Notes under the pieces: model-generated
Seen by the model: the letters and a program-made list of their open reading frames with translations, nothing else
Databases searched by the model: none
Told to the model about the DNA's origin: nothing
In this document: positions 1-64,000 of the stretch, in pieces
Layout: each line of letters opens with the position of its first letter
Position numbering within the stretch: the stretch's first letter is position 1
Program-made: the position numbers and the translations under genes
Assembly: GCA_963717505.1 (NCBI GenBank)
Contig: OY970342.1
Span: 3,680,001-3,744,000, forward strand
Origin: Candidatus Eiseniibacteriota bacterium
GTDB taxonomy: Bacteria; Eisenbacteria; RBG-16-71-46
DNA length: 64,000 bases
Reading direction: 5' to 3'

Positions 1-230
1 CCGAGGACCGGGCGCACCGGGGCGCGATCGAAGACGTCGTGCAGGACGCGATCATGACCCTGCCCCCCGGCGACCGTCAGGTGCTCGCGCTGCGCCACTT
101 CCAGGACCTGTCGTACCTCGAGATGGCCGACGTGTTGGGCGTTCCCGAGAAGACCGTGAAGTCGAGGCTCTATTCGGCGCGGCAGCGCCTGGGCGATGAG
201 CTGCGCCGCCGGGGGATCACCGAGGCATGA
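1..230 (+). CDS. ECF RNA polymerase sigma factor, C-terminal part (5' truncated by window)
   Basis: Region 4 motif LPPGDRQVLALRHFQDLSYLEMADVLGVPEKTVKSRLYSAR; frame open to window start; ATGA overlap with next gene. Confidence 0.9.
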   Translation, partial: EDRAHRGAIEDVVQDAIMTLPPGDRQVLALRHFQDLSYLEMADVLGVPEKTVKSRLYSARQRLGDELRRRGITEA

Positions 231-985
231 AGACTTTCGAGGAATTGGCGAACGCGACGCTGGATGGTACGGCGACGCCGGCGGAGCAAGCGGCGTTGAC
301 CGCAATGCTGGAGCGCGACACCGGCGCCCGCGAGCGCTTTCGCACCCTGGAACTCGCGGTGCGCGCCATGAGTCGGGTGCGCGACGTCGAAGTGCCGATC
401 GACCTCAAGGATCAGATCCTCGACGCGGTTCGGGCCGAGTCGCCGCCGTGGTCCCGTCCGCGGCCGGTGCAAAGCCCTCGCCGCCCGCTGGGCGAAATCA
501 TCACGCGCGCTTTGGGACTTCGGTTGGCGGCGGCGTTCGCGGCCGGGATCGCGGCCGGCGTCATTGCCTTCACGCTCGCGACCGGCGGGCGGCCTCTGGT
601 GCAGGGTCCAGCCACCGGAACCATGGCGCCGCAGGCCACGCCCACCGGGATCGCGCTGGTGGCCGGCGAGGCGCAGGCCACGGTCGAGATGTCGACCCGC
701 GACGACCTCGTGACGATCCGCGTCGCCGCGCGTTCGGCCGGGCCGGCGATCGTCGAGGTCTCGTGGCCGAGCCACGTCGGCTTCGTTGGATTCGAGAGCG
801 ACGTCGCGGACTCGGATCGATTCCGCGCGCGCGCCGGGCTGGCGGTGGTCGAGATCGCCGGGCCGACGTTCGACGGTGTCCTTCGCCTGCGGGGTGGCGC
901 CCAGGCTTCCGAGATCGGGATCCGCCTGCGCGCGAATCGCGATGTCGATGAGGCCACGATGACCGCTCCGCCGGCGTCTCGCTGA
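227..985 (+). CDS. Putative membrane-anchored anti-sigma factor
   Basis: Coupled to ECF sigma; N-terminal anti-sigma-like helix region (LDGTATPAEQAAL...ARERF, lacking the HxxxCxxC zinc ligands), one TM segment (LAAAFAAGIAAGVIAFTLA), beta-rich C-terminal domain. Confidence 0.7.
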   Translation: MKTFEELANATLDGTATPAEQAALTAMLERDTGARERFRTLELAVRAMSRVRDVEVPIDLKDQILDAVRAESPPWSRPRPVQSPRRPLGEIITRALGLRLAAAFAAGIAAGVIAFTLATGGRPLVQGPATGTMAPQATPTGIALVAGEAQATVEMSTRDDLVTIRVAARSAGPAIVEVSWPSHVGFVGFESDVADSDRFRARAGLAVVEIAGPTFDGVLRLRGGAQASEIGIRLRANRDVDEATMTAPPASR

Positions 986-1014
986 GAGCAATCGACCCGC
1001 GAACATCGTAGGGT

Positions 1015-2031
1015 GTGGCGGTGACACTCCTCGTTCCCTTGATCGCCGGTATCGTCCCGGTCGTCGCGTTCCTGGTCGGGCTCGTGCTGCTCGACAGCTA
1101 CCGGCTGGTCGCCACCCGTCACGTCCTGCGCGCCCTGCTCGCCGGCGTGATCGCGGCCTTGGCGGCATTCGCCGTGAACCTGTTCGTCCTGCGCTCGACC
1201 GCGATCGACCCCGAGCTGCTGCGCCGCTACGTCGCGCCGGTGATCGAGGAAACCTGCAAAGCCCTTTACGTCGTGTGGCTGATCCGCCGGCATCGAGTCG
1301 GGTTCATCATGGACGCCGCGATCCTGGGCTTCGCGGTCGGCGCGGGCTTCGCGTTGACCGAGAATCTCTACTACGCATGGACGATCGACGACCGCGGAGT
1401 GCTGCTCTGGTTGGTGCGCGGCCTCGGCACCGCAGTGATGCACGGCGGAACCACCGCGATCGTCGCGATCCTGGCCAAGGACCTCTCGGATCGCCGGCGC
1501 ACGAGTGCGTGGGGGGTGTTCGTCCCCGGGCTCGCTCTGGCCACGATCGTCCACTCCGCGTTCAACCATCTGGCGTCCCACTCGCTCGTGACCTCGTCGA
1601 TCCTGCTGGTCGCGATGCCGCTACTCGTGGTCTCGGTGTTCGAACGAAGTGAGGCCGCGACCCGCGCATGGCTGGGCGCGGGACTGGACACCGACGTCGA
1701 AGCGCTCGAGCTGATCGCCGGCGGATCGATCTCGAACTCGCCGGTCGGCTACTACCTGACCGAGCTGCGGGAACACTTCCCGGGACCGGTGGTCGCCGAC
1801 ATGTTGTGCATGCTGCAGATCCACCTGGAGCTGGCGGTGCGCGCCAAGGGGCTGCTGATCGCCCGCGGGGCGGGAATCGACCTGGCGCCCGACGAGGGCG
1901 TGCGTCGCCGGCTGGAGGAACTCCGTTTCCTCGAGCGCTCGATTGGGCCCACCGGCCGTCTCGCCCTGATGCCCCTGCTCCGGACCCACAGTCGCGACCT
2001 GTGGCAGATCCACCTGATGCGCGGAGCCTGA
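1015..2031 (+). CDS. prsW: PrsW-family intramembrane metalloprotease
   Basis: Multi-TM; motifs APVIEETCK, GFALTEN, AVMHG, VHSAFN. Confidence 0.85.
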   Translation: MAVTLLVPLIAGIVPVVAFLVGLVLLDSYRLVATRHVLRALLAGVIAALAAFAVNLFVLRSTAIDPELLRRYVAPVIEETCKALYVVWLIRRHRVGFIMDAAILGFAVGAGFALTENLYYAWTIDDRGVLLWLVRGLGTAVMHGGTTAIVAILAKDLSDRRRTSAWGVFVPGLALATIVHSAFNHLASHSLVTSSILLVAMPLLVVSVFERSEAATRAWLGAGLDTDVEALELIAGGSISNSPVGYYLTELREHFPGPVVADMLCMLQIHLELAVRAKGLLIARGAGIDLAPDEGVRRRLEELRFLERSIGPTGRLALMPLLRTHSRDLWQIHLMRGA

Positions 2032-2038
2032 CTTTCGG

Positions 2039-2067
2039 TCAAGCCGCTCCAGCTCCCTGCCGAAAAC
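2039..2067 (+). promoter_or_regulatory. sigma28/FliA-like promoter of the barrel gene
   Basis: TCAAG-15 nt-GCCGAAAAC; same motif and spacing at 32411, 40147 and 63281. Confidence 0.65.
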
Positions 2068-2146
2068 AATCGCGAATCCCGTACCCCGTCCGCGACCCCG
2101 CGGCCGGGTGAAAACTCCGCACGGGACCCCAGGGAAGGAACGCATC

Positions 2147-3328
2147 ATGAGGATCCGCGGGGCAGTTTCAGCGCTGGCGTGCGCGGCCTTGATGGTCCCG
2201 GCCGTTCTCGCGCCCTCGGCAGGCGCGGCCGATCTCAGGTTCCGTGGTTTGATCGACGTCGTGGCCGCTGAGCGAGGCGATGCTTTCGATCACAACCTGC
2301 TCACCCGCCTCGACTCGAATTTCGACGCCTACAGTGTGCGCGCCTTCGCCGAGGCCAAGGCGAACGACCAGATCGGCATCTTCACGCAGTTCATCCTGCG
2401 CGACGCGACCACGCCGTACGTGAATGGCGCCTACGTCATGTTCACGCCCAGCCAGTTCCACGACTTCCACGTCCTGGCCGGCAAGATTCCCTGGCTGATC
2501 GGAACCTACGCACCGCGCACCTACTCGATCGAGAATCCGGTGATCGGCACACCCCTCATGTACCAGTATCACTCGACGCTTCTCTTCTACGAGGTCATCC
2601 CGAGCGCCGATGCGCTGCTGTCGACCAAGGGCCAGGGCCAGTACGGGGTCAACTACTACGGATACCCCGAAGGCGTGGGCATGCCGCTGGTGGACGACTG
2701 CTACTGGGACGTTGGCGTCACCGCCACCGGCAGCCTGAACTCGGTCGAGCTGGCGCTCGGCGTCACGGCCGGCACTCCCGGTTGGGGCAGCACGTCGCAG
2801 GACGAGAACACCGGCAAGTCGCTGCTCGGGCGGGTGGGCTTCCTCCCACTACCCGGCCTTCGCCTCGGCGTTTCAGGAGCTTACGGGCCCTACCTCGTCG
2901 AAGAGTTGAACCCGCTCATGCCCCCCGGATCGAACGTCAACGACTACAACCAGAAGATCGCCATGGCGGACCTCGAGTTCCTGGCCGGCCACTTTGAAAT
3001 GCGCGCCGAGGGAGCGTTCAACGTTTGGGAGACCCCCACGGTCGGCGATCTCGAGGTGACCAGCGCCTACGCCGAGGCCAAATACTCGTTCCCGATCGGC
3101 GCCTACGTTGCGGGCCGCTACGATGCCCTGCGCTTCGGCGAGATCGCGGATTCGGGCGGCGTCAAGCAGACGTGGGATGCCGACGTCACCCGGATCGAGG
3201 GCGGCGTGGGCTATCGCTTCGACCGCAACGTCGTGGTCAAGCTCATTCACCAGCACACGACGGTGGAACTCCCCGGCGGCGACAAGAAGATGCCGATGAC
3301 CGCCGCTCAGCTCTCGGTCGGGTTCTAG
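2147..3328 (+). CDS. Outer-membrane beta-barrel (porin-like) protein
   Basis: AGGAA RBS then ATG 2147; signal peptide (..APSAGA); amphipathic beta strands; C-terminal AQLSVGF. Confidence 0.75.
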   Translation: MRIRGAVSALACAALMVPAVLAPSAGAADLRFRGLIDVVAAERGDAFDHNLLTRLDSNFDAYSVRAFAEAKANDQIGIFTQFILRDATTPYVNGAYVMFTPSQFHDFHVLAGKIPWLIGTYAPRTYSIENPVIGTPLMYQYHSTLLFYEVIPSADALLSTKGQGQYGVNYYGYPEGVGMPLVDDCYWDVGVTATGSLNSVELALGVTAGTPGWGSTSQDENTGKSLLGRVGFLPLPGLRLGVSGAYGPYLVEELNPLMPPGSNVNDYNQKIAMADLEFLAGHFEMRAEGAFNVWETPTVGDLEVTSAYAEAKYSFPIGAYVAGRYDALRFGEIADSGGVKQTWDADVTRIEGGVGYRFDRNVVVKLIHQHTTVELPGGDKKMPMTAAQLSVGF

Positions 3329-3499
3329 CCGCCGCTTCGCGCAACGCCTCTGCGCGCAGCGCTGACCCACTGAGCCGCAGTCTCGCGTCTACGTACAAAT
3401 CGGTAGCCGGCCGAGAGCGAATTCCTCTTGTCCTGCTCGACGCTTCGGGTCGACAATCCTGGCACCGGGAATCTTCGTTGCGCCGGTCGCGGAGGAATC

Positions 3500-4219
3500 A
3501 TGACCCGCCGCCATCCGTTGTCCCGGTTCATGCCGTACGGCGCCCCCGACTTGCTGGCCTCGGCCGAACCTCGCCTCACGCGCGCCGTGCTCGCCGGCAG
3601 CTCCACCATGATCGCAGCCTTTGCGTTGGCCTTGGTGCTGATTCCGCGCGCAGTCGAACGAACGATCAAGATCGTCGACGCCACGATCTTCGACGTGGAC
3701 ACCGAACCGACGATCCAGGCCTACGATCTGCCGAAGGAGAAGGCGCCGGAGTCCGTGCAGCCCAAGGCGGACGATCTCGGAAAGATCGAGCCGGTGGTCG
3801 AGGAGCAACCGGTCGAGGTGGAACCGACCGTCGGAACCGGGCCAGATATCTTGGGCACGGGTACGGGCGAAGGAACTGACGCCCCCCCACCACCGGCGGG
3901 CGGCGGGGGCGAAGAAGTCTTTCCCGACCGTCGCGACTACGTCTACGTCGACCAGTTGCCGGTCGCCTTGTTCGAGTTCAAACCGGAGTATCCGCCGTTT
4001 GCCCGCGACGCCGGCGTCGAAGGCCTGGTCGTGGTCCACGCACTGGTCGGCAAGGACGGGCGCGTGATCCGGGTCGAGGTGGAAGAATCGCGATCGATTC
4101 TGCTGCTCAATGAGACCGCACTCGAAGCCGCCCGGCGTTGCACCTTTCAGCCGGCAATGACCAACGGGAATCCCGTCCCCGCCTGGGTCGCGATCACGTA
4201 CAACTTCACGCTGCACTAG
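3500..4219 (+). CDS. tonB: Energy transducer TonB-family protein
   Basis: GGAGG RBS; N-terminal TM, Pro/Glu-rich linker, TonB_C motif PEYPPFARDAGVEGLVVVHALVGKDGRV...FQPAMTNGNPV. Confidence 0.85.
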   Translation: MTRRHPLSRFMPYGAPDLLASAEPRLTRAVLAGSSTMIAAFALALVLIPRAVERTIKIVDATIFDVDTEPTIQAYDLPKEKAPESVQPKADDLGKIEPVVEEQPVEVEPTVGTGPDILGTGTGEGTDAPPPPAGGGGEEVFPDRRDYVYVDQLPVALFEFKPEYPPFARDAGVEGLVVVHALVGKDGRVIRVEVEESRSILLLNETALEAARRCTFQPAMTNGNPVPAWVAITYNFTLH

Positions 4220-4457
4220 CAGACCCCCGTAGACGATCCCTTCCCTCCCCGGCGCCCCCCTGCGGCCTCGGCCTGCTTCGTTCGTCGCCCGCGAAGCAGC
4301 GCTGGTCGGCGCGCGGGCGCGTTCGTCCTTCGGCTCCCAACCACCCGGGGAGCTTCGTTGTCCAATCCGGTCGTCGCAGGCGGAAAGGAACCAGGAACAC
4401 GCACGCGGGCGTCCTCACCGCCAGGGTTGCTCCGCGCCGCCCTAGAGGCCGAGCTTC

Positions 4458-6419
4458 ATGGAACAGCGCGATGGCCGAGCTGGCGATCCTTTCGCGCTCC
4501 GTCTCATCCTGGTCTTCGCCACGCTGACCGCATGCGCGCAGACCCTCGGGTACTTCGTTCGCGACGGCACCCTTTGGGGCGCCGATGCCTACGGGTTCTT
4601 CGAGCCGATCGTCATCCTCGTGGCCGGACTCGGCCTGGCGGGCGTCGCGCTGATCGGGTTTCGGAGGCATGGAGCGTCCGCCGCCCCGATCGAGAACAGG
4701 CGCGGGGCTCCTGAAGCAGTCCGGGCGAACTGGATCCATGCGGCTCTCGCCCTGGTCGGTGCCGCGCTGTTCGGCCTGTTCCACGCCGCGCACGTCTTTC
4801 TGGGCGACGGCGTGGTCCTGGTCAGCACCCTGCCGCTCGAGAAGAGATTCCATCCCCTCGAGCCACTGTCGCTGTTCCTGGAACAAACGGCCTACCAGGC
4901 CTTGGCTCCGTTCCTCACGCGCCCTGGCCGGGAGCTCCACGAGGTGGCGTGGATCGGCGCGGGGGCCCTGAGCATCGTCGCCGGGGCCATCTTCCTGCCC
5001 GTGATGTGGGCGGTGGCACGACGTCTGGCGCGCCGCGTTGCCGGGGCATCCATCGCAAGCGCACCACAGGGCAGCGAGCCTGCGGTGTTGGCGGCACTGG
5101 TGTTCCTGGCCCTGGTCAGCCAGGGATATGTCCAGATCTTCTTTGGCTACGTCGAGGTCTACTCGATGGTCGCGGCCTCGCTCGCGATCTACGTGCTGGC
5201 CGCACTGCGCTTCCTGGACGATCGACGCCCGCTGTGGCCGGTCGCGTGCGGGCTGGCGCTGGCGATCGCGCTCCATCTTTCCGCCATCGCACTCCTGCCC
5301 TCGTTCATTCTGCTCGCCGCGCTGTCCGTGACCGATCGCGGGCGCCGGGCGTTCCGCGCGGCCGACCTCCTGTGCACTTGCGCGGTGCTCGCGGCGCTGC
5401 CCCTGGGGCTCGCGCTTCTCAAGCCCGGATACAACCTGGCCGAGACCGCGATGTCCATGGTCGCGGACCTGCTGGTCCGCCAGCCGGAACCGATTCCCGA
5501 TTACTTCTGGTCGTGGCGGCATCTCCGGGACATCGTGAACGAACAGCTTCTGATTGGACCGCTCGCGATGATTCTCTTCGTGCCGGTAGCCGTCTCGGCC
5601 CTGCGCCGTCGCTCGGCGCGCACCTTCGAGTCGTGGTTCTTCGTCCTGTTCGGCGCCGGTTTCGCGGCGGCGAGCCTGCTCGCCGGAGACTCGAACCTCG
5701 GCTACGCGCGCAATTGGGATCTCCTGGCGCCCGCGGGCTTTGCGCTGGCGGTGGCCGGTATGGCGCTGTTGCTGCCGCGATTCCCCCACGTGCAGGCCGC
5801 ACGCGCCAGCCTGACGCTGGTGGTCGCGGCATCGTTGTTCCACACGCTCCCCTGGATCGCAGTCAACGCTTCGCCTGCGCGAGCATTGAAGCGGTTCATC
5901 ACGCTGCCACTGGAACTGGGACGCGTGGAATCCACCATCGGCTACTGGTTCAGCCTCAATGGAGACACCGGCCGCGCGGAACTATGGCTGGTTCGCGCGC
6001 TTGAGAAGTACCCCGGCAACGTCCGGGCGCACATGCAGCTCGGCGAGCTGTACAGCCAGCGCGGGGAGTATCTCCGTGCGTGCCGCGCCTATCAGGCCGC
6101 GGCCGATCTGAGACCCGAGTCGGACGAGTACCGGCTCCAGCTCATTGGCGCACTGTTGCGCGCCGGAAGGGCGGGAGCTGCGCTCCCCGAAGCGGACCGC
6201 CTGGTGCGCCGACAACCGGCCAATCCTCGATTCCTGACGGTCTACGGGATCGTGCTGCTCGGCACCGCTCGCATCCAGGCCGCGCGCGACGCATTCCAGG
6301 TCGCGCGCCGCAGCGCCCCCTACAGCCTGCTCTACCGGATGATGGGGAACTATGCCGACCTGCCACACGGCTTCGAGCGCGCCGTGAACGAGGTGCTCGG
6401 CGTGCTGTTGACGGGGTGA
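4458..6419 (+). CDS. Polytopic membrane protein with C-terminal TPR repeats (possibly GT-C glycosyltransferase-like)
   Basis: Many hydrophobic segments; TPR-like ALEKYPGNVRAHMQLGELY, AADLRPES, LVRRQPANPRF. Confidence 0.6.
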   Translation: MEQRDGRAGDPFALRLILVFATLTACAQTLGYFVRDGTLWGADAYGFFEPIVILVAGLGLAGVALIGFRRHGASAAPIENRRGAPEAVRANWIHAALALVGAALFGLFHAAHVFLGDGVVLVSTLPLEKRFHPLEPLSLFLEQTAYQALAPFLTRPGRELHEVAWIGAGALSIVAGAIFLPVMWAVARRLARRVAGASIASAPQGSEPAVLAALVFLALVSQGYVQIFFGYVEVYSMVAASLAIYVLAALRFLDDRRPLWPVACGLALAIALHLSAIALLPSFILLAALSVTDRGRRAFRAADLLCTCAVLAALPLGLALLKPGYNLAETAMSMVADLLVRQPEPIPDYFWSWRHLRDIVNEQLLIGPLAMILFVPVAVSALRRRSARTFESWFFVLFGAGFAAASLLAGDSNLGYARNWDLLAPAGFALAVAGMALLLPRFPHVQAARASLTLVVAASLFHTLPWIAVNASPARALKRFITLPLELGRVESTIGYWFSLNGDTGRAELWLVRALEKYPGNVRAHMQLGELYSQRGEYLRACRAYQAAADLRPESDEYRLQLIGALLRAGRAGAALPEADRLVRRQPANPRFLTVYGIVLLGTARIQAARDAFQVARRSAPYSLLYRMMGNYADLPHGFERAVNEVLGVLLTG

Positions 6420-6514
6420 CGCCACTGCCCGAATGGCCAGCGCACGGTTCGCCACGATCCTCGGGGCGAGATATCATGCTCGGCCTCGTAAACGTCGCCC
6501 TTGTGGCGACGCGT

Positions 6515-6603
6515 GCCGGAGTGGCGAAACTGGCAGACGCGCGGGACTCAAAATCCCGTTGGGTTCACCCCCAGTGTGGGTTCGACCCCCACCTCCGGCA
6601 CCA
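6515..6603 (+). tRNA. tRNA-Leu (anticodon CAA)
   Basis: Acceptor GCCGGAG/CTCCGGC-A-CCA, D-loop TGGCAGAC, anticodon arm CGGGA-CTCAAAA-TCCCG, long variable arm, T-loop GGTTCGAC. Confidence 0.97.
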
Positions 6604-6688
6604 CCTGCCAACGACTTGCGCTTTGTGGGATGTCGGGATGCTCTGCGTGCGTTAGGATTCGCGCTTCCCTCGAACCGGGAGGCCGCCC

Positions 6689-7558
6689 ATGAAGCTGTTG
6701 CGCCGGATCGGAGTCGGGCTCGTCGCACTCGTCGTGTTGATCAGTGGCGCTGCGATCGCCCTGTACATGGTCGGCGGGAGCACGCTCCACCAGACTCACA
6801 CCCAGGACGTGGCGTCGTTCGACATTCCAGGCGACTCGCTGTCGATCGGAGAGGGCAGACGCTACGCGGAGATGTTTGCTTGCACGGTGTGCCACGATGC
6901 GCAACTGCAAGGCAGCGTCATGGTTGACGATCCGGTGTTCGGCCGGATGGTCGCACCGCACATCGGTCCCGGCGCGGGTAGCGTGACGGCGTCGTATGAA
7001 CCCGAAGACTGGGTGCGGGCCATTCGCCACGGGATCGGCGGCGACGGACGCCCACTGGTCATCATGCCATCCAGCTACTTCACGCGACTGATCGCGCTGG
7101 AAGACCTTCGGAACATTGTCGCGGCGATCCGCAACGGAGAGGCGGTGGACCACGACCCCGGGAAGAGTTCGCTGAGGCTGGCTCAGGTATTGATCGGCGT
7201 TGGCGCGTTCAAGACGGAATACGCCTCGATCGACCACGCTGCGGGCCCGCCGACCAAACCCGATCCGTTGGATACTCTCGGCACAGGTCGTTACCTGGGC
7301 GGCATCTGCTCCGTGTGCCACGGCAAGACGCTGATGGGCAGCGAGGAGTTCGGTGGCCCGCCGCTCGTCCAGGGCAGCGCCATGGACACCTACGACGAAG
7401 AAGCCTTTCGCACCCTGTTCCGTACCGGCAAGGCGAAGAACGGACGCATGGTCGACGAAGAAGCCATGCCGTGGAAGGAACTGGGCCAGTTGACGGACGG
7501 AGAACTGCACGCCGTCTGGACCTGGCTTCGCACCGTCGCGCCGACGATGCCCCAGTGA
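6689..7558 (+). CDS. Membrane-anchored di-heme cytochrome c
   Basis: GGAGG RBS; N-terminal TM; two CxxCH motifs (CTVCH, CSVCH) with downstream Met ligand candidates (IMPS, AMPW). Confidence 0.88.
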   Translation: MKLLRRIGVGLVALVVLISGAAIALYMVGGSTLHQTHTQDVASFDIPGDSLSIGEGRRYAEMFACTVCHDAQLQGSVMVDDPVFGRMVAPHIGPGAGSVTASYEPEDWVRAIRHGIGGDGRPLVIMPSSYFTRLIALEDLRNIVAAIRNGEAVDHDPGKSSLRLAQVLIGVGAFKTEYASIDHAAGPPTKPDPLDTLGTGRYLGGICSVCHGKTLMGSEEFGGPPLVQGSAMDTYDEEAFRTLFRTGKAKNGRMVDEEAMPWKELGQLTDGELHAVWTWLRTVAPTMPQ

Positions 7559-7574
7559 GATCCTGGAGAACACC

Positions 7575-8080
7575 GCCACCGCGACCCTGCCGACCGCGCT
7601 GGCGACATCATCAGCCGCCATCGGCTGGATGAGCACGGGTGCGAGGCGAACCTCGATTGCCGTCGGTCGCGGCGGCGGCGATGCTCTTGACGAACTCGAA
7701 GAACTGCGTCGCGTGGACGATCGAGTAAGGGATTGATGAGCCCTTGATCAACTTCTCTTGAGCGATCTTTGCGCGGAAGTAGCCGCTTTCGGACAAGCGC
7801 TCGGTTCCAACGACCGACAAGGCAACGTGATGTCGCACGCCTGCTTCGGCTTCTGCGGCCAGCAGATTACGGGTCGACGTCTCGAAGAACGTCAGAACCG
7901 CCGCGTCTTCGAACGAGGGAGAGTTCGACACGTCGACGACCACCGAGGCGCCTTTCAGCGCGTCGGCCAAGCCCTCTCCCGTGATCGTGTTGACGCCCGA
8001 GTCGGGTGACGCCGCCACCGCGTCGTGGGCCTGCTCACGAAGCTTCGTGACAAGCTTCGATCCGATGAGTCCGGTGCCGT
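7575..8080 (-). pseudogene. NmrA/SDR-family NAD(P)-binding oxidoreductase fragment
   Basis: GTGLIGSKLV...HHVALSVVG..GYFRAKIAQE..HATQFFEF; N-terminal residues missing, extra base at ~7655 (continues EVRLAPVLIQPMAADDVA), C-terminus lost. Confidence 0.8.
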
Positions 8081-8358
8081 TCGATCTCGAAGCGCCTGGT
8101 ACCCGTGAAACCGCTGGTGAGCCCCAGGTCGTGAAGCAGCGTGCCGACGGCCACGACTTCCGGGTCGTGCGATATCCCCTGCAACTGTCCGAGCCTGACC
8201 GCGAAGAGCCAGGATCGGACGGCATGGTTGAAGAGAAACGGCTCGGAGTGGGTCCGGGCAAGGTCCAACGCCCGGCCGATCAGCGGCGTCTCGACCACCG
8301 TGATGCCACCCATGACTCGGGTAGTTCCGCCTGTGACGGTCTCGGCCGCTCGCGACAT
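8081..8358 (-). pseudogene. HD-domain protein, N-terminal fragment
   Basis: LFNHAVRSWLFA...LLHDLGL...RRFEIE, then abrupt out-of-frame junction into the SDR fragment. Confidence 0.75.
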
Positions 8359-8360
8359 GG

Positions 8361-9209
8361 TCAGTTCCCCTTGATGAAGGCGAGTAGCTCAGCGTTGACC
8401 TGATCCTGATGGGTGGCCGTGAGGCCATGTGGCGCATTCGGATAGATCTTGACCCTCGCGTTCTTGATGAGTTTGGCGGACCTCTCCGCATGACCGACGG
8501 GAACGATCTGATCGTCGCCCGCGTGCATGATGAGGGTCGGGACATCGAACTTCTTGAGGTCCTCGGTGAAGTCGGTCTCCGAAAACGCCTTGATGCACTC
8601 GTAGGCGTTCTTCAGACCGGCCTGCATGCTCAAGGACCAGAAGTCATCGAGGATTCCCTGGGAGACCTTGGCGCCCTTGCGGTTGGTGCCGAAAAACGGC
8701 ACGGAAAAATCCCGCCAGAACTGCGAACGGTCACTCATGAGTCCGGCCCGCAGGTTGTCGAACAGGTCGATCGGAAGGCCTTCCGGATTGCCGAGAGTCT
8801 TGAGCATGAGCGGTGGTACAGCGGAGATGAGCACGGCCTTGGCGACTCGGTCCGTCCCGTGTCGGCCGATGTAGCGCGCGACCTCGCCGCCTCCGGTGGA
8901 GTGTCCCACCATCGTGATCTCTTTGAGATCGAGGGCTTCGATCACTGCCGCCAGATCGTCGGCGTAGGTATTCATCTCGTTGCCGGATGAGGCCTGCGTG
9001 GACCGGCCATGGCCCCGTCGGTCGTGCGCGACTGATCGGAAGCCGTTCTGCGCGAGGAAGAACATTTGGCCTTCCCACGCGTCGGCATTCAATGGCCAGC
9101 CGTGCGAGAACGTCACGGTCGGACCCTTGCCCCAGTCCTTGTAGTAGATCTGCGTGCCGTCCTTGGTCGTGACCGTGGCGCTGGTGTGTTCGGCTGCGAG
9201 CGTGCTCAT
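8361..9209 (-). CDS. Non-heme chloroperoxidase/arylesterase (alpha/beta hydrolase)
   Basis: [35 protein letters not shown] nucleophile, GDDQIVP, PHG; GGAGG RBS. Confidence 0.92.
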
Positions 9210-9281
9210 GGCGCGTCCCTCCATAGAGTAGGTTGCACGAGCAAGAGGCACCTGCCTGCTCGGGTGTTGGGTCCGGCACAC

Positions 9282-9296
9282 GCACACGGCATGCCA
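9282..9296 (-). promoter_or_regulatory. sigma54 -24/-12 promoter of the haloperoxidase operon
   Basis: TGGCATGCCGTGTGC = GG-N10-GC, close to TGGCACG-N4-TTGC; adjacent to a sigma54 activator gene. Confidence 0.7.
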
Positions 9297-9372
9297 GCGA
9301 CGCTGGCCGCGAGTGCCACGTACCTGCGATCGGGTTTTCAGTGAATTGACGGGCCTGGCCGGGCGCACGCGG

Positions 9373-9427
9373 TCACGACGCGTCGTGAGGTCACGAACGG
9401 TCGTGAGCATGGCCAACGACCGTTCGT
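9373..9427. promoter_or_regulatory. Three ACGA-N4-TCGT palindromes, putative enhancer (UAS) for the sigma54 activator
   Basis: TCACGACGCGTCGTGA (9373-9388), TCACGAACGGTCGTGA (9391-9406), ACGACCGTTCGT (9416-9427), about 80-130 nt upstream of -24. Confidence 0.6.
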
Positions 9428-9445
9428 AGGCGACGAGAAGGAAAC

Positions 9446-11041
9446 CTAGCTGCGTCGCTCGATGCCGAAGCGCTTGAGCCGCGAGGCGAGGGTCGTCGGC
9501 TTGATACCAAGGATCTCGGCAGCTCCCCCCGAGCCTGAGACCTTCCAATGGGCTTTCTCCAGCGCGGCGATGATGTTGTCGCGTTCGTGACGAGCCAGAT
9601 CGGCTTGCGACAACACGTTGCTTCCAGCGGACTGCGCCTGAGCCCTCACGACGTCACCCGCAAGGTGCGGCTGCTTGCTGCGAGCCACCGGACCGCCGGT
9701 CCCGAGTACCAGGTCGACTCGTAGAGGGCCGCGCTGGGACAGTATGACGGCGCGCTCGATCACGTTGCGCAGCTCGCGAATGTTTCCCGGCCAGTCGTAG
9801 GCGGTGAGCTGTTGCAGGGCCTCATCCGTCAGCAGGACCTCGGGGCAGTTGAGGCGGCGTACCGCGAGGTCCAAGAAGTGCACCGCCAGCAGCCCGATGT
9901 CCTCCAAGCGGTTGCGCAGCGGCGGCAGCTCGATCGGAAACACCGACAGACGGTAGTACAGGTCGCGGCGGAACCGACCGGCTTCGCACTCTTCCTTGAG
10001 ATTGTGATTCGTGGCAGCGATCACGCGCACGTCGAGCTGTCGCACCTCGTCTTCTCCGACGCGCTCGACTTGCTGGTCCTGCAGCACGCGCAGCAACTTG
10101 CTCTGAAGCGCGAGGGGGATCTCGCCAACCTCGTCGAGGAAGATCGTCCCCCTGTCGGCCAGCTGGAACCGTCCGATCCGGTCGCGCACCGCCCCCGTGA
10201 AGGCTCCTCTCACATGTCCAAAGAACTCGCTCTCGAACAGCTCGCTGGGCACGGAGGCGCAGTTGACCGTGACCAGCGGCCGTCCCCGCCGCGCGCTGCG
10301 TTCATGGATCGCCCGGGCAGCCAGCTCCTTGCCGGTCCCCGATTCCCCGGTGATCAAGACCGCGGCGTCGGTTCGTGCCACCATGTCGACTTGCTGGAGC
10401 ACCTCGAGGAGCGCCGGACTCGTTCCGACGATTTCCCCGAACGCCAACCTTTCCTTCACTTGCTCGTTGAGGTACGCGTTCTCCAGTTCAAGCTGCCTTC
10501 GAAGCCGGGCCACTTCCTCTTCCGCGCGCTTTCGCTCCGTGATGTCCCGGATGAACCCGGTGAAGATCGGCGGTCCGGCGAGCGCAACGCGGCTAATCGC
10601 CAGCTCGATCGGGAACTCGCTGCCGTCTGCACGCCGCGCGATCATCTCCGTGCGGCGGCCGAGAAGCTGGGATTCTCCCGCCTCAACAATTCGCGTCAGC
10701 CCGTGGCTGCGACTATCGCGCATCGATTCGGGGACAATCGTCTCAGCGAGCAGCTTGCCGATCACCTCGGCACGCCGATATCCGAATGTCTTCTCGGCGG
10801 CCTGATTGAACTCGAGGATCCGCCCCTCATGGTCGGCGGTGACGATGCCGTCGAGCGAGGTCTCCAGGATGGCGCTGCTGCGAGCTCCGCTTTCGCGAAG
10901 CGCCTCATGCGCTCGCTCGAGCTCCTCGAATGCGCGCGCGTTCGAGATCGCGACCGCCGCCTGGTTGGCGAACGTCCCGAGCCAGGAGAAGGCTCGCTCA
11001 TCCAGGGGTTCGCGGGTAAGCGTCGCCAACACACCCAGCAC
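9446..11041 (-). CDS. sigma54-dependent activator (partial GAF, PAS, AAA+, Fis HTH); probably N-terminally truncated
   Basis: [39 protein letters not shown]-terminal HTH; GAF similarity runs upstream of the first start codon. Confidence 0.88.
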
Positions 11042-11146
11042 CCGGTCGCGAGAGATGAAGGGATGCGCGGCGATACTGCGGATGCCCTCGCGATGGACCG
11101 GACGAGCGTCCAGCGCGTGGTTCGCATGTGGTTCAACGGCGCGCCG

Positions 11147-12742
11147 CTATTCTCCGGCCTGCGCGGGGCCGTGCAATGACCACCAGCTCCTGGCGCGCTC
11201 CTGGGTCCACGAGTTGGGGTCCACGACCGCAGCCAGACGGCTGGACAGCTCGCGCGCGGATTGGGGACGGAGGCCTGGGTCCTTCTCGAGGCACGAGAGC
11301 ACGAGGCGGTCGAGCCCCTCAGGAATCGGCATCTCGGTTCGCGACGAGGGCGGGCTCGGCGGCGTATTCGCGTGGTGGACCAGAAGCGCCGTCGGACTCG
11401 GGGTGTCGAACACCAGGTGCCCGGTGAGCAACCAGTAGGCAACGCACCCGGTCGCGTAGATGTCCACGCGGCCGTCGAGATCGACCCGGCCCAGCGCCTG
11501 TTCCGGCGCGATGAATGCCGGCGTGCCCTGAATGACGTTCTGCCCCGTCAGCCCGGTGTGGCCGTCCGAGGCCTCGGACAGCGCCTTGACCAGCCCGAAG
11601 TCGAGGACTTTCACGAAGTCGTAGTCTTCGCCGTAGCGGCAGATGAAGATGTTCGCGGGCTTGATGTCCCGATGGACGAGACGGCGCGACTCCGCCTCGG
11701 AGAGCGAATGGCACACCTGGCGGAGCAGGTAGACGACTCGCTCGGCGGGCATCGGTCCGAACCGAGTCACCATCGTGGAGGCGTCCAGGCCGTCGAGCAG
11801 CTCCATGACGTAGTAGAACGCACCATCCTCCGCGACGCCGAAATCGAACAGATTCACAGTATGGGGTGAGCGCAGGCTGGCGGTGGCCTGGGCCTCACGC
11901 TTGAACCGACGGACCCTCTCCTCCGACACCCCGACCCGCACGTCGACATCGACCGGGCTGCGGATCAGCTTGATCGCTGCGGGGCGGGCGAGCATGCGGT
12001 GCCTGGCCCGCCACACTTCGCCCATGCCTCCCTGACCCAGCTTCTCCTCGAGCCGGTAGCTTCCCAGTTCGCGGGCGGCGGCCAGCTGGCGTCGCAGGCC
12101 GTAGATGACCCGGGCGCCAAAGTAGGCGCACGCGACAGCGATGGCGGGACTGACCGTCGCCTGCAGGTAGTTGTTCGGCTGCGTCTCCACCTTGCCGAGG
12201 AGGTCGAGCAACAGGAGGGCGAACGGAGACATGGCCGCCGCGGCGACCGCGCCCGCCGCCATCCGACGAGGCGCGCCCGGGAGAATCAGCGGGAACAGAA
12301 TGACGACCCCAGGGACCCAGGTCAGGTTCGGGAGGTCCCCCGTCGTCGCGTATTCCTCCCAGTACGAGGTCAGCGCGATCGTGAAGCAGATGACGATCTC
12401 GTAGGCCAGGCCCAGAGACACGAGGCGATCGGTCGAGACCCGGGGACTCCGCGCGGCCCACCGCAGGGCCGCCGAGACCGCGATCGTGCCAAGGGAGACC
12501 CATTGAAAACCGAGTCGTTGGGTGAACTCCGGCGGCGGCTGCGTGCCGGAGAAGACGGCCCCTGCCCAGCTGACGAAGTAGAAGATCGGATCGATCACCG
12601 TCCCGATCATGATGAACATGGCGAGGAGGCGCAGACGGCCGCGGACCTGCTCGAGGAGATCCGGTGGCAACGATGAATTCGACCCCTGCTGAGCCTCGGG
12701 AGAACTTGGGTCGGGTACCAGCAGCGTCGTGTGCTCGGTCAC
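11147..12742 (-). CDS. Hanks-type Ser/Thr protein kinase with N-terminal TM domain
   Basis: LGQGGMGEVW, AAIKLI, HRDIKPAN, DFGL, GTPAFIAPEQ, DIYATG. Confidence 0.93.
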   Translation of the reverse strand: MTEHTTLLVPDPSSPEAQQGSNSSLPPDLLEQVRGRLRLLAMFIMIGTVIDPIFYFVSWAGAVFSGTQPPPEFTQRLGFQWVSLGTIAVSAALRWAARSPRVSTDRLVSLGLAYEIVICFTIALTSYWEEYATTGDLPNLTWVPGVVILFPLILPGAPRRMAAGAVAAAAMSPFALLLLDLLGKVETQPNNYLQATVSPAIAVACAYFGARVIYGLRRQLAAARELGSYRLEEKLGQGGMGEVWRARHRMLARPAAIKLIRSPVDVDVRVGVSEERVRRFKREAQATASLRSPHTVNLFDFGVAEDGAFYYVMELLDGLDASTMVTRFGPMPAERVVYLLRQVCHSLSEAESRRLVHRDIKPANIFICRYGEDYDFVKVLDFGLVKALSEASDGHTGLTGQNVIQGTPAFIAPEQALGRVDLDGRVDIYATGCVAYWLLTGHLVFDTPSPTALLVHHANTPPSPPSSRTEMPIPEGLDRLVLSCLEKDPGLRPQSARELSSRLAAVVDPNSWTQERARSWWSLHGPAQAGE

Positions 12743-12841
12743 GCGGTCACTGTACTGCAGGGAGCATCCCTCAGCCCCGCGGCAATCTGGCTCCCGAGGA
12801 CCTCTACGGTGCGCGGGCCTTTCTGTGTTCGGGGTGTCGGA

Positions 12842-13249
12842 CTACCGGGGCCGGCGCCAGGACAGGCTCCACAGTCCTTGCACCGCGAGGATGACGGAGA
12901 AGAGCGCGGTCACGCCGAGCGCGATGATCGTCCAGATGAAGAAGAAACCTCCATCGGACTTGGCGATTTCGCCGCCGAGACCCGTTCCCCGCATGTGGAG
13001 GATGGGGACGGCCAACGAAAGTAGCGACCCGAGCAGGGTGATGACGTACCCCGATCGCCGTCCGGCGAGCACCAGCGCTCCGTACATCCAGACGGCAAAG
13101 ATGGGCACGGCCGGGAGGTTCGAGATGTTTCCCTTTTCGATCCCGCGGACGATGTCGCCCGCCACGTGCAGCGTGAAGAACAGGATCGAGAGCAGAGATG
13201 TGGTGGTCAGCATCACATTGTGTTTCATCTGACGTTCTTCGTGGCTCAT
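12842..13249 (-). CDS. Small 4-TM hypothetical membrane protein
   Basis: 3' part of the 12842..14113 ORF; ATGA overlap at 13246-13249 (alternative start 13228); hydrophobic helices. Confidence 0.7.
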   Translation of the reverse strand: MSHEERQMKHNVMLTTTSLLSILFFTLHVAGDIVRGIEKGNISNLPAVPIFAVWMYGALVLAGRRSGYVITLLGSLLSLAVPILHMRGTGLGGEIAKSDGGFFFIWTIIALGVTALFSVILAVQGLWSLSWRRPR

Positions 13250-14139
13250 GACCGGGCCTCCGCCGTTGCGATCACCGGCGCTCCCGACGACCGCTCTTCG
13301 TGACGCCAGCGCAGCACGAGTCCGATGACGACGACCAAGCCCGCCAGCTTGAGGATGGCGTACTGGACCGCGTCGATTCGGTTGCCAAACAGCAACACGA
13401 GACCCGCGACTCCCATTGCGAACAACGCCAGGACCAGCAGTGCGGAGATTCGGTCCACGGCGTATCCGCGGATGCCCCAGATCAGCAGGTAGAAGGTGAA
13501 GAACGGCACCTCGCCCACTCCCAGGACCTGTCCGTTCTGCGTGATCCATCGCAGCGTCGGCGGCAGGAGAAGCGTGCCGAGCGAATGGACCACGTAACCG
13601 GAGCCGGCAGCGAACAGCGGCCATGCCAGCCAGCGTGGGAAGAATCCCGACCGCATGATGAGGATGCCGATCGGAAACAGCCACAGGCCCCAGAAGATCT
13701 GGTTCACGATGAGGCTGTAGTTGTGGAGCTGCAGGAACAACGTCACCAGGGCCGCCACTTGTCCGGAATCGAGGACCGCCGCGACCGCGGTGTTCTTGAC
13801 CAGAAAGAGGGGCGCGATGTGGTTCAGCGTGTTGACGTACGAGATCGGCACCGACACCAGCATCATCGCGGCCATGAGTGTCGCCATTTTCTGATCGACA
13901 CGCTTGAACAATTCGTACAGCGCCAGGGCCGCGAACAGGAGAATGGTCACCCCCTGCAGTTCGGCGCCGATGGCCGCGCGCAGCAGGCCCTCCGAGGCGC
14001 GCACGCGATCCGCGGTCGCCAGGGCATCTCCCGGGACGATGAGGCGGTCGGGCACATAGAGGTAGGCGAAGGGTGCAGTCGAGCTGGCGAGCACATACAG
14101 CAGCCCCGCCCATCGGGCCTGGCTCCTGGTCGAATTCAT
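13246..14139 (-). CDS. DUF4386-like membrane protein
   Basis: ARWAGLLY, IVPGDALATA, LALYELFKRVD, IFWGLWLFPIGILIMRSGFFPRWL; GGAGGT RBS before ATG 14139. Confidence 0.75.
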   Translation of the reverse strand: MNSTRSQARWAGLLYVLASSTAPFAYLYVPDRLIVPGDALATADRVRASEGLLRAAIGAELQGVTILLFAALALYELFKRVDQKMATLMAAMMLVSVPISYVNTLNHIAPLFLVKNTAVAAVLDSGQVAALVTLFLQLHNYSLIVNQIFWGLWLFPIGILIMRSGFFPRWLAWPLFAAGSGYVVHSLGTLLLPPTLRWITQNGQVLGVGEVPFFTFYLLIWGIRGYAVDRISALLVLALFAMGVAGLVLLFGNRIDAVQYAILKLAGLVVVIGLVLRWRHEERSSGAPVIATAEARS

Positions 14140-14182
14140 GGACGAACCTCCGGCAGAGATGGGGTCGTGAGACGTCATTGAA

Positions 14183-15049
14183 TCAGGTCAGTTCGCGATC
14201 GCGTCGCAATCGGATCGCGATGAGCAGGAATGCTGCGGTCAGGCCAAGTCCAATCCAGACGCCGGGCTGTCCCCAGACCGCGGCCGGGTCGAGCAGGGCA
14301 ATGCGATCGATGACGGGAACGTCACGCGTGGGGTGCACTGCGAAGGCTCGCGCGAACGGACCCGTGAACAGATACTCGATCACGTCACGGGTCAGCGGGT
14401 GGCGGCCGAACACCATCTGCTCCGCCGCTCCGAGCCCGATCAACGGCAGGAAGGCCCAGAGCGCCCCACGCCGCCGCGCCCAGGCCGAAACCATGAGCAG
14501 CCACGCGTAGAACGGCGCCTGTACGGCCGTCATCATGGCGACGCCGTAGAAGAGCACGATGGGCATCTCGAGCAGCGGCAACTCACGCCACAACACCGCC
14601 GGGTCTCTTCCAGTCGCGATCAGGGAGAGCGTGCTTCCCACCAGCATGATCCCCTGCACTGCGAGGCTGACGGTGAAGACGAGGAGCGGGAGGACCACGA
14701 GAGGGATGCACGCCTTGGCCAGGACGGTCGTGGCGTCCGAGACGGGAAGTGACTTCCAGAACAGGATGCTGCGATCGCTACGCTCGCCCTGGAGCGCGTC
14801 GAGGCAGTAGAAGACGCCCGCCAGCAAAGCCCCCAGCGCGACCATGGCCGCGGCGAAACCGTACGGACGGGCGATGGCGTCGTGCCGGGCTTCCGCGGCC
14901 AGCGCCAGCAGGCCCGCAACCCGTTCCGGCGCGGCGATCGTGCCGACCACGAAGCTCGCAACCAGCACGAACCCCGCCGCGAGGGGACCGATCCAGATCG
15001 AGTGGTTCTGCCACAACTCGCGTCGCACCGACCATTGCAGCGGCTTCAT
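14183..15049 (-). CDS. ABC-2 type transporter permease
   Basis: RRELW, YCLDALQGERSDRSILFWKSLPVSD..VLAK; multiple TMs; coupled to ATPase. Confidence 0.85.
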   Translation of the reverse strand: MKPLQWSVRRELWQNHSIWIGPLAAGFVLVASFVVGTIAAPERVAGLLALAAEARHDAIARPYGFAAAMVALGALLAGVFYCLDALQGERSDRSILFWKSLPVSDATTVLAKACIPLVVLPLLVFTVSLAVQGIMLVGSTLSLIATGRDPAVLWRELPLLEMPIVLFYGVAMMTAVQAPFYAWLLMVSAWARRRGALWAFLPLIGLGAAEQMVFGRHPLTRDVIEYLFTGPFARAFAVHPTRDVPVIDRIALLDPAAVWGQPGVWIGLGLTAAFLLIAIRLRRDRELT

Positions 15050-15921
15050 GCGCGGGATCCTCTTTCCATCACCGCGATGAACAGGTCGCCCAGGGTGGGC
15101 CTGCGCACGTCGCCGAGCATTTCGAGTCGCTCGCGGTCGGCGCCGTCGAACAGCAGAATGCTTCCGCCGAGAACTTCGCGCTCGTGCATTGGCCGCAGCG
15201 CGCGGGCCTCGTCGAGCCGTCCCGGATGGACTCTGAGCTGTGCATAGCGGGACTCGAACGCCTCCATGGTGCCCGCGAGCACGATCCGTCCGGCGTTCAG
15301 GAACGCGAAATCGGTGAGGACATCCTGGATCTCGTCGATCTGATGCGTGGTCACCACAATGGTTCGGGTGCGATCGAAGTAGTCGTGGAGCAGGGCATCG
15401 TAGAACTGCTTGCGGGCCAGCGGATCGAGGCCGAGCGTCGGCTCGTCGAGCACCAACAGCCGCGCGTCGATGGCCATGACGACCGCGAGATGGAGCTGCG
15501 TCACGGTGCCCTTGGAGAGCTTCCGGACCTGATCGGAGTTCCGGATCCCGCCCCTCGCCAGGAACCCCTCGGCCTTGGCGCGGTCGAAGCGCGGATGCAC
15601 GCCGGCGACGTAGTCGAGCAGCTGGCCCACGCGGATCCAGCGCGGGAGCACGGCGACGTCGGCGATGAACGAGACGTCGCGCATGAGCCGGTGTCGTTCG
15701 CTACGCGGATCCTTGCCGAGGACCCGAACCGAGCCCTGGTACGCGACCAGGCCGAGCAGGGCATGGAGTGCGGTGCTCTTGCCCGCGCCATTGGGACCCA
15801 CCAGCCCCAGGATGTGTCCTTCTTCGACGACGAGATCGATACCGTCCAGAGCGACGACGGAGCCATAGGTCTTGCGAAGTCCCTTCACCTCGACGCACGG
15901 CATGGAATTGGCGCTCCTCAT
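15046..15921 (-). CDS. ABC transporter ATP-binding protein
   Basis: Walker A GPNGAGKST, LSKG signature, LLVLDEPT, TTH; ATGA overlap with GntR gene. Confidence 0.92.
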   Translation of the reverse strand: MRSANSMPCVEVKGLRKTYGSVVALDGIDLVVEEGHILGLVGPNGAGKSTALHALLGLVAYQGSVRVLGKDPRSERHRLMRDVSFIADVAVLPRWIRVGQLLDYVAGVHPRFDRAKAEGFLARGGIRNSDQVRKLSKGTVTQLHLAVVMAIDARLLVLDEPTLGLDPLARKQFYDALLHDYFDRTRTIVVTTHQIDEIQDVLTDFAFLNAGRIVLAGTMEAFESRYAQLRVHPGRLDEARALRPMHEREVLGGSILLFDGADRERLEMLGDVRRPTLGDLFIAVMERGSRA

Positions 15922-16298
15922 GGGGTCTCTTTCGAGCGGCGCACCGGACGAGGCGGGTGGAGCAGATCTTCCGGGCTCAGGCCGAGGCGCTGAATCGTGG
16001 CACGCACCTTGGGCCACTCTTCCTTCATGAACTTCTCGCGCTCGGCCCGAAGCAGCCGTTCGCGCGCGCCAACATGGATGAACATCCCCCGCCCGCGCTT
16101 GACCTCCACTAGCTCCTCGTCGACGAGCTGCTGATACCCCTTGAGGACGGTGATCGGGTTGATCCGCAATTCGGCAGCGATCGAGCGCACCGACGGCAGC
16201 GGGGCGCCCTCTTTGAGGACGCCTTCGATAATCATCACGACGATCCGGGCGTGGAGCTGCCGGTAGATGGGTTGACTGTCGTTCCAATCACGATCCAT
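15918..16298 (-). CDS. GntR-family (YtrA-like) transcriptional regulator
   Basis: PIYRQL...LPSVRSIAAELRINPITVLKGYQQL..E..VKRGRGMF; short; upstream of ABC genes. Confidence 0.92.
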   Translation of the reverse strand: MDRDWNDSQPIYRQLHARIVVMIIEGVLKEGAPLPSVRSIAAELRINPITVLKGYQQLVDEELVEVKRGRGMFIHVGARERLLRAEREKFMKEEWPKVRATIQRLGLSPEDLLHPPRPVRRSKETP

Positions 16299-16350
16299 GC
16301 GGTCAGCCGCGGTCTCCGGGGGTCTATGGTCGCGGGCGTGCTGCGATCTA

Positions 16351-16372
16351 GTGTTGTAGCTAACCATAACGC
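16351..16372. promoter_or_regulatory. Imperfect palindrome, putative YtrA-type operator
   Basis: GTGTTGT-AGCTAACC-ATAACGC, an AT-rich imperfect inverted repeat upstream of the GntR gene. Confidence 0.45.
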
Positions 16373-16411
16373 CAGCACACTTGCAAAGGGACGCGTATGC
16401 CGCGCACTTTC

Positions 16412-16451
16412 GGTTCACCCCGAGTGTGGGTCCGACTCCCACCTCCGGCAC
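16412..16451 (+). repeat. Direct repeat of tRNA-Leu 3' end (att site)
   Basis: GGTTCACCCCGAGTGTGGGTCCGACTCCCACCTCCGGCAC matches 6562-6601 with 3 mismatches. Confidence 0.9.
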
Positions 16452-16469
16452 TGAAAAGGAGACAACGCG

Positions 16470-17120
16470 ATGAAGGTCGGAATCTTGGGAACGGGTGAAG
16501 TGGGTCAGGCTCTCGGCAGGGCGTTCGTCACCCACGGCGATGAGGTGAAGTTGGGGGCTCGTGATGCCGGGAACGAGAAGGCACTCGCCTGGGCGAAACA
16601 GACTGGATCCAAGGCCTCGACCGGCACATTTGCCGAGGCGACCGCGTTCGGCGACATCGTGGTGCTCGCGACACTCGGCGTGGCCAACGACAGCGCGATC
16701 ACTCGGGCCGGCCGCGACCGGTTCCGCGGCAAGGTCGTGATCGACACCACCAACCCTCTCGATTTCTCGAAGGGCGTTCCGCCGACCCTCGCCGTCTCGG
16801 GCAACGACTCCGCCGGCGAGCAGGTGCAGAGGCTGCTGCCCGATGCTCGGGTGGTGAAAGCGTTCAACACGGTCGGCAACGCGCACATGTTCCGTCCCGC
16901 GTTTCCGGGCGGGCCGCCCGACATGTTCATTTGCGGCAATGACGCCGGCGCGAAACAACAGGTCACCGGAATCCTGAAGGACTTCGGTTGGGGCGTCATC
17001 GACGTGGGTGGAATCGAAAGCTCTCGCTACCTCGAAGCCATGTGCCTGGTCTGGGTCCTTGCCGCGTTCTCCACGACCCCGCCTTCCTGGAACCACGCCT
17101 TCAAGATGCTCAGGAAGTGA
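16470..17120 (+). CDS. NADPH-dependent F420 reductase-like dinucleotide-binding oxidoreductase
   Basis: MKVGILGTGEVG, KVVIDTTNPL, VVKAFNTVG, DVGGIESSRYLE; AGGAG RBS. Confidence 0.88.
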   Translation: MKVGILGTGEVGQALGRAFVTHGDEVKLGARDAGNEKALAWAKQTGSKASTGTFAEATAFGDIVVLATLGVANDSAITRAGRDRFRGKVVIDTTNPLDFSKGVPPTLAVSGNDSAGEQVQRLLPDARVVKAFNTVGNAHMFRPAFPGGPPDMFICGNDAGAKQQVTGILKDFGWGVIDVGGIESSRYLEAMCLVWVLAAFSTTPPSWNHAFKMLRK

Positions 17121-17134
17121 GCGGGCCCGCCGCG

Positions 17135-18610
17135 ATGAGTTCGAACCAGCGACAACTACCTGACGGGCGCGTGGAGCTCGTCGACACCGCGCCGATCGAG
17201 CAGAGCCCGCTCTACAATCACGACCTCGCACCCGTCCCCGTGGCGCGGCGCAACTGGACCACCTACAACTACGCCGCGCTCTGGATCTCGATGGCGCACT
17301 GCATCCCGACCTACATGCTGGCGTCGGGGTTGATGGCGCAGGGGATGAACTGGCAGCAGGCGCTGTTCACCATCCTGCTCGGCAACATGATCGTCCTCAT
17401 CCCGATTCTGCTCAACTCGCATCCCGGCACCAAGTACGGCATCCCCTTTCCGGTGTTCGCGCGCGCGGCCTACGGTACGGCGGGATCCAACCTGCCGGCG
17501 CTGATGCGCGCACTGGTGGCGTGCGGGTGGTTCGGCATCCAGGCCTGGATCGGCGGTGAGGCGCTGAATACGTTCTTCGCCGCTCTGATCCCGAACTGGA
17601 ACACGCTGCTCGGCCCCGGATTCGGCGGGCACACGACCAGCGAGTGGCTGTCGTTCATGCTCTTCTGGGGGCTGAACATCTGGATCATCTACCGTGGCAT
17701 GAACCTGCTCCGGCAGGTGGAGAACTGGGCCGCGCCCTACGTTCTGGTGGTCACGCTCGGGCTCCTGATATGGGCGGTGAATGCCGCGCACGGCTTTGGC
17801 CCTCTGTTGTCGCAGCCCGGAAAGTTCCAGACGATGGGCGAGTTCCTGCCGGTGTTCTGGCCGTCGCTCACCGCGATGATCGGCTTCTGGGCGACGCTGT
17901 CGCTCAACATGCCGGATTTCACCCGCTTCGGACGCAGCCAGCGCGAGCAGGTCCTCGGCCAGACCGTGGCGCTCCCCACCACCATGTTCGCCTTCGCGGC
18001 GATGGGCGTGATGATCACCAGCGCCACCGCCATCATCTACGGCGAGGCGATCTGGGATCCGGTGAAGCTGGTCGGGAAGTTCGGGAATCCGTTCGTGGTC
18101 GGGTTCGCGATGTTCTCGGTGGTGGTCGCCACGCTGGCAGTGAACATCGCCGCCAATGTGGTCTCCCCCGCCAATGATTTCGCCAATGCGCTGCCGCGAT
18201 GGATCAGCTTCAGGACCGGCGGGCTCATCACGGGGTTGATCGGCATCGCGATGCAGCCGTGGCGGCTGCTCGCCGATCCCAAGGGCTACATCTTCGCCTG
18301 GCTGGTCGGCTACTCGGGCGGGCTCGGATCGATCGCCGGCGTGCTGATCGCCGACTACTGGATCCTGCGGCGACGCTCGCTCGATCTCGCCGACCTCTAC
18401 CTGCCCAAGGGCCGCTACGGCGGCTGGAACCCCGCGGCCGTGGCCGCCACCCTCGCCGGCTGCGCGCTGGCGTGGGGAGGGCTCGTGTTCCCACCACTCC
18501 GTCCGCTCTACGACTACGCCTGGTTCGTCGGCTTCCTCTCCGCCGGCGCGATCTACCTGCTCTTCGCGCGCCGGCGAGGCGTTGTGCAAGCCCCAGTGCC
18601 GGCAGCCTAG
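17135..18610 (+). CDS. NCS1 nucleobase:cation symporter
   Basis: NHDLAP, PGTKYGIPFPV, ACGWFGIQ, FWATLSLNMPDFTRF, NIAANVVSP; alternative start GTG 17117. Confidence 0.93.
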   Translation: MSSNQRQLPDGRVELVDTAPIEQSPLYNHDLAPVPVARRNWTTYNYAALWISMAHCIPTYMLASGLMAQGMNWQQALFTILLGNMIVLIPILLNSHPGTKYGIPFPVFARAAYGTAGSNLPALMRALVACGWFGIQAWIGGEALNTFFAALIPNWNTLLGPGFGGHTTSEWLSFMLFWGLNIWIIYRGMNLLRQVENWAAPYVLVVTLGLLIWAVNAAHGFGPLLSQPGKFQTMGEFLPVFWPSLTAMIGFWATLSLNMPDFTRFGRSQREQVLGQTVALPTTMFAFAAMGVMITSATAIIYGEAIWDPVKLVGKFGNPFVVGFAMFSVVVATLAVNIAANVVSPANDFANALPRWISFRTGGLITGLIGIAMQPWRLLADPKGYIFAWLVGYSGGLGSIAGVLIADYWILRRRSLDLADLYLPKGRYGGWNPAAVAATLAGCALAWGGLVFPPLRPLYDYAWFVGFLSAGAIYLLFARRRGVVQAPVPAA

Positions 18611-18632
18611 GCGACGGCTCCGATCTCGAGCG

Positions 18633-20924
18633 TCACCGCGCGACCACCATGGCGCGGGCGAGGGTCTGCTGATCCACCCTGAGGAGCGCGAAGTAAACGC
18701 CCGGCCTTAGCCCACGAGTGCTCCACTCGAGCCGATGCGCCCCGGCCTCCTGCCGCTCCCGAAGCAGCGTCACCACCCGCCTCCCCACCACGTCGTACAC
18801 CCCCAGGTCCACCCACCCGTCCGCCGGGAGTTGGTACTCGAGCTCCATATCACCGGGCCCGCGCTGAAACGCTCGCACATACGCTGGGGCCGCGCTCTTC
18901 GACAGGGCCGGCTCCGTGCCCGCGCACACCGTCATCGACTCGTAACGTTGACCTCCGTCCACGCAGCCGTCTCGGCCATGCCCTTGATCGTGCGGCACAC
19001 ACAACTGGACCGTTCCCTGGCACTCCCCGCCACGATTGTCGCGCGCCGTGAACGACACTAGATAGACTCGCCCGTCGCCATTCCCAGCCCTCTCGCGCCG
19101 CACCTGAGCAACGCCGTCAACGATCTCCGCGTCCGGGCAGGTGTGCCCGTCGCCGGTCCCGTCCACGGGCTCGTCCTGCGCGATCGCCGTCGCGAAGACG
19201 GTGACCGGATCCCCGTCGGGATCGCTCACCCCCTCGATCACGACCGTCACGAACTCGTGATTGGGGGGCCACGCGTCGATCGTGGCGTGGGCGACGTCGC
19301 ATACCGGAGCCTGGTTGTTGATCCAGCCGATCGCGGCTTCGGCCACGGTATCGATGCCGCGCGCGACGTCGTCGGGTTCGAGCCATACCGGCTCGTCCAC
19401 ATGCAGCTCGTCGTGGGTCAGGTAGTCTCCGGGCGCGCTCACACGGTACGCGTCGGCCCAAGCAAACCTCGCGAACCATCCGGACCCGATGCCCAGCGAC
19501 GTCGCCGTCGGCGCGTTGAACGCGGTCGCCGTCGACTTGCCGAAGAATCGGGACCGCGGGTGAAAGCGGAACAGGTGGGCGACCTGGTCCCCCGAGCTCA
19601 AGGCGCCGGGACCCACCAGGACCGCGATCGGGCGATCGTAGTCGCCGCTCGCGGCGCCGTGGATGACATAGGAACTCGGGGGTCCGTTCGGAGAGGGACA
19701 CAACGCGAGGTGATCCGGGCCGCAGCGCTCGACGAATCCGATGGTGGATACATCCCCGCCGAATAAGAGCGACAAGGCGGGGTAGGCCAGGAACATGTTC
19801 CCGCCGTAGTTGGTGCGGAAGTCGAAGATCAGCCCGGTCGTCTCGAACGAGTTCAACAGGGTTTGGACGGCGGTGTGGAACTGCGTTCCTGCGGTCCCTT
19901 CCCATGCGCGCACGTAGACGTAGCCGATTCGGGTGCCGTCGACGATGCCCCAGCTCACCGGATCGCGGCCCTGCAGGTAGTTGGGCATCTGCACTCCAGG
20001 GATCGGCAGCTGTTCCGTGCAATCCAAAGCACCTCCGGGCGGCGCTTCCAGCGCGGAGACGGGCAGGTGCACGGTTTCCCCGGTGTCGTGCTTCACGACG
20101 TCGATGGTGTTGAACAGATGCCAATTGAGTCCGGCGCTCATCAACATCGAATGGGTCCAGGACGAGCTGCTCGATCCCCACCACCAGCCGGTGAGCGGAA
20201 GCTGAGCCGCCAGCAGCTCCCGGTAGAGGCGCTTCCACGGGACTCCGTCGTAGCCCAGAACGATGTCACCGGGCACGAGCCCCAGGGGATGAGATGGCGC
20301 GGCCTTGTACACCAGCAGGCTGCTGTCGGGCAGAGGCGTGAGCCCGGCGCGGAAGTGCCGGCTGTCGCCCCAGCCACCGACGACGAACAGCGGAACTCCC
20401 GGCCGCAGAGCCGAACCATTCACGCCCGAGTAGTTGACGGCGGTGTGCGACTCGCGCAGTGCGAGCGCCAGGTGGTTCATGATCGCGGCGAAGCGCCCCC
20501 GGCTGACCCCGGCCTGGATCTCGGCGCGCCCCGACTCGCGCAGCGACGTCCAGTCCACGTCGATCCCCTGGAAGCACGCGAAGCCGACATCGATCCGGGT
20601 CCAAAACGCGTCGAAGGCGGCGAGCATCTGCGCGGTCGACCACGGACTCGGCCCCCAGGTTTGATCGATGAGCGCCGCCCAGTCGGTCGAAGCGACGCCA
20701 TACCGAGCGGAGGGAACCCCGGGCGGTGGGACGCGTGGTCCGCCCCCCGGCCCCGCGGTCGAAAGCGGATCGGGATCGAAGGGCCTGGTGTCGTATGGGA
20801 GGTGCTGAGGCTCGGGATTCGCGGGCAGCTCTTCGCGCGGTGAGGCCGCGAGTAACGCAGGCGCGAAAAGCAGGAAGGAGAGCACTCCGGCGACGCGGAA
20901 CTTGGAGACGGTCGGGACGGCCAT
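18633..20924 (-). CDS. Secreted S41-family peptidase with C-terminal FlgD/T9SS-type sorting domain
   Basis: Signal peptide; PDZ-like segment; FDFRTNYGG, ALSSGD; C-terminal YDVVGRRVVTL...GVYFALL. Confidence 0.78.
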   Translation of the reverse strand: MAVPTVSKFRVAGVLSFLLFAPALLAASPREELPANPEPQHLPYDTRPFDPDPLSTAGPGGGPRVPPPGVPSARYGVASTDWAALIDQTWGPSPWSTAQMLAAFDAFWTRIDVGFACFQGIDVDWTSLRESGRAEIQAGVSRGRFAAIMNHLALALRESHTAVNYSGVNGSALRPGVPLFVVGGWGDSRHFRAGLTPLPDSSLLVYKAAPSHPLGLVPGDIVLGYDGVPWKRLYRELLAAQLPLTGWWWGSSSSSWTHSMLMSAGLNWHLFNTIDVVKHDTGETVHLPVSALEAPPGGALDCTEQLPIPGVQMPNYLQGRDPVSWGIVDGTRIGYVYVRAWEGTAGTQFHTAVQTLLNSFETTGLIFDFRTNYGGNMFLAYPALSLLFGGDVSTIGFVERCGPDHLALCPSPNGPPSSYVIHGAASGDYDRPIAVLVGPGALSSGDQVAHLFRFHPRSRFFGKSTATAFNAPTATSLGIGSGWFARFAWADAYRVSAPGDYLTHDELHVDEPVWLEPDDVARGIDTVAEAAIGWINNQAPVCDVAHATIDAWPPNHEFVTVVIEGVSDPDGDPVTVFATAIAQDEPVDGTGDGHTCPDAEIVDGVAQVRRERAGNGDGRVYLVSFTARDNRGGECQGTVQLCVPHDQGHGRDGCVDGGQRYESMTVCAGTEPALSKSAAPAYVRAFQRGPGDMELEYQLPADGWVDLGVYDVVGRRVVTLLRERQEAGAHRLEWSTRGLRPGVYFALLRVDQQTLARAMVVAR

Positions 20925-21032
20925 GACACCCTCCTCGGTTGCTCCCGGTCGCAGAAAAGCTAGCACAATCGCGCAGCAGTGGATCATCGCCACGGTTCGC
21001 GACCGCTGGCCGGGCCCGGGGGCGCGGGCCGG

Positions 21033-21365
21033 CTACTCGGAGCGCAGCGCCATGAGGGGGTCGACGCGCGCGGCGCGCAGCGCCGGGCGCAGGCACCCCA
21101 GGGTTGCGGTGACCAGGCACAACGTTGCGGCAATGCCCATGGTCAGCAGGTCGTCGGGACGCACCCCGACCAATAGGGCGCTCATGCCCCGCGCCGCGGC
21201 ATAGGCGACGGCAACGCCGATCGCCATGCCGATCAGCGCGAGTGCCAGACCCTCGCGCAACACCAGACCGACGATGCCGGAGACCTGGGCGCCGAGCGCC
21301 ATCCGCACACCCAGCTCCTGCGAGCGCTTGGACACGGTGAAGCTCAGGAGTCCGTGAATGCCGAG
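21033..21365 (-). pseudogene. C-terminal remnant of a FtsX/MacB-type ABC permease
   Basis: GIHGLLSFTVSKRSQELGVRMALGA...PALRAARVDPLMALRSE; the rest of the gene is absent. Confidence 0.8.
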
Positions 21366-21492
21366 TCCCCGGTTCGGGAGTCCGACTTTCTCGTGGGCCG
21401 CGCCACGTGTTCTCATAGAGCTGTTCAGTTCCCCGGGCGAGTGTCTTCCTGGATTCCGGGGGACTACGATTCTGCATCCTCAGGAGGCCGAG

Positions 21493-21909
21493 GTGTCGCG
21501 CGCGCATTGCCGGAGTCGGCTGATGATCTCGCTGCTCGCCCTGCTCGCCGCCGGGCTGGCGTCATGCGGCGGAGGCGGCTCCTCGTCGCCGCCGACCGGG
21601 GGGACCCCGGGCGGGGGCAATCCCACCGCCCCCGCTCCGTTCCGACTGACGTTTCCAACCGCCGGGCGGTCGGTGACGATCGTCTTCCCCAACCCCGGAA
21701 CGTTCCCCTACCACTGCGAGGCCCATCAGGGCGACGGCATGGCGGGGGTGGTGATCGTTCACTCGAGTGGCGTCGATTCGATGGTGGTCAGCGTCGGCCC
21801 GGGCAGCAACCGAATTTTCAATCCGACATCGGTGACCATCAAACCGGGAGGATCCGTGCGCTGGGTGAACGCAGGAACCCGGAACGATCACACGGTCACG
21901 AGCGACTGA
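21493..21909 (+). CDS. Plastocyanin-like blue copper lipoprotein, circularly permuted
   Basis: AGGAGG RBS and GTG; lipobox LASC; PGTFPYHCEAHQGDGM precedes FNPTSVTIKPGGSVRWVN...HTVTS. Confidence 0.8.
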   Translation: MSRAHCRSRLMISLLALLAAGLASCGGGGSSSPPTGGTPGGGNPTAPAPFRLTFPTAGRSVTIVFPNPGTFPYHCEAHQGDGMAGVVIVHSSGVDSMVVSVGPGSNRIFNPTSVTIKPGGSVRWVNAGTRNDHTVTSD

Positions 21910-21927
21910 CGAGTCCTCGACGCCGGG

Positions 21928-22371
21928 CTACTGGCCCAGCACGAAGCGAATTCCCGCCGCCCCGGCAATGTAGAAGTCGACATCGTCGAGCACCTGGATC
22001 CCGGGAGCGGCCTCGGCGAAGAGCTCGATCTTGGGCGACGGCATGAGCTGAAGGCCGATCGGAGCACGAATGGCGAGGAAGAATTCCTCACTGTCTTCGA
22101 GCGGGAGACCAAGGTCGACGCCGGGTCCGAAGTACCAGTCCAGGTTGTCATTGGTGGTCCCCAGCATCTTCTTGACCGTCCACATGTCGATCGTGCCGTG
22201 GATGAAGTCCTCGCTCCACGCCACGCCGATCGGCATCCGGTCGAAGCGCAGCGACAGTCCGACGTTCCCCGGGTATCCGAACACTGCACCAATCGCGGTT
22301 TCTGCGCGCACGGTTCCTACCGTAGCCAGCGTCAGCAGTGCCGCGGCCGAAACGATGACTGCACCTCTCAC
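21928..22371 (-). CDS. Small outer-membrane beta-barrel (DUF3996-like)
   Basis: GGAGGT RBS and GTG; signal peptide; LDWYFGPG, IRAPIGL, IELFAEAAPGI, GIRF. Confidence 0.7.
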   Translation of the reverse strand: MRGAVIVSAAALLTLATVGTVRAETAIGAVFGYPGNVGLSLRFDRMPIGVAWSEDFIHGTIDMWTVKKMLGTTNDNLDWYFGPGVDLGLPLEDSEEFFLAIRAPIGLQLMPSPKIELFAEAAPGIQVLDDVDFYIAGAAGIRFVLGQ

Positions 22372-22490
22372 TTGAACCTCCCGCGTGTGGGGACGAATTC
22401 CGGATGCCCTCCGGAAGAGGGAGTACGCTAGCCCCCTGGGGTGGCCAGAGCAAAAACTGGTTCCCGGGCCAGCTGGAACGGCGTCCGGCC

Positions 22491-23357
22491 CTACGCCCAG
22501 CGGTGGGGTCGGTCCTTCCTCTGTTCGAACCCCTGCTCGTCGCAGAACGCGAGCCAGCGATCCCGAGGCACGCCCCGCCAACGCAGGTCTTCGAGCGTTT
22601 CGCCCAACGGCACGTCACGCCGAAGCGTGGCGAGCCGGCGAAACAGCAACGCGTCGTCCATGCGCTCCCGAAGCGTGGTGGCCAAGCGGTCGGCGCCGCG
22701 CACCTTCACCTGCCAATGCGCCGGATCGTCAGGGATCGCTTCCAGGTGCTGCCAGCGGGCGAGCACCGTGGTCGCGGACTTCTCCCCCCACCCCGGGAGC
22801 CCCGGGTAGCCGTCGGAGCTGTCGCCGACCAGGGCCAGCCAGTCCGGGATCGAAGCCGGCGACACGCCGAACTTGGCTCGCACTCCGTCTTCGTCGTAGG
22901 TGATCTCGCGTCGGCGATCCCGTTGCACGATGGTGGTTCCGATCACGCACTGGGCGAGGTCCTTGTCGGGCGTGCAGATCACCACCTGTTCGACCGACTC
23001 GCCGAACCGAGAGGCCGCGGTCGCCAGCGCATCGTCGGCCTCGAACTCCACCATCGGCCAGACCACGACTCCCATGGCTTCGAACGCGCGTTCGGCCAGC
23101 GGGAATTGCGTGAGCAGATCCTCCGGAACGCCTTCCTCGGTTTTGTAGCCGGGCCACAGGTCGTTTCGGAAGCTGCGGATCACGTGATCGGTCGCGGCCG
23201 CCAGGTGCGTCACGCCCGGCTCGCGCAGGAGCAAGAGCGTCGTCCCGATCAGGCCACCGACCGCGCCCACCTCACGCCCGTCGGGCGCGCGCGCCGGGTC
23301 CACGCCGAAGTAGGCGCGAAACAACTCGTAGGTGGCATCCAAGAGATGGAGCTTCAT
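22491..23357 (-). CDS. Stand-alone 5'-3' exonuclease/flap endonuclease
   Basis: LLDATYELFRAYF, FRNDLWPGYK, EFEADDALAT, DKDLAQ, LVGDSSDGYPGLPGWGEKSA (H3TH). Confidence 0.92.
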   Translation of the reverse strand: MKLHLLDATYELFRAYFGVDPARAPDGREVGAVGGLIGTTLLLLREPGVTHLAAATDHVIRSFRNDLWPGYKTEEGVPEDLLTQFPLAERAFEAMGVVVWPMVEFEADDALATAASRFGESVEQVVICTPDKDLAQCVIGTTIVQRDRRREITYDEDGVRAKFGVSPASIPDWLALVGDSSDGYPGLPGWGEKSATTVLARWQHLEAIPDDPAHWQVKVRGADRLATTLRERMDDALLFRRLATLRRDVPLGETLEDLRWRGVPRDRWLAFCDEQGFEQRKDRPHRWA

Positions 23358-23484
23358 GCGCGGTCCTCGGAGGCTCGTGGTACTCGCCGTTTCCTCTCGC
23401 GCCGCAAGAGTCGCCTGGACCGAGGATCAGATCAAGCGCCTGAGCGTCAGCGTCTTCTCGATCGACGGGTCGCCCGCGCGGAGA

Positions 23485-23841
23485 TCACTGCGGGATCGTC
23501 GTGAGGGCTCCGGCTTCGGTCGCGTGGATCGCCAAATGCTTGTCGAGGCCGAGCAACTCGACCACTGCGCGAGTCTGCTCCGATGGCTCGGCGAGGAACA
23601 GTGCACCCGCCTGCTCCCGGAACTGCTCGGTCAGCGAGAACAGAGCGCCGATTCCGGTCGAGCCGAGGAACGAAACACCGGCCAAGTTGAGGACGAGGTT
23701 CTGGCCCTGGGCCTGAACCGCTGCGCACCGGCGGATCAACGACGGCGCGGTGAAGCCGTCGAGCCGCCCGCGCAGCCTCAAGACCACGGCCCGTCCCTGG
23801 ACGGGACCGTCCTCGATCTGCAACTCCTCGGAGTTCATCAC
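23485..23841 (-). CDS. STAS anti-sigma-factor antagonist (copy 1)
   Basis: LRGRLDGFTAP, LNLAGVSFLGSTGIGAL (phospho-Ser position retained). Confidence 0.9.
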   Translation of the reverse strand: MMNSEELQIEDGPVQGRAVVLRLRGRLDGFTAPSLIRRCAAVQAQGQNLVLNLAGVSFLGSTGIGALFSLTEQFREQAGALFLAEPSEQTRAVVELLGLDKHLAIHATEAGALTTIPQ

Positions 23842-25910
23842 GCGGCGACCTCCTTGCCGAGCCTCTCGGGGTCGAACGCCATGGACACCAGATTCCCTTC
23901 GGGAGTCCCAGGGTAGTACGTCACGGTGCTCGCCGTCCGGTGCAGGATCTCCATCCCCAGTCCGCGACCCCGGCGTCTCACCTCAGAGTTCGTCAGGTCC
24001 GGGCGTTTCCACTCCTGCGAGTTGAAGGTGTTGCCCCAATCCCGGAGCAGGAAGTAGCCGGCCCCCATCGACGCGGGCTCGACGTCCTGATCCTGTTCGG
24101 CGACCCACCACAGCTCGAGGCGTAGGGCGTCGTTGCACCCATAGGCATGCTCCACGACGTTGGCCGCAGCCTCGTGGAGCGCCAGTTCGAGCGCTCCGAG
24201 CGCGGCCGCGCTCAGGTGTCGCGCCGGTGTCGAACGGACCAGCCAGTCGTCGATCCGACGCAGCGCCGCCAGGCTCGCGGGCAATACCAGCCTCGCCCCG
24301 CGGGCTTCCGCTTCGGCGAGCCGGGCGAGCCCCTCGCTCCACGACAGGCGGCCGGAGTCGGTCACGATGCCTTCGCGATCCCGCGCGATTACGAGGACCG
24401 TTTCGTCATCGCTCCGCGGGGCATTTCCACGCCACGACGCCACCGACTGCGAGAGTGCCGTCACCACCGCCCGGCTGCCGCCGCGTGCAGCGGGCGCGAC
24501 GGCCCGAGCCATGCGCTCGGCGCCATACTCGCCGGCGTTCTCGCCGACGGTTTCCGTCACGCCGTCCGTGTACTGGATCGCGACGTCCCCGGGTCCGAGC
24601 TGAAGGCGCACTTCTTCGAACGCGGTGCGGGACCTGGCCGTACGCACGATCCCGAGCGGCACGCCCTCGCCCCGATGCCATTCGGGTTCGGTGACTCCGT
24701 CGCGCAGCACCAGCAGCGGATGATGTCCGGCCGAAGCGAACACCAGTTCTCCGGTGCTCGGATCGAGGATTCCATAGAACATGGTGACGAAGCTTCCGCG
24801 TTCGATCATGGTGCCCATCTGGCGATCGAGTGCCACGAGCAACTCGGCCGGCGAGCGATGCACCGGCGCCAAAGCCCGCAGCAGAGCATGCAGCATCGCG
24901 GTGACCAGACTCCCGCCCAATCCCTTGCCGGCGACATCGGCGACCACCAATCCCATGCGACCGTCGGGCAGGTCCAGTGTCTGGTAGTAGTCGCCGCCGA
25001 CTTCGCTCGCCGGTTCCTGGCGGCCCTCGATGTGAAACGGACCCACCATGCGCTCGCGCGGGGGCAACAGGGACTTCTGGATCCGCTGCGCCAAGTCCAT
25101 CTCGTGAGCCAGCCGTTCCCGTTGGACCAGGTCCTGCTGCGCCAGCTCGAGTTGCCCGGCCATTCGATTCACCGTGTCGGCCAGAGCGCCGATCTCGCTC
25201 CGATCGCGCACTTCGAGGCGCGCCTTCAGGTCTCCGCCGCCGATGCGCTCGAGTCCGGCGCGCAGCGCGGCCACCGGGCGCAACACCAGGGACGACACGA
25301 CCAGCGCGGCGGCGATACCCAGCAGCACGAAGACCAGCAGGACCAGCGCCTGCTCCTGTCGCGCCTGCTCGATTCGATCGGCGATCGCCGACTGACGCAG
25401 GGCAATCCAGACGGTGCCCACCGAGCGGCCGTCGCCGTCGGCGACCGGCGTCGAGACCACGACCAGCTCACGATTTCCGGCAATCGTCTCGCCGGGGAGC
25501 GGCTCCGGCGCCTCGGACAACGCGGTGAGCCCCGAAGGCGGGACGAATGTGGTTCCCAAACGGCGCACGTCGCTGTCTCCCTGAATCACTCCGTCGCGGT
25601 CGGTGACCACGACGAACGCGATCTGCGACTGGCGTTCGAGGATCTGCTTGGCGAGCGGCAGGAGCGCCCACTCCGGGGTTTCGGTGAGCAGGGCGTCGGC
25701 GCCGACCAGCGCCACCTGGCGCGCCTGGAGCTGGAGCCCGGCCTCCATCTCGGCCGACAGCGCCCGGCGCGCATTGCGTTCGGTCACCGCGCCCACCGCG
25801 GCCACGACGGCCGCAACCAGCACCATCATGGCGAAGGCCACGAGCCAGCGGATGCTGTGCGTGATGCGCATCGGTCGCCCGGGACCGCGCATTCGGGTCG
25901 CCACGGTCAT
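23838..25910 (-). CDS. Membrane HAMP + PP2C/SpoIIE phosphatase + RsbW-type Ser kinase fusion (copy 1)
   Basis: Two TMs, HAMP, GGDYY, ADVAGKG, TDGVTE, DDET; C-terminal EAAANVVEHAY, DWG, GRGLGM. Confidence 0.9.
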   Translation of the reverse strand: MTVATRMRGPGRPMRITHSIRWLVAFAMMVLVAAVVAAVGAVTERNARRALSAEMEAGLQLQARQVALVGADALLTETPEWALLPLAKQILERQSQIAFVVVTDRDGVIQGDSDVRRLGTTFVPPSGLTALSEAPEPLPGETIAGNRELVVVSTPVADGDGRSVGTVWIALRQSAIADRIEQARQEQALVLLVFVLLGIAAALVVSSLVLRPVAALRAGLERIGGGDLKARLEVRDRSEIGALADTVNRMAGQLELAQQDLVQRERLAHEMDLAQRIQKSLLPPRERMVGPFHIEGRQEPASEVGGDYYQTLDLPDGRMGLVVADVAGKGLGGSLVTAMLHALLRALAPVHRSPAELLVALDRQMGTMIERGSFVTMFYGILDPSTGELVFASAGHHPLLVLRDGVTEPEWHRGEGVPLGIVRTARSRTAFEEVRLQLGPGDVAIQYTDGVTETVGENAGEYGAERMARAVAPAARGGSRAVVTALSQSVASWRGNAPRSDDETVLVIARDREGIVTDSGRLSWSEGLARLAEAEARGARLVLPASLAALRRIDDWLVRSTPARHLSAAALGALELALHEAAANVVEHAYGCNDALRLELWWVAEQDQDVEPASMGAGYFLLRDWGNTFNSQEWKRPDLTNSEVRRRGRGLGMEILHRTASTVTYYPGTPEGNLVSMAFDPERLGKEVAA

Positions 25911-27785
25911 CGCTGGGTTCCAAACAGCTCGCGCGTGCGTTCTTTCCGCTCGCGGGCCCGCGCCAGGAAGCGTGCAGCGCGCGAATCCGTCGGATCCGCG
26001 CGTTGGGCTTTCTCCCAGTAGCTAACGGCAGTATCCAGCCGGCCGGCCGCGTAGGCGTCCATTCCGCGAGCCAGGTACTCGCGGTTGAGGTAGCGACCCG
26101 CGGCGGCATCGCCCGGATCCAGCGACAGCGCCAGCTCCCAGTAGCGAACCGCGTCGTCGGCTCGGCCCGCGCTCATCGCGGCGACCCCGCGCTTCACCAG
26201 CTGCTCGGCCTCGCGGCGATTGGCGGCGGAAGCGCTCGGTTGCGTCGGCGGAGACGGCGGGGCACCCGTCGCTTCGCGGTCGATCGCGGCCTGCCGTTCC
26301 TGCTCCTCGGTGCGCCGGGCGATCAGGACCTCGGTCCGCTCGAGCATGGCCGCGGCTTCGGCATCACTGGGGTTGGCCCGCACCAGAGCCGCAAAGCCGG
26401 CCCGAGCCCGCGCCAGATCTCCGGCGATCAGCGCATCGACCGAGGATCGGAATCGCGCGCCGCGATCCGCGTCACGCATTGCCTGGCGTTCCCCGGCCGC
26501 GCGCACGCGCTTCGCTCCCGCGACCGCAGCGGTGTCCTGGGGCGCGATCGCCAGCGCCCGGGTGTATGCGTCGGCGGCCGACACCAGGTCGGCTTCAGCC
26601 TCCCGCTCCCTGCCGAGCGCAACGTTGCCGCGCACGCCGAGCATGCGCACCCGCTGGTCGGCCGAGTCGAGGATGGCCGCGGTCGCCAAGAGGTCGAGCG
26701 CTTCCTCGTACGAGCGCTGGCCGATCGCCGTCTCGGCCCGCGCCACCAGATCGTCGAGACGCTCGGCGCCGCGCCGATCGAACTCGGATTCGAGCCGATT
26801 CTGGAATTCGCGCTCCGCTGCGTCTCGAGCCGCGGCCCGGCTCGCAGTCACGGTCGGTCCGAACGATTGCGTGAGCCCGACTCGGTGCACCGGCCCGAGC
26901 GCCACGTTCTCGAACGCATATCCGAACTCGAGGTTGCGCCAGGTCACGCCCGCGCCGGCCGTCAGCCGATCTTCGTGGAGGCCGACGCGCATCGCGAGCA
27001 GCCGGCGGACCAGGAGCTCGGCCCCCGCGTGCAATTTCGGCGACACTGTTTGCGAAGCGTCGCCATCCACGGCCACGGTCAGCTCCTGGCTGCCGACCCA
27101 GCCCCGCCACGCGAGTCCACCTCGCCAGGTGCGTGGATCGCGAACACTTTCGCGGTCGAGTCGCAGCGCGGGTTCCAGCGCATTGCGAATGCCGAGACCC
27201 GCGGTCAAACCCTCGAGCCATGACGCGCGGAAGCCGAGCGCCGGTCCGATCGCCACCAACACACCGAGGTCTCCCGCCAAGGCACTCGCTCCATATCCGC
27301 CCACGTCCTGACTCTGCAGCTTGAGCGAAGCACCGAGACTCCATGCGTCGTTGATCGGACGCGCATAGCCGACGGTGATTTCGGTTTCGGAGCTCGAGAA
27401 CTCGTCGCCCGAGACGTTGTTGCGCTCGTCCCGCGGCTCGACCCCGCCGACACCCACGCTGCGCACGCCGAGACCGAGCGAGCCCCAGCGCCAGCTGGGC
27501 GCCACCAGGGCGGCGTAGCTGTCGTGAGAATCGACTTCGACTCCCGCCGAGTGCGCGACTTCGTAGCCGAAACGCGACGCGAGCGCGAGCCCTGCCGGAT
27601 TCCAGGTCAGGGCGGCAGGATCGGTGGCGATCGCGCAGAACGCTCCACCCAGCGCCAGCGCCCGAGCGCCGGTGCCATTCGCGAACGGCGAACGCGTGCC
27701 GGCATCCTCGGCGGCGCGCGCCGACCCGGCCGTTCCGAGCTGCACGATCGCGAAGAGCGAGAGCGATCCCCGATACGATCTTCAT
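25907..27785 (-). CDS. PorV/PorQ-like outer-membrane barrel fused to coiled coil and TPRs (copy 1); apparent +1 frameshift in signal peptide
   Basis: GARALALGGAF..DPAALTWNPAGLA motif; TPRs at C-terminus; coupled ATG 27785 is out of frame with the main ORF (25907..27745). Confidence 0.8.
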
Positions 27786-30700
27786 CGGCGCACCGCCACC
27801 TTGCGCAGGGCACGCGCGCTGGCGCCCGCGTCGTACTGCACCCGCAGCTCGGCGATGTAGACGCCGTTCCTCACGGTGTGACCGGCCCCGTTCAGACCGT
27901 CCCAGCGGTCGAGCTGTTGCATGCCGGCAGCGCGCGGCTCGCCGTCGGCCAGGGTCCGAACCGGCTCGCCCGCGAGCGTGAACAGGCGCAGCCAGACCCG
28001 GCCGTCGCCGTTCAAGTAGTACGCGAAGGACGTCGCTTCCCGGCCAGCGGCAAATGGATTTGGGAAGTTGGAGTAGCTTGCGGACAGTTCCAGCGGCCCG
28101 AACCCGCCGGCCTCGGTCCAGAGCGGGAAGGTCAGCCCAGCCGCGGGCAGCACCTGAATCTGGAGAACGCCGCCGCTCGGTTGCACGACGCCGACTCCGG
28201 AGGCGTCGAGGCCCACGCGAACCGTGCCGGACTCGAGTCCCGCCCGAGGGATGACGCTCACCTCGACTGTCCGTGAGCTGTCGGCATCGACCTCGAGTTC
28301 TGTGGCTCCGACCAGCGTCGCGGTCACCGAATCCGGCGTGAGCGCTCCTTGCGCCCACACCGCGCCGTCCACGCGCAGCAGGATTTCCGAGATCGTGGCG
28401 CCGAGAGCCTGATCGGTGAACGTGTGATCGGCGCCGCGCAGCGCGAGGTGGCGGACGCGAATCGATCCGGCTCCCGGCGCTGCCGGGTTCTCGAATCGAA
28501 GCGTGGCGATCGGGACTTCGCGCCCGTCTCCCGCCAACACGGCCGGCATCTCGGTCGCGAGCGAGGCCACCAGCGTCCGCGCCGGCGCCTGGACGTGCGT
28601 CAGGCCGGACGTGAACGGCAGCGGGCCCCCCTCCGGCACCACCACCGCGCGCGTCCCGAGATTGGCGTCATAGACGGAAATTCCCTCGCCGAACACCGAG
28701 AGCTCGAGGAAACCTTCGGGCGCGGCCGCCGAGATGTCCGCGCTCAGGTCGATCGTGGCGCTGTCGCCGGCAGCCAGTGTGCGACCGCCCACGTCGATGC
28801 CGGTGGCTTCGCCGCTGGTCGGCGGATCGCCGTTGCCCCCAGCGTCGACGCCATTCCAGCGCAGGCGCAGCGCGTCGAGGAACAAGGCGGGCGCAAGTGG
28901 TCGGCGCGCGTGATCGCGGCTGAGCACGATCAGGCTGTCGACTCGCAGCGGAGCGTCGCCGGGTCCGCCCGGATGGCGGAGCACCAGGGTCATGGCGCCG
29001 ATGCCCGCGTCCCCCGCGCGCACGCCCACCGGAAAGCGCGGCGTGCCGCGCACGACCACCTGATCGGCCGGCATCTCGACGATCACCGTCCCGCCGGGCA
29101 GCGGGTCGGTCGCGAACATCACGATCACCGGGTCGCGGGTAATGGCATCGCGCGCATCGAACAGCGTCGAGTCGGTGAGCCGCAGCCGGAACGCTCCGGC
29201 CGCCGCCAGGCTCGCGACGTCGGCGCTCACCAGCACGTCGACCGCCGTGTTGACCGGGACGCTGATCGCCGGGCTCAACAGCAGCGTGAGCTTGGGTCCG
29301 TCGACTGCGAGCACGGCGCGCGAGGCCATCGTCTGGAACCCGCTGCGCACCACGACGTGGCTGACGACGTCCGCCAGCAGCGCGAGGCGCGTGCCCAGCG
29401 TGTCGCTGGCGTCGAGCGCGAGTCCGCCGACGCGCACGTCCGAGGTGATGCCGCCGGCGCCGGGACTCAGCAGCCGGAAGGCCAGCATGGGAACGTCGAG
29501 CTGGCCGGGACCAACGTGAAGGTCGGCCGCCGGCAGCGCACTGACCTCGATGCGTGACGGACGCTCGAACACGCGAGCCAGTCCGGTTTGCACGGGGAAG
29601 CCGCCGGTCAGTCTCACCGCGACTTGAGCGCCGCTGGTCGCATCCTCCGCCACCAGCCACACGCTGTCCTCGATCGCGACCCGGAACGAAGGCGCGGTCG
29701 TGCTCGACTCGAGGTCGAGGCCGACCGTGAGCGTCACCGTCTCGCCCGCGTCGATCGGCACCGGAGTCGCGAGGGTCAGGTCGACCTGGGAGCCGCTGGT
29801 TTCGAGCGAGGTGCGCGACAGGCGTGTGATGGTCCCCTCGTTCACCACCACTCGCGCCAACAGAGAATCGGGAACGATCCCGGCGGCGAACTCGTCCGCG
29901 AGCCCGATGCGCAGCCCGAGGAAGCGGACCGGGGAACCCATCGCATTGGAGTTCGCCAGCTCCAGGTTGAACGCCACGATTCCGGTCTGGCCGCGGTTGA
30001 CCATCGGCGGCAGCGTGGACTCGAAGCTCCCGTCCAAATGGGTGACCTGATCGAAGATATGGTGTGGATCAGTCGCGGCATCCAGGCTGCGCCGCGGGAG
30101 GCCGCTCGGTCGCTCGGTGCCCTGCGCCCAGCCGGTGAGCACGACGTCGCCCGGCGTCGCCGCGCGATAGGTCCACACCAGCGTGTCGCGTTCGCCGGGC
30201 CCCAGGTCGACGCTCGCCGGCGACGGTCCGCTCTCGAAGTTCAGCGATCCGGTCCCGCTCTGTGCCAAACCCGAAGGCGTGACCGCCACCAGCGAATCGA
30301 CGCCGGCGTTGCGCACGACCATCGACACCGTGACCTGCTGGCCAGGGACGCTGGCGGAAGGCTGGATCTCGAGCGAGGCGAGCAGCGGCGAAGCGCTGAT
30401 GGTCAGCGTGGTCGGACCCGCCACGTCGGCGTCCAGTGGGCCGTCGTTTCCCGAGACCACCGTGATGCCCATCGTCGGGATGGCGAAGCGGACGGTCGCG
30501 GAGTCCGTCGGGCTGGCCGCGACTCGCACCGCGGCGAACACGCGTGCGCCGGTCGCGCCCAGAGGCACGGCCAGGGCCGTGATCCGCCAGCCCGCACCTG
30601 TCCAGCTGGCGGGCCCGAGGTCGACGTCGTCGCCGCTGCCCGGGGTGAACGCGCCGTCGCCGCCGTCCCGCCACCAGCGCACTTCGGCGAGGTCGTCGTT

Positions 30701-32398
30701 GTCGGCGGTGCCGAGGTTCGTGATTTCGATCCCCTGGAGCAGGTCGTCGGCCCATCCGTTGCGCGGGACGATCACGTCCATGGCGAGCACGGCCGAGTCG
30801 CCTGGAGCCAGGGACACCGGGGGTACGGCCAACGCGGCCAGCTGCGCCGCCACCATGCCGTCGACCGCGGCGCGGGCCCGTGAGTCGAGCGGCCAGCTCG
30901 CGACCACGCGCGTGGTGTCGCCCAGTCCGACATCGAGCGGGCCAGCGACCCGAGTCGACAAGGTGTCGCCGTCGGCGGCGGTGGTCAGCGCCACGTGCGC
31001 GGTGACGAAGAAGTGACGCGTCCCACTCGCGATCAGGGGAGCGCTGAACCCGGTGAACGAGGCGCGGCCACCGCTGAAGAAGCTGCTCGCGAGCGGCGGG
31101 TCGATGAGCGAGTCGCCGAGCACCCCATCGCCGTTGCCGTCCAGGCGCAGAACCAGTGCCTGAACGGCGGCGTCACGCTGCGCCGGCGTCCCGCCGATCC
31201 CGGCGTTTTCGACCGAGAGGCGATCCATGGCTTGATTGCTTCCGTAGCTGTTGGTCACCGAAAAGTGCAGCAGCGTCACGTCCCGGGCGCCCGGTCGCGT
31301 GACCACCGGTGGCAGCGGAGTCGCCGACAACGTCAGACGATTGGCGGTGCTCACCGTGCGCTCCGGCGCTTCGACCGCCAGGTCGAGCGGGCCGTCGTTG
31401 TTGCTCGACATGCCGACGCCGGCGTCGGGGAGCGCCGGCAACGCCAATCGAATGCTGCGTCCTTCGATCGCGAGGTCGCCGACGTCGACCGTCACCCAAA
31501 TGCGCAGGCCCTCGACCGGCACCGGCTCGCCGATCCCGGATCGAACCCAGCGCGAACCGCCGACGTAACTGAGCGCGCCGATCCTGCGGTCGCGATCAGG
31601 ATCGAACTCGCCACTCTTGTCGTCGTCGATCCAGGCGGTCATCCCCGTCAGGTCGGATCCGGCGAGCGCCGTACCACTGTTGACCACCTCGATGGTCTCG
31701 AGTTTGTCCTCTTCGTACCCATTGGCCGGCAGCACGACCCCGAGGGCCAGGTTGTCGTCGGTCCCCGCCAGGACGCTTCCCCACGACTTCTTGCTGATGT
31801 CGATCTGCGCGGCGACCAGGCCGTTGATCGGAAACGCGCCGGGAGGCGCCAGCGGAAACGTCGTGCCCTGGAACTGCTCGGAGGTCGAGAATTCGAGATC
31901 GCCTCCCGATTGAATCGCGAGGTCGAGCAGATCGCCGTCTCGAGCCCGGAGCGGAAGGTCGGTGACCACCAGGAATCGGGCGGAGTTCCCGGGTTGGATT
32001 GTGAGGTTGAATCCGGTGAAGGCGATCGCGCCGCCGGAAGCCTGGGTCGAGTCGAGCATCGGGTCGCCGCGGTCGAAGCCCGCGTTGCCGGCGTCGCGAA
32101 CCAGCCGCGCCATACCCAGCTCGGCATCCTTCTGAGCAATGGTGCCGGGTCCCTGCGTGGTGTTGGTCAGTCGGACGCCGGTGAACCGGACGTTTCCGAG
32201 CAGGAGGTTGTTGTTGGTGATCGTGAACTCGTAGAGGCCGACCTCGGCGGTCCCCGGGTTGACGACTCTGGGCGCCTGGCTGGCGGCCACCGACACGACC
32301 GCCCACGCCGGATCGGCCGGCATCGCCAGAACGGCAAGTGCCACCGGAACGGCGATGCCGAAGAGCCTCGCCGACGGGCATGGAACGGCGAAACGCAT
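27782..32398 (-). CDS. Giant secreted beta-rich repeat protein (1538 aa) with FlgD/T9SS-type C-terminal domain (copy 1)
   Basis: Signal peptide; internal repeats with DxxGDG loops; SYSNFPNPF...WDGLNGAG..VRNGVYIAEL. Confidence 0.85.
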   Translation of the reverse strand: MRFAVPCPSARLFGIAVPVALAVLAMPADPAWAVVSVAASQAPRVVNPGTAEVGLYEFTITNNNLLLGNVRFTGVRLTNTTQGPGTIAQKDAELGMARLVRDAGNAGFDRGDPMLDSTQASGGAIAFTGFNLTIQPGNSARFLVVTDLPLRARDGDLLDLAIQSGGDLEFSTSEQFQGTTFPLAPPGAFPINGLVAAQIDISKKSWGSVLAGTDDNLALGVVLPANGYEEDKLETIEVVNSGTALAGSDLTGMTAWIDDDKSGEFDPDRDRRIGALSYVGGSRWVRSGIGEPVPVEGLRIWVTVDVGDLAIEGRSIRLALPALPDAGVGMSSNNDGPLDLAVEAPERTVSTANRLTLSATPLPPVVTRPGARDVTLLHFSVTNSYGSNQAMDRLSVENAGIGGTPAQRDAAVQALVLRLDGNGDGVLGDSLIDPPLASSFFSGGRASFTGFSAPLIASGTRHFFVTAHVALTTAADGDTLSTRVAGPLDVGLGDTTRVVASWPLDSRARAAVDGMVAAQLAALAVPPVSLAPGDSAVLAMDVIVPRNGWADDLLQGIEITNLGTADNDDLAEVRWWRDGGDGAFTPGSGDDVDLGPASWTGAGWRITALAVPLGATGARVFAAVRVAASPTDSATVRFAIPTMGITVVSGNDGPLDADVAGPTTLTISASPLLASLEIQPSASVPGQQVTVSMVVRNAGVDSLVAVTPSGLAQSGTGSLNFESGPSPASVDLGPGERDTLVWTYRAATPGDVVLTGWAQGTERPSGLPRRSLDAATDPHHIFDQVTHLDGSFESTLPPMVNRGQTGIVAFNLELANSNAMGSPVRFLGLRIGLADEFAAGIVPDSLLARVVVNEGTITRLSRTSLETSGSQVDLTLATPVPIDAGETVTLTVGLDLESSTTAPSFRVAIEDSVWLVAEDATSGAQVAVRLTGGFPVQTGLARVFERPSRIEVSALPAADLHVGPGQLDVPMLAFRLLSPGAGGITSDVRVGGLALDASDTLGTRLALLADVVSHVVVRSGFQTMASRAVLAVDGPKLTLLLSPAISVPVNTAVDVLVSADVASLAAAGAFRLRLTDSTLFDARDAITRDPVIVMFATDPLPGGTVIVEMPADQVVVRGTPRFPVGVRAGDAGIGAMTLVLRHPGGPGDAPLRVDSLIVLSRDHARRPLAPALFLDALRLRWNGVDAGGNGDPPTSGEATGIDVGGRTLAAGDSATIDLSADISAAAPEGFLELSVFGEGISVYDANLGTRAVVVPEGGPLPFTSGLTHVQAPARTLVASLATEMPAVLAGDGREVPIATLRFENPAAPGAGSIRVRHLALRGADHTFTDQALGATISEILLRVDGAVWAQGALTPDSVTATLVGATELEVDADSSRTVEVSVIPRAGLESGTVRVGLDASGVGVVQPSGGVLQIQVLPAAGLTFPLWTEAGGFGPLELSASYSNFPNPFAAGREATSFAYYLNGDGRVWLRLFTLAGEPVRTLADGEPRAAGMQQLDRWDGLNGAGHTVRNGVYIAELRVQYDAGASARALRKVAVRR

Positions 32399-32410
32399 AG
32401 TGCAACTGGC

Positions 32411-32439
32411 GTTATCGGCCGCGATGACAAGCGGCTGGA
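32411..32439 (-). promoter_or_regulatory. sigma28-like promoter of giant-protein operon 1
   Basis: TCCAG-15 nt-GCCGATAAC on the minus strand, 12 nt before ATG. Confidence 0.6.
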
Positions 32440-32530
32440 GCGTTCTGCTGTTGAAGGGCCGGCCCGCCTCTCGTTAGACTTCTTGGTGGCGGCCGCGCAT
32501 TTCGCCCGTTTATCCCACCCGGAGACCCTC

Positions 32531-33076
32531 ATGAGAGCGCTCGCCGCTGGTATTGCCGTTCTGGTCCTGTGGTCCACCCCCGCCCTGCCCGGCGAAACGT
32601 CCACGACCGCCTGGTCCACGTATGGCGCGCCGATCACGCTCAAGAAGACGACGAAACTCGACCAGGCGGTGGCCAAGCAGGTGGGCAAGGAAGTCCTGGT
32701 CCAGGGCACCATCGCCGACGTCTGCCAGAACAAGGGCTGCTGGATGACGGTCCGCGACCGCAATCAGGAGGTCCGGGTCGAGTTCAAGGACTATGGGTTC
32801 TTCGTCCCCTGGGGCACCGGCGGCAAGCCGGTGCGCATGCAGGGAGTCATGACCGAACGGGTCATGAGCCCCGAGGATCAGAAACACATCGCATCGGAGT
32901 CCAAGCAGGGTGGCGGTGTGGGCACGCCTGCCGAAGAACCGAAGAAGCTGCTCGTGTTCGTGGCGAGCGGCGTGTCGATCCAGGGGGGCGGCGACCTCAG
33001 TGCCGAGCAGCGACGCAAGGTCGGGGGCGCGGCGGAGGAGACCCACGACCATAGCGCCCCGGGACACAAGCACTAG
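32531..33076 (+). CDS. DUF4920-like exported protein
   Basis: GGAG RBS; signal peptide; VCQNKGCWM, FKDYGFFVP; His-rich tail. Confidence 0.8.
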   Translation: MRALAAGIAVLVLWSTPALPGETSTTAWSTYGAPITLKKTTKLDQAVAKQVGKEVLVQGTIADVCQNKGCWMTVRDRNQEVRVEFKDYGFFVPWGTGGKPVRMQGVMTERVMSPEDQKHIASESKQGGGVGTPAEEPKKLLVFVASGVSIQGGGDLSAEQRRKVGGAAEETHDHSAPGHKH

Positions 33077-33171
33077 CCGTTGGATGAACGCCGTTGGTTG
33101 AGCCGTTCGGTTCTTCGACCCGAGTTGGCCAAGCGGGGCAAGCGCCCCCGACCCCCAGGAGGTAGCCTCCA

Positions 33172-33744
33172 ATGAACCGCCCCCGTTGGTTGCTGGTGAC
33201 CTTGTTCCTGATCGTGGCGTGTGGTTCCGCCGCAGCTTGGCGCAACAACGGCCTAGTCGACGCGCGGGATCACTCCCCGACCGGCGAACCGCGGTCGAAG
33301 GCGTCGCGAACCACCCTGAACGCGACAGTGCCCGCCATCGAGTCCGCGGCGGCGACTCCGACCGCAGTCGCGACCCCGGCCGCAGGATCCACGGCCCCGT
33401 CGCCTCCAGAAGCTGCTCGTGAGACCCACGCGGAACCCGACGTGTCGCCGGGCATGATCGTGGCGATCGATCCCGAAACCGGTGCGCTCGGCCCGCCGAG
33501 CGTCGAACAGCTGCGCGAGCTGTTCCCGCCGGGCACCAGCGTCGCGCAGACCCCGGACGGCTTCGTCGTCACCCACCGGCCGGACGGCTCGGTGAGCATC
33601 GACGTGGGATGGCAACTTCACGAGTACGCGTTCGTGCGCATCGGGCCCGATGGCAAGCGCGTTCAAGGCTGCGCTCCCGCGCCGCTGGATGCGCGCACGA
33701 TCGAGTCGCTGCCCGCCCCCAGCCCGCAGTACGAGGAGCGATAG
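33172..33744 (+). CDS. Exported hypothetical protein upstream of PA-domain peptidase
   Basis: AGGAGG RBS; signal peptide; Pro/Ala linker; AIDPETGALGPPS...HRPDGSV motif. Confidence 0.7.
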   Translation: MNRPRWLLVTLFLIVACGSAAAWRNNGLVDARDHSPTGEPRSKASRTTLNATVPAIESAAATPTAVATPAAGSTAPSPPEAARETHAEPDVSPGMIVAIDPETGALGPPSVEQLRELFPPGTSVAQTPDGFVVTHRPDGSVSIDVGWQLHEYAFVRIGPDGKRVQGCAPAPLDARTIESLPAPSPQYEER

Positions 33745-33747
33745 GCC

Positions 33748-35430
33748 ATGAACGACCTACGCAAAGCCTGCCTGCTGCTGGTTGCGGCTCTCTTGGTATC
33801 GGCGGTGACGGTGCTGCCTGCGACCTCAGCTACCATCGTCGTGATCAACGCCGACGGCGCCGGAGAAGGGTTCAGCGATCCGACGCCGGCGACGCCGATC
33901 GGCGGCAATCCCGGCGTCACCATCGGCGCCCAGCGGTTCTACGTGTTCCAGTACGCGGCCGACCTCTGGGCCGCCATTCTGCCGAGTGCCGTCACCATCC
34001 GCATCACCGCGCAGTTCAACCCGCTGACCTGCACGGCCACCGGCGGCGTGCTCGGCAGCGCTGGGCCCACCGGGTATCAGCGCGACTTCCCTGGAGCTCC
34101 GCTCGCCGGCCACTGGTATCCCTACGCTCTGGCGAGCAAGCTCCAGGGCATCGACACCTCTCCCGGCGACGACATCTCGATCCAGTTCAACTCGAGCGTC
34201 GGTCAGCCGACTTGCATCACGTCCGGCTGGTACTACGGCGTGGATGGCGCCGAGGGCACGCAGATCGAACTGCTCCCGGTGGTCCTCCACGAGATGGGGC
34301 ACGGACTCGGATTCCTGACGCCGACCAGTAAGACCAGCGGCGCCTACCTGAACACCTTCCCGTCGGTGTACGACCACTTTCTCTACGACAACACCTCGGG
34401 CCTCCATTGGGACGAGATGACCTCGGGGCAGCGCCTGGCCTCGGTCAACACCTGCACCCATCTGGCCTGGGACGGCTCGGCGGTCATGAACTACGCGCCC
34501 TCGTTCCTCGGCGACAAGCCGCTCTTGCGCGTGAATTCGCCGGCCTCGATCGATGGCGACTACGCGGTCGGACTCGCGACCTTCGGCGCGCCGCTCGGCG
34601 CACCGCTCTCGGGCGACGTCGTGCTCGCCACCGACGGCGACGCCTACCCGACCAACGGCTGCGAGCCCCTGGTCAACGACGTCAATGGCAAGATCGCGTT
34701 GATCGATCGCGGCACGTGCGCTTTCGTGGTCAAGGTCAAGTACGCCCAGGAAGCCGGGGCGATCGCCGTGGTGGTCGCCGACTCCGTGGCCGGTTGCCCG
34801 CCAGCGGGCATGGGCGGCGCCGATCCCACGATCACCATCCCCTCGGTGCGCGTGACGCAGGCGGACGGCGCGTTGATCCGGGCCAACCTGCTGGCGGGGG
34901 TCAACGTGACCATGACCCTCGATCCCAATCTGCTCGCGGGCGCCGACGCGGCCGGTCGCGTCCTGGTCTACACCCCTTCGGTGATCGCCTCCGGTTCCAG
35001 CGTCTCCCACTGGGACGTGAGCGCCGAGCCCAACCTTCTGATGGAGCCGGCGACCACCAGCTCGCTTTCGTCCGACGTCGACCTCGCCAAGTGGTTGTTC
35101 TGGGACATCGGTTGGTTCGAGGAGCTGGTCGCGGTGGATCCCGCGCGCCAGGAGATCTACCGGCTCGGGACCAACAGTCCGAATCCGTTCGGCGGTCGGA
35201 CTACCATCCACTTCGCGCTCGAGCGCGAGGACGACGTGATGCTCGGCGTCTACGACCTCTCGGGTCGTCTGGTCAGCCGGCTCCATCAAGGGCGGCTCGC
35301 CGCCGGCGCCCATACCATTCCTTGGAATGGTCAGGACCTGAGCGGACGGCGGATGCCGCCCGGCGTTTACCTTTATACCCTCGAGACGCGTGCCGGGCGC
35401 GAGAGCCGACACATGGTGCTGATGCGCTGA
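33748..35430 (+). CDS. Secreted zinc metallopeptidase with PA domain and FlgD/T9SS-type C-terminal domain
   Basis: HEMGHGLG; PA domain GKIALIDRGTCAFVVKV; SGSSVSHWD; NSPNPF...GVYLYTL. Confidence 0.85.
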   Translation: MNDLRKACLLLVAALLVSAVTVLPATSATIVVINADGAGEGFSDPTPATPIGGNPGVTIGAQRFYVFQYAADLWAAILPSAVTIRITAQFNPLTCTATGGVLGSAGPTGYQRDFPGAPLAGHWYPYALASKLQGIDTSPGDDISIQFNSSVGQPTCITSGWYYGVDGAEGTQIELLPVVLHEMGHGLGFLTPTSKTSGAYLNTFPSVYDHFLYDNTSGLHWDEMTSGQRLASVNTCTHLAWDGSAVMNYAPSFLGDKPLLRVNSPASIDGDYAVGLATFGAPLGAPLSGDVVLATDGDAYPTNGCEPLVNDVNGKIALIDRGTCAFVVKVKYAQEAGAIAVVVADSVAGCPPAGMGGADPTITIPSVRVTQADGALIRANLLAGVNVTMTLDPNLLAGADAAGRVLVYTPSVIASGSSVSHWDVSAEPNLLMEPATTSSLSSDVDLAKWLFWDIGWFEELVAVDPARQEIYRLGTNSPNPFGGRTTIHFALEREDDVMLGVYDLSGRLVSRLHQGRLAAGAHTIPWNGQDLSGRRMPPGVYLYTLETRAGRESRHMVLMR

Positions 35431-35433
35431 CCG

Positions 35434-37431
35434 CTACTCGGCGGCCATTGGCGGCGTCTTTCGGGCGCCGCCGATGGTCTCGTCGAGGAACGCCGCCACC
35501 CGCTCGCCGAAGTAGATCCGATTGTCGAGCTTGGCGAACCCGTGGCCTTCGTCGGGCGCCACGAACATGCGCGGATTCTGCCCGCGCTCGCGCAGTGCCG
35601 CGGCCAGCTGCATCGCCTCCTCCACCGGTACGCGCGGGTCGTTGAATCCGTGCGCGATGAACACCGGCACCTGGATCTTGTCCACGCGGTGGATGCTCGA
35701 GACGCTGGCCAGGAACTCCGGGTCGGTGAGCGGGCCGTACTCGACCTCGCGCAGCTCACGCCGGTAGCCGCTGGTCTTCTCGAGGAACGTCTTCAAGTTC
35801 ACGATGCCGACCGTGTTCACGCAGGCGCCGAACAGCCGTTGCTTGCGCTCGCCGCGATCCGCGCGTTCCTGGTCCTCGACCAGACAGGCGACCGCCATGA
35901 ACCCACCGTACGAGCCGCCATAGGTGGCGATGCGCCCGGGCTCCGAATAGCCGTTCTTCACCAGCCATTCGGCGGCGTCGACTCCGTCGCGCACGCTGTC
36001 CCACCGCTTCTTGTAGTTGTCCATCTCGTGAAACGCCCGGCCGTAGCCGGTGCTGCCGCGAACGTTGGGCAGGATCACTCCGTAGCCGCGACTGATGTAG
36101 TACTGGAGCGTCGCGTTGAAGCTCGGCCGGGACTGGCCCTCGGGTCCGCCGTGGTAGTAGGCGATGAACGGGATCGAGGTCCCGCGCGTGTAACCCTCGG
36201 GCACGTAGAGCAAGGCGTGGATCTCGACGCCGTCGAACGCCTGGTAGGTCACGACCTCGGGCAGTGGGAACCGCGACAGCTCGAGTCCCTGATCCTCGGC
36301 CCAGGTGAGCTGCCGGGTCACCGGCTGGGCGCCGCGCGCGTAGGTGGTCGCGTAGGCGAGTCCGGGCGTGCGCGCGTTGCTGAGAGACCAGACCAGCGTG
36401 CGATCGCGGAACGTGACCAGGTCGAGCACCCCGCGCTCGATCGTCGGCGGCGGCAGCGGCTTGAAGTCGGGTAGCGAGAACAGGTGCGGCACCGCATAGC
36501 CGTCCTGGTTCGCGGCCACCGCGAGCAACTCTCGGTTCATGTCGAGCTCGGCGCCGTCCAGCTCGAAGGGCGACAACGCGGGGATCGGCTCCGTGACCTT
36601 GCCGCGCTTGAGGTCGCGCAGGTACAGCCGCTGCTGGCCGTCCTTGAGATCCGACAAGATGAGGACGCGGCGCTCGTCGGGCATGTAGCCGACCAGCCTG
36701 CAGGCCGCGGTCCCGCCCTCGGGGCGGATCGTCAGGTCCGAGAGCCTGCCGGTCGCGACGTCCAGCTCGAAGACCTGTCGATCGGACGCGGAGACCACGT
36801 GAGTCACCAACATGCGCTTGCCGTCCTGAGTGATGCCGTTGGCGTTCCAGGTGCCTTCCTTGGCCAGCACGCGCGTGGTCGCGCCGGTCGCGATGACGTA
36901 CCGATAGAGATGGAAATCGGTCGGGCTGTCGGCGTTCGCCGAGTAGACGAAACTCGAGCCGTCCCGCGACCAGGCGTTGACCGTGGCGCGCACCCGTGGG
37001 TTGGCGAGCACCGCGGTCGTCGGGGCCTCCGGCCCGGCAGTCGCGCTGATCAGCGTCAGCTGCCAGTTCTCGTTGCCGCCGGGCGCGTGCATCAGCACCG
37101 CCCATTTCCCGTCGGGCGAGACCGAATAGCTGCTCAAGCCGTCTCGGAACGACGTGAGTCGGGTTTCCGGGGCGCGACTCGGGCTGGACGCGGTGGCACC
37201 CCCCGGCGCCTCGGGCGCCCGTCGGTAGAGCTGGGTGACGCCATCCGGGTTGTTCATCATCAGCAGCGAACCATCGGGCAGCGGCACCGGCGTGCGTGGC
37301 GCCCGGATCTTGAGGAACTGGGAGATCGTGGGTGCGGCGTCGTCCGCGGCCGGCAGGGCCGGAGGCGCGACGACCAGCGCAATCAGAGTCAGCACTATCG
37401 CGGTCGAGGATCGTGCGAGAGATGAGGGCAT
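35434..37431 (-). CDS. S9-family prolyl oligopeptidase/acylaminoacyl peptidase
   Basis: Signal peptide; beta-propeller; HGGPE, NVRGSTGYG, GGSYGG, NDPRV, DEGHGF. Confidence 0.92.
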   Translation of the reverse strand: MPSSLARSSTAIVLTLIALVVAPPALPAADDAAPTISQFLKIRAPRTPVPLPDGSLLMMNNPDGVTQLYRRAPEAPGGATASSPSRAPETRLTSFRDGLSSYSVSPDGKWAVLMHAPGGNENWQLTLISATAGPEAPTTAVLANPRVRATVNAWSRDGSSFVYSANADSPTDFHLYRYVIATGATTRVLAKEGTWNANGITQDGKRMLVTHVVSASDRQVFELDVATGRLSDLTIRPEGGTAACRLVGYMPDERRVLILSDLKDGQQRLYLRDLKRGKVTEPIPALSPFELDGAELDMNRELLAVAANQDGYAVPHLFSLPDFKPLPPPTIERGVLDLVTFRDRTLVWSLSNARTPGLAYATTYARGAQPVTRQLTWAEDQGLELSRFPLPEVVTYQAFDGVEIHALLYVPEGYTRGTSIPFIAYYHGGPEGQSRPSFNATLQYYISRGYGVILPNVRGSTGYGRAFHEMDNYKKRWDSVRDGVDAAEWLVKNGYSEPGRIATYGGSYGGFMAVACLVEDQERADRGERKQRLFGACVNTVGIVNLKTFLEKTSGYRRELREVEYGPLTDPEFLASVSSIHRVDKIQVPVFIAHGFNDPRVPVEEAMQLAAALRERGQNPRMFVAPDEGHGFAKLDNRIYFGERVAAFLDETIGGARKTPPMAAE

Positions 37432-37564
37432 GGGGGGCTCCTAGGGGGGGCTCCAGGTGCGCGACGAAGGCCACGCCACGACCGGGACGTCGTGGCTCGC
37501 AAGCGCGGTCAGCGTAACACCGGGGAACCACGGGCGACGAGGGTTTCGTCGCCGGGGCCGCGCG

Positions 37565-39388
37565 TCAGGCGGCGAGGGACTCCACCATTGCGGCCATCGG
37601 GATCTCGACGATGAACCGGCTGCCGCGGCCGACCTCGCTCTCGACCCGGATCGTGCCGCCGTGGGCTTCGATGATCCCGCGCGCAATTCGCAGTCCGAGC
37701 CCGAGGCCGGCGGAGTTGAATTCGAGGGTGCGGGAGGAGTGGTGATGCAGGACGTCTCCAGTCAGGATCGCCTTGTCGAAGATCGTACGCACCCGGTCCG
37801 CGGGGATCCCCAGACCGGTGTCCTGGACTTCGATGAACAACCCATCGTTGCGCCGTGCGGCGACGACCCGCACGCTGCCACCGTCGGGAGTGAATCGGAT
37901 GCCGTTGCGCACCAGGTTGCCGATCGCTTCGGCGAGTCGCGGACCATCCGCGAACAGTCGCGGCGCTCCGCCGTCGATCTCGCGGCAGACCGTCACGTTT
38001 CGACCCCGGGCGTCGGCCTTCGCGCCCTCGATCGCCTGACTGACCACGGTGCCGAGATCGGTCGCGCCGCGGTTGAGCACCAGGCGCTCACTCTCGATCT
38101 GGGCAATGCGCGTGGCGTCGTCCGCGATCCGGTGCAGGGTCGAGAGCCCTTGACCGATCGCCGTCAGCGCGCGCTTCTGGTGGTCGTTGAGCGGCCCCAT
38201 CGACTCCTCGGACATCAGTTCGTGAAACCCGCGGATGATGCTGATCGGCGTGCGCAGTTCGTGCGAGGTGACGCTGATGAAGTCGCTCTTCATCTGGGCC
38301 ACCTCCTCGAGGCTGCGAACGTAGGCGCGCTCACGTAGCCGCATCTCCTGGAAACGCGTGGCCAGGACCCCGATTTCGTCGTTGCTCTGAACGAACAGCG
38401 GGTACTCGTAGTTGCCACGGCCGATCTCTTCCGCGGCGCGGACCAGGCCCTCGATCGGTCCGGTGATCCGCATCGAGACGAAGATCCCGGCGAGCAAGGT
38501 GAAGGCGACCGCCGCCGTGCCCAGTTGGATCAGTCCCGTCGTCAGGCTGCGCAGGTGACGGGTTTCGGCGTCCAGCGAACGCTGCAGGGTGTAGGTCCGG
38601 CGGCTCTCGCTCGGCGCGTTCGGCAATGGGCGGGCCAGCACCTGATAGGTTTCGCGCGGGCCTTTCGCTGCGAACAACAGGCTGCCGCCCCCCGCGCCAC
38701 TCAGATCGCCGGAAATGCGGCTCAGCCCCGCGAGCAATGCCGAGCGATCCTCACCCCCCACCAACGTGCTGCCGGTGATCGCCTGATCGGCGACGAACGA
38801 GACCTCGCTGCGCGTCCGCGACCGCAGCCGGTCGGCCAGCTCCTGGCCGATGTCGAGCGCGAGCAGCAGCACCCCGACGACCCGGCCCCCGACGACGACC
38901 GGGGTCGCCACCGCCTGGAGCTGGCGACTGGGCGAGACCAAGAGCCCGGTCATCAGGCGACCCGAGAGCGCGGATTGAACCATCTGCAATTGTCCAACAT
39001 CGACCGAAGACTCGGGGCCCACCGACGCCAGCGCCAGCGCCTCGGCGTCCCAGATCTCGAGCAGGTCGGCCTCGGTGATCGCGTTGAAATCGAGCGCCAG
39101 CCTCGCGATCGTGTTGCGGTACTCGGGATCGCGGTGCGACTCCTCGAGCAACAGCATCGAGAAGAACTTCGGGTCCTGGACGATGACCTGGCTCTCCTTG
39201 GCCAATTGGTCGGTGCGCGCGGCCAGCATGTCCTCGAACACCCCGCTGGCGCGCAACAGGTCCTGTTCGATGCTGTCGTGGACGTGATCGGACACGGTGC
39301 GCTGCACGAGCCACAGCGCGGTCACCACCAGGACGATCAGCGGCAGCGTGGTGGTCGCCAGGATCCGCCAGCGCAAGCGGCCGTGCAT
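37565..39388 (-). CDS. Membrane sensor histidine kinase (periplasmic domain, HAMP, HisKA, HATPase)
   Basis: Two TMs; SHELRTP; NLVRNGIRFT; DTGLGI; GLGLGL. Confidence 0.9.
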   Translation of the reverse strand: MHGRLRWRILATTTLPLIVLVVTALWLVQRTVSDHVHDSIEQDLLRASGVFEDMLAARTDQLAKESQVIVQDPKFFSMLLLEESHRDPEYRNTIARLALDFNAITEADLLEIWDAEALALASVGPESSVDVGQLQMVQSALSGRLMTGLLVSPSRQLQAVATPVVVGGRVVGVLLLALDIGQELADRLRSRTRSEVSFVADQAITGSTLVGGEDRSALLAGLSRISGDLSGAGGGSLLFAAKGPRETYQVLARPLPNAPSESRRTYTLQRSLDAETRHLRSLTTGLIQLGTAAVAFTLLAGIFVSMRITGPIEGLVRAAEEIGRGNYEYPLFVQSNDEIGVLATRFQEMRLRERAYVRSLEEVAQMKSDFISVTSHELRTPISIIRGFHELMSEESMGPLNDHQKRALTAIGQGLSTLHRIADDATRIAQIESERLVLNRGATDLGTVVSQAIEGAKADARGRNVTVCREIDGGAPRLFADGPRLAEAIGNLVRNGIRFTPDGGSVRVVAARRNDGLFIEVQDTGLGIPADRVRTIFDKAILTGDVLHHHSSRTLEFNSAGLGLGLRIARGIIEAHGGTIRVESEVGRGSRFIVEIPMAAMVESLAA

Positions 39389-39392
39389 CAGG

Positions 39393-40076
39393 TCAGTACT
39401 CGATCTCGACGGCGAGGTCGCGACCCTCGGGGACTTTGATCTCCCGCGTCCGCTCACCGAGGTCCGGGTGCCAGACCTTGAGCGTGTAGGTCCCGGCAGG
39501 CAGGTTCGGCAGAGAGAACTCGCCGTCGGCCGAAGGCTGGGCGAACACGTGATGCGGCAGCACGTAGACAAAGGCCGCCATGTCGGAGTGGATGTCGCAG
39601 AACACGTTCACGATGCCCGGGCGGTCGAACGTGACCGCCTTGGAGTGCCCGCGCGAGTACTTGCCGAGGTCGAAGCGTTTGACCGGCGAGACGCTGAACA
39701 CGTTGTGATACATGCGGTCCTGGTTGGGAAAGTCGACGCGGGTTCCGACGCGCACGGCGAGCACGCGCGGGGTGAACGCCTGGTCCTTCTGCTCGAGCGT
39801 CGGCTTCGGGGCCGGCAGGGTCGGGGTCGCGAGGTCCGCCGGAACCTTCTCGACGAAAACCACGGCGTCCTGCACAGCGCCGAGTCGTGGGGCGATCGCA
39901 CCCGCTGGCAGCGTTCCCGCGCGTCCCGGGTAGGGATTGAGCTTCGGCAGCGCCTGGCCGACCGACGGCGGCACGTTCACGCGTCCGCGAACGACTCCCC
40001 CGTTCGCCGGCAGGGCGCTGGTGGCGGCAATCATGCTCCAGGCGAGCCCAAATCCGAGCCACTTCCGAATGGTCAT
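39393..40076 (-). CDS. Exported cupredoxin-like protein with carboxypeptidase-regulatory-like tail
   Basis: Signal peptide; FTPRVLAV..G..VDFPNQD..YHNVFS; FCDIHSDM; LPAGTYTLKVWHP. Confidence 0.82.
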   Translation of the reverse strand: MTIRKWLGFGLAWSMIAATSALPANGGVVRGRVNVPPSVGQALPKLNPYPGRAGTLPAGAIAPRLGAVQDAVVFVEKVPADLATPTLPAPKPTLEQKDQAFTPRVLAVRVGTRVDFPNQDRMYHNVFSVSPVKRFDLGKYSRGHSKAVTFDRPGIVNVFCDIHSDMAAFVYVLPHHVFAQPSADGEFSLPNLPAGTYTLKVWHPDLGERTREIKVPEGRDLAVEIEY

Positions 40077-40146
40077 TCCCCACCTCGGGCGCGGGCCCGG
40101 TTCGAAGACGACGCACGATTGTCGCCCGCGGGGGGCGCTCCCCGGA

Positions 40147-40175
40147 GTTTTCGGCCGGCCGAGCCCCCGGTTTCA
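40147..40175 (-). promoter_or_regulatory. sigma28-like promoter of cupredoxin-kinase operon
   Basis: TGAAA-15 nt-GCCGAAAAC on the minus strand, 70 nt before ATG. Confidence 0.5.
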
Positions 40176-40264
40176 GGGGGCATATTCCCGGGCCTCGGAC
40201 CCTGCGGATCTGCTTGCGGGGTCGCGGACTGGCGGCGGCGGGGGCAGCCGGATATTTTCCCCTC

Positions 40265-41198
40265 ATGAACCTGGTCCGTGACGCGCTGCTCGCCAGCTCC
40301 GAAAACGCGTGGCTGCGCCGCCAAGCCACCCAGTCGCGCATCGTCCGGCGCGCGGTCTCGCGCTTCATGCCGGGCGAGACCCTGGACGACGCGCTCGCTG
40401 CGGCAACGGCGCTCAAGGAACGCCGCATGGGAACGATCCTCACCCACCTCGGCGAAAACGTCGGCGACCGCGACGAAGCGGCCGCGGTCACCCGCCACTA
40501 CCTGGACGTCCTCGAACGGATTCCCCAGTCGGCGATCGACGCCGAGGTATCGGTCAAGCTCACCCAGCTCGGCCTGGATCTCGACGAGTCGTTCGCCCTC
40601 GCGAACCTCGTAAAGATCGCCGAGCGCGCCCGTCAGCTCGGCAACACGATCTCGGTCGACATGGAATCCAGCGCCTACACGCAGCGCACGCTGAATGTCT
40701 ACCAGCGACTGCGCGCGAGCCATCGAAACGTCGGACTCTGCCTGCAGGCCTATCTGTTCCGCACCCCGGGCGATCTCGAGGCCCTGATTCCCGGCGGCGG
40801 CGGCATCCGGATGGTCAAGGGAGCCTACAAGGAACCGCCCGACCTCGCGCATCCCGCCAAGCACGACGTCGACGAGAGTTTCTTCACGCTGACCACCCGC
40901 CTGCTTCACACCCGAGGCGCGCCAGGCGGGAATCCGCCCGACGATCGCCACCCACGATCCGGTCCTGATCGAGCGCATTCAGGCGTTCGCCGCCCAGCAC
41001 CGGATCTCCTCCGATGCCTACGAGTTCGCAATGCTGTACGGGATCCAGCGGCCATTGCAGTCGCGTCTGGTGGCCGAGGGCCACCGGCTGCGAGTGCTGA
41101 TCAGCTACGGCTCGTACTGGTTCCCGTGGTACATGCGCCGCCTGGCCGAACGACCGGCCAACGTCCTGTTCGTGTTGCGCGGCGTGTTCGGGGGCTGA
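40265..41198 (+). pseudogene. Monofunctional proline dehydrogenase with +1 frameshift at ~40906 (pseudogene or sequencing error)
   Basis: SVKLTQLGL, DMES, LQAYL, RMVKGAY in frame 1; IATHD, FAMLYGI, WFPWYMRRLAERPAN in the shifted frame, ending TGA 41196-41198. Confidence 0.85.
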
Positions 41199-41202
41199 GC
41201 CC

Positions 41203-41673
41203 GTGCTCGAGAGCATTCGATCGTTCTTCCGGCGCGCCGCCGATCCCGTTCCGCCCAAGCCCAGCACGACTTCCGAACCGGATCCGGCCACCCAGCGGCT
41301 GCGGATCGCCGCATGCGCCTTGTTGCTCGAGATGGCGCACGCCGATGAAGAGTTCTCGGACGAGGAGCGGCTGCACGTGGAAGAGTCGATCGGCCGGCAC
41401 TTCGACCTGCCGCCGGAGACCGCGCGCGAGCTGATCGCTCTCGCCGACGCGGAGCGCCGCGAAGCCACCGACCTCTACCAGTTCACCTCGCTGATCAACG
41501 CGCACTACGACGAGGGCCAGCGCATGGTTCTGGCGGAGGTGCTGTGGCGGGTGGTGCTCGCCGACGGCGAGCTGACCCGCCACGAGGATTACCTGATGCG
41601 CAAGCTGGCGTCGTTGCTCGAGCTCAAGCCGGGTTACCTGGGCGAGGCGCGCCGGCGGGCGTCGGGACCCTAG
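41203..41673 (+). CDS. TerB-family protein
   Basis: ACALLLEMAHADEEFSDEER, DLYQFTSLIN, LWRVVLADGEL..HEDYLMRKLASLL. Confidence 0.85.
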   Translation: MLESIRSFFRRAADPVPPKPSTTSEPDPATQRLRIAACALLLEMAHADEEFSDEERLHVEESIGRHFDLPPETARELIALADAERREATDLYQFTSLINAHYDEGQRMVLAEVLWRVVLADGELTRHEDYLMRKLASLLELKPGYLGEARRRASGP

Positions 41674-41682
41674 CCCGGCTCG

Positions 41683-42222
41683 CTACATCCGCCGGATCAC
41701 CTGGTAGCGATGCGGGTCGTCGATGAACTGCGCCCGGGTCGAGTCGTTCTCGAAGAAGTAGGGACCGCCGACCCAGTAGACTTCGGGCGAGCGTGTCGAC
41801 GGGCGAAAGCGATTGCCGGTCACCGGATCCCGGACGATGCCGGTCCACAACGCCGGCGACTTGATGAACCGGTTCAGCGTGCGCAGGCTCGAGAAGCGAT
41901 ACACCTCGCCGTTGACGCGGAACTGGAGCTCGGGTTTGAGCGAGCCCAAATGACGTGGATCGACCGGGTCCCACAGCGCGCGCTGCAGGTGAAACAACGC
42001 CCAATCGGCGTCGACCACCGGCCCCAACGGGGCCGCGATCGGCACTCAGGTGAACTGGGACGAAGGCGGTCCGGCCAGGGCGTCGAGCGGATCGGCGCGC
42101 GGAATCGCCGGTGACGGAACGCCGGCGCCGGGACTGGATTCCGGGATCGCGGCTGCGTGCGCGACAGCGAGCGACCCGAGCGGGAACACGCACAACATCA
42201 AGATCGACGCGAACCAGCGCAT
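41683..42222 (-). CDS. Exported tandem YHS-like domain protein with in-frame TGA at codon 59 (candidate selenoprotein)
   Basis: Signal-peptide ORF and YHS-like ORF (DPV..NGEVYRFSS..RF..P; DPVTG..YFFEN...QF..DP.RY) share a frame and are separated only by TGA 42048-42046. Confidence 0.65.
42013..42040 (-). other. Putative bacterial SECIS hairpin
   Basis: GATCGC-GGCCCC-GTT-GGGGCC-G-GTGGTC; loop G is 18 nt 3' of the TGA. Confidence 0.5.
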
Positions 42223-42223
42223 G

Positions 42224-43651
42224 TCAGTCGTCCATGATCGTGCCGCCCCGCGAATTCTCGGCACGATCCTGCAGAGAAACCGAGAGCGGAACGATCCACG
42301 TGTTGCCGCCTTCGGTCATGCGTGCAGCAGCGAGGTCGGCGCTCGAGTCGATCAGCGGCTGGAACCGCCGGCCGTTGAGCGAGGCCCACAGGTCGACGTA
42401 GATGCGGGGCCTCACGCCCCACTGCTTCTCGTATCGATCCGCCAGCCATTGGGCGTAGCGATGGACCAGGCGCGGGCGCGTGGTCATCTTGCGGAACTGG
42501 CGCCGGGTCAGGATCTCGCTGGGATCGTGCTCGATCCGCTGGCCGGTCTTGGGATTCTCGATGATGACGGAGCGCAGTTCGCCGTCCTTTTCGCGAAGCT
42601 TCATGTGCCAGCTCAGGATGTGGCCCTCTTCGGTCCAGCTGACGTTGCCGCCGTAGAGGAAGTGGCGCACCGGCATCAGGACCTGGATCACGAGCCAAAG
42701 GGTCATGCCGATCATCACGCCGGCGCCGAGTGGCGCGGTGGCCCGGGCGGGCGCTGGCACCGGCTTGGGTTTCGCATCGCGGGGCGTGGCGACGAACAAG
42801 CCGCGCAGGAACGCGAGCGCCCGGCGCGGCCAGTCGGGCGTCAGGAAGATGAAGGTCGAGCCCATCGCCAACCACGGGAAGATCCCGATCTCGAACAGAT
42901 TCAAGTTCATGAAGTGGAACATGAACGACCACAGGATCCCGAACAGCCGGGTCTTGCGGAACAATAGCAGGAAGCCGATCGACAGGTCGTAGAACAATCC
43001 GCCGTAGGACATGAGCATCGCGAACCAGGACTCGAGCATGAACGGGCCGATCAGCGGCATGGTCTCGGCTTCGGCCAGCCAGATCGCCAACGGCTGACCT
43101 TGCAGCCAGTCGGCATTGACCTTCGCGATACCGGCGTAGAAGTAGACGATGAACAGCTGGGCCCGCAGCACCAGGATCGTCCAGTAGGGAACGGTCGCGA
43201 CTTCCCCGGGCTTGAGGCGCCGCCGGCGCGGGCCGAGCGCCCACACCCGGTCGGCCGGCATCCAGATGAGGAGGAACGCGATCAGCGCGACCAGGTAGAA
43301 GTGATTGAGGTAATTCGATTCATCGATGGTGAAGATGTACAGGTGGGTCAGGAACAAAGTGACGATCGCGGCGCGATAGAACAGACCGAGGCACACGCAG
43401 ACCGCGGCAACCCCCATAACCGTGTAGAGGACGTACATGCCGGGCGGCGGGATCAGGCGGAGGAACTCGAATCCCGGGAGCGTGAACGTCATGATCGGGT
43501 CTTCGAAGTAGCGCTTGATCCAGCCGTGGTTGAAGTAGCGATAGACTTCGACCGCCATGCAGCCGCCGAACCACATGCGGAAGAACGCCAGCGAGGCGCC
43601 GTCCACCGGGGAGGCGATCTTTTCGCGGAAGCGGCGGAGCCAGTCGCTCAC
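42224..43651 (-). CDS. HTTM-domain vitamin K-dependent gamma-glutamyl carboxylase-like protein
   Basis: YLNHFYL, IVYFYAGIAKVNADWLQG, IGIFPW, WTEEGHILSWHMKL, SLNGRRFQPLID; GTGA overlap with upstream gene. Confidence 0.88.
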   Translation of the reverse strand: MSDWLRRFREKIASPVDGASLAFFRMWFGGCMAVEVYRYFNHGWIKRYFEDPIMTFTLPGFEFLRLIPPPGMYVLYTVMGVAAVCVCLGLFYRAAIVTLFLTHLYIFTIDESNYLNHFYLVALIAFLLIWMPADRVWALGPRRRRLKPGEVATVPYWTILVLRAQLFIVYFYAGIAKVNADWLQGQPLAIWLAEAETMPLIGPFMLESWFAMLMSYGGLFYDLSIGFLLLFRKTRLFGILWSFMFHFMNLNLFEIGIFPWLAMGSTFIFLTPDWPRRALAFLRGLFVATPRDAKPKPVPAPARATAPLGAGVMIGMTLWLVIQVLMPVRHFLYGGNVSWTEEGHILSWHMKLREKDGELRSVIIENPKTGQRIEHDPSEILTRRQFRKMTTRPRLVHRYAQWLADRYEKQWGVRPRIYVDLWASLNGRRFQPLIDSSADLAAARMTEGGNTWIVPLSVSLQDRAENSRGGTIMDD

Positions 43652-44094
43652 GTCAGGAAACGCTCGCGGTCGGCGGGAGTCGGCATGCGGCAGGACTTGC
43701 GCGTGCCGAACCACCGGTAGCGGTTGCGCGCGACGAAGGCATACACCGGATCGCGCACGAATCGTGGAATCGCCAGCAGCCACGAGGCCAGCCGCCAGGG
43801 TCCGCGCACGTGCCGCAGGGCGCGCAACACCGCGGTCGACCTCAGGTAGGCCCGACCACCCTCGACCAGGATCAATGACTCGAGCGGATCGCCGGCAATC
43901 GCGAACTGCCGGATCAGTCGGCCGCCGGCGTCCGATTGGAGTGCCGCGAACCGGAGCCGCCGCCCCGGATCACGGTCCATGAGGAAGTTCACCGTGCCGT
44001 CGCAGAAGTTGCAGACGCCGTCGAACAGGACGACCGGCGCGTCCACGGCAGCCGCCTGCGAATCCGGGGTCATGGAGGGGGAAAACGCGCTCAT
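43648..44094 (-). CDS. DCC-family thiol-disulfide oxidoreductase
   Basis: VVLFDGVCNFC (DxxCxxC), FAALQS, RDPVYAFVARNRYRWFG; alternative start 44073. Confidence 0.92.
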   Translation of the reverse strand: MSAFSPSMTPDSQAAAVDAPVVLFDGVCNFCDGTVNFLMDRDPGRRLRFAALQSDAGGRLIRQFAIAGDPLESLILVEGGRAYLRSTAVLRALRHVRGPWRLASWLLAIPRFVRDPVYAFVARNRYRWFGTRKSCRMPTPADRERFLT

Positions 44095-44154
44095 GGCGGG
44101 CGCAATGATACCACGGCTTGTCCGGCGGCTGGTCCGGTGGTAGACAGCCCCACC

Positions 44155-45087
44155 ATGTTGCTCCGCGCCTTCTGCCTGACTGCCGGGCTCCTGATTGCGT
44201 GTCTTGACCCGGCCTTGTCCGCCGACCCGCCGTCGGGGACGCGGCCTGATAGCGCCGGTACGCGCGTGGTCCTGCTCGGGACCGGCACGCCCAATGCCGA
44301 CCCGGAGCGCTCGGGCCCCGCGGTCGCGGTAGTGGTCGGCGGCCGGGCCTACCTGGTCGATTCGGGTCCGGGCGTCGTCCGCCGGGCAGCCGCGGCGGCG
44401 AGTCGAGGCATCGCGGCACTCGATCCGGCGAAGCTCGACATCGTGTTCCTCACCCATCTGCACAGCGATCACACCGTCGGACTCCCCGATCTCGTGTTCA
44501 CGCCCTGGGTGCTCGAGCGCCGCGGGCCATTGCGTGTTTTCGGTCCGCCGGGGACACGCGCGATGACCGACCATGTGCTCGCCGCCTGGCGCGAGGACAT
44601 CCACATGCGCAACCAAGGGCTCGAGCCCGACAAGACCGAGGGCTGGCGGGTGGTGGCCCGCGAGGTTCGATCCGGAGTCGTCTACCGGGATTCGAACGTG
44701 GTCGTGCGCGCGATCGCGGTTCCCCACGCCAACTGGCGCCACGCGTTTGCCTATCGCTTCGACACTGCCGACCGCTCGATCGTCATCTCGGGCGATACGC
44801 GACCCAGCGACAGCCTGGTGGTCGCGTGCGACGGCTGCGACGTCCTGGTCCACGAGGTCTATTCCGCCGAGCGCTTCAAGACGCGCTCGCCCGAGTGGCA
44901 GCGCTACCACTCCGACGCTCACACCTCGACCACCGAGCTGGCCGAGGTCGCGCGCCGGGCGCGGCCGGGCTTGCTGGTGCTCTACCACCAGCTGATGTGG
45001 GGCGCGACCGACGAGGACCTGGTGCGCGAGGTCCGGGCGGGCTGGGATGGGCGCGTCGTTTCGGGCCGCGACCTCGACGTGCACTGA
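44155..45087 (+). CDS. MBL-fold hydrolase, RNase Z/arylsulfatase-like, with signal peptide
   Basis: LLGTGTP, THLHSDHTVG, SGDT, LVHEV, YH. Confidence 0.85.
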   Translation: MLLRAFCLTAGLLIACLDPALSADPPSGTRPDSAGTRVVLLGTGTPNADPERSGPAVAVVVGGRAYLVDSGPGVVRRAAAAASRGIAALDPAKLDIVFLTHLHSDHTVGLPDLVFTPWVLERRGPLRVFGPPGTRAMTDHVLAAWREDIHMRNQGLEPDKTEGWRVVAREVRSGVVYRDSNVVVRAIAVPHANWRHAFAYRFDTADRSIVISGDTRPSDSLVVACDGCDVLVHEVYSAERFKTRSPEWQRYHSDAHTSTTELAEVARRARPGLLVLYHQLMWGATDEDLVREVRAGWDGRVVSGRDLDVH

Positions 45088-45167
45088 CGTTCGCGTGCTC
45101 ATTTTGCTTGTCGTCCGCGTCCGGGGACGGCTACGCTGAATGCCCGGTTCACGGATTCGGAGACCCC

Positions 45168-47747
45168 TTGAACACACCACTCGCTCCCGCTCGAGTCCTG
45201 CTCGCCGTCGCCACCTTGAGCCTCGCCGTCGGACTCGCGAGCCAGAGCCGCCGCGACCGGTTGCCTGCACCACCCGTGCCTGACACCAAGGGCGAGATCG
45301 GCATGCGCGCGCCCGATCTTCATTTCTTCGCCCAGCGCGCATGGCCGCTCGGCCGTATTCCCCTCGATCAGTGGCGGCGGGCGCGGATCGATGCCGCCGA
45401 GCAACGCGCCGAGAACACGTTGGCGTCGGGATGGGATTTTCGCGGGCCGACCAACATCGGCGGGCGCATCGCCGACCTCGCGGTCGACCCGCTCGACCCG
45501 AATCGCGTCTTCGCCGCCTGCGCCGAAGGCGGCGTGCTGCGGACCACCGACGGCGGCGACACCTGGACGCCGGTGTTCGACGCGCAGTCGACGCTCGCGG
45601 TCGGCGCGGTGGCCATCGATCCGAGCCAGTCGAACGTGATCTATGCCGGCACCGGTGAGCCGAACCCGGGTGGCGGCAGCGTCGCGTACGGCGGTGACGG
45701 GATCTATCGCTCGATGGACGGCGGCGACACCTGGACGCACCTCGGGCTCGACGGCACCGGCGCCATCGGACGGATCCTGGTCGATACCTCGAATCCGCAG
45801 CGGATCTTCGTGGCTGCGGTCGGCGCACTGTGGGAGACCGGACCCGATCGCGGCGTCTATCGCTCGACCGACGGCGGCGCGTCGTGGACGCGCGTGCTGC
45901 ACACCGGCGTCGACGCCGGGGCCGTCGACTTGGTGCAACGTCCCGACCAGCCGAATGTGCTGTTCGCCGCGATCTGGCAGCGCCTGCGCCAACCCGAGGC
46001 CTTCGACTACGGCGGGCCGCAGTGCGCGGTGTACCGGAGCACAAACAGCGGCGACAGCTGGTCGATCGTCGGCGGCGGGTTGCCGGCGCCGCACGACACT
46101 CTGGGACGGATCGGAATCACGCTGTGCGCGAGCCAGCCCAACACGATGTATGCGGTGTACGCGCACCGCACCGGCCGGTTCGCCGGCGTCTTCCGCTCGA
46201 CCAACGGCGGCGCCAACTGGACGCGTCTCCCCGATCCCGGCTCGACGTCGACGTTCGGCTGGTGGTTCGGCAACATCCGCGTCGACCCCAACGATCCCAA
46301 CCGGGTCTTCATCCTCGAGCTGCCGCTGTTCCGCAGCACCAATGCCGGCGCGAGCTGGGCGCGGGTCGATGCCGGCGTCCACGTCGACCATCACGCGATG
46401 GCGTTCGTTCCCGGTCCGAATCCGACGGTGTACGAGGGCAACGACGGCGGCATCTATCGGTCCGACAACGACGGCGCGACCTGGCAGTTCGCCGGCGGCC
46501 AGCCGATCACCCAGTTCTACCGGCTCGCGCTCGACGCATCGAATCCGAGCGCGCTCTACGGCGGTGCCCAGGACAACAGCACGATGCGCACCCTGACCGG
46601 CGGGCTCGACGACTATGACGTGATCTTCGGCGGCGACGGCTTTCAGCCGCTGATCCACCCGCTGACTCCGAGTCGGATCTGGGCGCAGTTCCAGTACGGC
46701 TCGCTGTCGTATTCATCCGACGGCGGCGCCAGCTGGGTCACGGCGCTCACCGGGATTCCGGGCACCGATCGCAAGAACTGGAACTCGCCGATCGCGCAGG
46801 ATCCGGGGAACTCGGAAGTCCGCTACTTCGGTACGCAACGGCTGTGGCGGTCGACCTCGAACACCACGTGGGTCGCGGTGAGCGGCGATCTCACAGGCGG
46901 CGTTCACCTCGGCAACCAGGGTCAGGTCAATGGAACCCTGACGTCGATCGGCGTCTCCCCGATCGACGGCAATGTGTTGTGGACCGGCAGTGACGACGGG
47001 CTGGTTCAGGTGTCCACCAACGGCGGCGCCATCTGGACCAACGTCAGCGCCGGACTGCCCGGTCGATGGGTGACCTCGGTGGAACCCTCGCCGTTCTCCC
47101 CCGGTTGGGCGTACGTCACAGTCTCGGGCTTCCGCTGGGCCGAGACCCTGCCCCGCGTCTATCGCACTCGGGACTACGGCGTGACCTGGACCCCGATCGC
47201 CTCCAACTTGCCCGATGCCCCAGCCAACGATGTCGTCGCCGATCCCGAGACCGCCGGCCGGCTGTTCGTCGCCACCGACCTCGGCGTCCATCAGTCGTTC
47301 GACGACGGCGACTCGTGGACGCTGCCCGGCACCGGCATGCCGAGCGTGGTGGTCACCGACATGGTGCTGCAGACATCGACCCGGACGTTGGTCGCGGGCA
47401 CCTACGGGCGCTCGATCTACTCGATCTCGGTGCCGGTCACGGCGGCGGTCCCCGGCCCGACGCCCGCAATCGCCGGCCGGTTGCTGCCGCCGGCGCCCAA
47501 TCCCACGCGCGGCGGCGCGTGGCTCTCATGGGAGCTGGCTGCCCCTGCTCCGGTGTCGCTCGACATCGTCTCGGTCAACGGCCGTCGCGTGCGCTCGCTG
47601 ACCGCCGCGAGCGCGAGCGCTGCCGGGCGCACATGGTGGGATGCGCGTGACCAACACGGGCAGCGCGTTCCGGCTGGCGTCTACTACATACGAGCGCACG
47701 CGGGCGAGCGGCCGCTCGCAAGTGGCCGCGTGGTGGTCGCCCCGTAG
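45168..47747 (+). CDS. Secreted BNR/Asp-box (VPS10-like) beta-propeller protein with FlgD/T9SS-type C-terminal domain
   Basis: Repeated (S/T)xD/NGGxxW; GPTNIGGRI; GGAQDN; C-terminal PNPT...GVYYIR; TTG start after GGAG. Confidence 0.85.
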   Translation: MNTPLAPARVLLAVATLSLAVGLASQSRRDRLPAPPVPDTKGEIGMRAPDLHFFAQRAWPLGRIPLDQWRRARIDAAEQRAENTLASGWDFRGPTNIGGRIADLAVDPLDPNRVFAACAEGGVLRTTDGGDTWTPVFDAQSTLAVGAVAIDPSQSNVIYAGTGEPNPGGGSVAYGGDGIYRSMDGGDTWTHLGLDGTGAIGRILVDTSNPQRIFVAAVGALWETGPDRGVYRSTDGGASWTRVLHTGVDAGAVDLVQRPDQPNVLFAAIWQRLRQPEAFDYGGPQCAVYRSTNSGDSWSIVGGGLPAPHDTLGRIGITLCASQPNTMYAVYAHRTGRFAGVFRSTNGGANWTRLPDPGSTSTFGWWFGNIRVDPNDPNRVFILELPLFRSTNAGASWARVDAGVHVDHHAMAFVPGPNPTVYEGNDGGIYRSDNDGATWQFAGGQPITQFYRLALDASNPSALYGGAQDNSTMRTLTGGLDDYDVIFGGDGFQPLIHPLTPSRIWAQFQYGSLSYSSDGGASWVTALTGIPGTDRKNWNSPIAQDPGNSEVRYFGTQRLWRSTSNTTWVAVSGDLTGGVHLGNQGQVNGTLTSIGVSPIDGNVLWTGSDDGLVQVSTNGGAIWTNVSAGLPGRWVTSVEPSPFSPGWAYVTVSGFRWAETLPRVYRTRDYGVTWTPIASNLPDAPANDVVADPETAGRLFVATDLGVHQSFDDGDSWTLPGTGMPSVVVTDMVLQTSTRTLVAGTYGRSIYSISVPVTAAVPGPTPAIAGRLLPPAPNPTRGGAWLSWELAAPAPVSLDIVSVNGRRVRSLTAASASAAGRTWWDARDQHGQRVPAGVYYIRAHAGERPLASGRVVVAP

Positions 47748-47974
47748 CGCGACGTCCTCAGTAACCCGGCCCGGGATCTGGAATACGACGGACAGGATCG
47801 ACGATGCCCGGCGCGTCGAGCACGCCCGAGAAGCGATAGCGGACTCCGAGGCTCACGGCGGGCGGCGATCGAGTTCCGTCCATGGAGGAGAGCGAGGCCA
47901 ATCTAGCGCGCTCGACCGGTGCGACAAGGACGAGCCACTCGTCCGGGACCCCGGCGTCCGTTAGAGTCCTACCC

Positions 47975-49750
47975 ATGAAGAGTCGAGATCCGGGGCAGTC
48001 TCGAGTGCTTCTCGGGTCCGTCGTGGTCGTGATTGCGTGGGCCGTGGCGTCGGCCGTGGCGGCCGACCTTCCCGCCGATCTGGTTCTGATTCGCGGCAAC
48101 GTGGTGACCATGGATCCCGCGCGCCCGCACGCCGAAGCGATCGCGATCCGCGGCGATCGGATCGTGGCGGTCGGCGCGCGACACGAAATCGGCCAGTACA
48201 TCGGCCCGAAGACCCAGGTCGTGGATCTGGCCGGACAGCTCGCGATTCCGGGATTCATCGAGAGCCACGGCCATTTCATCAGTCTCGGGCGTCGCGTGCG
48301 CCAGGTGCGCGCCGAGCAGGCACGCACTTGGGACGATTTGGTCACCACAGTCGCCGAAGCCGCGCGGCAACGTCCCAAGGGTGAATGGATCCTCGGGCGC
48401 GGCTGGCACCAGGAAAAGTGGAGCCGTCCGCCCGACGTCACGGTCGAGGGCTTCCCGGTGCACGACGCGCTGAGCCGCGTGTCGCCGGATCATCCGGTGC
48501 TGCTGACCCACGCCAGCGGTCACGCGTCGATCGCGAACGCCAAGGCGCTCGAGCTGGCCGGCATCGACGACCAGACGCCGAACCCGACCGGCGGCGAGAT
48601 CCTGCGAGACTCCACCGGCCGCGCGACCGGCGTGCTGCGCGAGACCGCGAGCGGCCTGGTGCAGGAGGCTTACGCGACGTCGCAGGCGAAGCGCACCGAC
48701 GCCGAGCGAGTCGCGGACCTGCGTTTGGATATCGCGACCGCGGGCGCCGAGTGCCTGTCCAAAGGCATCACCAGCTTCCACGACGCCGGCTCGAATTTCG
48801 CGACGCTCGATGTTTTCCGCGCGATGGCCGACGAAGGCGCGCTGCCGGTTCGGCTGTGGGTCATGGCCCGCGACCGGAACGCGGCGCTGGCGCGGCACCT
48901 TTCGGAGTATCGCGAGATCGGCCGCGGCAAGGGCTTCCTCACGGTGCGGGCGATCAAGGTGGCGATGGACGGAGCGCTCGGCTCGCGCGGCGCCTGGCTG
49001 CTCGAACCCTATTCGGACTTGCCCGGACACACCGGCCTCAACACCACGCCGGTCGACTCGATTCGCGTCACCGCGCGGCTGGCGATCGAACACGACATGC
49101 AACTGTGTGTGCACGCGATCGGGGATCGCGCCAACCGCGTCACGCTCGATGTGTTCGAGGAAGCGTTCCGCCTGAAGGCGCCGGCGTTGGCCACGGCTTC
49201 GGCCGGCGGCGGGAGCAACGGTCGCCCGCTGCGCTGGCGTATCGAGCATGCCCAGCACCTGAACCCCGACGACGTTCCGCGTTTCGCGAAGAATGGCATC
49301 ATCGCCGCGATGCAAGGCATTCACTGCACGTCCGATGCGCCGTGGGTGCCGCCGCGGCTCGGCGAGCAGCGGGCGGCTTCGGGCGCCTACCTGTGGCGGA
49401 CCTTGATCGATGCCGGCGTGCTGATCGTCAACGGCACCGACGCGCCGGTGGAAGACGTGGATCCCCTGGCATCCTTCCATGCCTCGGTGACGCGCCTCAC
49501 GCCGACCGGGGACGTGTTCTACGGCGCGCAGCGCATGACCCGCGAGGAAGCACTCGCCTCCTACACGCGCAACGCCGCTTACGCCGCCTTCGAGGAGGAC
49601 GTGAAGGGCACATTGGCGCCGGGACGCCTGGCCGATGTCACCGTGCTCACTCGGGACATCCTCACCTGCCCCGACGAAGAGATCCTTTCCGCCCGGGTGG
49701 CGATGACCATCCTCGGGGGACGCATCGTCTTCACCGCCGCGGAGCCTTGA
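47975..49750 (+). CDS. Amidohydrolase-3 (YtcJ-like) metal-dependent hydrolase
   Basis: PGFIESHGH, DGALGSRGA, HAIGDRAN, RIEHAQ, GTDAPVE. Confidence 0.9.
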   Translation: MKSRDPGQSRVLLGSVVVVIAWAVASAVAADLPADLVLIRGNVVTMDPARPHAEAIAIRGDRIVAVGARHEIGQYIGPKTQVVDLAGQLAIPGFIESHGHFISLGRRVRQVRAEQARTWDDLVTTVAEAARQRPKGEWILGRGWHQEKWSRPPDVTVEGFPVHDALSRVSPDHPVLLTHASGHASIANAKALELAGIDDQTPNPTGGEILRDSTGRATGVLRETASGLVQEAYATSQAKRTDAERVADLRLDIATAGAECLSKGITSFHDAGSNFATLDVFRAMADEGALPVRLWVMARDRNAALARHLSEYREIGRGKGFLTVRAIKVAMDGALGSRGAWLLEPYSDLPGHTGLNTTPVDSIRVTARLAIEHDMQLCVHAIGDRANRVTLDVFEEAFRLKAPALATASAGGGSNGRPLRWRIEHAQHLNPDDVPRFAKNGIIAAMQGIHCTSDAPWVPPRLGEQRAASGAYLWRTLIDAGVLIVNGTDAPVEDVDPLASFHASVTRLTPTGDVFYGAQRMTREEALASYTRNAAYAAFEEDVKGTLAPGRLADVTVLTRDILTCPDEEILSARVAMTILGGRIVFTAAEP

Positions 49751-51059
49751 GGCGCGACAACATCACGGCGATTCGCTTCGCGTTCATCGGCAGCGTTCGC
49801 AGATCCGCGACTTCACGCACGGTGTGGCCGCCGTCGCCCATGAGTCCGATGCCGTCGATCGCGCCCTCCACCCGCCCGGCAGTGAACGAGACGTCGGCGG
49901 CCCCGGCGCGCGACGGATCGACCGCGGCCACCGGGCCGAATCCGAGGTCGCGGCTGGCGCGATCGAACTCGTCCAAGAGTCGCTGATTGCCGGGAATCGG
50001 CGCCAGCGGCGGATAGCCGTCGTCGAACTCGAGCTCGGCGCCGGTGCCCGGAAGGTGGCGCGCGACGATCCTGCGCATGGCGGCCTTCGCCTGTTCGCGC
50101 TGCTCCAGCGACAACGCGCGCAGATCGCCAGCGACCACGGTGCTCTCGGCGACCACGTTGGTCTTGCCAAATGCGGTGCCGCGCCCCTCTTCCGCGCTGT
50201 AGCCGATCGTCGTTCCGCCGACGACCACGCCGGGATTGAAGGTCAGGTAGCGCTCGACCGAGAGCGAGTCGTGAATCGCGGCAAGGAATCGAGCGGCTTC
50301 GAACACGCTGCCGCTGCCGACGCCCTCGCGGAAGATCTGCGACGAGTGGGCGGCCCGGCCGCCCGTGCGCAGCGTCCAGCTCGAGGAGCCACGGCGAGCG
50401 ATGACCGCGGTCTTGGGATCGCCGGCCCCGTCCTCGAAACCAATGGCCAGGTCGGCGTGATCGGCGGCGGCGATCAGGTCGCGTCGCGCCAGATCGAGCG
50501 GACGGCCGGATTTCTCCTCGTCGCCGGTCAGAACCGCGGTGACGTCGAGGCGATCGAGCCGGCCCGCCTCGGCCAGCGCGCGGAGCGCCAGCAGCATGAC
50601 GACGTTGCCGCCCTTCATGTCGATGACGCCGGGCCCGGCGGCGGTCGAGTCGTCGAGTCGCTGGAAACGCTGGAACGGGCTGTCGGCCTCGAACACGGTG
50701 TCGAGGTGCCCGATCAACAGCACCCGGAGATCCGCCGAGCGCCCGCGACGCTCGGCGACCAGATGCCCGGCGCGCTCGAACGGCGCGCCGTCGACCCAAC
50801 GCGTCGTGAAACCGAGGCGTTCGAATTCCGCTCGGAACATGCGGCCGACCTCGGCGACGCCGGCGAAGTTCATGGTGCCGCTGTTGACGTCGACCACCCG
50901 TTCGAGAAAGACCAGCGACTCGGGCACGCCGCGATCCACCGCGGCCGAGATCTTCCGCTCGGTGGCGGTCAACGGCTCGGCCCGGGCCCGGGAAGAAGTG
51001 AAGCCTGTCATCAGGGTGATCGCAGCGAGCGCGAGCGAAACCCCATCGTGGCGTGGCAT
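49731..51059 (-). CDS. M20-family metallopeptidase (glutamate carboxypeptidase-like)
   Basis: GHLDTVF, GPGVIDMKGG, GDEE, GGHTVRE; signal peptide. Confidence 0.9.
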   Translation of the reverse strand: MPRHDGVSLALAAITLMTGFTSSRARAEPLTATERKISAAVDRGVPESLVFLERVVDVNSGTMNFAGVAEVGRMFRAEFERLGFTTRWVDGAPFERAGHLVAERRGRSADLRVLLIGHLDTVFEADSPFQRFQRLDDSTAAGPGVIDMKGGNVVMLLALRALAEAGRLDRLDVTAVLTGDEEKSGRPLDLARRDLIAAADHADLAIGFEDGAGDPKTAVIARRGSSSWTLRTGGRAAHSSQIFREGVGSGSVFEAARFLAAIHDSLSVERYLTFNPGVVVGGTTIGYSAEEGRGTAFGKTNVVAESTVVAGDLRALSLEQREQAKAAMRRIVARHLPGTGAELEFDDGYPPLAPIPGNQRLLDEFDRASRDLGFGPVAAVDPSRAGAADVSFTAGRVEGAIDGIGLMGDGGHTVREVADLRTLPMNAKRIAVMLSRLKAPRR

Positions 51060-51133
51060 GCGGCGATCCTAGCGCACGTGCCACGCGTTCGCCCGACCAT
51101 CCGGCCGCCGGCGGGTTCGGGCGACGCTTCGCG

Positions 51134-52519
51134 TCAGGCGACGGGCAGGATCAGCGAGAAGCTGCTGCCGCGACCGGGCGCCGAGTCGACCAGCAGCTGG
51201 CCGTCGAGTCGTTCGGCCAGCCGGCGGGCGGTGGCCAGCCCCATGCCCAGACCCCCGACCTTGCGGGTCGCCGAGTTGTCGGCCTGGCGGAACGGCTTGA
51301 ACAATTCGGAGAGGTGGGACGCCGCGATTCCCGGTCCGTTGTCGACCACCCGCCACGCGACCACCCGGCGTCCGTCCCGCTCGGCCTCGGTCACCCGCAG
51401 CTCGATCCGGGTTTCCGGAGGCGTGAACTTGATGGCGTTGTCGAGCAGCGCATCGAGCACCTGGAAGATGCGCAGGCGATCCGAGTGGACCAATGCGCGA
51501 CCGGTGTCGACCGACAGGTGGAAGTTCGGGTGCGACTCGACGACGTGCGGATGCCGGCTCTCGTAGTACTCGGTCGCCAGGCTCCGCGGATCGAGTTCCA
51601 TGACGTCCAGATCCATGGAGCCGTCGAGCGTCGAAGCGAAGTCGAGCAACGTCTGCACCATGTCGCGCAGCTTGGTCGCCTGTTCCATCACGCCGGTCAC
51701 GAAGCGCTGGCGCGAGGGGTCCGGGTCGGGCTCCTGCAACAGACAGTCGACGCACCCGATGATGATCGCGAGCGGTGTCCGCAGCTCGTGATTCACGGTC
51801 TGGAGGAACTCGGACTTGACCCGGTCCATCTCGCGCAGTTCGGTGTTGGCGCGTTCGAGGTCCTGATTGTGCTGCTCGAGGCTGGCGTACAGCCGGCGGT
51901 TTTCGATCGCGACCGCGACCATGCCCAGCGATGCGTTGAGCACATCGAGATCGAAGTCGGTGAAGTCGGCGCCGGCGGCGCGGCGGCCGAGCCCGACGAA
52001 GCCGCGGATGCGGGTGCCGGCCATCAGCGGGGCGAGCAAGGCGACGCCGCTGTGGTGCGCGAGATCGACCGCGGCCGGCTCGATCAGGGAACGGGCTTCG
52101 CCGATCCGCATGGGCGCTCGCAGGCGCGGCCGGTCGCCATGGAGCAGCGGCGAGAGCGCAGTGCCGAGGACGGTGGCGATTTCGGGTCGCACCCCGTGGC
52201 AGCGCACGACGTCGAGCCCGCTGGGCGGACCGCCGGCCTCGAGCCACATCACGGCTTGGGCGGTACCCAGGTGCCCCATGAGGTTGAACAGGACCAGGTC
52301 GGCGATGCCGCGGGCATCGAGCACGACCGACAACTCGCGGCTCAGCTCGAACAACGAGAGCAGGCTGTGCTCGCGCATCGCGACCAGCCGCAATTCCGGC
52401 GTGGATTCGCGCGATCGAAGCAGCGGCACCGGGCCCGTGAGCGAACCGCGTTCGGAACTACCCGCGGGCCCCTCGGGATCGGGCGGAATCGCCCCGGCAG
52501 GTCGCGCGGCTTCGGACAC
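51134..52519 (-). CDS. Cytoplasmic GAF-domain histidine kinase
   Basis: GAF (..VAVAIENRRLY), NHELRTP, NAIKFT, DNGPGI, GGLGMGL; starts 1 nt after the STAS stop. Confidence 0.9.
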   Translation of the reverse strand: MSEAARPAGAIPPDPEGPAGSSERGSLTGPVPLLRSRESTPELRLVAMREHSLLSLFELSRELSVVLDARGIADLVLFNLMGHLGTAQAVMWLEAGGPPSGLDVVRCHGVRPEIATVLGTALSPLLHGDRPRLRAPMRIGEARSLIEPAAVDLAHHSGVALLAPLMAGTRIRGFVGLGRRAAGADFTDFDLDVLNASLGMVAVAIENRRLYASLEQHNQDLERANTELREMDRVKSEFLQTVNHELRTPLAIIIGCVDCLLQEPDPDPSRQRFVTGVMEQATKLRDMVQTLLDFASTLDGSMDLDVMELDPRSLATEYYESRHPHVVESHPNFHLSVDTGRALVHSDRLRIFQVLDALLDNAIKFTPPETRIELRVTEAERDGRRVVAWRVVDNGPGIAASHLSELFKPFRQADNSATRKVGGLGMGLATARRLAERLDGQLLVDSAPGRGSSFSLILPVA

Positions 52520-52520
52520 C

Positions 52521-52871
52521 CTAGGCGGCGTGCTCCCGCGCCGCGTCGGCCTCGGAATCGTAGAGGGCGAGGAATTCCTGCAGGTTCAACAGTTCGACTG
52601 CCTCGCGCACCGTCTGTGACGGCGCCGCCAGGCGCAGACTCGCGCCCCGCTCGCGGAACTCCTCGGTGAGCGCGAGCAGCGATCCGATGCCCGAGGAGGA
52701 GAGAAACGTCACGCCCTCGAGATTGAGGATCAGGGGACGGCCGCGCTCGCGAACCGGCACACATTGCTCGATGAGCAACGGGGAAGTGCGCGCGTCCAGT
52801 CGTCCAATGACGCGGAGAACGTCCATGCCCCCGGGCTCCTGGGCAACCTCGAACGATACGTGTTCACTCAT
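52521..52871 (-). CDS. STAS anti-sigma-factor antagonist (copy 2)
   Basis: VIGRLDARTSP, LNLEGVTFLSSSGIGSL. Confidence 0.9.
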   Translation of the reverse strand: MSEHVSFEVAQEPGGMDVLRVIGRLDARTSPLLIEQCVPVRERGRPLILNLEGVTFLSSSGIGSLLALTEEFRERGASLRLAAPSQTVREAVELLNLQEFLALYDSEADAAREHAA

Positions 52872-55047
52872 GGCGTTCCTCCGGGACGTCGCCCATCCGC
52901 GTCGGGTCGAATACGAGTCGGGTCAGGTTCCCTTCGGACGTGCCCGGGTGATAGGAGATCTCGCTCAGGATCCTGCGGATCAGGTCGAGGCCGATGCCGC
53001 GCCCCTTGCGGCGCACCCGCGGATCGTTGAAGTCGAGCAGCGGCCGGTGCGGCGGCTTGAAAACCTTGCCGCGGTCGTGGATCAGCAGGTAGCCGTTGCG
53101 CACCCGATCGGCGAGTTTGGGTCCGGCGTCACCCGGAGCGGCGACCCACCACAGATCGAAGGAGCGTCCCGGCGCGAGGCCGTAGCCGTGCTCCACGATG
53201 TTGGCCGACAGTTCGTAGAGCGCGCTTTCGAGCAATCGCAGCGCCCGCGGGTTGAGCTGGCCGAGGTCGGTGCAGTTCTCGAGCCAGCCGCGAATCATCA
53301 CCAGATCCTCGAGTCGCGCCGTCAGGGTCAGCGACTGTCCGGTGCTCCGCGCTTCGGCCAGCCACGCGAGCGGCTCGGTCGCGACGGTCTCGGGCGGACT
53401 TGCCTGGGGCTCGCGCACCGGATCGGCCGAGGCGGTCAGCTCGCGGGCGATCACCAGAACGGTTTCGTCGTCCTGCGGCGTCTCGGTTCCCGTCCACTCC
53501 GAGACCGCGACCGCCAGCGCATCGATGACCGCCTTGGGTCCCCGGGAAGAACTGCGTTGGACGACCGCGGCGATTCGATCGAAGCCAAACTGCTCTCCCG
53601 TCTCACGATGCGCCGCTTCGCTGAAGCCATCCGTGAAGTGGACCGCGACGTCACCCGGCGCCAGGTCCACGGTCTCGTCGCTGAGCATGCGCTTGAGCGC
53701 GCCGGTCCGGACCGCTCCGATCGGAACCGCGCGAGCCCGATGCCACTCGGGGACCCGCTGCGCCGCGCGATAGATCAGCATGGGCGTGTGTCCCGCCGAG
53801 GCGAAGACCAGCCGGCCGGTCGCCGGATCGAGCACGCCGTAGAACATGGTGACGAACCCACCGCGCGACAGAGACTGGACCAGCGTTTCCTCCAGGGCGA
53901 TCAGGAGCTGGGCGGGCGACACATAAGCGTGCCGCAGCGCGCGCAGCAGCGCCGACAACATCGACATCACCAGACAGCCCGCGAGACCCTTGCCGGAAAC
54001 ATCCGCGATCGTGATTCCGATCCTGCCCTTAGACAGGGTCAGCAGGTCGAAGTAGTCGCCGCCGACTTCGGTCGCTGCGCGCTGAGCGCCTTCGAGCTCG
54101 AACCCGCCGGCGACCATGCGGCCCTGAGGCAGCAGCGAGCGCTGGATGCTCCGCGCCAGCTCGACCTCGCGCGCGAGACGTTCCTTTTCCACGGTCTCCT
54201 GCTGCGCCACTTTGAGCCGGGCGGCCATGCGGTTCACGGTATCGGCGAGCATCCCGAGCTCGGTGGGGTCGCGCGCGTCGATCGGGGTTTCGAGGTCGCC
54301 GCGCCCTATGCGTTCCAGGCCCTGACGCAGCACCGCGATCGGTCGCAACAGGAGCGACATGAGACCAAAGGTGAGCACGATGCCGAAGACCAGCACCGCG
54401 AGCAGCAGCAGAGACTGTTCCCGACGCGAGTCCGCGAGCGCCGAATCGAGATAGCTGCGCTGGATGCCGACCAACGTCGTGCCGATGCGGCCGCCCGAAG
54501 GCGGCTCGACCGGGGCCTGCGCCAGGAGCAGCGTGCGATTCTCGAGCAGCTCCTCCCCTTGGCGCAGCGTCACCTCGGAGCTGGCCGGTCGCAGATCGAG
54601 CGGCCAGACATATTCCACGCCGAGCTGGCGCGCGTCGGGGTGCCCCTGCACGACGCCCTTGTGGTCGAGCACGACCACGATCGGCAGCTCCTTGCGGGTG
54701 GCGGCGATCTCGCGGGCCATCGGATGGAGCGTGAGTTCGGGGAACTCGCCGAGCAGTGCTCCAGCGCTGGCCGTGGCCAGCGTGCGCGCCTCGAGCAGGA
54801 GCCGTGCGTGGAGCTCGCGTACCAGGGTGGTGCGTGCGTTTCGTTCCGAGATCACCGCCGCGCCGGTGACCGCGACCGTGAGCAGTGCTGCGGCGAGCAG
54901 CGGAGCCACGAGTCGCAGGCTGACCACCGGCCGGCGCGGGGCCGGCGGCTCGACCACGCGTGCGGACCGCGCCGGCGGCCGGTTGCCGGGGCGAACCGGT
55001 GTCGGCTCTTCGCGAAGCGCGGGCGCTGATCCGGGACGAGGCGTCAT
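52864..55047 (-). CDS. Membrane HAMP + PP2C/SpoIIE phosphatase + RsbW-type Ser kinase fusion (copy 2)
   Basis: GGDYFD, ADVSGKG, TDGFSE, DDET; ELSANIVEHGY, DRG, GRGIGL. Confidence 0.9.
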   Translation of the reverse strand: MTPRPGSAPALREEPTPVRPGNRPPARSARVVEPPAPRRPVVSLRLVAPLLAAALLTVAVTGAAVISERNARTTLVRELHARLLLEARTLATASAGALLGEFPELTLHPMAREIAATRKELPIVVVLDHKGVVQGHPDARQLGVEYVWPLDLRPASSEVTLRQGEELLENRTLLLAQAPVEPPSGGRIGTTLVGIQRSYLDSALADSRREQSLLLLAVLVFGIVLTFGLMSLLLRPIAVLRQGLERIGRGDLETPIDARDPTELGMLADTVNRMAARLKVAQQETVEKERLAREVELARSIQRSLLPQGRMVAGGFELEGAQRAATEVGGDYFDLLTLSKGRIGITIADVSGKGLAGCLVMSMLSALLRALRHAYVSPAQLLIALEETLVQSLSRGGFVTMFYGVLDPATGRLVFASAGHTPMLIYRAAQRVPEWHRARAVPIGAVRTGALKRMLSDETVDLAPGDVAVHFTDGFSEAAHRETGEQFGFDRIAAVVQRSSSRGPKAVIDALAVAVSEWTGTETPQDDETVLVIARELTASADPVREPQASPPETVATEPLAWLAEARSTGQSLTLTARLEDLVMIRGWLENCTDLGQLNPRALRLLESALYELSANIVEHGYGLAPGRSFDLWWVAAPGDAGPKLADRVRNGYLLIHDRGKVFKPPHRPLLDFNDPRVRRKGRGIGLDLIRRILSEISYHPGTSEGNLTRLVFDPTRMGDVPEERHE

Positions 55048-57023
55048 CGCGACCCGATCTCCCGGCTCCGGGCCAGATGCTCCTGCGCGCGCGACAGGTA
55101 GGCGCGCGCGCGTTCGTCACGCGGATCCATGCGCAAGGCGTTCTCCCACTGCCGTACTGCTTCCGTGAGATTCCCGGCCGCGAACGATTCCATGCCGCGA
55201 GCCAGGTACTCCTGTTTGAGACTCTGGCGCACGTTCTGGTAGTCGGGCGCCTTCTCCCACACCAGCTCCCAATAGCGAATCGCGACGTCCGTGTTGCCGG
55301 CCTGCATCGCCGTCAGACCCCGCTGGTAGAGCTCAGCCACTTCGCGTCGCTCGGCGCCGGTCAGCGCTCGGGCGGGCGCCGGCGGCGGAACCGAGGGCTC
55401 AGAGCCGGTTCCTGCGGCCGCGCGTTTGAGCGCAGCCTCGGCGGCGACCAGGCCGGCCGCGCGTGGGTCCAGCGCTCGCGCCCGCTCGAGATCCCGCCGC
55501 GCCTCGTCCAGCGCACCGGCAGCCAGGTCGCGGCGCGCATCGCCGATCAACGCCTCGGCGCGACGAGTGATGGCATCCTGGGTGCGCACGAGCATGGCAC
55601 GGGCTTCCTCGTCCTGCGGATGGACCGCGAGCAGCGCTTCGAAGCTGGAGCGCGCTTCCTCGAGTCGGCCGGCGGTGAATGCGTTCAGGCCCGCCTCGAA
55701 GCGCGACCTCAGCTCCGCGGATCGCGCCGCGCGACGATTGCTCTCGGTCCGGCAGCGCTCGAGCCCAGCGACCGAGATCGAATCGCCTGGAGCCACCTGC
55801 AGCGCGCGCGAATAGGTCACCGCGGCTTCGGAGAACTCTCCGGCGCTTTGCTGCGCCTGCGCCATCGCGCGCAGACTGCGGGCCTCGAGGTTCATGCCTT
55901 GGGGATGCCCCGGATCGAGTGCGCGCAGCAGGGTTGCGCGCTCGACCGCCAGCACCGGATCGCCGGCGCCGAGTGCGGCCTCGACCTCCGCGGCCAGCGC
56001 CCGGGTTCGTTCGCGCTGCCTCGCCTCGAAGGTCTCGGTCAGCCGCGTCTGCATCTCGGCTTCGCGCTCCGCCAGATAGTTGTCTCGTGCCTGTTCGACG
56101 GAGGGACCGAACTGAAACGTCAGGCCGAAACGATGGACCGGAGCCAGCGCCTGATTCTCGAACGCGTACTCGAACTCGGTCGGCCCGACCTGGATCCCGG
56201 AGCCGGCGGTGAGCGTCGATCCGGAGACTCCGATGCGCAGGTCGAACACCGGGTGCGGGCTCAACTCGAGCCCGGCGTGGACCCGCGACGAGCGACCTTC
56301 GACGCTCTCGACGTCGAATGCGATCAGGGCGGCGCCGGTGGCCCGGAACCCGTGACGCAGCGCGAGCCCCAGGCGCGCGATACGCGGATCGGCGACTTCC
56401 TCGCGATCGAGCACCATCGCGGGCGGCAGCAGGTTGGCGAGCGCGAAGCCGAAGGTCAGGTCGCGCATCCAGGCCGGGCTGGTGCTCGCCAGGGCCGCCG
56501 GCCGAATCATCATCCCGAGATCGGCGCCGACGCCGTTGGCGGCCCGGCCACCCAGCTCCTGGCGACGGATCTTCGCGACCGCGCCGAGGCTGATCGCGTC
56601 GCCGACCATGCGCCCGTAGCCGAGTGCCACTTCCGATTCGAGGCTCTCGAGATCTCCGGTCGGCAGGTTGCGCTCGTCGCGACCTTCGATCCCGCCGATT
56701 CCGAACTGCCGATAGGTCGCGGCCAGGCCACCCCACCGCCAGCTCGGCAGTACGACGCCCGCATACGATTCGCGGAAGTCGAGCTCGTCGGGCGACGACT
56801 GCGTCAGCTGGAACTGGGCGCGCGACGCGATCCCGAGCCCACCGGGGTTCCACATCCAGCCCCCCGCGTCGTTCGCGACCGCGGTGTAGGCGCTGCCGAG
56901 CGCCAATGCGCGATTGCCGGCGCCGACTGAGAACACCGAGGTGGTGCCGGCATCGTCGGCGGCATGGGCGACTCCGGCGAGCGCGACCCACAACATCAGG
57001 ACCCCGACCAGGCGGCGGCTCAT
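55044..57023 (-). CDS. PorV/PorQ-like outer-membrane barrel fused to coiled coil and TPRs (copy 2)
   Basis: ATGA-coupled start 57023; signal peptide ..VAHA; GNRALALGSAY..DAGGWMWNPGGL; TPRs. Confidence 0.85.
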   Translation of the reverse strand: MSRRLVGVLMLWVALAGVAHAADDAGTTSVFSVGAGNRALALGSAYTAVANDAGGWMWNPGGLGIASRAQFQLTQSSPDELDFRESYAGVVLPSWRWGGLAATYRQFGIGGIEGRDERNLPTGDLESLESEVALGYGRMVGDAISLGAVAKIRRQELGGRAANGVGADLGMMIRPAALASTSPAWMRDLTFGFALANLLPPAMVLDREEVADPRIARLGLALRHGFRATGAALIAFDVESVEGRSSRVHAGLELSPHPVFDLRIGVSGSTLTAGSGIQVGPTEFEYAFENQALAPVHRFGLTFQFGPSVEQARDNYLAEREAEMQTRLTETFEARQRERTRALAAEVEAALGAGDPVLAVERATLLRALDPGHPQGMNLEARSLRAMAQAQQSAGEFSEAAVTYSRALQVAPGDSISVAGLERCRTESNRRAARSAELRSRFEAGLNAFTAGRLEEARSSFEALLAVHPQDEEARAMLVRTQDAITRRAEALIGDARRDLAAGALDEARRDLERARALDPRAAGLVAAEAALKRAAAGTGSEPSVPPPAPARALTGAERREVAELYQRGLTAMQAGNTDVAIRYWELVWEKAPDYQNVRQSLKQEYLARGMESFAAGNLTEAVRQWENALRMDPRDERARAYLSRAQEHLARSREIGSR

Positions 57024-60000
57024 CGCACCACCATCACTTTCCGCAGCAGGCGTTCGCTGGTGCCGTCGTCGAGCCGCGCGACCAGTTCGGCCACATAGAC
57101 GCCGTTGGTGACCACGGCGCCCCGCCCGTTGCGACCGTCCCATGCCAGGTCCTGGTGGAGTCCCGAGGACAACGAGGCGTTTTCGAGCAGGCGCGCGACC
57201 CGTTCGCCGCGCGGAGTCCAGATTGTCAGGTCCACATGCCCCGAGGCCGGCAGGTAGAACACGAACGACGTGGCCGATCGACCGGCCGCGAACGGGTTGG
57301 GGAAGTTGCCGTAGCTCGCGGCCAGCGTGCCGCCGGAATAGCTGGCGAGATCGGTCCACTCGGGGAACGCTCGACCGCTCACCGGCACGACCGCGACCGT
57401 GAGCAATGCGCTCGATGGCTGCACCACTCCGACCCCCGCGGCGTCGAGCGACAGTCGGAAGCTTCCGGGCGCACCCGCGGCCCGGGTCGTCATCCGGATC
57501 TCGAGCGTCACGGGAACGCCGGGATCGAGATCCAATGGAGTAGCCGCGACCAGCGACACTCCCGCCGAGTCCGCAGTCAGCGGCGCGCTCGATGCCCACA
57601 ACACTCCCCCGTTGTAGGCCTCGATCGCCGAAGCGAAGGCACCCACCGCCTGCGGCGCGAAGTCGCCGTCGCCGCCACCGAAGCGCAGAGATTGGACGGC
57701 GATGGTTCCGGAGCCGGGCACTGCGGCATTGGTCAGCGCCACTCGCGCGAGCACGACCGTGCTGCCGTCCGCGGGCAGCACCGCCGGAACCAGACTCTGC
57801 AGATCCGCCACCAAGGTCCGCGCCGGCGGCTCGAGTCGGGCGAGCCCCGAGCTGAGCGGGAGACTGGCTCCGTTCTCCGCGGTCGGGATCAGCGGCTGGC
57901 CGGAGTTGTCATCGACCGCCACGATCCCGCTGGCGGGCAGCATCAGCTCGAGGAAACCAAGGGGCGCGGTCGGCTCGAGGTCCAGCTCGACCGCCATCGA
58001 GTCGAGGGCGCCGGCGAGAAGGATCCACCCGCCGAGATCGACCGGGATGCCGCCGGTCGCCGGCGGATCGCTGACGCTCGCGATCACGCTCCCGTTCCAG
58101 CGGATGCGCAGCACGTCGATGTAGGTCGACGGCGGCAGGGGGGCGCGCGCGGCGTCCTGAACCTCGAACACCAGCCGGTCGAAGCGCACCGGCGCGGTGC
58201 CCGCGCTCCCGGGATGGCGCCAGCGCGCGGTGAACGCCATGAGCCCGGGCCGGCCGACCGAGACCACCGGCGGGAAGGCCGGCGATCCCGCCACGCGCAG
58301 GCCGCTCGCCGGCTGCTGGATCGTGACGGTCGGGCCGACGAGCGGATCGACCGCGAGTCGGACCGTGACGCGCTCGCCGGTGTTGGCGTCGCGCGCATCG
58401 ACCGCGGCGGTGTCGCGGATCACGAGTCGGAACGAACCGGGAACCGCCGCAGGGGCGATCTCGGCGAGGAAGTTCAGGTCGAGCGGCGCGTTCAACGGCA
58501 CCGTGACCATGGGCGAGAAAACGAGCGTGACAACGCTGTCTTCGGCCGAGGTCACCGACCGGTCGGCCACAGCCCCAAAGGGTCCTTCGACGCGCAGGCG
58601 CGAGAGCCAGGCGTCGGGTGCTGCGACGGTTTGTCCGGCGTCGTCGACCAGGACCACGTCGAGGCCGCCGAGCCGCACGTCCGATGTCAGGCCCACGATT
58701 CCGGGATTCTCGAGGCGCAGGCGCAGGACAGGCGCTCGCGTCAGGCCCGGGCTCGAGCGCACCGAGGCGGTGTCCGCCGAGGCCAGGCGCAGTTCACTGG
58801 CGGCCGAGACGATGCGCGCAAGACCGGTGCGGATGGGATAACTCTGGTCGCGCAGCTGGACGTCGACCGGCGCTCCGCTGGTCGCGTCCTCGGCGCTGAA
58901 ATTCGTACTGTCGTCGACGATCATGCGGAAGCTGGGCACGATCGCCCCCGGCGCGACATCGAACCGCAACCCGAGGGTGACGGGCTGGTCCTGGAGCACC
59001 GTGACCGGATTCGCGAACGTCAGGTCCATGACGCTGCCCGTGGTCTCGAGATTGGTGCGCGACAGGTAGACGTCGGAACCTTCCTGAACCACCACGCGGG
59101 CGATCACGTCTGCCGGAACAACGCCGCCGCCGGCGCCCGACTCCAACCGCACCCGCAGCCCCCTGAACCGCACAGCTGAGGAAGCTAGATCGCTCTCGTT
59201 GCTCAAGGTCAGCGTCAGCGGCACGACGTCGGACTGACCCTGATTGACCGTGAACGGCATCGACTGAATCGCGAAGCAGGCGAGGCTCTCGGCCTGAACG
59301 TAGACGTGGTGCAGACCCGATTGCACGTTGAGCGCGCGTCGCAAGAGGCCGCTGGTCGCGCCGGTGCCCGCGGCGTTGCCGCTCCAACGTACGTTGCCCG
59401 GGATCGCGGACTGATAGCTCCAGCTGAAGGTCGTGGTCTGCCCTGGGTCGAGGTCGGCGGCGGCCGGCACCGGACCGGTGAGGTAGGTGGAGGCCCCATC
59501 GCCGGCCATGGCCAGAACCGACGGCGACAGTCCGTTGATCCGCTCGGAGCCGATGTTGCGCACTTGCATCTGCACGGTGACCAGCGCGCCGACCGTGGTG
59601 GCATCGCGGTCGAGCATCAGCGTCGCGAGCAGCGGCGCGCTGCTGAGCAACAACGGCTCGGGATTCGACACCGAGCCATCGAGCGGACCTTGGTTCCCCG
59701 ATTCGGTGACGATGCCGTTCACCGGAATCTCGAGTTTCAGGGTGGCCGAGTCCGCGGGCGATCCCGACACCGTTACGCCGACGAACAGGCGCGCCCCGAC
59801 CCCGTTCATCGGTTCTGCGAGCAGCGGGCTCTGCCAGACGCCGGCGAGCGGCGTCAGCGGCCCCAGATCGAGATCCCCAACCGGCTCGAACAGGCCGTCG
59901 CCGTCATCGCGCCACAGTCGCAGCTCGGCGACGTCGGACGGCGTCGCGGTCCCGGAGTTCACGAAGCGCACCCCGCGCAGGACGTCGTTGGCGTAGCCGT

Positions 60001-63000
60001 TGCGCGGGATCACGATGTCGAGCGCGCGCACCGGCCCGTCCCCCGGACCCAGGGTGACGCCGGGCGCACCGAGGTTGGTCACCTGCTCGGCGATCATGCC
60101 GTCCACCGCCCAGCGCGAGCGGGAGGTCACCGGGAAGGTCGCGGCCACCGAACTCAACGAGTCGAAGCTGATGTCGGCGGCGTTCGCGAGGTATGCCGAC
60201 AAGCTGTCTCCGTCGGCCGCGCCGGTCGGTGAGGCGTCGCCGGTGACGAACAGGACGCGGGCATTCCCGGCGGGAAGGTTCCAGGCGACGCCAGTGAACA
60301 CCGCCCGGCCACCGCTGAACGACGAGGTGGCGAGCAATGGATCGGTCGCCAGGTCGCCCAGCACGCCGTCGCCGTTGCCATCGGCGCGCAGCTCGACGCG
60401 GCGGAACTCGCCGTCGCGCTCGGCGACCGAGCCGGGACCCACCGTGCGGTTGGTCACGGTCAATCCGGTGAGGGCTCGATCGAACAGGTAGGTGTTGCCG
60501 ACCACCAACTCGAGCAACCGAACGTCGAGTGCGTTCGGCCACACTGCGCTGGGCGCCAGGGGCCGCCCCGACAAGGTGATCCGATCCTGAGCGCTGGTCA
60601 TCTGGTCGAACGGGTTCTCGACCTGAGCGTCGACCGGCCCGCTGTTGCCACTGGACATGCCCACGCCGAGATCGGTGGCACTCGGCAAAGCGAGGCGGAT
60701 GGTTCGTCCCTCGGCCGCGGTGGCGGCGACATCGACGGTGACGAACATCACGGCTCCGCCGGCGCCGACCGGGTGCGCGAGCCCGGTGATCTCCCAGCGG
60801 TTGCCGGTGAAGTACAGCGTTCCGAGACGGGTGTCGTTCGCTGCAGCGAACGTGCCGTCGCCGTCGTCCGACCAAAGCTCGACCGCGTCGAGATCATCGA
60901 CGGGCGTGGCGGTTCCGAGGTTGACGACGTTGAGCCGGACCAGCACGTCGGCCGCATAGCCGTTCTGCGGAAGGCGGAACGCAAGAGCGAGTCGGCGGCG
61001 AGCGCCGATCGGCAGGTTCGCGGCCGCGACCGGCATCAGGCCGATCTGGGCCGCGGACATGCCGTCGACCGCGAAGGTTCCCGGCGGGTCAATCGGCCAG
61101 TTCGCGTCGATCGGGGCGGTCCCGACCACCGCCGCCAGGTCGGCGATGCGCAGGTCGAGCAGGTCGCCATCGCGGGCCGCGAGCGAGGCCCCCGCGTGAA
61201 CGCCGAACGCGATCGTCTCTCCGGCGTCGAGCACGACCTCCAGTCCGGTGAACGCCGCGGTGCCCGAGGTGAAGCTGCCACTGGCCACCTGTTGCGCGGG
61301 AACTCCCCCACCCCGCTGGACGATCAATGCGAGCGGGGTCCAGTCCTGGTCCAGCTCGGCCGGACTGCCGGGCCCAGCCGCTCGATTCTCGAGTTGCAGC
61401 GCGGTCAGCGTTTCCGGCTCGGCCGACGGATTGCGAATCTGGAGGTTCAGGACCTCCTGGCTGCCGGCTCCTGGAATCAATGACTGCGGAAGCTGGCTCG
61501 CCGACGTGATGACGATGGCGTCGGGGGGCGGAATGACGGTGATGCGCGCCGTGTCGCTGAATGCGCCGAGCTGGGCGATCACGAAGCCGAAGCCGACTCC
61601 GGTCGCGGTGAATCGACCGGCGCCGTCGACCGTTCCAATGCCGCCTTCGACCCGCCAGCCCGGAGCGACGTTCAGCGGATTGCCGAAGTCGTCGCGGCCA
61701 CTGGCGCTCAGTTGCACCGTGTCTCCGAGCGCGACCGTCGCGTTGGCGGGCGACACGGTCAGGTCGGCGAGCGGTCCGGGAACCACGCGCACCCGCCACG
61801 AGTCACCGTCGGCGGCGCCATTGGCATCGCCTTCGGTCGCGACCTGTTCCGGCGTGCCCGGGGTCGAGGAGTCGTCGAAGAACACCGTCAGCTCGGACCC
61901 CGCCGTGTCCGCGACGGTCGGCACCGAGACCCCGAACACGACCATGATGCGCTCGGGGACGGCCACCGGGTCGAAGTTGATCATCATGCTGTTTGGGCCG
62001 CTGTTGTCCACGAACGGCGGCTCGACGGTGCCGACCCGGAATTGAAGGATCGCCGGTGTGCCGTAGCCGGCCGGCAGCGGAATCCGGATTCGGTTGATGC
62101 CGGTGTTGCCCAGGGCGAACACCGGTTCCAGGTAGACGACGAAGGGCTGGGCGCTGGTCCCCGCGCTGACCGTGGGTGGCAGGATTTCGGCGGTCGCCGA
62201 TTGCGCGGCGACCGTGGACACCACGGTCGCGGTCATCGGCAGGATCACGTCGACCGGCGGTCCGCTCCCCGGATCGTGCAGTCGCACGTCCAATGCTCCG
62301 CGGTACTGCTGCGGGGGAAGCCCGGTGGGAATCCGCGTCCACAGGGTGAGGCCGTACGACTGGGGCGTTTCCGCGAGGTTCGGCGGAACCGAATCGACCA
62401 CGGTGGTGAACGCCGTTCGGAGCAGGCCCGAGTCGCCGGTCGAGGCCCGCCAGGTGACGAGATCCTGAGGTGCGCCGACCGGAAACACGTCCGGCGTTTG
62501 CACGCCGATCATGTCCTGGCCCTGGAGGCGCAACCGGCTCCACTCGTTGCTCTGGACCCCCACGACGATCGTGCCCGAGGCGGGGTCCGCGAGCGGCAGC
62601 GGCATCGGTCCCGGCTCGCCCGGCGCGAAGTGTGCGGCGGTGTCGGCGACGACCAGCACGAACGACGGTTCCATGTCCTGGTTGGCAACCACGGCGTCGA
62701 TCGGAAGCGATTCGAGGGCGGTATTAACGCGTACGCGCAGGTTCCACTCGCCACTCGACGAGGCGCGCGCGATCTGTCCGGGGGCGATCGCGAACGTCAG
62801 GCCGTGCACCGAGGTGTCGTTGGGGATCGTGTCGGGCGAGCAGAGCGCCGGGTCGATCCGCCATGACGATCCCGCCGGCTCCTCGAGCGCCCATGCGTGC
62901 TGCGGAGCGCGAGTGAAGCGGTACACGCCACGGAATGCGGGGCCCGACGGTCCCGAGGCCAGGTCTCCGTACTGCAGCCTCACCTCGACGTCGGTGATGT

Positions 63001-63223
63001 CGTGAAACCCGTCGTCGTCGTGGAGCGCGACCCGAACCAGGAAGGTGTCGCTCGGCGCGAGCTGAATCGCCGTCGTTCCGGAGCGGGTGAAGACCCGGAC
63101 CGAATCGATGACGGCGTTCGCGGCCGAGGCCGGTCGAACGGCAAGCACGCACAGGACCGCGGCCCCCAAAGAGACCACGGTCCAGCAACGGAGCGCCTGC
63201 AGGCGCCCCGGTGGGAGCAGCAC
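57020..63223 (-). CDS. Giant secreted beta-rich repeat protein (2067 aa) with Ig-like domain and FlgD/T9SS-type C-terminal domain (copy 2)
   Basis: Signal peptide; Big_2-like LTVSPANATVALGDTVQLSASG; repeats shared with copy 1; SYGNFPNPF...WDGRNGRG..VTNGVYVAEL. Confidence 0.85.
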   Translation of the reverse strand: MLLPPGRLQALRCWTVVSLGAAVLCVLAVRPASAANAVIDSVRVFTRSGTTAIQLAPSDTFLVRVALHDDDGFHDITDVEVRLQYGDLASGPSGPAFRGVYRFTRAPQHAWALEEPAGSSWRIDPALCSPDTIPNDTSVHGLTFAIAPGQIARASSSGEWNLRVRVNTALESLPIDAVVANQDMEPSFVLVVADTAAHFAPGEPGPMPLPLADPASGTIVVGVQSNEWSRLRLQGQDMIGVQTPDVFPVGAPQDLVTWRASTGDSGLLRTAFTTVVDSVPPNLAETPQSYGLTLWTRIPTGLPPQQYRGALDVRLHDPGSGPPVDVILPMTATVVSTVAAQSATAEILPPTVSAGTSAQPFVVYLEPVFALGNTGINRIRIPLPAGYGTPAILQFRVGTVEPPFVDNSGPNSMMINFDPVAVPERIMVVFGVSVPTVADTAGSELTVFFDDSSTPGTPEQVATEGDANGAADGDSWRVRVVPGPLADLTVSPANATVALGDTVQLSASGRDDFGNPLNVAPGWRVEGGIGTVDGAGRFTATGVGFGFVIAQLGAFSDTARITVIPPPDAIVITSASQLPQSLIPGAGSQEVLNLQIRNPSAEPETLTALQLENRAAGPGSPAELDQDWTPLALIVQRGGGVPAQQVASGSFTSGTAAFTGLEVVLDAGETIAFGVHAGASLAARDGDLLDLRIADLAAVVGTAPIDANWPIDPPGTFAVDGMSAAQIGLMPVAAANLPIGARRRLALAFRLPQNGYAADVLVRLNVVNLGTATPVDDLDAVELWSDDGDGTFAAANDTRLGTLYFTGNRWEITGLAHPVGAGGAVMFVTVDVAATAAEGRTIRLALPSATDLGVGMSSGNSGPVDAQVENPFDQMTSAQDRITLSGRPLAPSAVWPNALDVRLLELVVGNTYLFDRALTGLTVTNRTVGPGSVAERDGEFRRVELRADGNGDGVLGDLATDPLLATSSFSGGRAVFTGVAWNLPAGNARVLFVTGDASPTGAADGDSLSAYLANAADISFDSLSSVAATFPVTSRSRWAVDGMIAEQVTNLGAPGVTLGPGDGPVRALDIVIPRNGYANDVLRGVRFVNSGTATPSDVAELRLWRDDGDGLFEPVGDLDLGPLTPLAGVWQSPLLAEPMNGVGARLFVGVTVSGSPADSATLKLEIPVNGIVTESGNQGPLDGSVSNPEPLLLSSAPLLATLMLDRDATTVGALVTVQMQVRNIGSERINGLSPSVLAMAGDGASTYLTGPVPAAADLDPGQTTTFSWSYQSAIPGNVRWSGNAAGTGATSGLLRRALNVQSGLHHVYVQAESLACFAIQSMPFTVNQGQSDVVPLTLTLSNESDLASSAVRFRGLRVRLESGAGGGVVPADVIARVVVQEGSDVYLSRTNLETTGSVMDLTFANPVTVLQDQPVTLGLRFDVAPGAIVPSFRMIVDDSTNFSAEDATSGAPVDVQLRDQSYPIRTGLARIVSAASELRLASADTASVRSSPGLTRAPVLRLRLENPGIVGLTSDVRLGGLDVVLVDDAGQTVAAPDAWLSRLRVEGPFGAVADRSVTSAEDSVVTLVFSPMVTVPLNAPLDLNFLAEIAPAAVPGSFRLVIRDTAAVDARDANTGERVTVRLAVDPLVGPTVTIQQPASGLRVAGSPAFPPVVSVGRPGLMAFTARWRHPGSAGTAPVRFDRLVFEVQDAARAPLPPSTYIDVLRIRWNGSVIASVSDPPATGGIPVDLGGWILLAGALDSMAVELDLEPTAPLGFLELMLPASGIVAVDDNSGQPLIPTAENGASLPLSSGLARLEPPARTLVADLQSLVPAVLPADGSTVVLARVALTNAAVPGSGTIAVQSLRFGGGDGDFAPQAVGAFASAIEAYNGGVLWASSAPLTADSAGVSLVAATPLDLDPGVPVTLEIRMTTRAAGAPGSFRLSLDAAGVGVVQPSSALLTVAVVPVSGRAFPEWTDLASYSGGTLAASYGNFPNPFAAGRSATSFVFYLPASGHVDLTIWTPRGERVARLLENASLSSGLHQDLAWDGRNGRGAVVTNGVYVAELVARLDDGTSERLLRKVMVVR

Positions 63224-63280
63224 GCGAAACCCCCTTCCCTGGGGTCTGGGTGGACGCAGGATGTAATGGACTTCTGGGGG

Positions 63281-63309
63281 GTTTTCGGCTGGACGCCCGG
63301 AGGACTTGA
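63281..63309 (-). promoter_or_regulatory. sigma28-like promoter of giant-protein operon 2
   Basis: TCAAG-15 nt-GCCGAAAAC on the minus strand, 57 nt before the start codon. Confidence 0.65.
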
Positions 63310-63388
63310 TGGGCTGGGGCTGCGGGATCCGGCCCGGGAACCGGACTTGGGGCGGATTGCCCTATGCTGCCCCCGAGAGGAGATCGAG

Positions 63389-64000
63389 ATGACCCACCCC
63401 AAACGTCTTGCCATCCTGGTCGGCGGCGGCCCGGCCCCCGGCATCAACAGCGTGATCGGGGCCGCGACCATCCGCGCCGTGCTCGACGGTGTCGAGGTTC
63501 TCGGCATCGACGACGGCTTCGAGTGGATCATGCACGGCAACGTGGATCACGTGCGGCCCCTGACTATTCCGCTCGTTTCGCGGATCCACTTCCGTGGCGG
63601 CTCGCACATCGGGATCTCGCGCGCGAATCCGACCACCGACCCCGAGTTCCTGGAGAACACGATCATCTCCCTGCTCCGGCTCAACGTCGAGCACCTGATC
63701 ACGATCGGCGGCGACGACACGCTCTATTCGGCGCGTCGGCTCGAGGAACAGGCGAGCGGACGCATCCGCGTGGTTCACGTGCCCAAGTCGATCGACAATG
63801 ACCTCGATCTGCCGCCGTTCGTGGACACGTTCGGGTTCCAGACCGCGCGCCACGAGGGCGTGGAGATCCTCAAGAATCTCATGGTGGATGCGCGGACCAC
63901 GTCGCGCTGGTACTTCGTGATTGCCATGGGCCGCAAGGCCGGGCACCTGGCACTCGGGATCGGCAAGGCCGGCGGCACGACCGTCACCCTGATTCCCGAG
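63389..64000 (+). CDS. pfp: Phosphofructokinase, probably PPi-dependent (3' truncated by window)
   Basis: Translated by hand from ATG 63389 (GAGGAG RBS): VGGGPAPGINSVI, IGGDDT, VPKSIDNDL, TFGFQTA, MGRKAGHLAL. Confidence 0.85.
   Translation, partial: MTHPKRLAILVGGGPAPGINSVIGAATIRAVLDGVEVLGIDDGFEWIMHGNVDHVRPLTIPLVSRIHFRGGSHIGISRANPTTDPEFLENTIISLLRLNVEHLITIGGDDTLYSARRLEEQASGRIRVVHVPKSIDNDLDLPPFVDTFGFQTARHEGVEILKNLMVDARTTSRWYFVIAMGRKAGHLALGIGKAGGTTVTLIPE

Follow-up and report, generated by a model that had tools for sequence, protein, structure and literature searches.

In the T9SS of Bacteroidota, the C-terminal domain (CTD) of PorU stays on the barrel protein PorV and that of PorZ stays on PorQ (PMC10202324). 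The cognate CTD-barrel pairs already described are these two and the type-B CTDs with PorP/SprF (PMC10202324; PMC9143113), and PorP also occurs together with the TPR protein PorE and a cargo of type B (PMC9143113). The CTD of PorA activates PorXY by binding the sensor kinase PorY in the periplasm (PMC12152298). Among partner-switching regulators, HsbR and CrsR contain a PP2C domain followed by an RsbW-type kinase, which act on a STAS partner; one such partner, HsbA, can associate both with a histidine kinase (CfcA) and with the response regulator paired with it (CfcR) (10.1101/2024.11.25.625174). Given these Bacteroidota precedents, the dedicated cargo-barrel pair put forward in the original prediction for the locus studied here is not a new idea.

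We analysed a window of 64,000 nt (the whole stretch of DNA presented) and recovered in place the eight ORFs named in that prediction. All of them are located on the minus strand and they constitute two operons of four products each, encoded in the same order: (i) a giant all-beta protein, (ii) a barrel of the PorV/PorQ family extended by a helical stalk and TPR tail, (iii) a membrane sensor kinase and (iv) a STAS protein (Table 1). The products of operons 1 and 2 share 42% identity over 1516 aligned positions (giants; E = 0.0), 40% (barrels; E = 2e-130), 43% (sensors; E = 3e-176) and 49% (STAS proteins; E = 1e-32). Judged from the sequences, this similarity is far beyond chance, and the operons are paralogous. 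According to the coordinates, the giant/barrel and barrel/sensor junctions of both operons are ATGA overlaps, the junction of sensor 1 with STAS 1 is a GTGA overlap, and that of sensor 2 with STAS 2 is an overlap of 8 nt. The proposed pair of paralogous operons with overlapping stop and start codons is thus borne out by ORF coordinates and by the 40-49% identity per protein. A blastp search against ORFs called crudely from the genome (4.16 Mb) revealed these two copies only, and they are old. The content of four genes held for both operons, but a histidine kinase gene at the end of operon 2 had been overlooked; it begins 1 nt past the stop codon of STAS 2, and operon 2 is therefore regarded as consisting of five genes.

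Table 1. Features of the two operons (positions in the window).
Feature	Position	Strand	Remarks
Giant protein 1	27782..32398	-	ORF, 1538 aa
Barrel-TPR protein 1	25907..27785	-	ORF proper 25907-27745; gene probably starts with the ATG at 27785
Membrane sensor 1	23838..25910	-	690 aa; Pfam, hydropathy
STAS protein 1	23485..23841	-	118 aa; Pfam STAS, TIGR00377
Giant protein 2	57020..63223	-	2067 aa; paralogue of giant protein 1
Barrel-TPR protein 2	55044..57023	-	frame open up to 57599; ATG at 57023, then a signal-peptide-like segment
Membrane sensor 2	52864..55047	-	727 aa; architecture as in sensor 1
STAS protein 2	52521..52871	-	116 aa; Pfam STAS
Soluble histidine kinase	51134..52519	-	461 aa; gene 5 of operon 2; Pfam HisKA and HATPase_c

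Giant protein 1 starts with a signal-like hydrophobic segment (detected by hydropathy), which is followed by tandem beta-sandwich domains and, at the C terminus, by a conserved sorting-type domain of about 100 aa. In an AF2 model, its last 850 aa are all-beta (pLDDT 93.6), and Foldseek matched the model to generic Ig-like arrays only. Giant protein 2 has approximately 535 extra residues at the N terminus and a CTD identical in type. Conservation within the giants is highest in the CTD (0.71 versus 0.52 for the body). The profile TIGR04183 (T9SS type A sorting domain) was compared with both giant tails and with two other proteins of the window. It gave no match to either giant tail at E ≤ 1; the tail encoded at 35068-35427 passed the cut-off of 23 bits with 30 bits, and that at 47385-47744 stayed below it with 19.5 bits. 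The CTDs of the giants match only the PorU and M6i models, at the C-terminal end of each, with E between 5e-7 and 1.4e-5 (5e-7 to 8e-6 for giant protein 1). A local HMM seeded from both tails gathered 179 ORFs of the genome. Taken together with the TIGR04183 result, these matches place the giant tails in a divergent subclass of the broad sorting-domain class.

The genome of the host, which is 86.7% complete and contains frame breaks, was searched with profiles of the sorting machinery. We found a SprA homologue (226 bits, cut-off 200), with its pieces spread over several frames, and a PorU-like gene (355.9 bits against a cut-off of 420), which adjoins a PorV-family gene at C1:2961514-2962384 that is likely to be the PorV of this genome. 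A gene for a CTD protein followed by a PorV-family gene occurs at five further places. GldK was not found in the genome (best score 25.6 bits), and GldL and GldM had no match in it, the control genomes being silent as well; the machinery therefore appears to differ from the T9SSs studied so far.

Barrel-TPR protein 1 scored 97.8 bits against the family profile NF033709 (PorV_fam; cut-off 90). Its counterpart in operon 2 is a borderline member, since it scored 85.3 bits alone and 90.1 bits only when neighbouring matches in the same frame were included. Both proteins stay below the cut-offs of the PorV equivalog NF033710 (20.8 and 16.7 bits; cut-off 250) and the PorQ equivalog NF033711 (56.5 and 37.4 bits; cut-off 220). 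The AF2 model of barrel 1 comprises a FadL-like barrel of 14 strands (residues 59-295, pLDDT 88.7), then a helix of 44 residues and a TPR-like tail. The best Foldseek matches of the barrel model are 8gl6_F (E 1e-11, TM 0.64) and 6h3i_F (E 5e-10, TM 0.66), chains F of T9SS translocon entries, which we take to be PorV chains; FadL and TodX come next. A domain scan detected TPR repeats in both tails, and within this conserved periplasmic tail of about 300 residues the last TPR pair is a local conservation peak (0.67). The PorV/FadL-like fold of the N-terminal domain, expected beforehand, agrees with the model and its closest translocon structures, and the coiled coil/TPR tail agrees with the long helix and the repeats, alongside the NF033709 match. 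A comparison of frame with homologues revealed that a shift of 1 nt separates the reading frame of the ATG and signal peptide of barrel 1 from that of the barrel body; the break falls on the GGGG run at 27768-27771 and is probably an assembly indel.

Both sensors contain, in this order, a transmembrane segment, a periplasmic sCache_3_2 domain, a second transmembrane segment, and HAMP, PP2C (SpoIIE; 144-146 bits) and RsbW-type kinase (HATPase_c_2; 42-56 bits) domains, as identified with Pfam. In sensor 1, the sCache_3_2 domain spans approximately residues 43-186 and the hydrophobic segments lie at 24-42 and 188-206. The HAMP-PP2C-kinase fusion with two transmembrane segments and its STAS partner had been recognized correctly: the Pfam domains and the two hydrophobic segments present in each sensor agree with it, but the account had left out the sCache domain in the periplasm. 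Motifs of both PP2C and kinase can be read in the translations, and one periplasmic motif of the sensor forms a local conservation peak (0.71). This type of sensor is rare (164 clusters at E ≤ 1e-30 among 1.84 billion representatives), and all other blastp matches to the two sensors in the window's genome begin at the HAMP/PP2C part.

The small proteins match the Pfam STAS profile with 67-72 bits (72.3 bits for STAS 1), and STAS 1 matches TIGR00377 with 61.4 bits, which by sequence assigns it to the anti-sigma-antagonist type. In an alignment to 1auz_A, a Ser of STAS 1 falls on the first of the two Ser residues in DSSG, a motif of SpoIIAA, and this is presumably the phosphorylated residue. The putative parts of a partner switch present in the sequences are a PP2C domain, a HATPase_c_2 kinase and a STAS protein with a candidate phospho-acceptor Ser. 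Pfam scans of the operons and of 35 other ORFs of the window revealed no sigma or anti-sigma gene in the operons, nor a TonB-dependent barrel, an anti-sigma factor or an ECF sigma among all ORFs scanned. The histidine kinase, present in the window only after operon 2, is composed of a weak GAF-like N-terminal part, HisKA and HATPase_c and has no hydrophobic segment. Its orthologues in other genomes (34-45% identity) immediately follow STAS genes. The kinase is present in 24 of 32 PP2C-class loci with enough flanking sequence and absent from the other eight. This kinase is the best candidate for the partner of the STAS protein, to which we infer a functional link.

A neighbourhood survey of 65 loci encoding a barrel-TPR relative, in Eisenbacteria and Krumholzibacteriota-type MAGs, revealed that the predicted gene order is kept. 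In 56 of the 59 loci with upstream sequence, the gene of the giant shares the strand of the barrel gene and ends where the latter starts; in all 57 loci whose downstream sequence reaches at least 600 nt, the sCache-HAMP sensor is the next gene. In two loci (L007 and L021) the giant gene is located elsewhere in the locus, on the opposite strand; in L038 the giant is missing and the sensor is short. We also searched 206 genomes of the phylum in the reverse direction, with a profile of the sensor N terminus: among its 54 strongest matches, 49 adjoin a barrel/TPR match. Strong sensor-STAS pairs lacking a neighbouring barrel were seen three times (G014:C35, G143:C14 and probably G040:C89).

The cytoplasmic part of the sensor is less constant. 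Of 50 loci, 34 have a PP2C output, 15 an HD-GYP output and one neither; in a sister clade, an intact HD-GYP domain replaces PP2C/kinase and STAS behind the same periplasmic sensor. HD_5 was detected at 109-129 bits in 13 of 14 third genes scanned, the exception (L038) comprising sCache and HAMP only, and the HD and GYP motifs are kept in all 18 genes of the HD-GYP class. In a quick tree, the two outputs fall on the two sides of one branch (SH-aLRT 99), which fits one ancient swap. A constant periplasmic part combined with a changing cytoplasmic output is the pattern that a sensory input module would show, and the position of the enzymatic outputs behind HAMP is in keeping with signalling from outside to inside.

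We tentatively propose, with a confidence slightly short of even, that the whole constitutes an envelope module conserved in Eisenbacteria-type bacteria, in which a surface complex is read by the sCache-HAMP sensor. The giant beta-sandwich protein would be exported by Sec, sorted in a T9SS-like manner via its CTD and kept on the cell surface by a PorV-family barrel of its own, the product of the following gene, as PorU is kept on PorV or PorZ on PorQ. The barrel would extend into the periplasm as the helical stalk and TPR tail, and the periplasmic domain of the sensor would read the state of barrel or cargo, direct contact with the TPR tail being the favoured route. The sensor may then favour either its PP2C phosphatase or its RsbW-type kinase activity and so set the phosphorylation of the STAS protein, which would act on its partner, possibly the histidine kinase encoded right after it; in the sister clade, the same input would lead to an HD-GYP c-di-GMP phosphodiesterase. 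The relay across the envelope suggested originally is plausible, and we infer its CTD-barrel binding, TPR-sensor contact and outside-to-inside direction. The stronger claim, that a giant on a PorV-type barrel, connected to a Cache-HAMP sensor by the stalk and TPR tail of that barrel, is a previously unrecognized class of trans-envelope device, is doubtful. If it is true, binding, pulling or loss of the giant would directly become a partner-switch, histidine-kinase or c-di-GMP signal, and T9SS-type sorting would be tied to surface sensing beyond Bacteroidota.

It is rather unlikely, yet deserving of attention, that the barrel-TPR protein only exports or holds the giant, its TPR part working as a chaperone or docking site in the periplasm in the manner of PorE and PorW, which are TPR proteins too, and that the sensor is an ordinary regulator, which binds a periplasmic solute with no contact to the barrel and tunes the production or use of the adhesin via STAS, or c-di-GMP in the sister clade. 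Domains of the sCache_3_2 fold family, to which the Pfam match assigns the sensor, usually bind small molecules, and the sensor may therefore read a solute and not a protein. The three sensor-STAS pairs with no barrel nearby point the same way, as does the accompaniment of PorP and its type-B cargo by PorE, described in PMC9143113; co-inheritance in an operon would also be expected of a mere regulator of the cargo. However, a periplasmic domain of this type almost always lies beside a barrel-TPR gene (the 49 of 54 strong places), the link between sensor and barrel outlasts the change of output domain, and the operon contains no transcription factor.

The sensor could also bind the CTD of the giant while this waits in the periplasm, as PorY binds that of PorA (PMC12152298), in which case it would report export load or failure and not surface events. 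The conservation of the CTD above all other parts of the giants is in keeping with such a checkpoint, which we nevertheless consider unlikely, as it leaves the conserved tail of the barrel unexplained. Control in the opposite direction, with a cytoplasmic state passed via HAMP to the periplasmic domain and on to the TPR tail, which would hold or release the giant, is very improbable. Its attraction is the cast of the Lap adhesin system, i.e. a giant surface protein (LapA), an outer-membrane pore (LapE) and a HAMP-bearing inner-membrane protein (LapD), since the locus has a giant surface protein, a pore-like partner and a HAMP protein too. Against it, the cytoplasmic domains look catalytically intact from their motifs (HD and GYP, PP2C and kinase) and not like degenerate receptors, and Pfam scans found neither a LapG-like protease nor a T1SS gene in the window.

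The proposed module looks like an undescribed coupling of surface and interior signalling in little-known bacteria; as the original prediction had anticipated, no description of this architecture was found in the literature searched. As in the T9SS pairs described (PorU-PorV, PorZ-PorQ, SprB-SprF and PG1035-PorP-PorE), a CTD cargo is encoded beside its own PorV-like barrel. In the PorP case, as reported, a separate periplasmic TPR protein, PorE, joins the complex, whereas here barrel and TPR are one polypeptide. The pair also differs from those of Bacteroidota in that its barrel falls outside the PorV and PorQ equivalogs and that it is fixed to a membrane sensor gene. Unlike the Bacteroidota with a T9SS, the hosts, Eisenbacteria and Krumholzibacteriota-type bacteria, have no detectable GldK, GldL or GldM. 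The PorA-PorXY-SigP system of Porphyromonas gingivalis, as described, resembles our proposal in that a T9SS CTD cargo informs an inner-membrane sensor; however, PorY is a histidine kinase, PorA is small, and that system has neither a dedicated barrel-TPR protein nor a comparable single operon. In FecA-FecR-FecI transducers and in RcsF/OMP-IgaA, a surface event reaches a regulator in the inner membrane by way of an outer-membrane barrel that extends into the periplasm. By analogy, our proposal would share this working principle and no homologous component. HptB-HsbR-HsbA of Pseudomonas and CrsR-CrsA of Shewanella have, in the published account, the same PP2C-kinase order and STAS partner as the sensor described here, and the candidate phospho-acceptor Ser appears to be common to both. 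The input of HsbR and CrsR is a receiver domain, whereas that of our sensor is TM-sCache-TM-HAMP, and the switch would therefore be driven from the periplasm.

The region, which is GC-rich (about 68-71%), carries two co-directional, minus-strand sets of four ORFs, operons 1 and 2, located exactly at the coordinates of the original prediction. Each set encodes a giant protein, a barrel-TPR protein, a membrane sensor and a STAS protein. The stop and start codons of consecutive genes overlap, as had been claimed: the junctions, calculated from the coordinates, are ATGA or GTGA, or an 8-nt overlap. The two operons are paralogous throughout, the giant proteins sharing 42% identity over 1516 positions (E = 0.0), the barrels 40% (E = 2e-130), the sensors 43% (E = 3e-176) and the STAS proteins 49% (E = 1e-32). 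A blastp comparison of both sets with a crude ORF call of the genome (G000; 4.16 Mb in one contig, of which the window covers C1:3680001-3744000; estimated completeness 86.7%) revealed no third copy, and inspection by eye of the sequences upstream of both giant genes revealed no convincing shared promoter motif. Since a histidine kinase gene, whose product has no hydrophobic segment, is located 1 nt 3′ of the STAS 2 gene, operon 2 comprises five genes, the kinase being the fifth.

Coordinates of the genes of both operons (window) and of further gene pairs in genome G000 (contig C1)
Feature	Position	Strand	Description
Giant protein 1	27782-32398	-	ORF, 1538 aa
Barrel-TPR protein 1	25907-27745	-	ORF; upstream ATG at 27785
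Sensor 1	23838-25910	-	ORF, 690 aa
STAS 1	23485-23841	-	ORF, 118 aa
Giant protein 2	57020-63223	-	ORF, 2067 aa
Barrel-TPR protein 2	55044-57023	-	ORF
Sensor 2	52864-55047	-	ORF, 727 aa
STAS 2	52521-52871	-	ORF, 116 aa
Soluble histidine kinase, operon 2	51134-52519	-	Weak GAF-like part, HisKA, HATPase_c
CTD gene + PorV-family gene	G000:C1 1336662-1341643
CTD gene + PorV-family gene	G000:C1 2706119-2707733
CTD gene + PorV-family gene	G000:C1 91489-93944
CTD gene + PorV-family gene	G000:C1 2305348-2309114
CTD gene + PorV-family gene	G000:C1 2959168-2962384

In operon 1, the ATG upstream of the barrel-TPR ORF overlaps the stop codon of the giant gene and opens a signal peptide resembling those of the closest homologs; its frame differs by 1 base from that of the barrel body, and the shift lies at a GGGG run (27768-27771). 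Because the SprA homolog of this genome is also split over several frames, and in view of the estimated completeness, the shift is probably an assembly indel, a real frameshift being possible.

The barrel-TPR proteins scored 97.8 (operon 1) and 85.3 bits (operon 2) with the PorV-family model NF033709 (cut-off 90), and Pfam/NCBIfam searches identified TPR repeats in both. An AlphaFold2 model (mean pLDDT 88.7), built from an alignment (A1) of 26 of the 31 homolog matches after five partial or low-coverage ones had been dropped, comprises 14 strands (residues 59-295), a single 44-residue helix (299-342) and TPR-like helix pairs extending to residue 607. A Foldseek search of the PDB placed two T9SS translocon entries first, 8gl6 chain F (E 1e-11, TM 0.64) and 6h3i chain F (E 5e-10, TM 0.66), these chains presumably being PorV, ahead of FadL, TodX and TbuX. 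The model and these matches bear out a PorV/FadL-like barrel, the point on which the original prediction had staked itself. Since the scores obtained with the PorV and PorQ equivalog models are far under the cut-offs, the protein is not PorV or PorQ proper. The even number of strands in the model indicates that the C-terminal tail should be periplasmic; the stalk and TPR tail would then reach roughly 12-15 nm into the periplasm, a rough estimate from the model helix lengths. Relatives of this protein are few (31 proteins at E <= 1e-10 in a collection of 5.8 billion), and those that are named are annotated as "TPR repeat protein", one of them being labelled Candidatus Eisenbacteria.

The third genes encode proteins with sCache_3_2, HAMP, SpoIIE-type PP2C (144-146 bits) and HATPase_c_2 domains (Pfam/NCBIfam); the domain list proposed earlier was right as far as it went and lacked the sCache domain. 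This domain is bracketed in each sensor by two hydrophobic segments, and is therefore predicted to be periplasmic. Inspection of the translations by eye identified the PP2C motifs GGD, DVxGKG, TDG and DD, as well as the kinase motifs E..N...H, DxG and GxGxG. The fourth genes encode STAS/anti-sigma-antagonist proteins in which a Ser, which we take to be the phosphorylated residue, lines up with the initial Ser of the SpoIIAA DSSG motif.

The last 850 residues of the giant protein, modelled from 44 sequences (alignment A3; pLDDT 93.6), form a string of beta-sandwich domains. A Foldseek search with this part yielded generic Ig-like arrays only (PrgB Ig-like domains, an S-layer protein, GhpA, integrins and complement proteins), with no pointer to function, and an Atlas search with giant protein 1 yielded only unnamed clusters, in which Krumholzibacteriota was the commonest phylum and FlgD_ig occurred in a minority of members. 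The last ~100 residues are the best conserved (mean majority-residue fraction 0.71 vs 0.52 for the rest). Matches of these tails were to the C-terminal ends of the PorU and M6i models (E 5e-7 to 1.4e-5), with none to the type-A model TIGR04183 (cut-off 23 bits), under which two other scanned proteins of the window scored 30 bits (passing) and 19.5 bits (under the cut-off). Starting from the two giant tails, a local HMM converged on 179 ORFs of G000 that end in a T9SS-like C-terminal sorting-type domain (CTD). The genome also contains an SprA homolog (226 bits, cut-off 200), a PorU-like gene (355.9 bits, under the cut-off of 420) with a PorV-family gene directly after it, and about a dozen PorV-family matches in all. 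Given the CTD tails and these genes, the predicted description of the giants as sorted surface proteins is a reasonable reading. GldK, GldL and GldM were undetected in G000, an absence that is weak for GldL and GldM, because their controls were silent too; sorting in this bacterium may depend on a CTD system without the known motor ring, or with very divergent parts. At five further places a CTD-protein gene is directly followed by a PorV-family gene, and pairing of one cargo with one barrel seems to be a habit of this genome.

The SprA homolog (G000:C1:2397432-2401563, outside the window) is found in pieces across open frames of 330, 494, 842, 94 and 1307 aa. Some of the PorV-family matches at the five further places lie in long open frames (1092 and 727 aa), and are maybe other fusions. 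Between the operons, the window encodes a PA-domain protein (33748-35430, plus strand) and a sortilin/BNR-repeat protein (44826-47747, plus strand), both with a CTD, and beside them an S41 peptidase with a CTD (18633-20993, minus strand). The ORF at 42224-43783 (minus strand) matches HTTM (274 bits) and the lumenal domain of vitamin K-dependent gamma-carboxylase (127 bits), a family unusual for a bacterium of such kind.

A scan of species-representative genomes produced 74 loci with a barrel-TPR match. Nine of them (L066-L074), which contain a short TPR stretch only and no barrel, were rejected and set aside from all tallies; the remaining 65 were tallied by scripted tblastn. The predicted gene order is conserved in other genomes: among the 59 loci whose upstream flank is 300 nt or longer, 56 have a giant-protein match that ends at the barrel start on the same strand, and in every one of the 57 with 600 nt or more of downstream sequence the barrel is followed by an sCache-HAMP gene. 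L007 and L021 have their giant gene at another position of the locus and on the opposite strand, and L038 has none. Where at least 1700 nt were available downstream (50 loci), the third gene encodes PP2C in 34, HD-GYP in 15 and neither in one (L038). All 34 PP2C genes also encode the kinase domain, and 31 are followed by a STAS gene; the STAS match is weaker in L024, lies upstream of the giant gene in L050 and was undetected by the tblastn tally in L043. A histidine kinase gene, with a product 34-45% identical to that of the window, follows STAS in 24 of the 32 PP2C-class loci whose downstream sequence is 4200 nt or longer. In L065 a 430-aa sCache_3_2 gene (14423-15715) follows STAS, replacing the usual soluble histidine kinase.

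The metagenome-assembled genomes bearing these loci are mostly labelled Eisenbacteria (Eiseniibacteriota) and Krumholzibacteriota, with odd cases of Fibrobacteraceae, Omnitrophota and Dormiibacterota; because near-identical sequences among the latter carry different phylum names, we trusted the labels loosely. The GTDB phylum of the window is represented by 206 genomes, of which 108 contain a match to A1 at E <= 1e-40, barrel-only paralogs included. The best E value, read from the table of matches, is <= 1e-90 in 45 genomes, and in four others, of family f15, weaker matches extend beyond the barrel; the counts for the 206 genomes, which include the unpublished genome G073, come from a stricter first look and represent a floor. 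A strong match to the barrel part only (G075:C74:6040-7029, 449 bits), in a genome with no sensor-profile match at E <= 1e-25, may represent a barrel without a sensor.

The output of the sensor is exchangeable. The gene that follows the barrel encodes, in 18 loci, a protein of ~485 aa with the architecture sCache_3_2-HAMP-HD_5 (the HD-GYP form), and no STAS or kinase gene follows it in any of the 11 loci with enough flank. Since the HD and GYP motifs are kept in all 18 genes, the products look like active c-di-GMP phosphodiesterases. The sensor alignment (A2) comprised 53 of 58 matches, after removal of the fragments L014, L016 and L046, the second match of L065, and L044. When a quick maximum-likelihood tree was built from the N-terminal part common to 55 sequences, a single branch (SH-aLRT 99) separated the HD-GYP from the PP2C forms, which is compatible with a single, ancient replacement of the output domain. 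The two window copies are placed in different parts of the PP2C side, that of operon 1 with L013 and that of operon 2 nearest L029 and L004 (weak support), which suggests that the operon duplication is old.

Among 1.84 billion representative proteins, the sensor N-terminal profile matched 164 clusters at E <= 1e-30. The 26 of the best 150 clusters that were scanned with Pfam included PP2C-only forms, a histidine kinase (P0058, 333 bits), a hybrid kinase (P0087) and, among more distant variants, proteins with the kinase domain at the N-terminus. A metagenome contig scan of the P0058 neighbourhood found only unrelated kinases. One library protein (P0050, 1259 aa) contains TPR repeats, sCache, HAMP and SpoIIE in a single frame, a probable result of reading through the overlap between the barrel and sensor genes.

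Of 54 strong sensor-profile places in the 206 genomes, 49 are directly beside a barrel/TPR match. The remaining five comprise two at contig ends and three without an adjoining barrel (G014:C35, G143:C14 and G040:C89, the last with ~450 nt available upstream). Other sensor matches in G000 begin only at the HAMP/PP2C part. The sensor-STAS relatives in G014:C35 (L075) and G143:C14 (L077) lack an adjoining barrel-TPR or giant gene, neither of which was found within ~9 kb upstream of the former pair; both pairs may be orphaned or re-used copies. The link of the periplasmic sensor domain to the barrel-TPR gene is thus very tight and held across the output change, and this genomic adjacency is good evidence that the two proteins work together. 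The linkage supports well the predicted joint action of the giant/barrel pair and the sensor and gives no indication of its manner. The original prediction is confirmed as an observation and partly supported in its interpretation.

In the mechanism that we favour, tentatively and at somewhat less than even chances, the giant protein would, after export, stay at the cell surface, bound through its retained CTD to a PorV-type barrel of its own, and the stalk and TPR tail of the barrel would extend into the periplasm. The sCache domain would read the state of the giant/barrel complex, and HAMP would hand the signal to the PP2C/kinase pair, setting STAS phosphorylation. The parts, folds, linkage and output swap of this scheme are observations, to which we add by inference every contact and the direction of flow. 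Retention of this type has precedents in PorU, which stays on PorV, and PorZ, on PorQ, via a retained CTD (PMC10202324), and type-B cargo occurs with PorP/SprF and the TPR protein PorE (PMC9143113). The conserved downstream histidine kinase might be the target of STAS, a guess that has a precedent in the STAS protein HsbA, for which association with the histidine kinase CfcA and the regulator CfcR is reported (10.1101/2024.11.25.625174).

To a direct relay from the TPR tail to the sensor we give lower chances than to the scheme as a whole. A complex prediction with the tail (residues 297-612 of A1) and the sCache domain (43-186 of A2), run without controls, scored 0.02, the mark being 0.32, and speaks neither for nor against binding. 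A rival explanation is that the barrel-TPR protein serves export or anchoring alone, with the sensor binding a solute. Another is that the sensor could bind the cargo CTD in the periplasm, by analogy with PorY, which binds the CTD of PorA (PMC12152298). Control might also run inside-out, governing adhesin retention in a Lap-like manner; this is less likely than the outside-in scheme favoured here, in view of cytoplasmic domains that appear to be catalytically intact.

The literature searched (abstracts and some passages, with most subscription journals outside) contained no description of the module, in line with the original prediction, and a full-text search of similar coverage, most subscription journals again lying outside it, found no paper linking Eisenbacteria or Krumholzibacteriota with type IX secretion. 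The component parts are already known, as is the concept of cognate PorV-like barrels. What appears to be new is that the barrel is fused to a periplasmic TPR tail and is coupled in a fixed manner to a Cache-HAMP sensor whose outputs can be exchanged, that a kinase gene is present as the fifth gene, and that the module occurs outside Bacteroidota. Pairing of one cargo with one PorV-like barrel is thereby seen to be common in a phylum other than Bacteroidota, seemingly without the known T9SS motor, and this bears on T9SS-like sorting and its evolution. A partner switch and c-di-GMP breakdown are both typical of attach-or-swim decisions, and the natural swap between a partner switch and a c-di-GMP phosphodiesterase points to control of an attached versus free lifestyle. 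Because all hosts are uncultured, the present value of the module is that of a precise, testable hypothesis, whose pieces may be studied as purified domains or in a heterologous host.

The sensors share the PP2C-then-kinase order with HsbR and CrsR, whose input is a receiver domain (10.1101/2024.11.25.625174); the input found here consists of sCache and HAMP. The module is a compact, widely conserved candidate for surface-to-cytoplasm signalling. To our knowledge, signalling from the outer face of the outer membrane to the cytoplasm is known for few systems only, e.g. FecA-type transducers, RcsF and NlpE, and the parts of the candidate described here are quite different from theirs.
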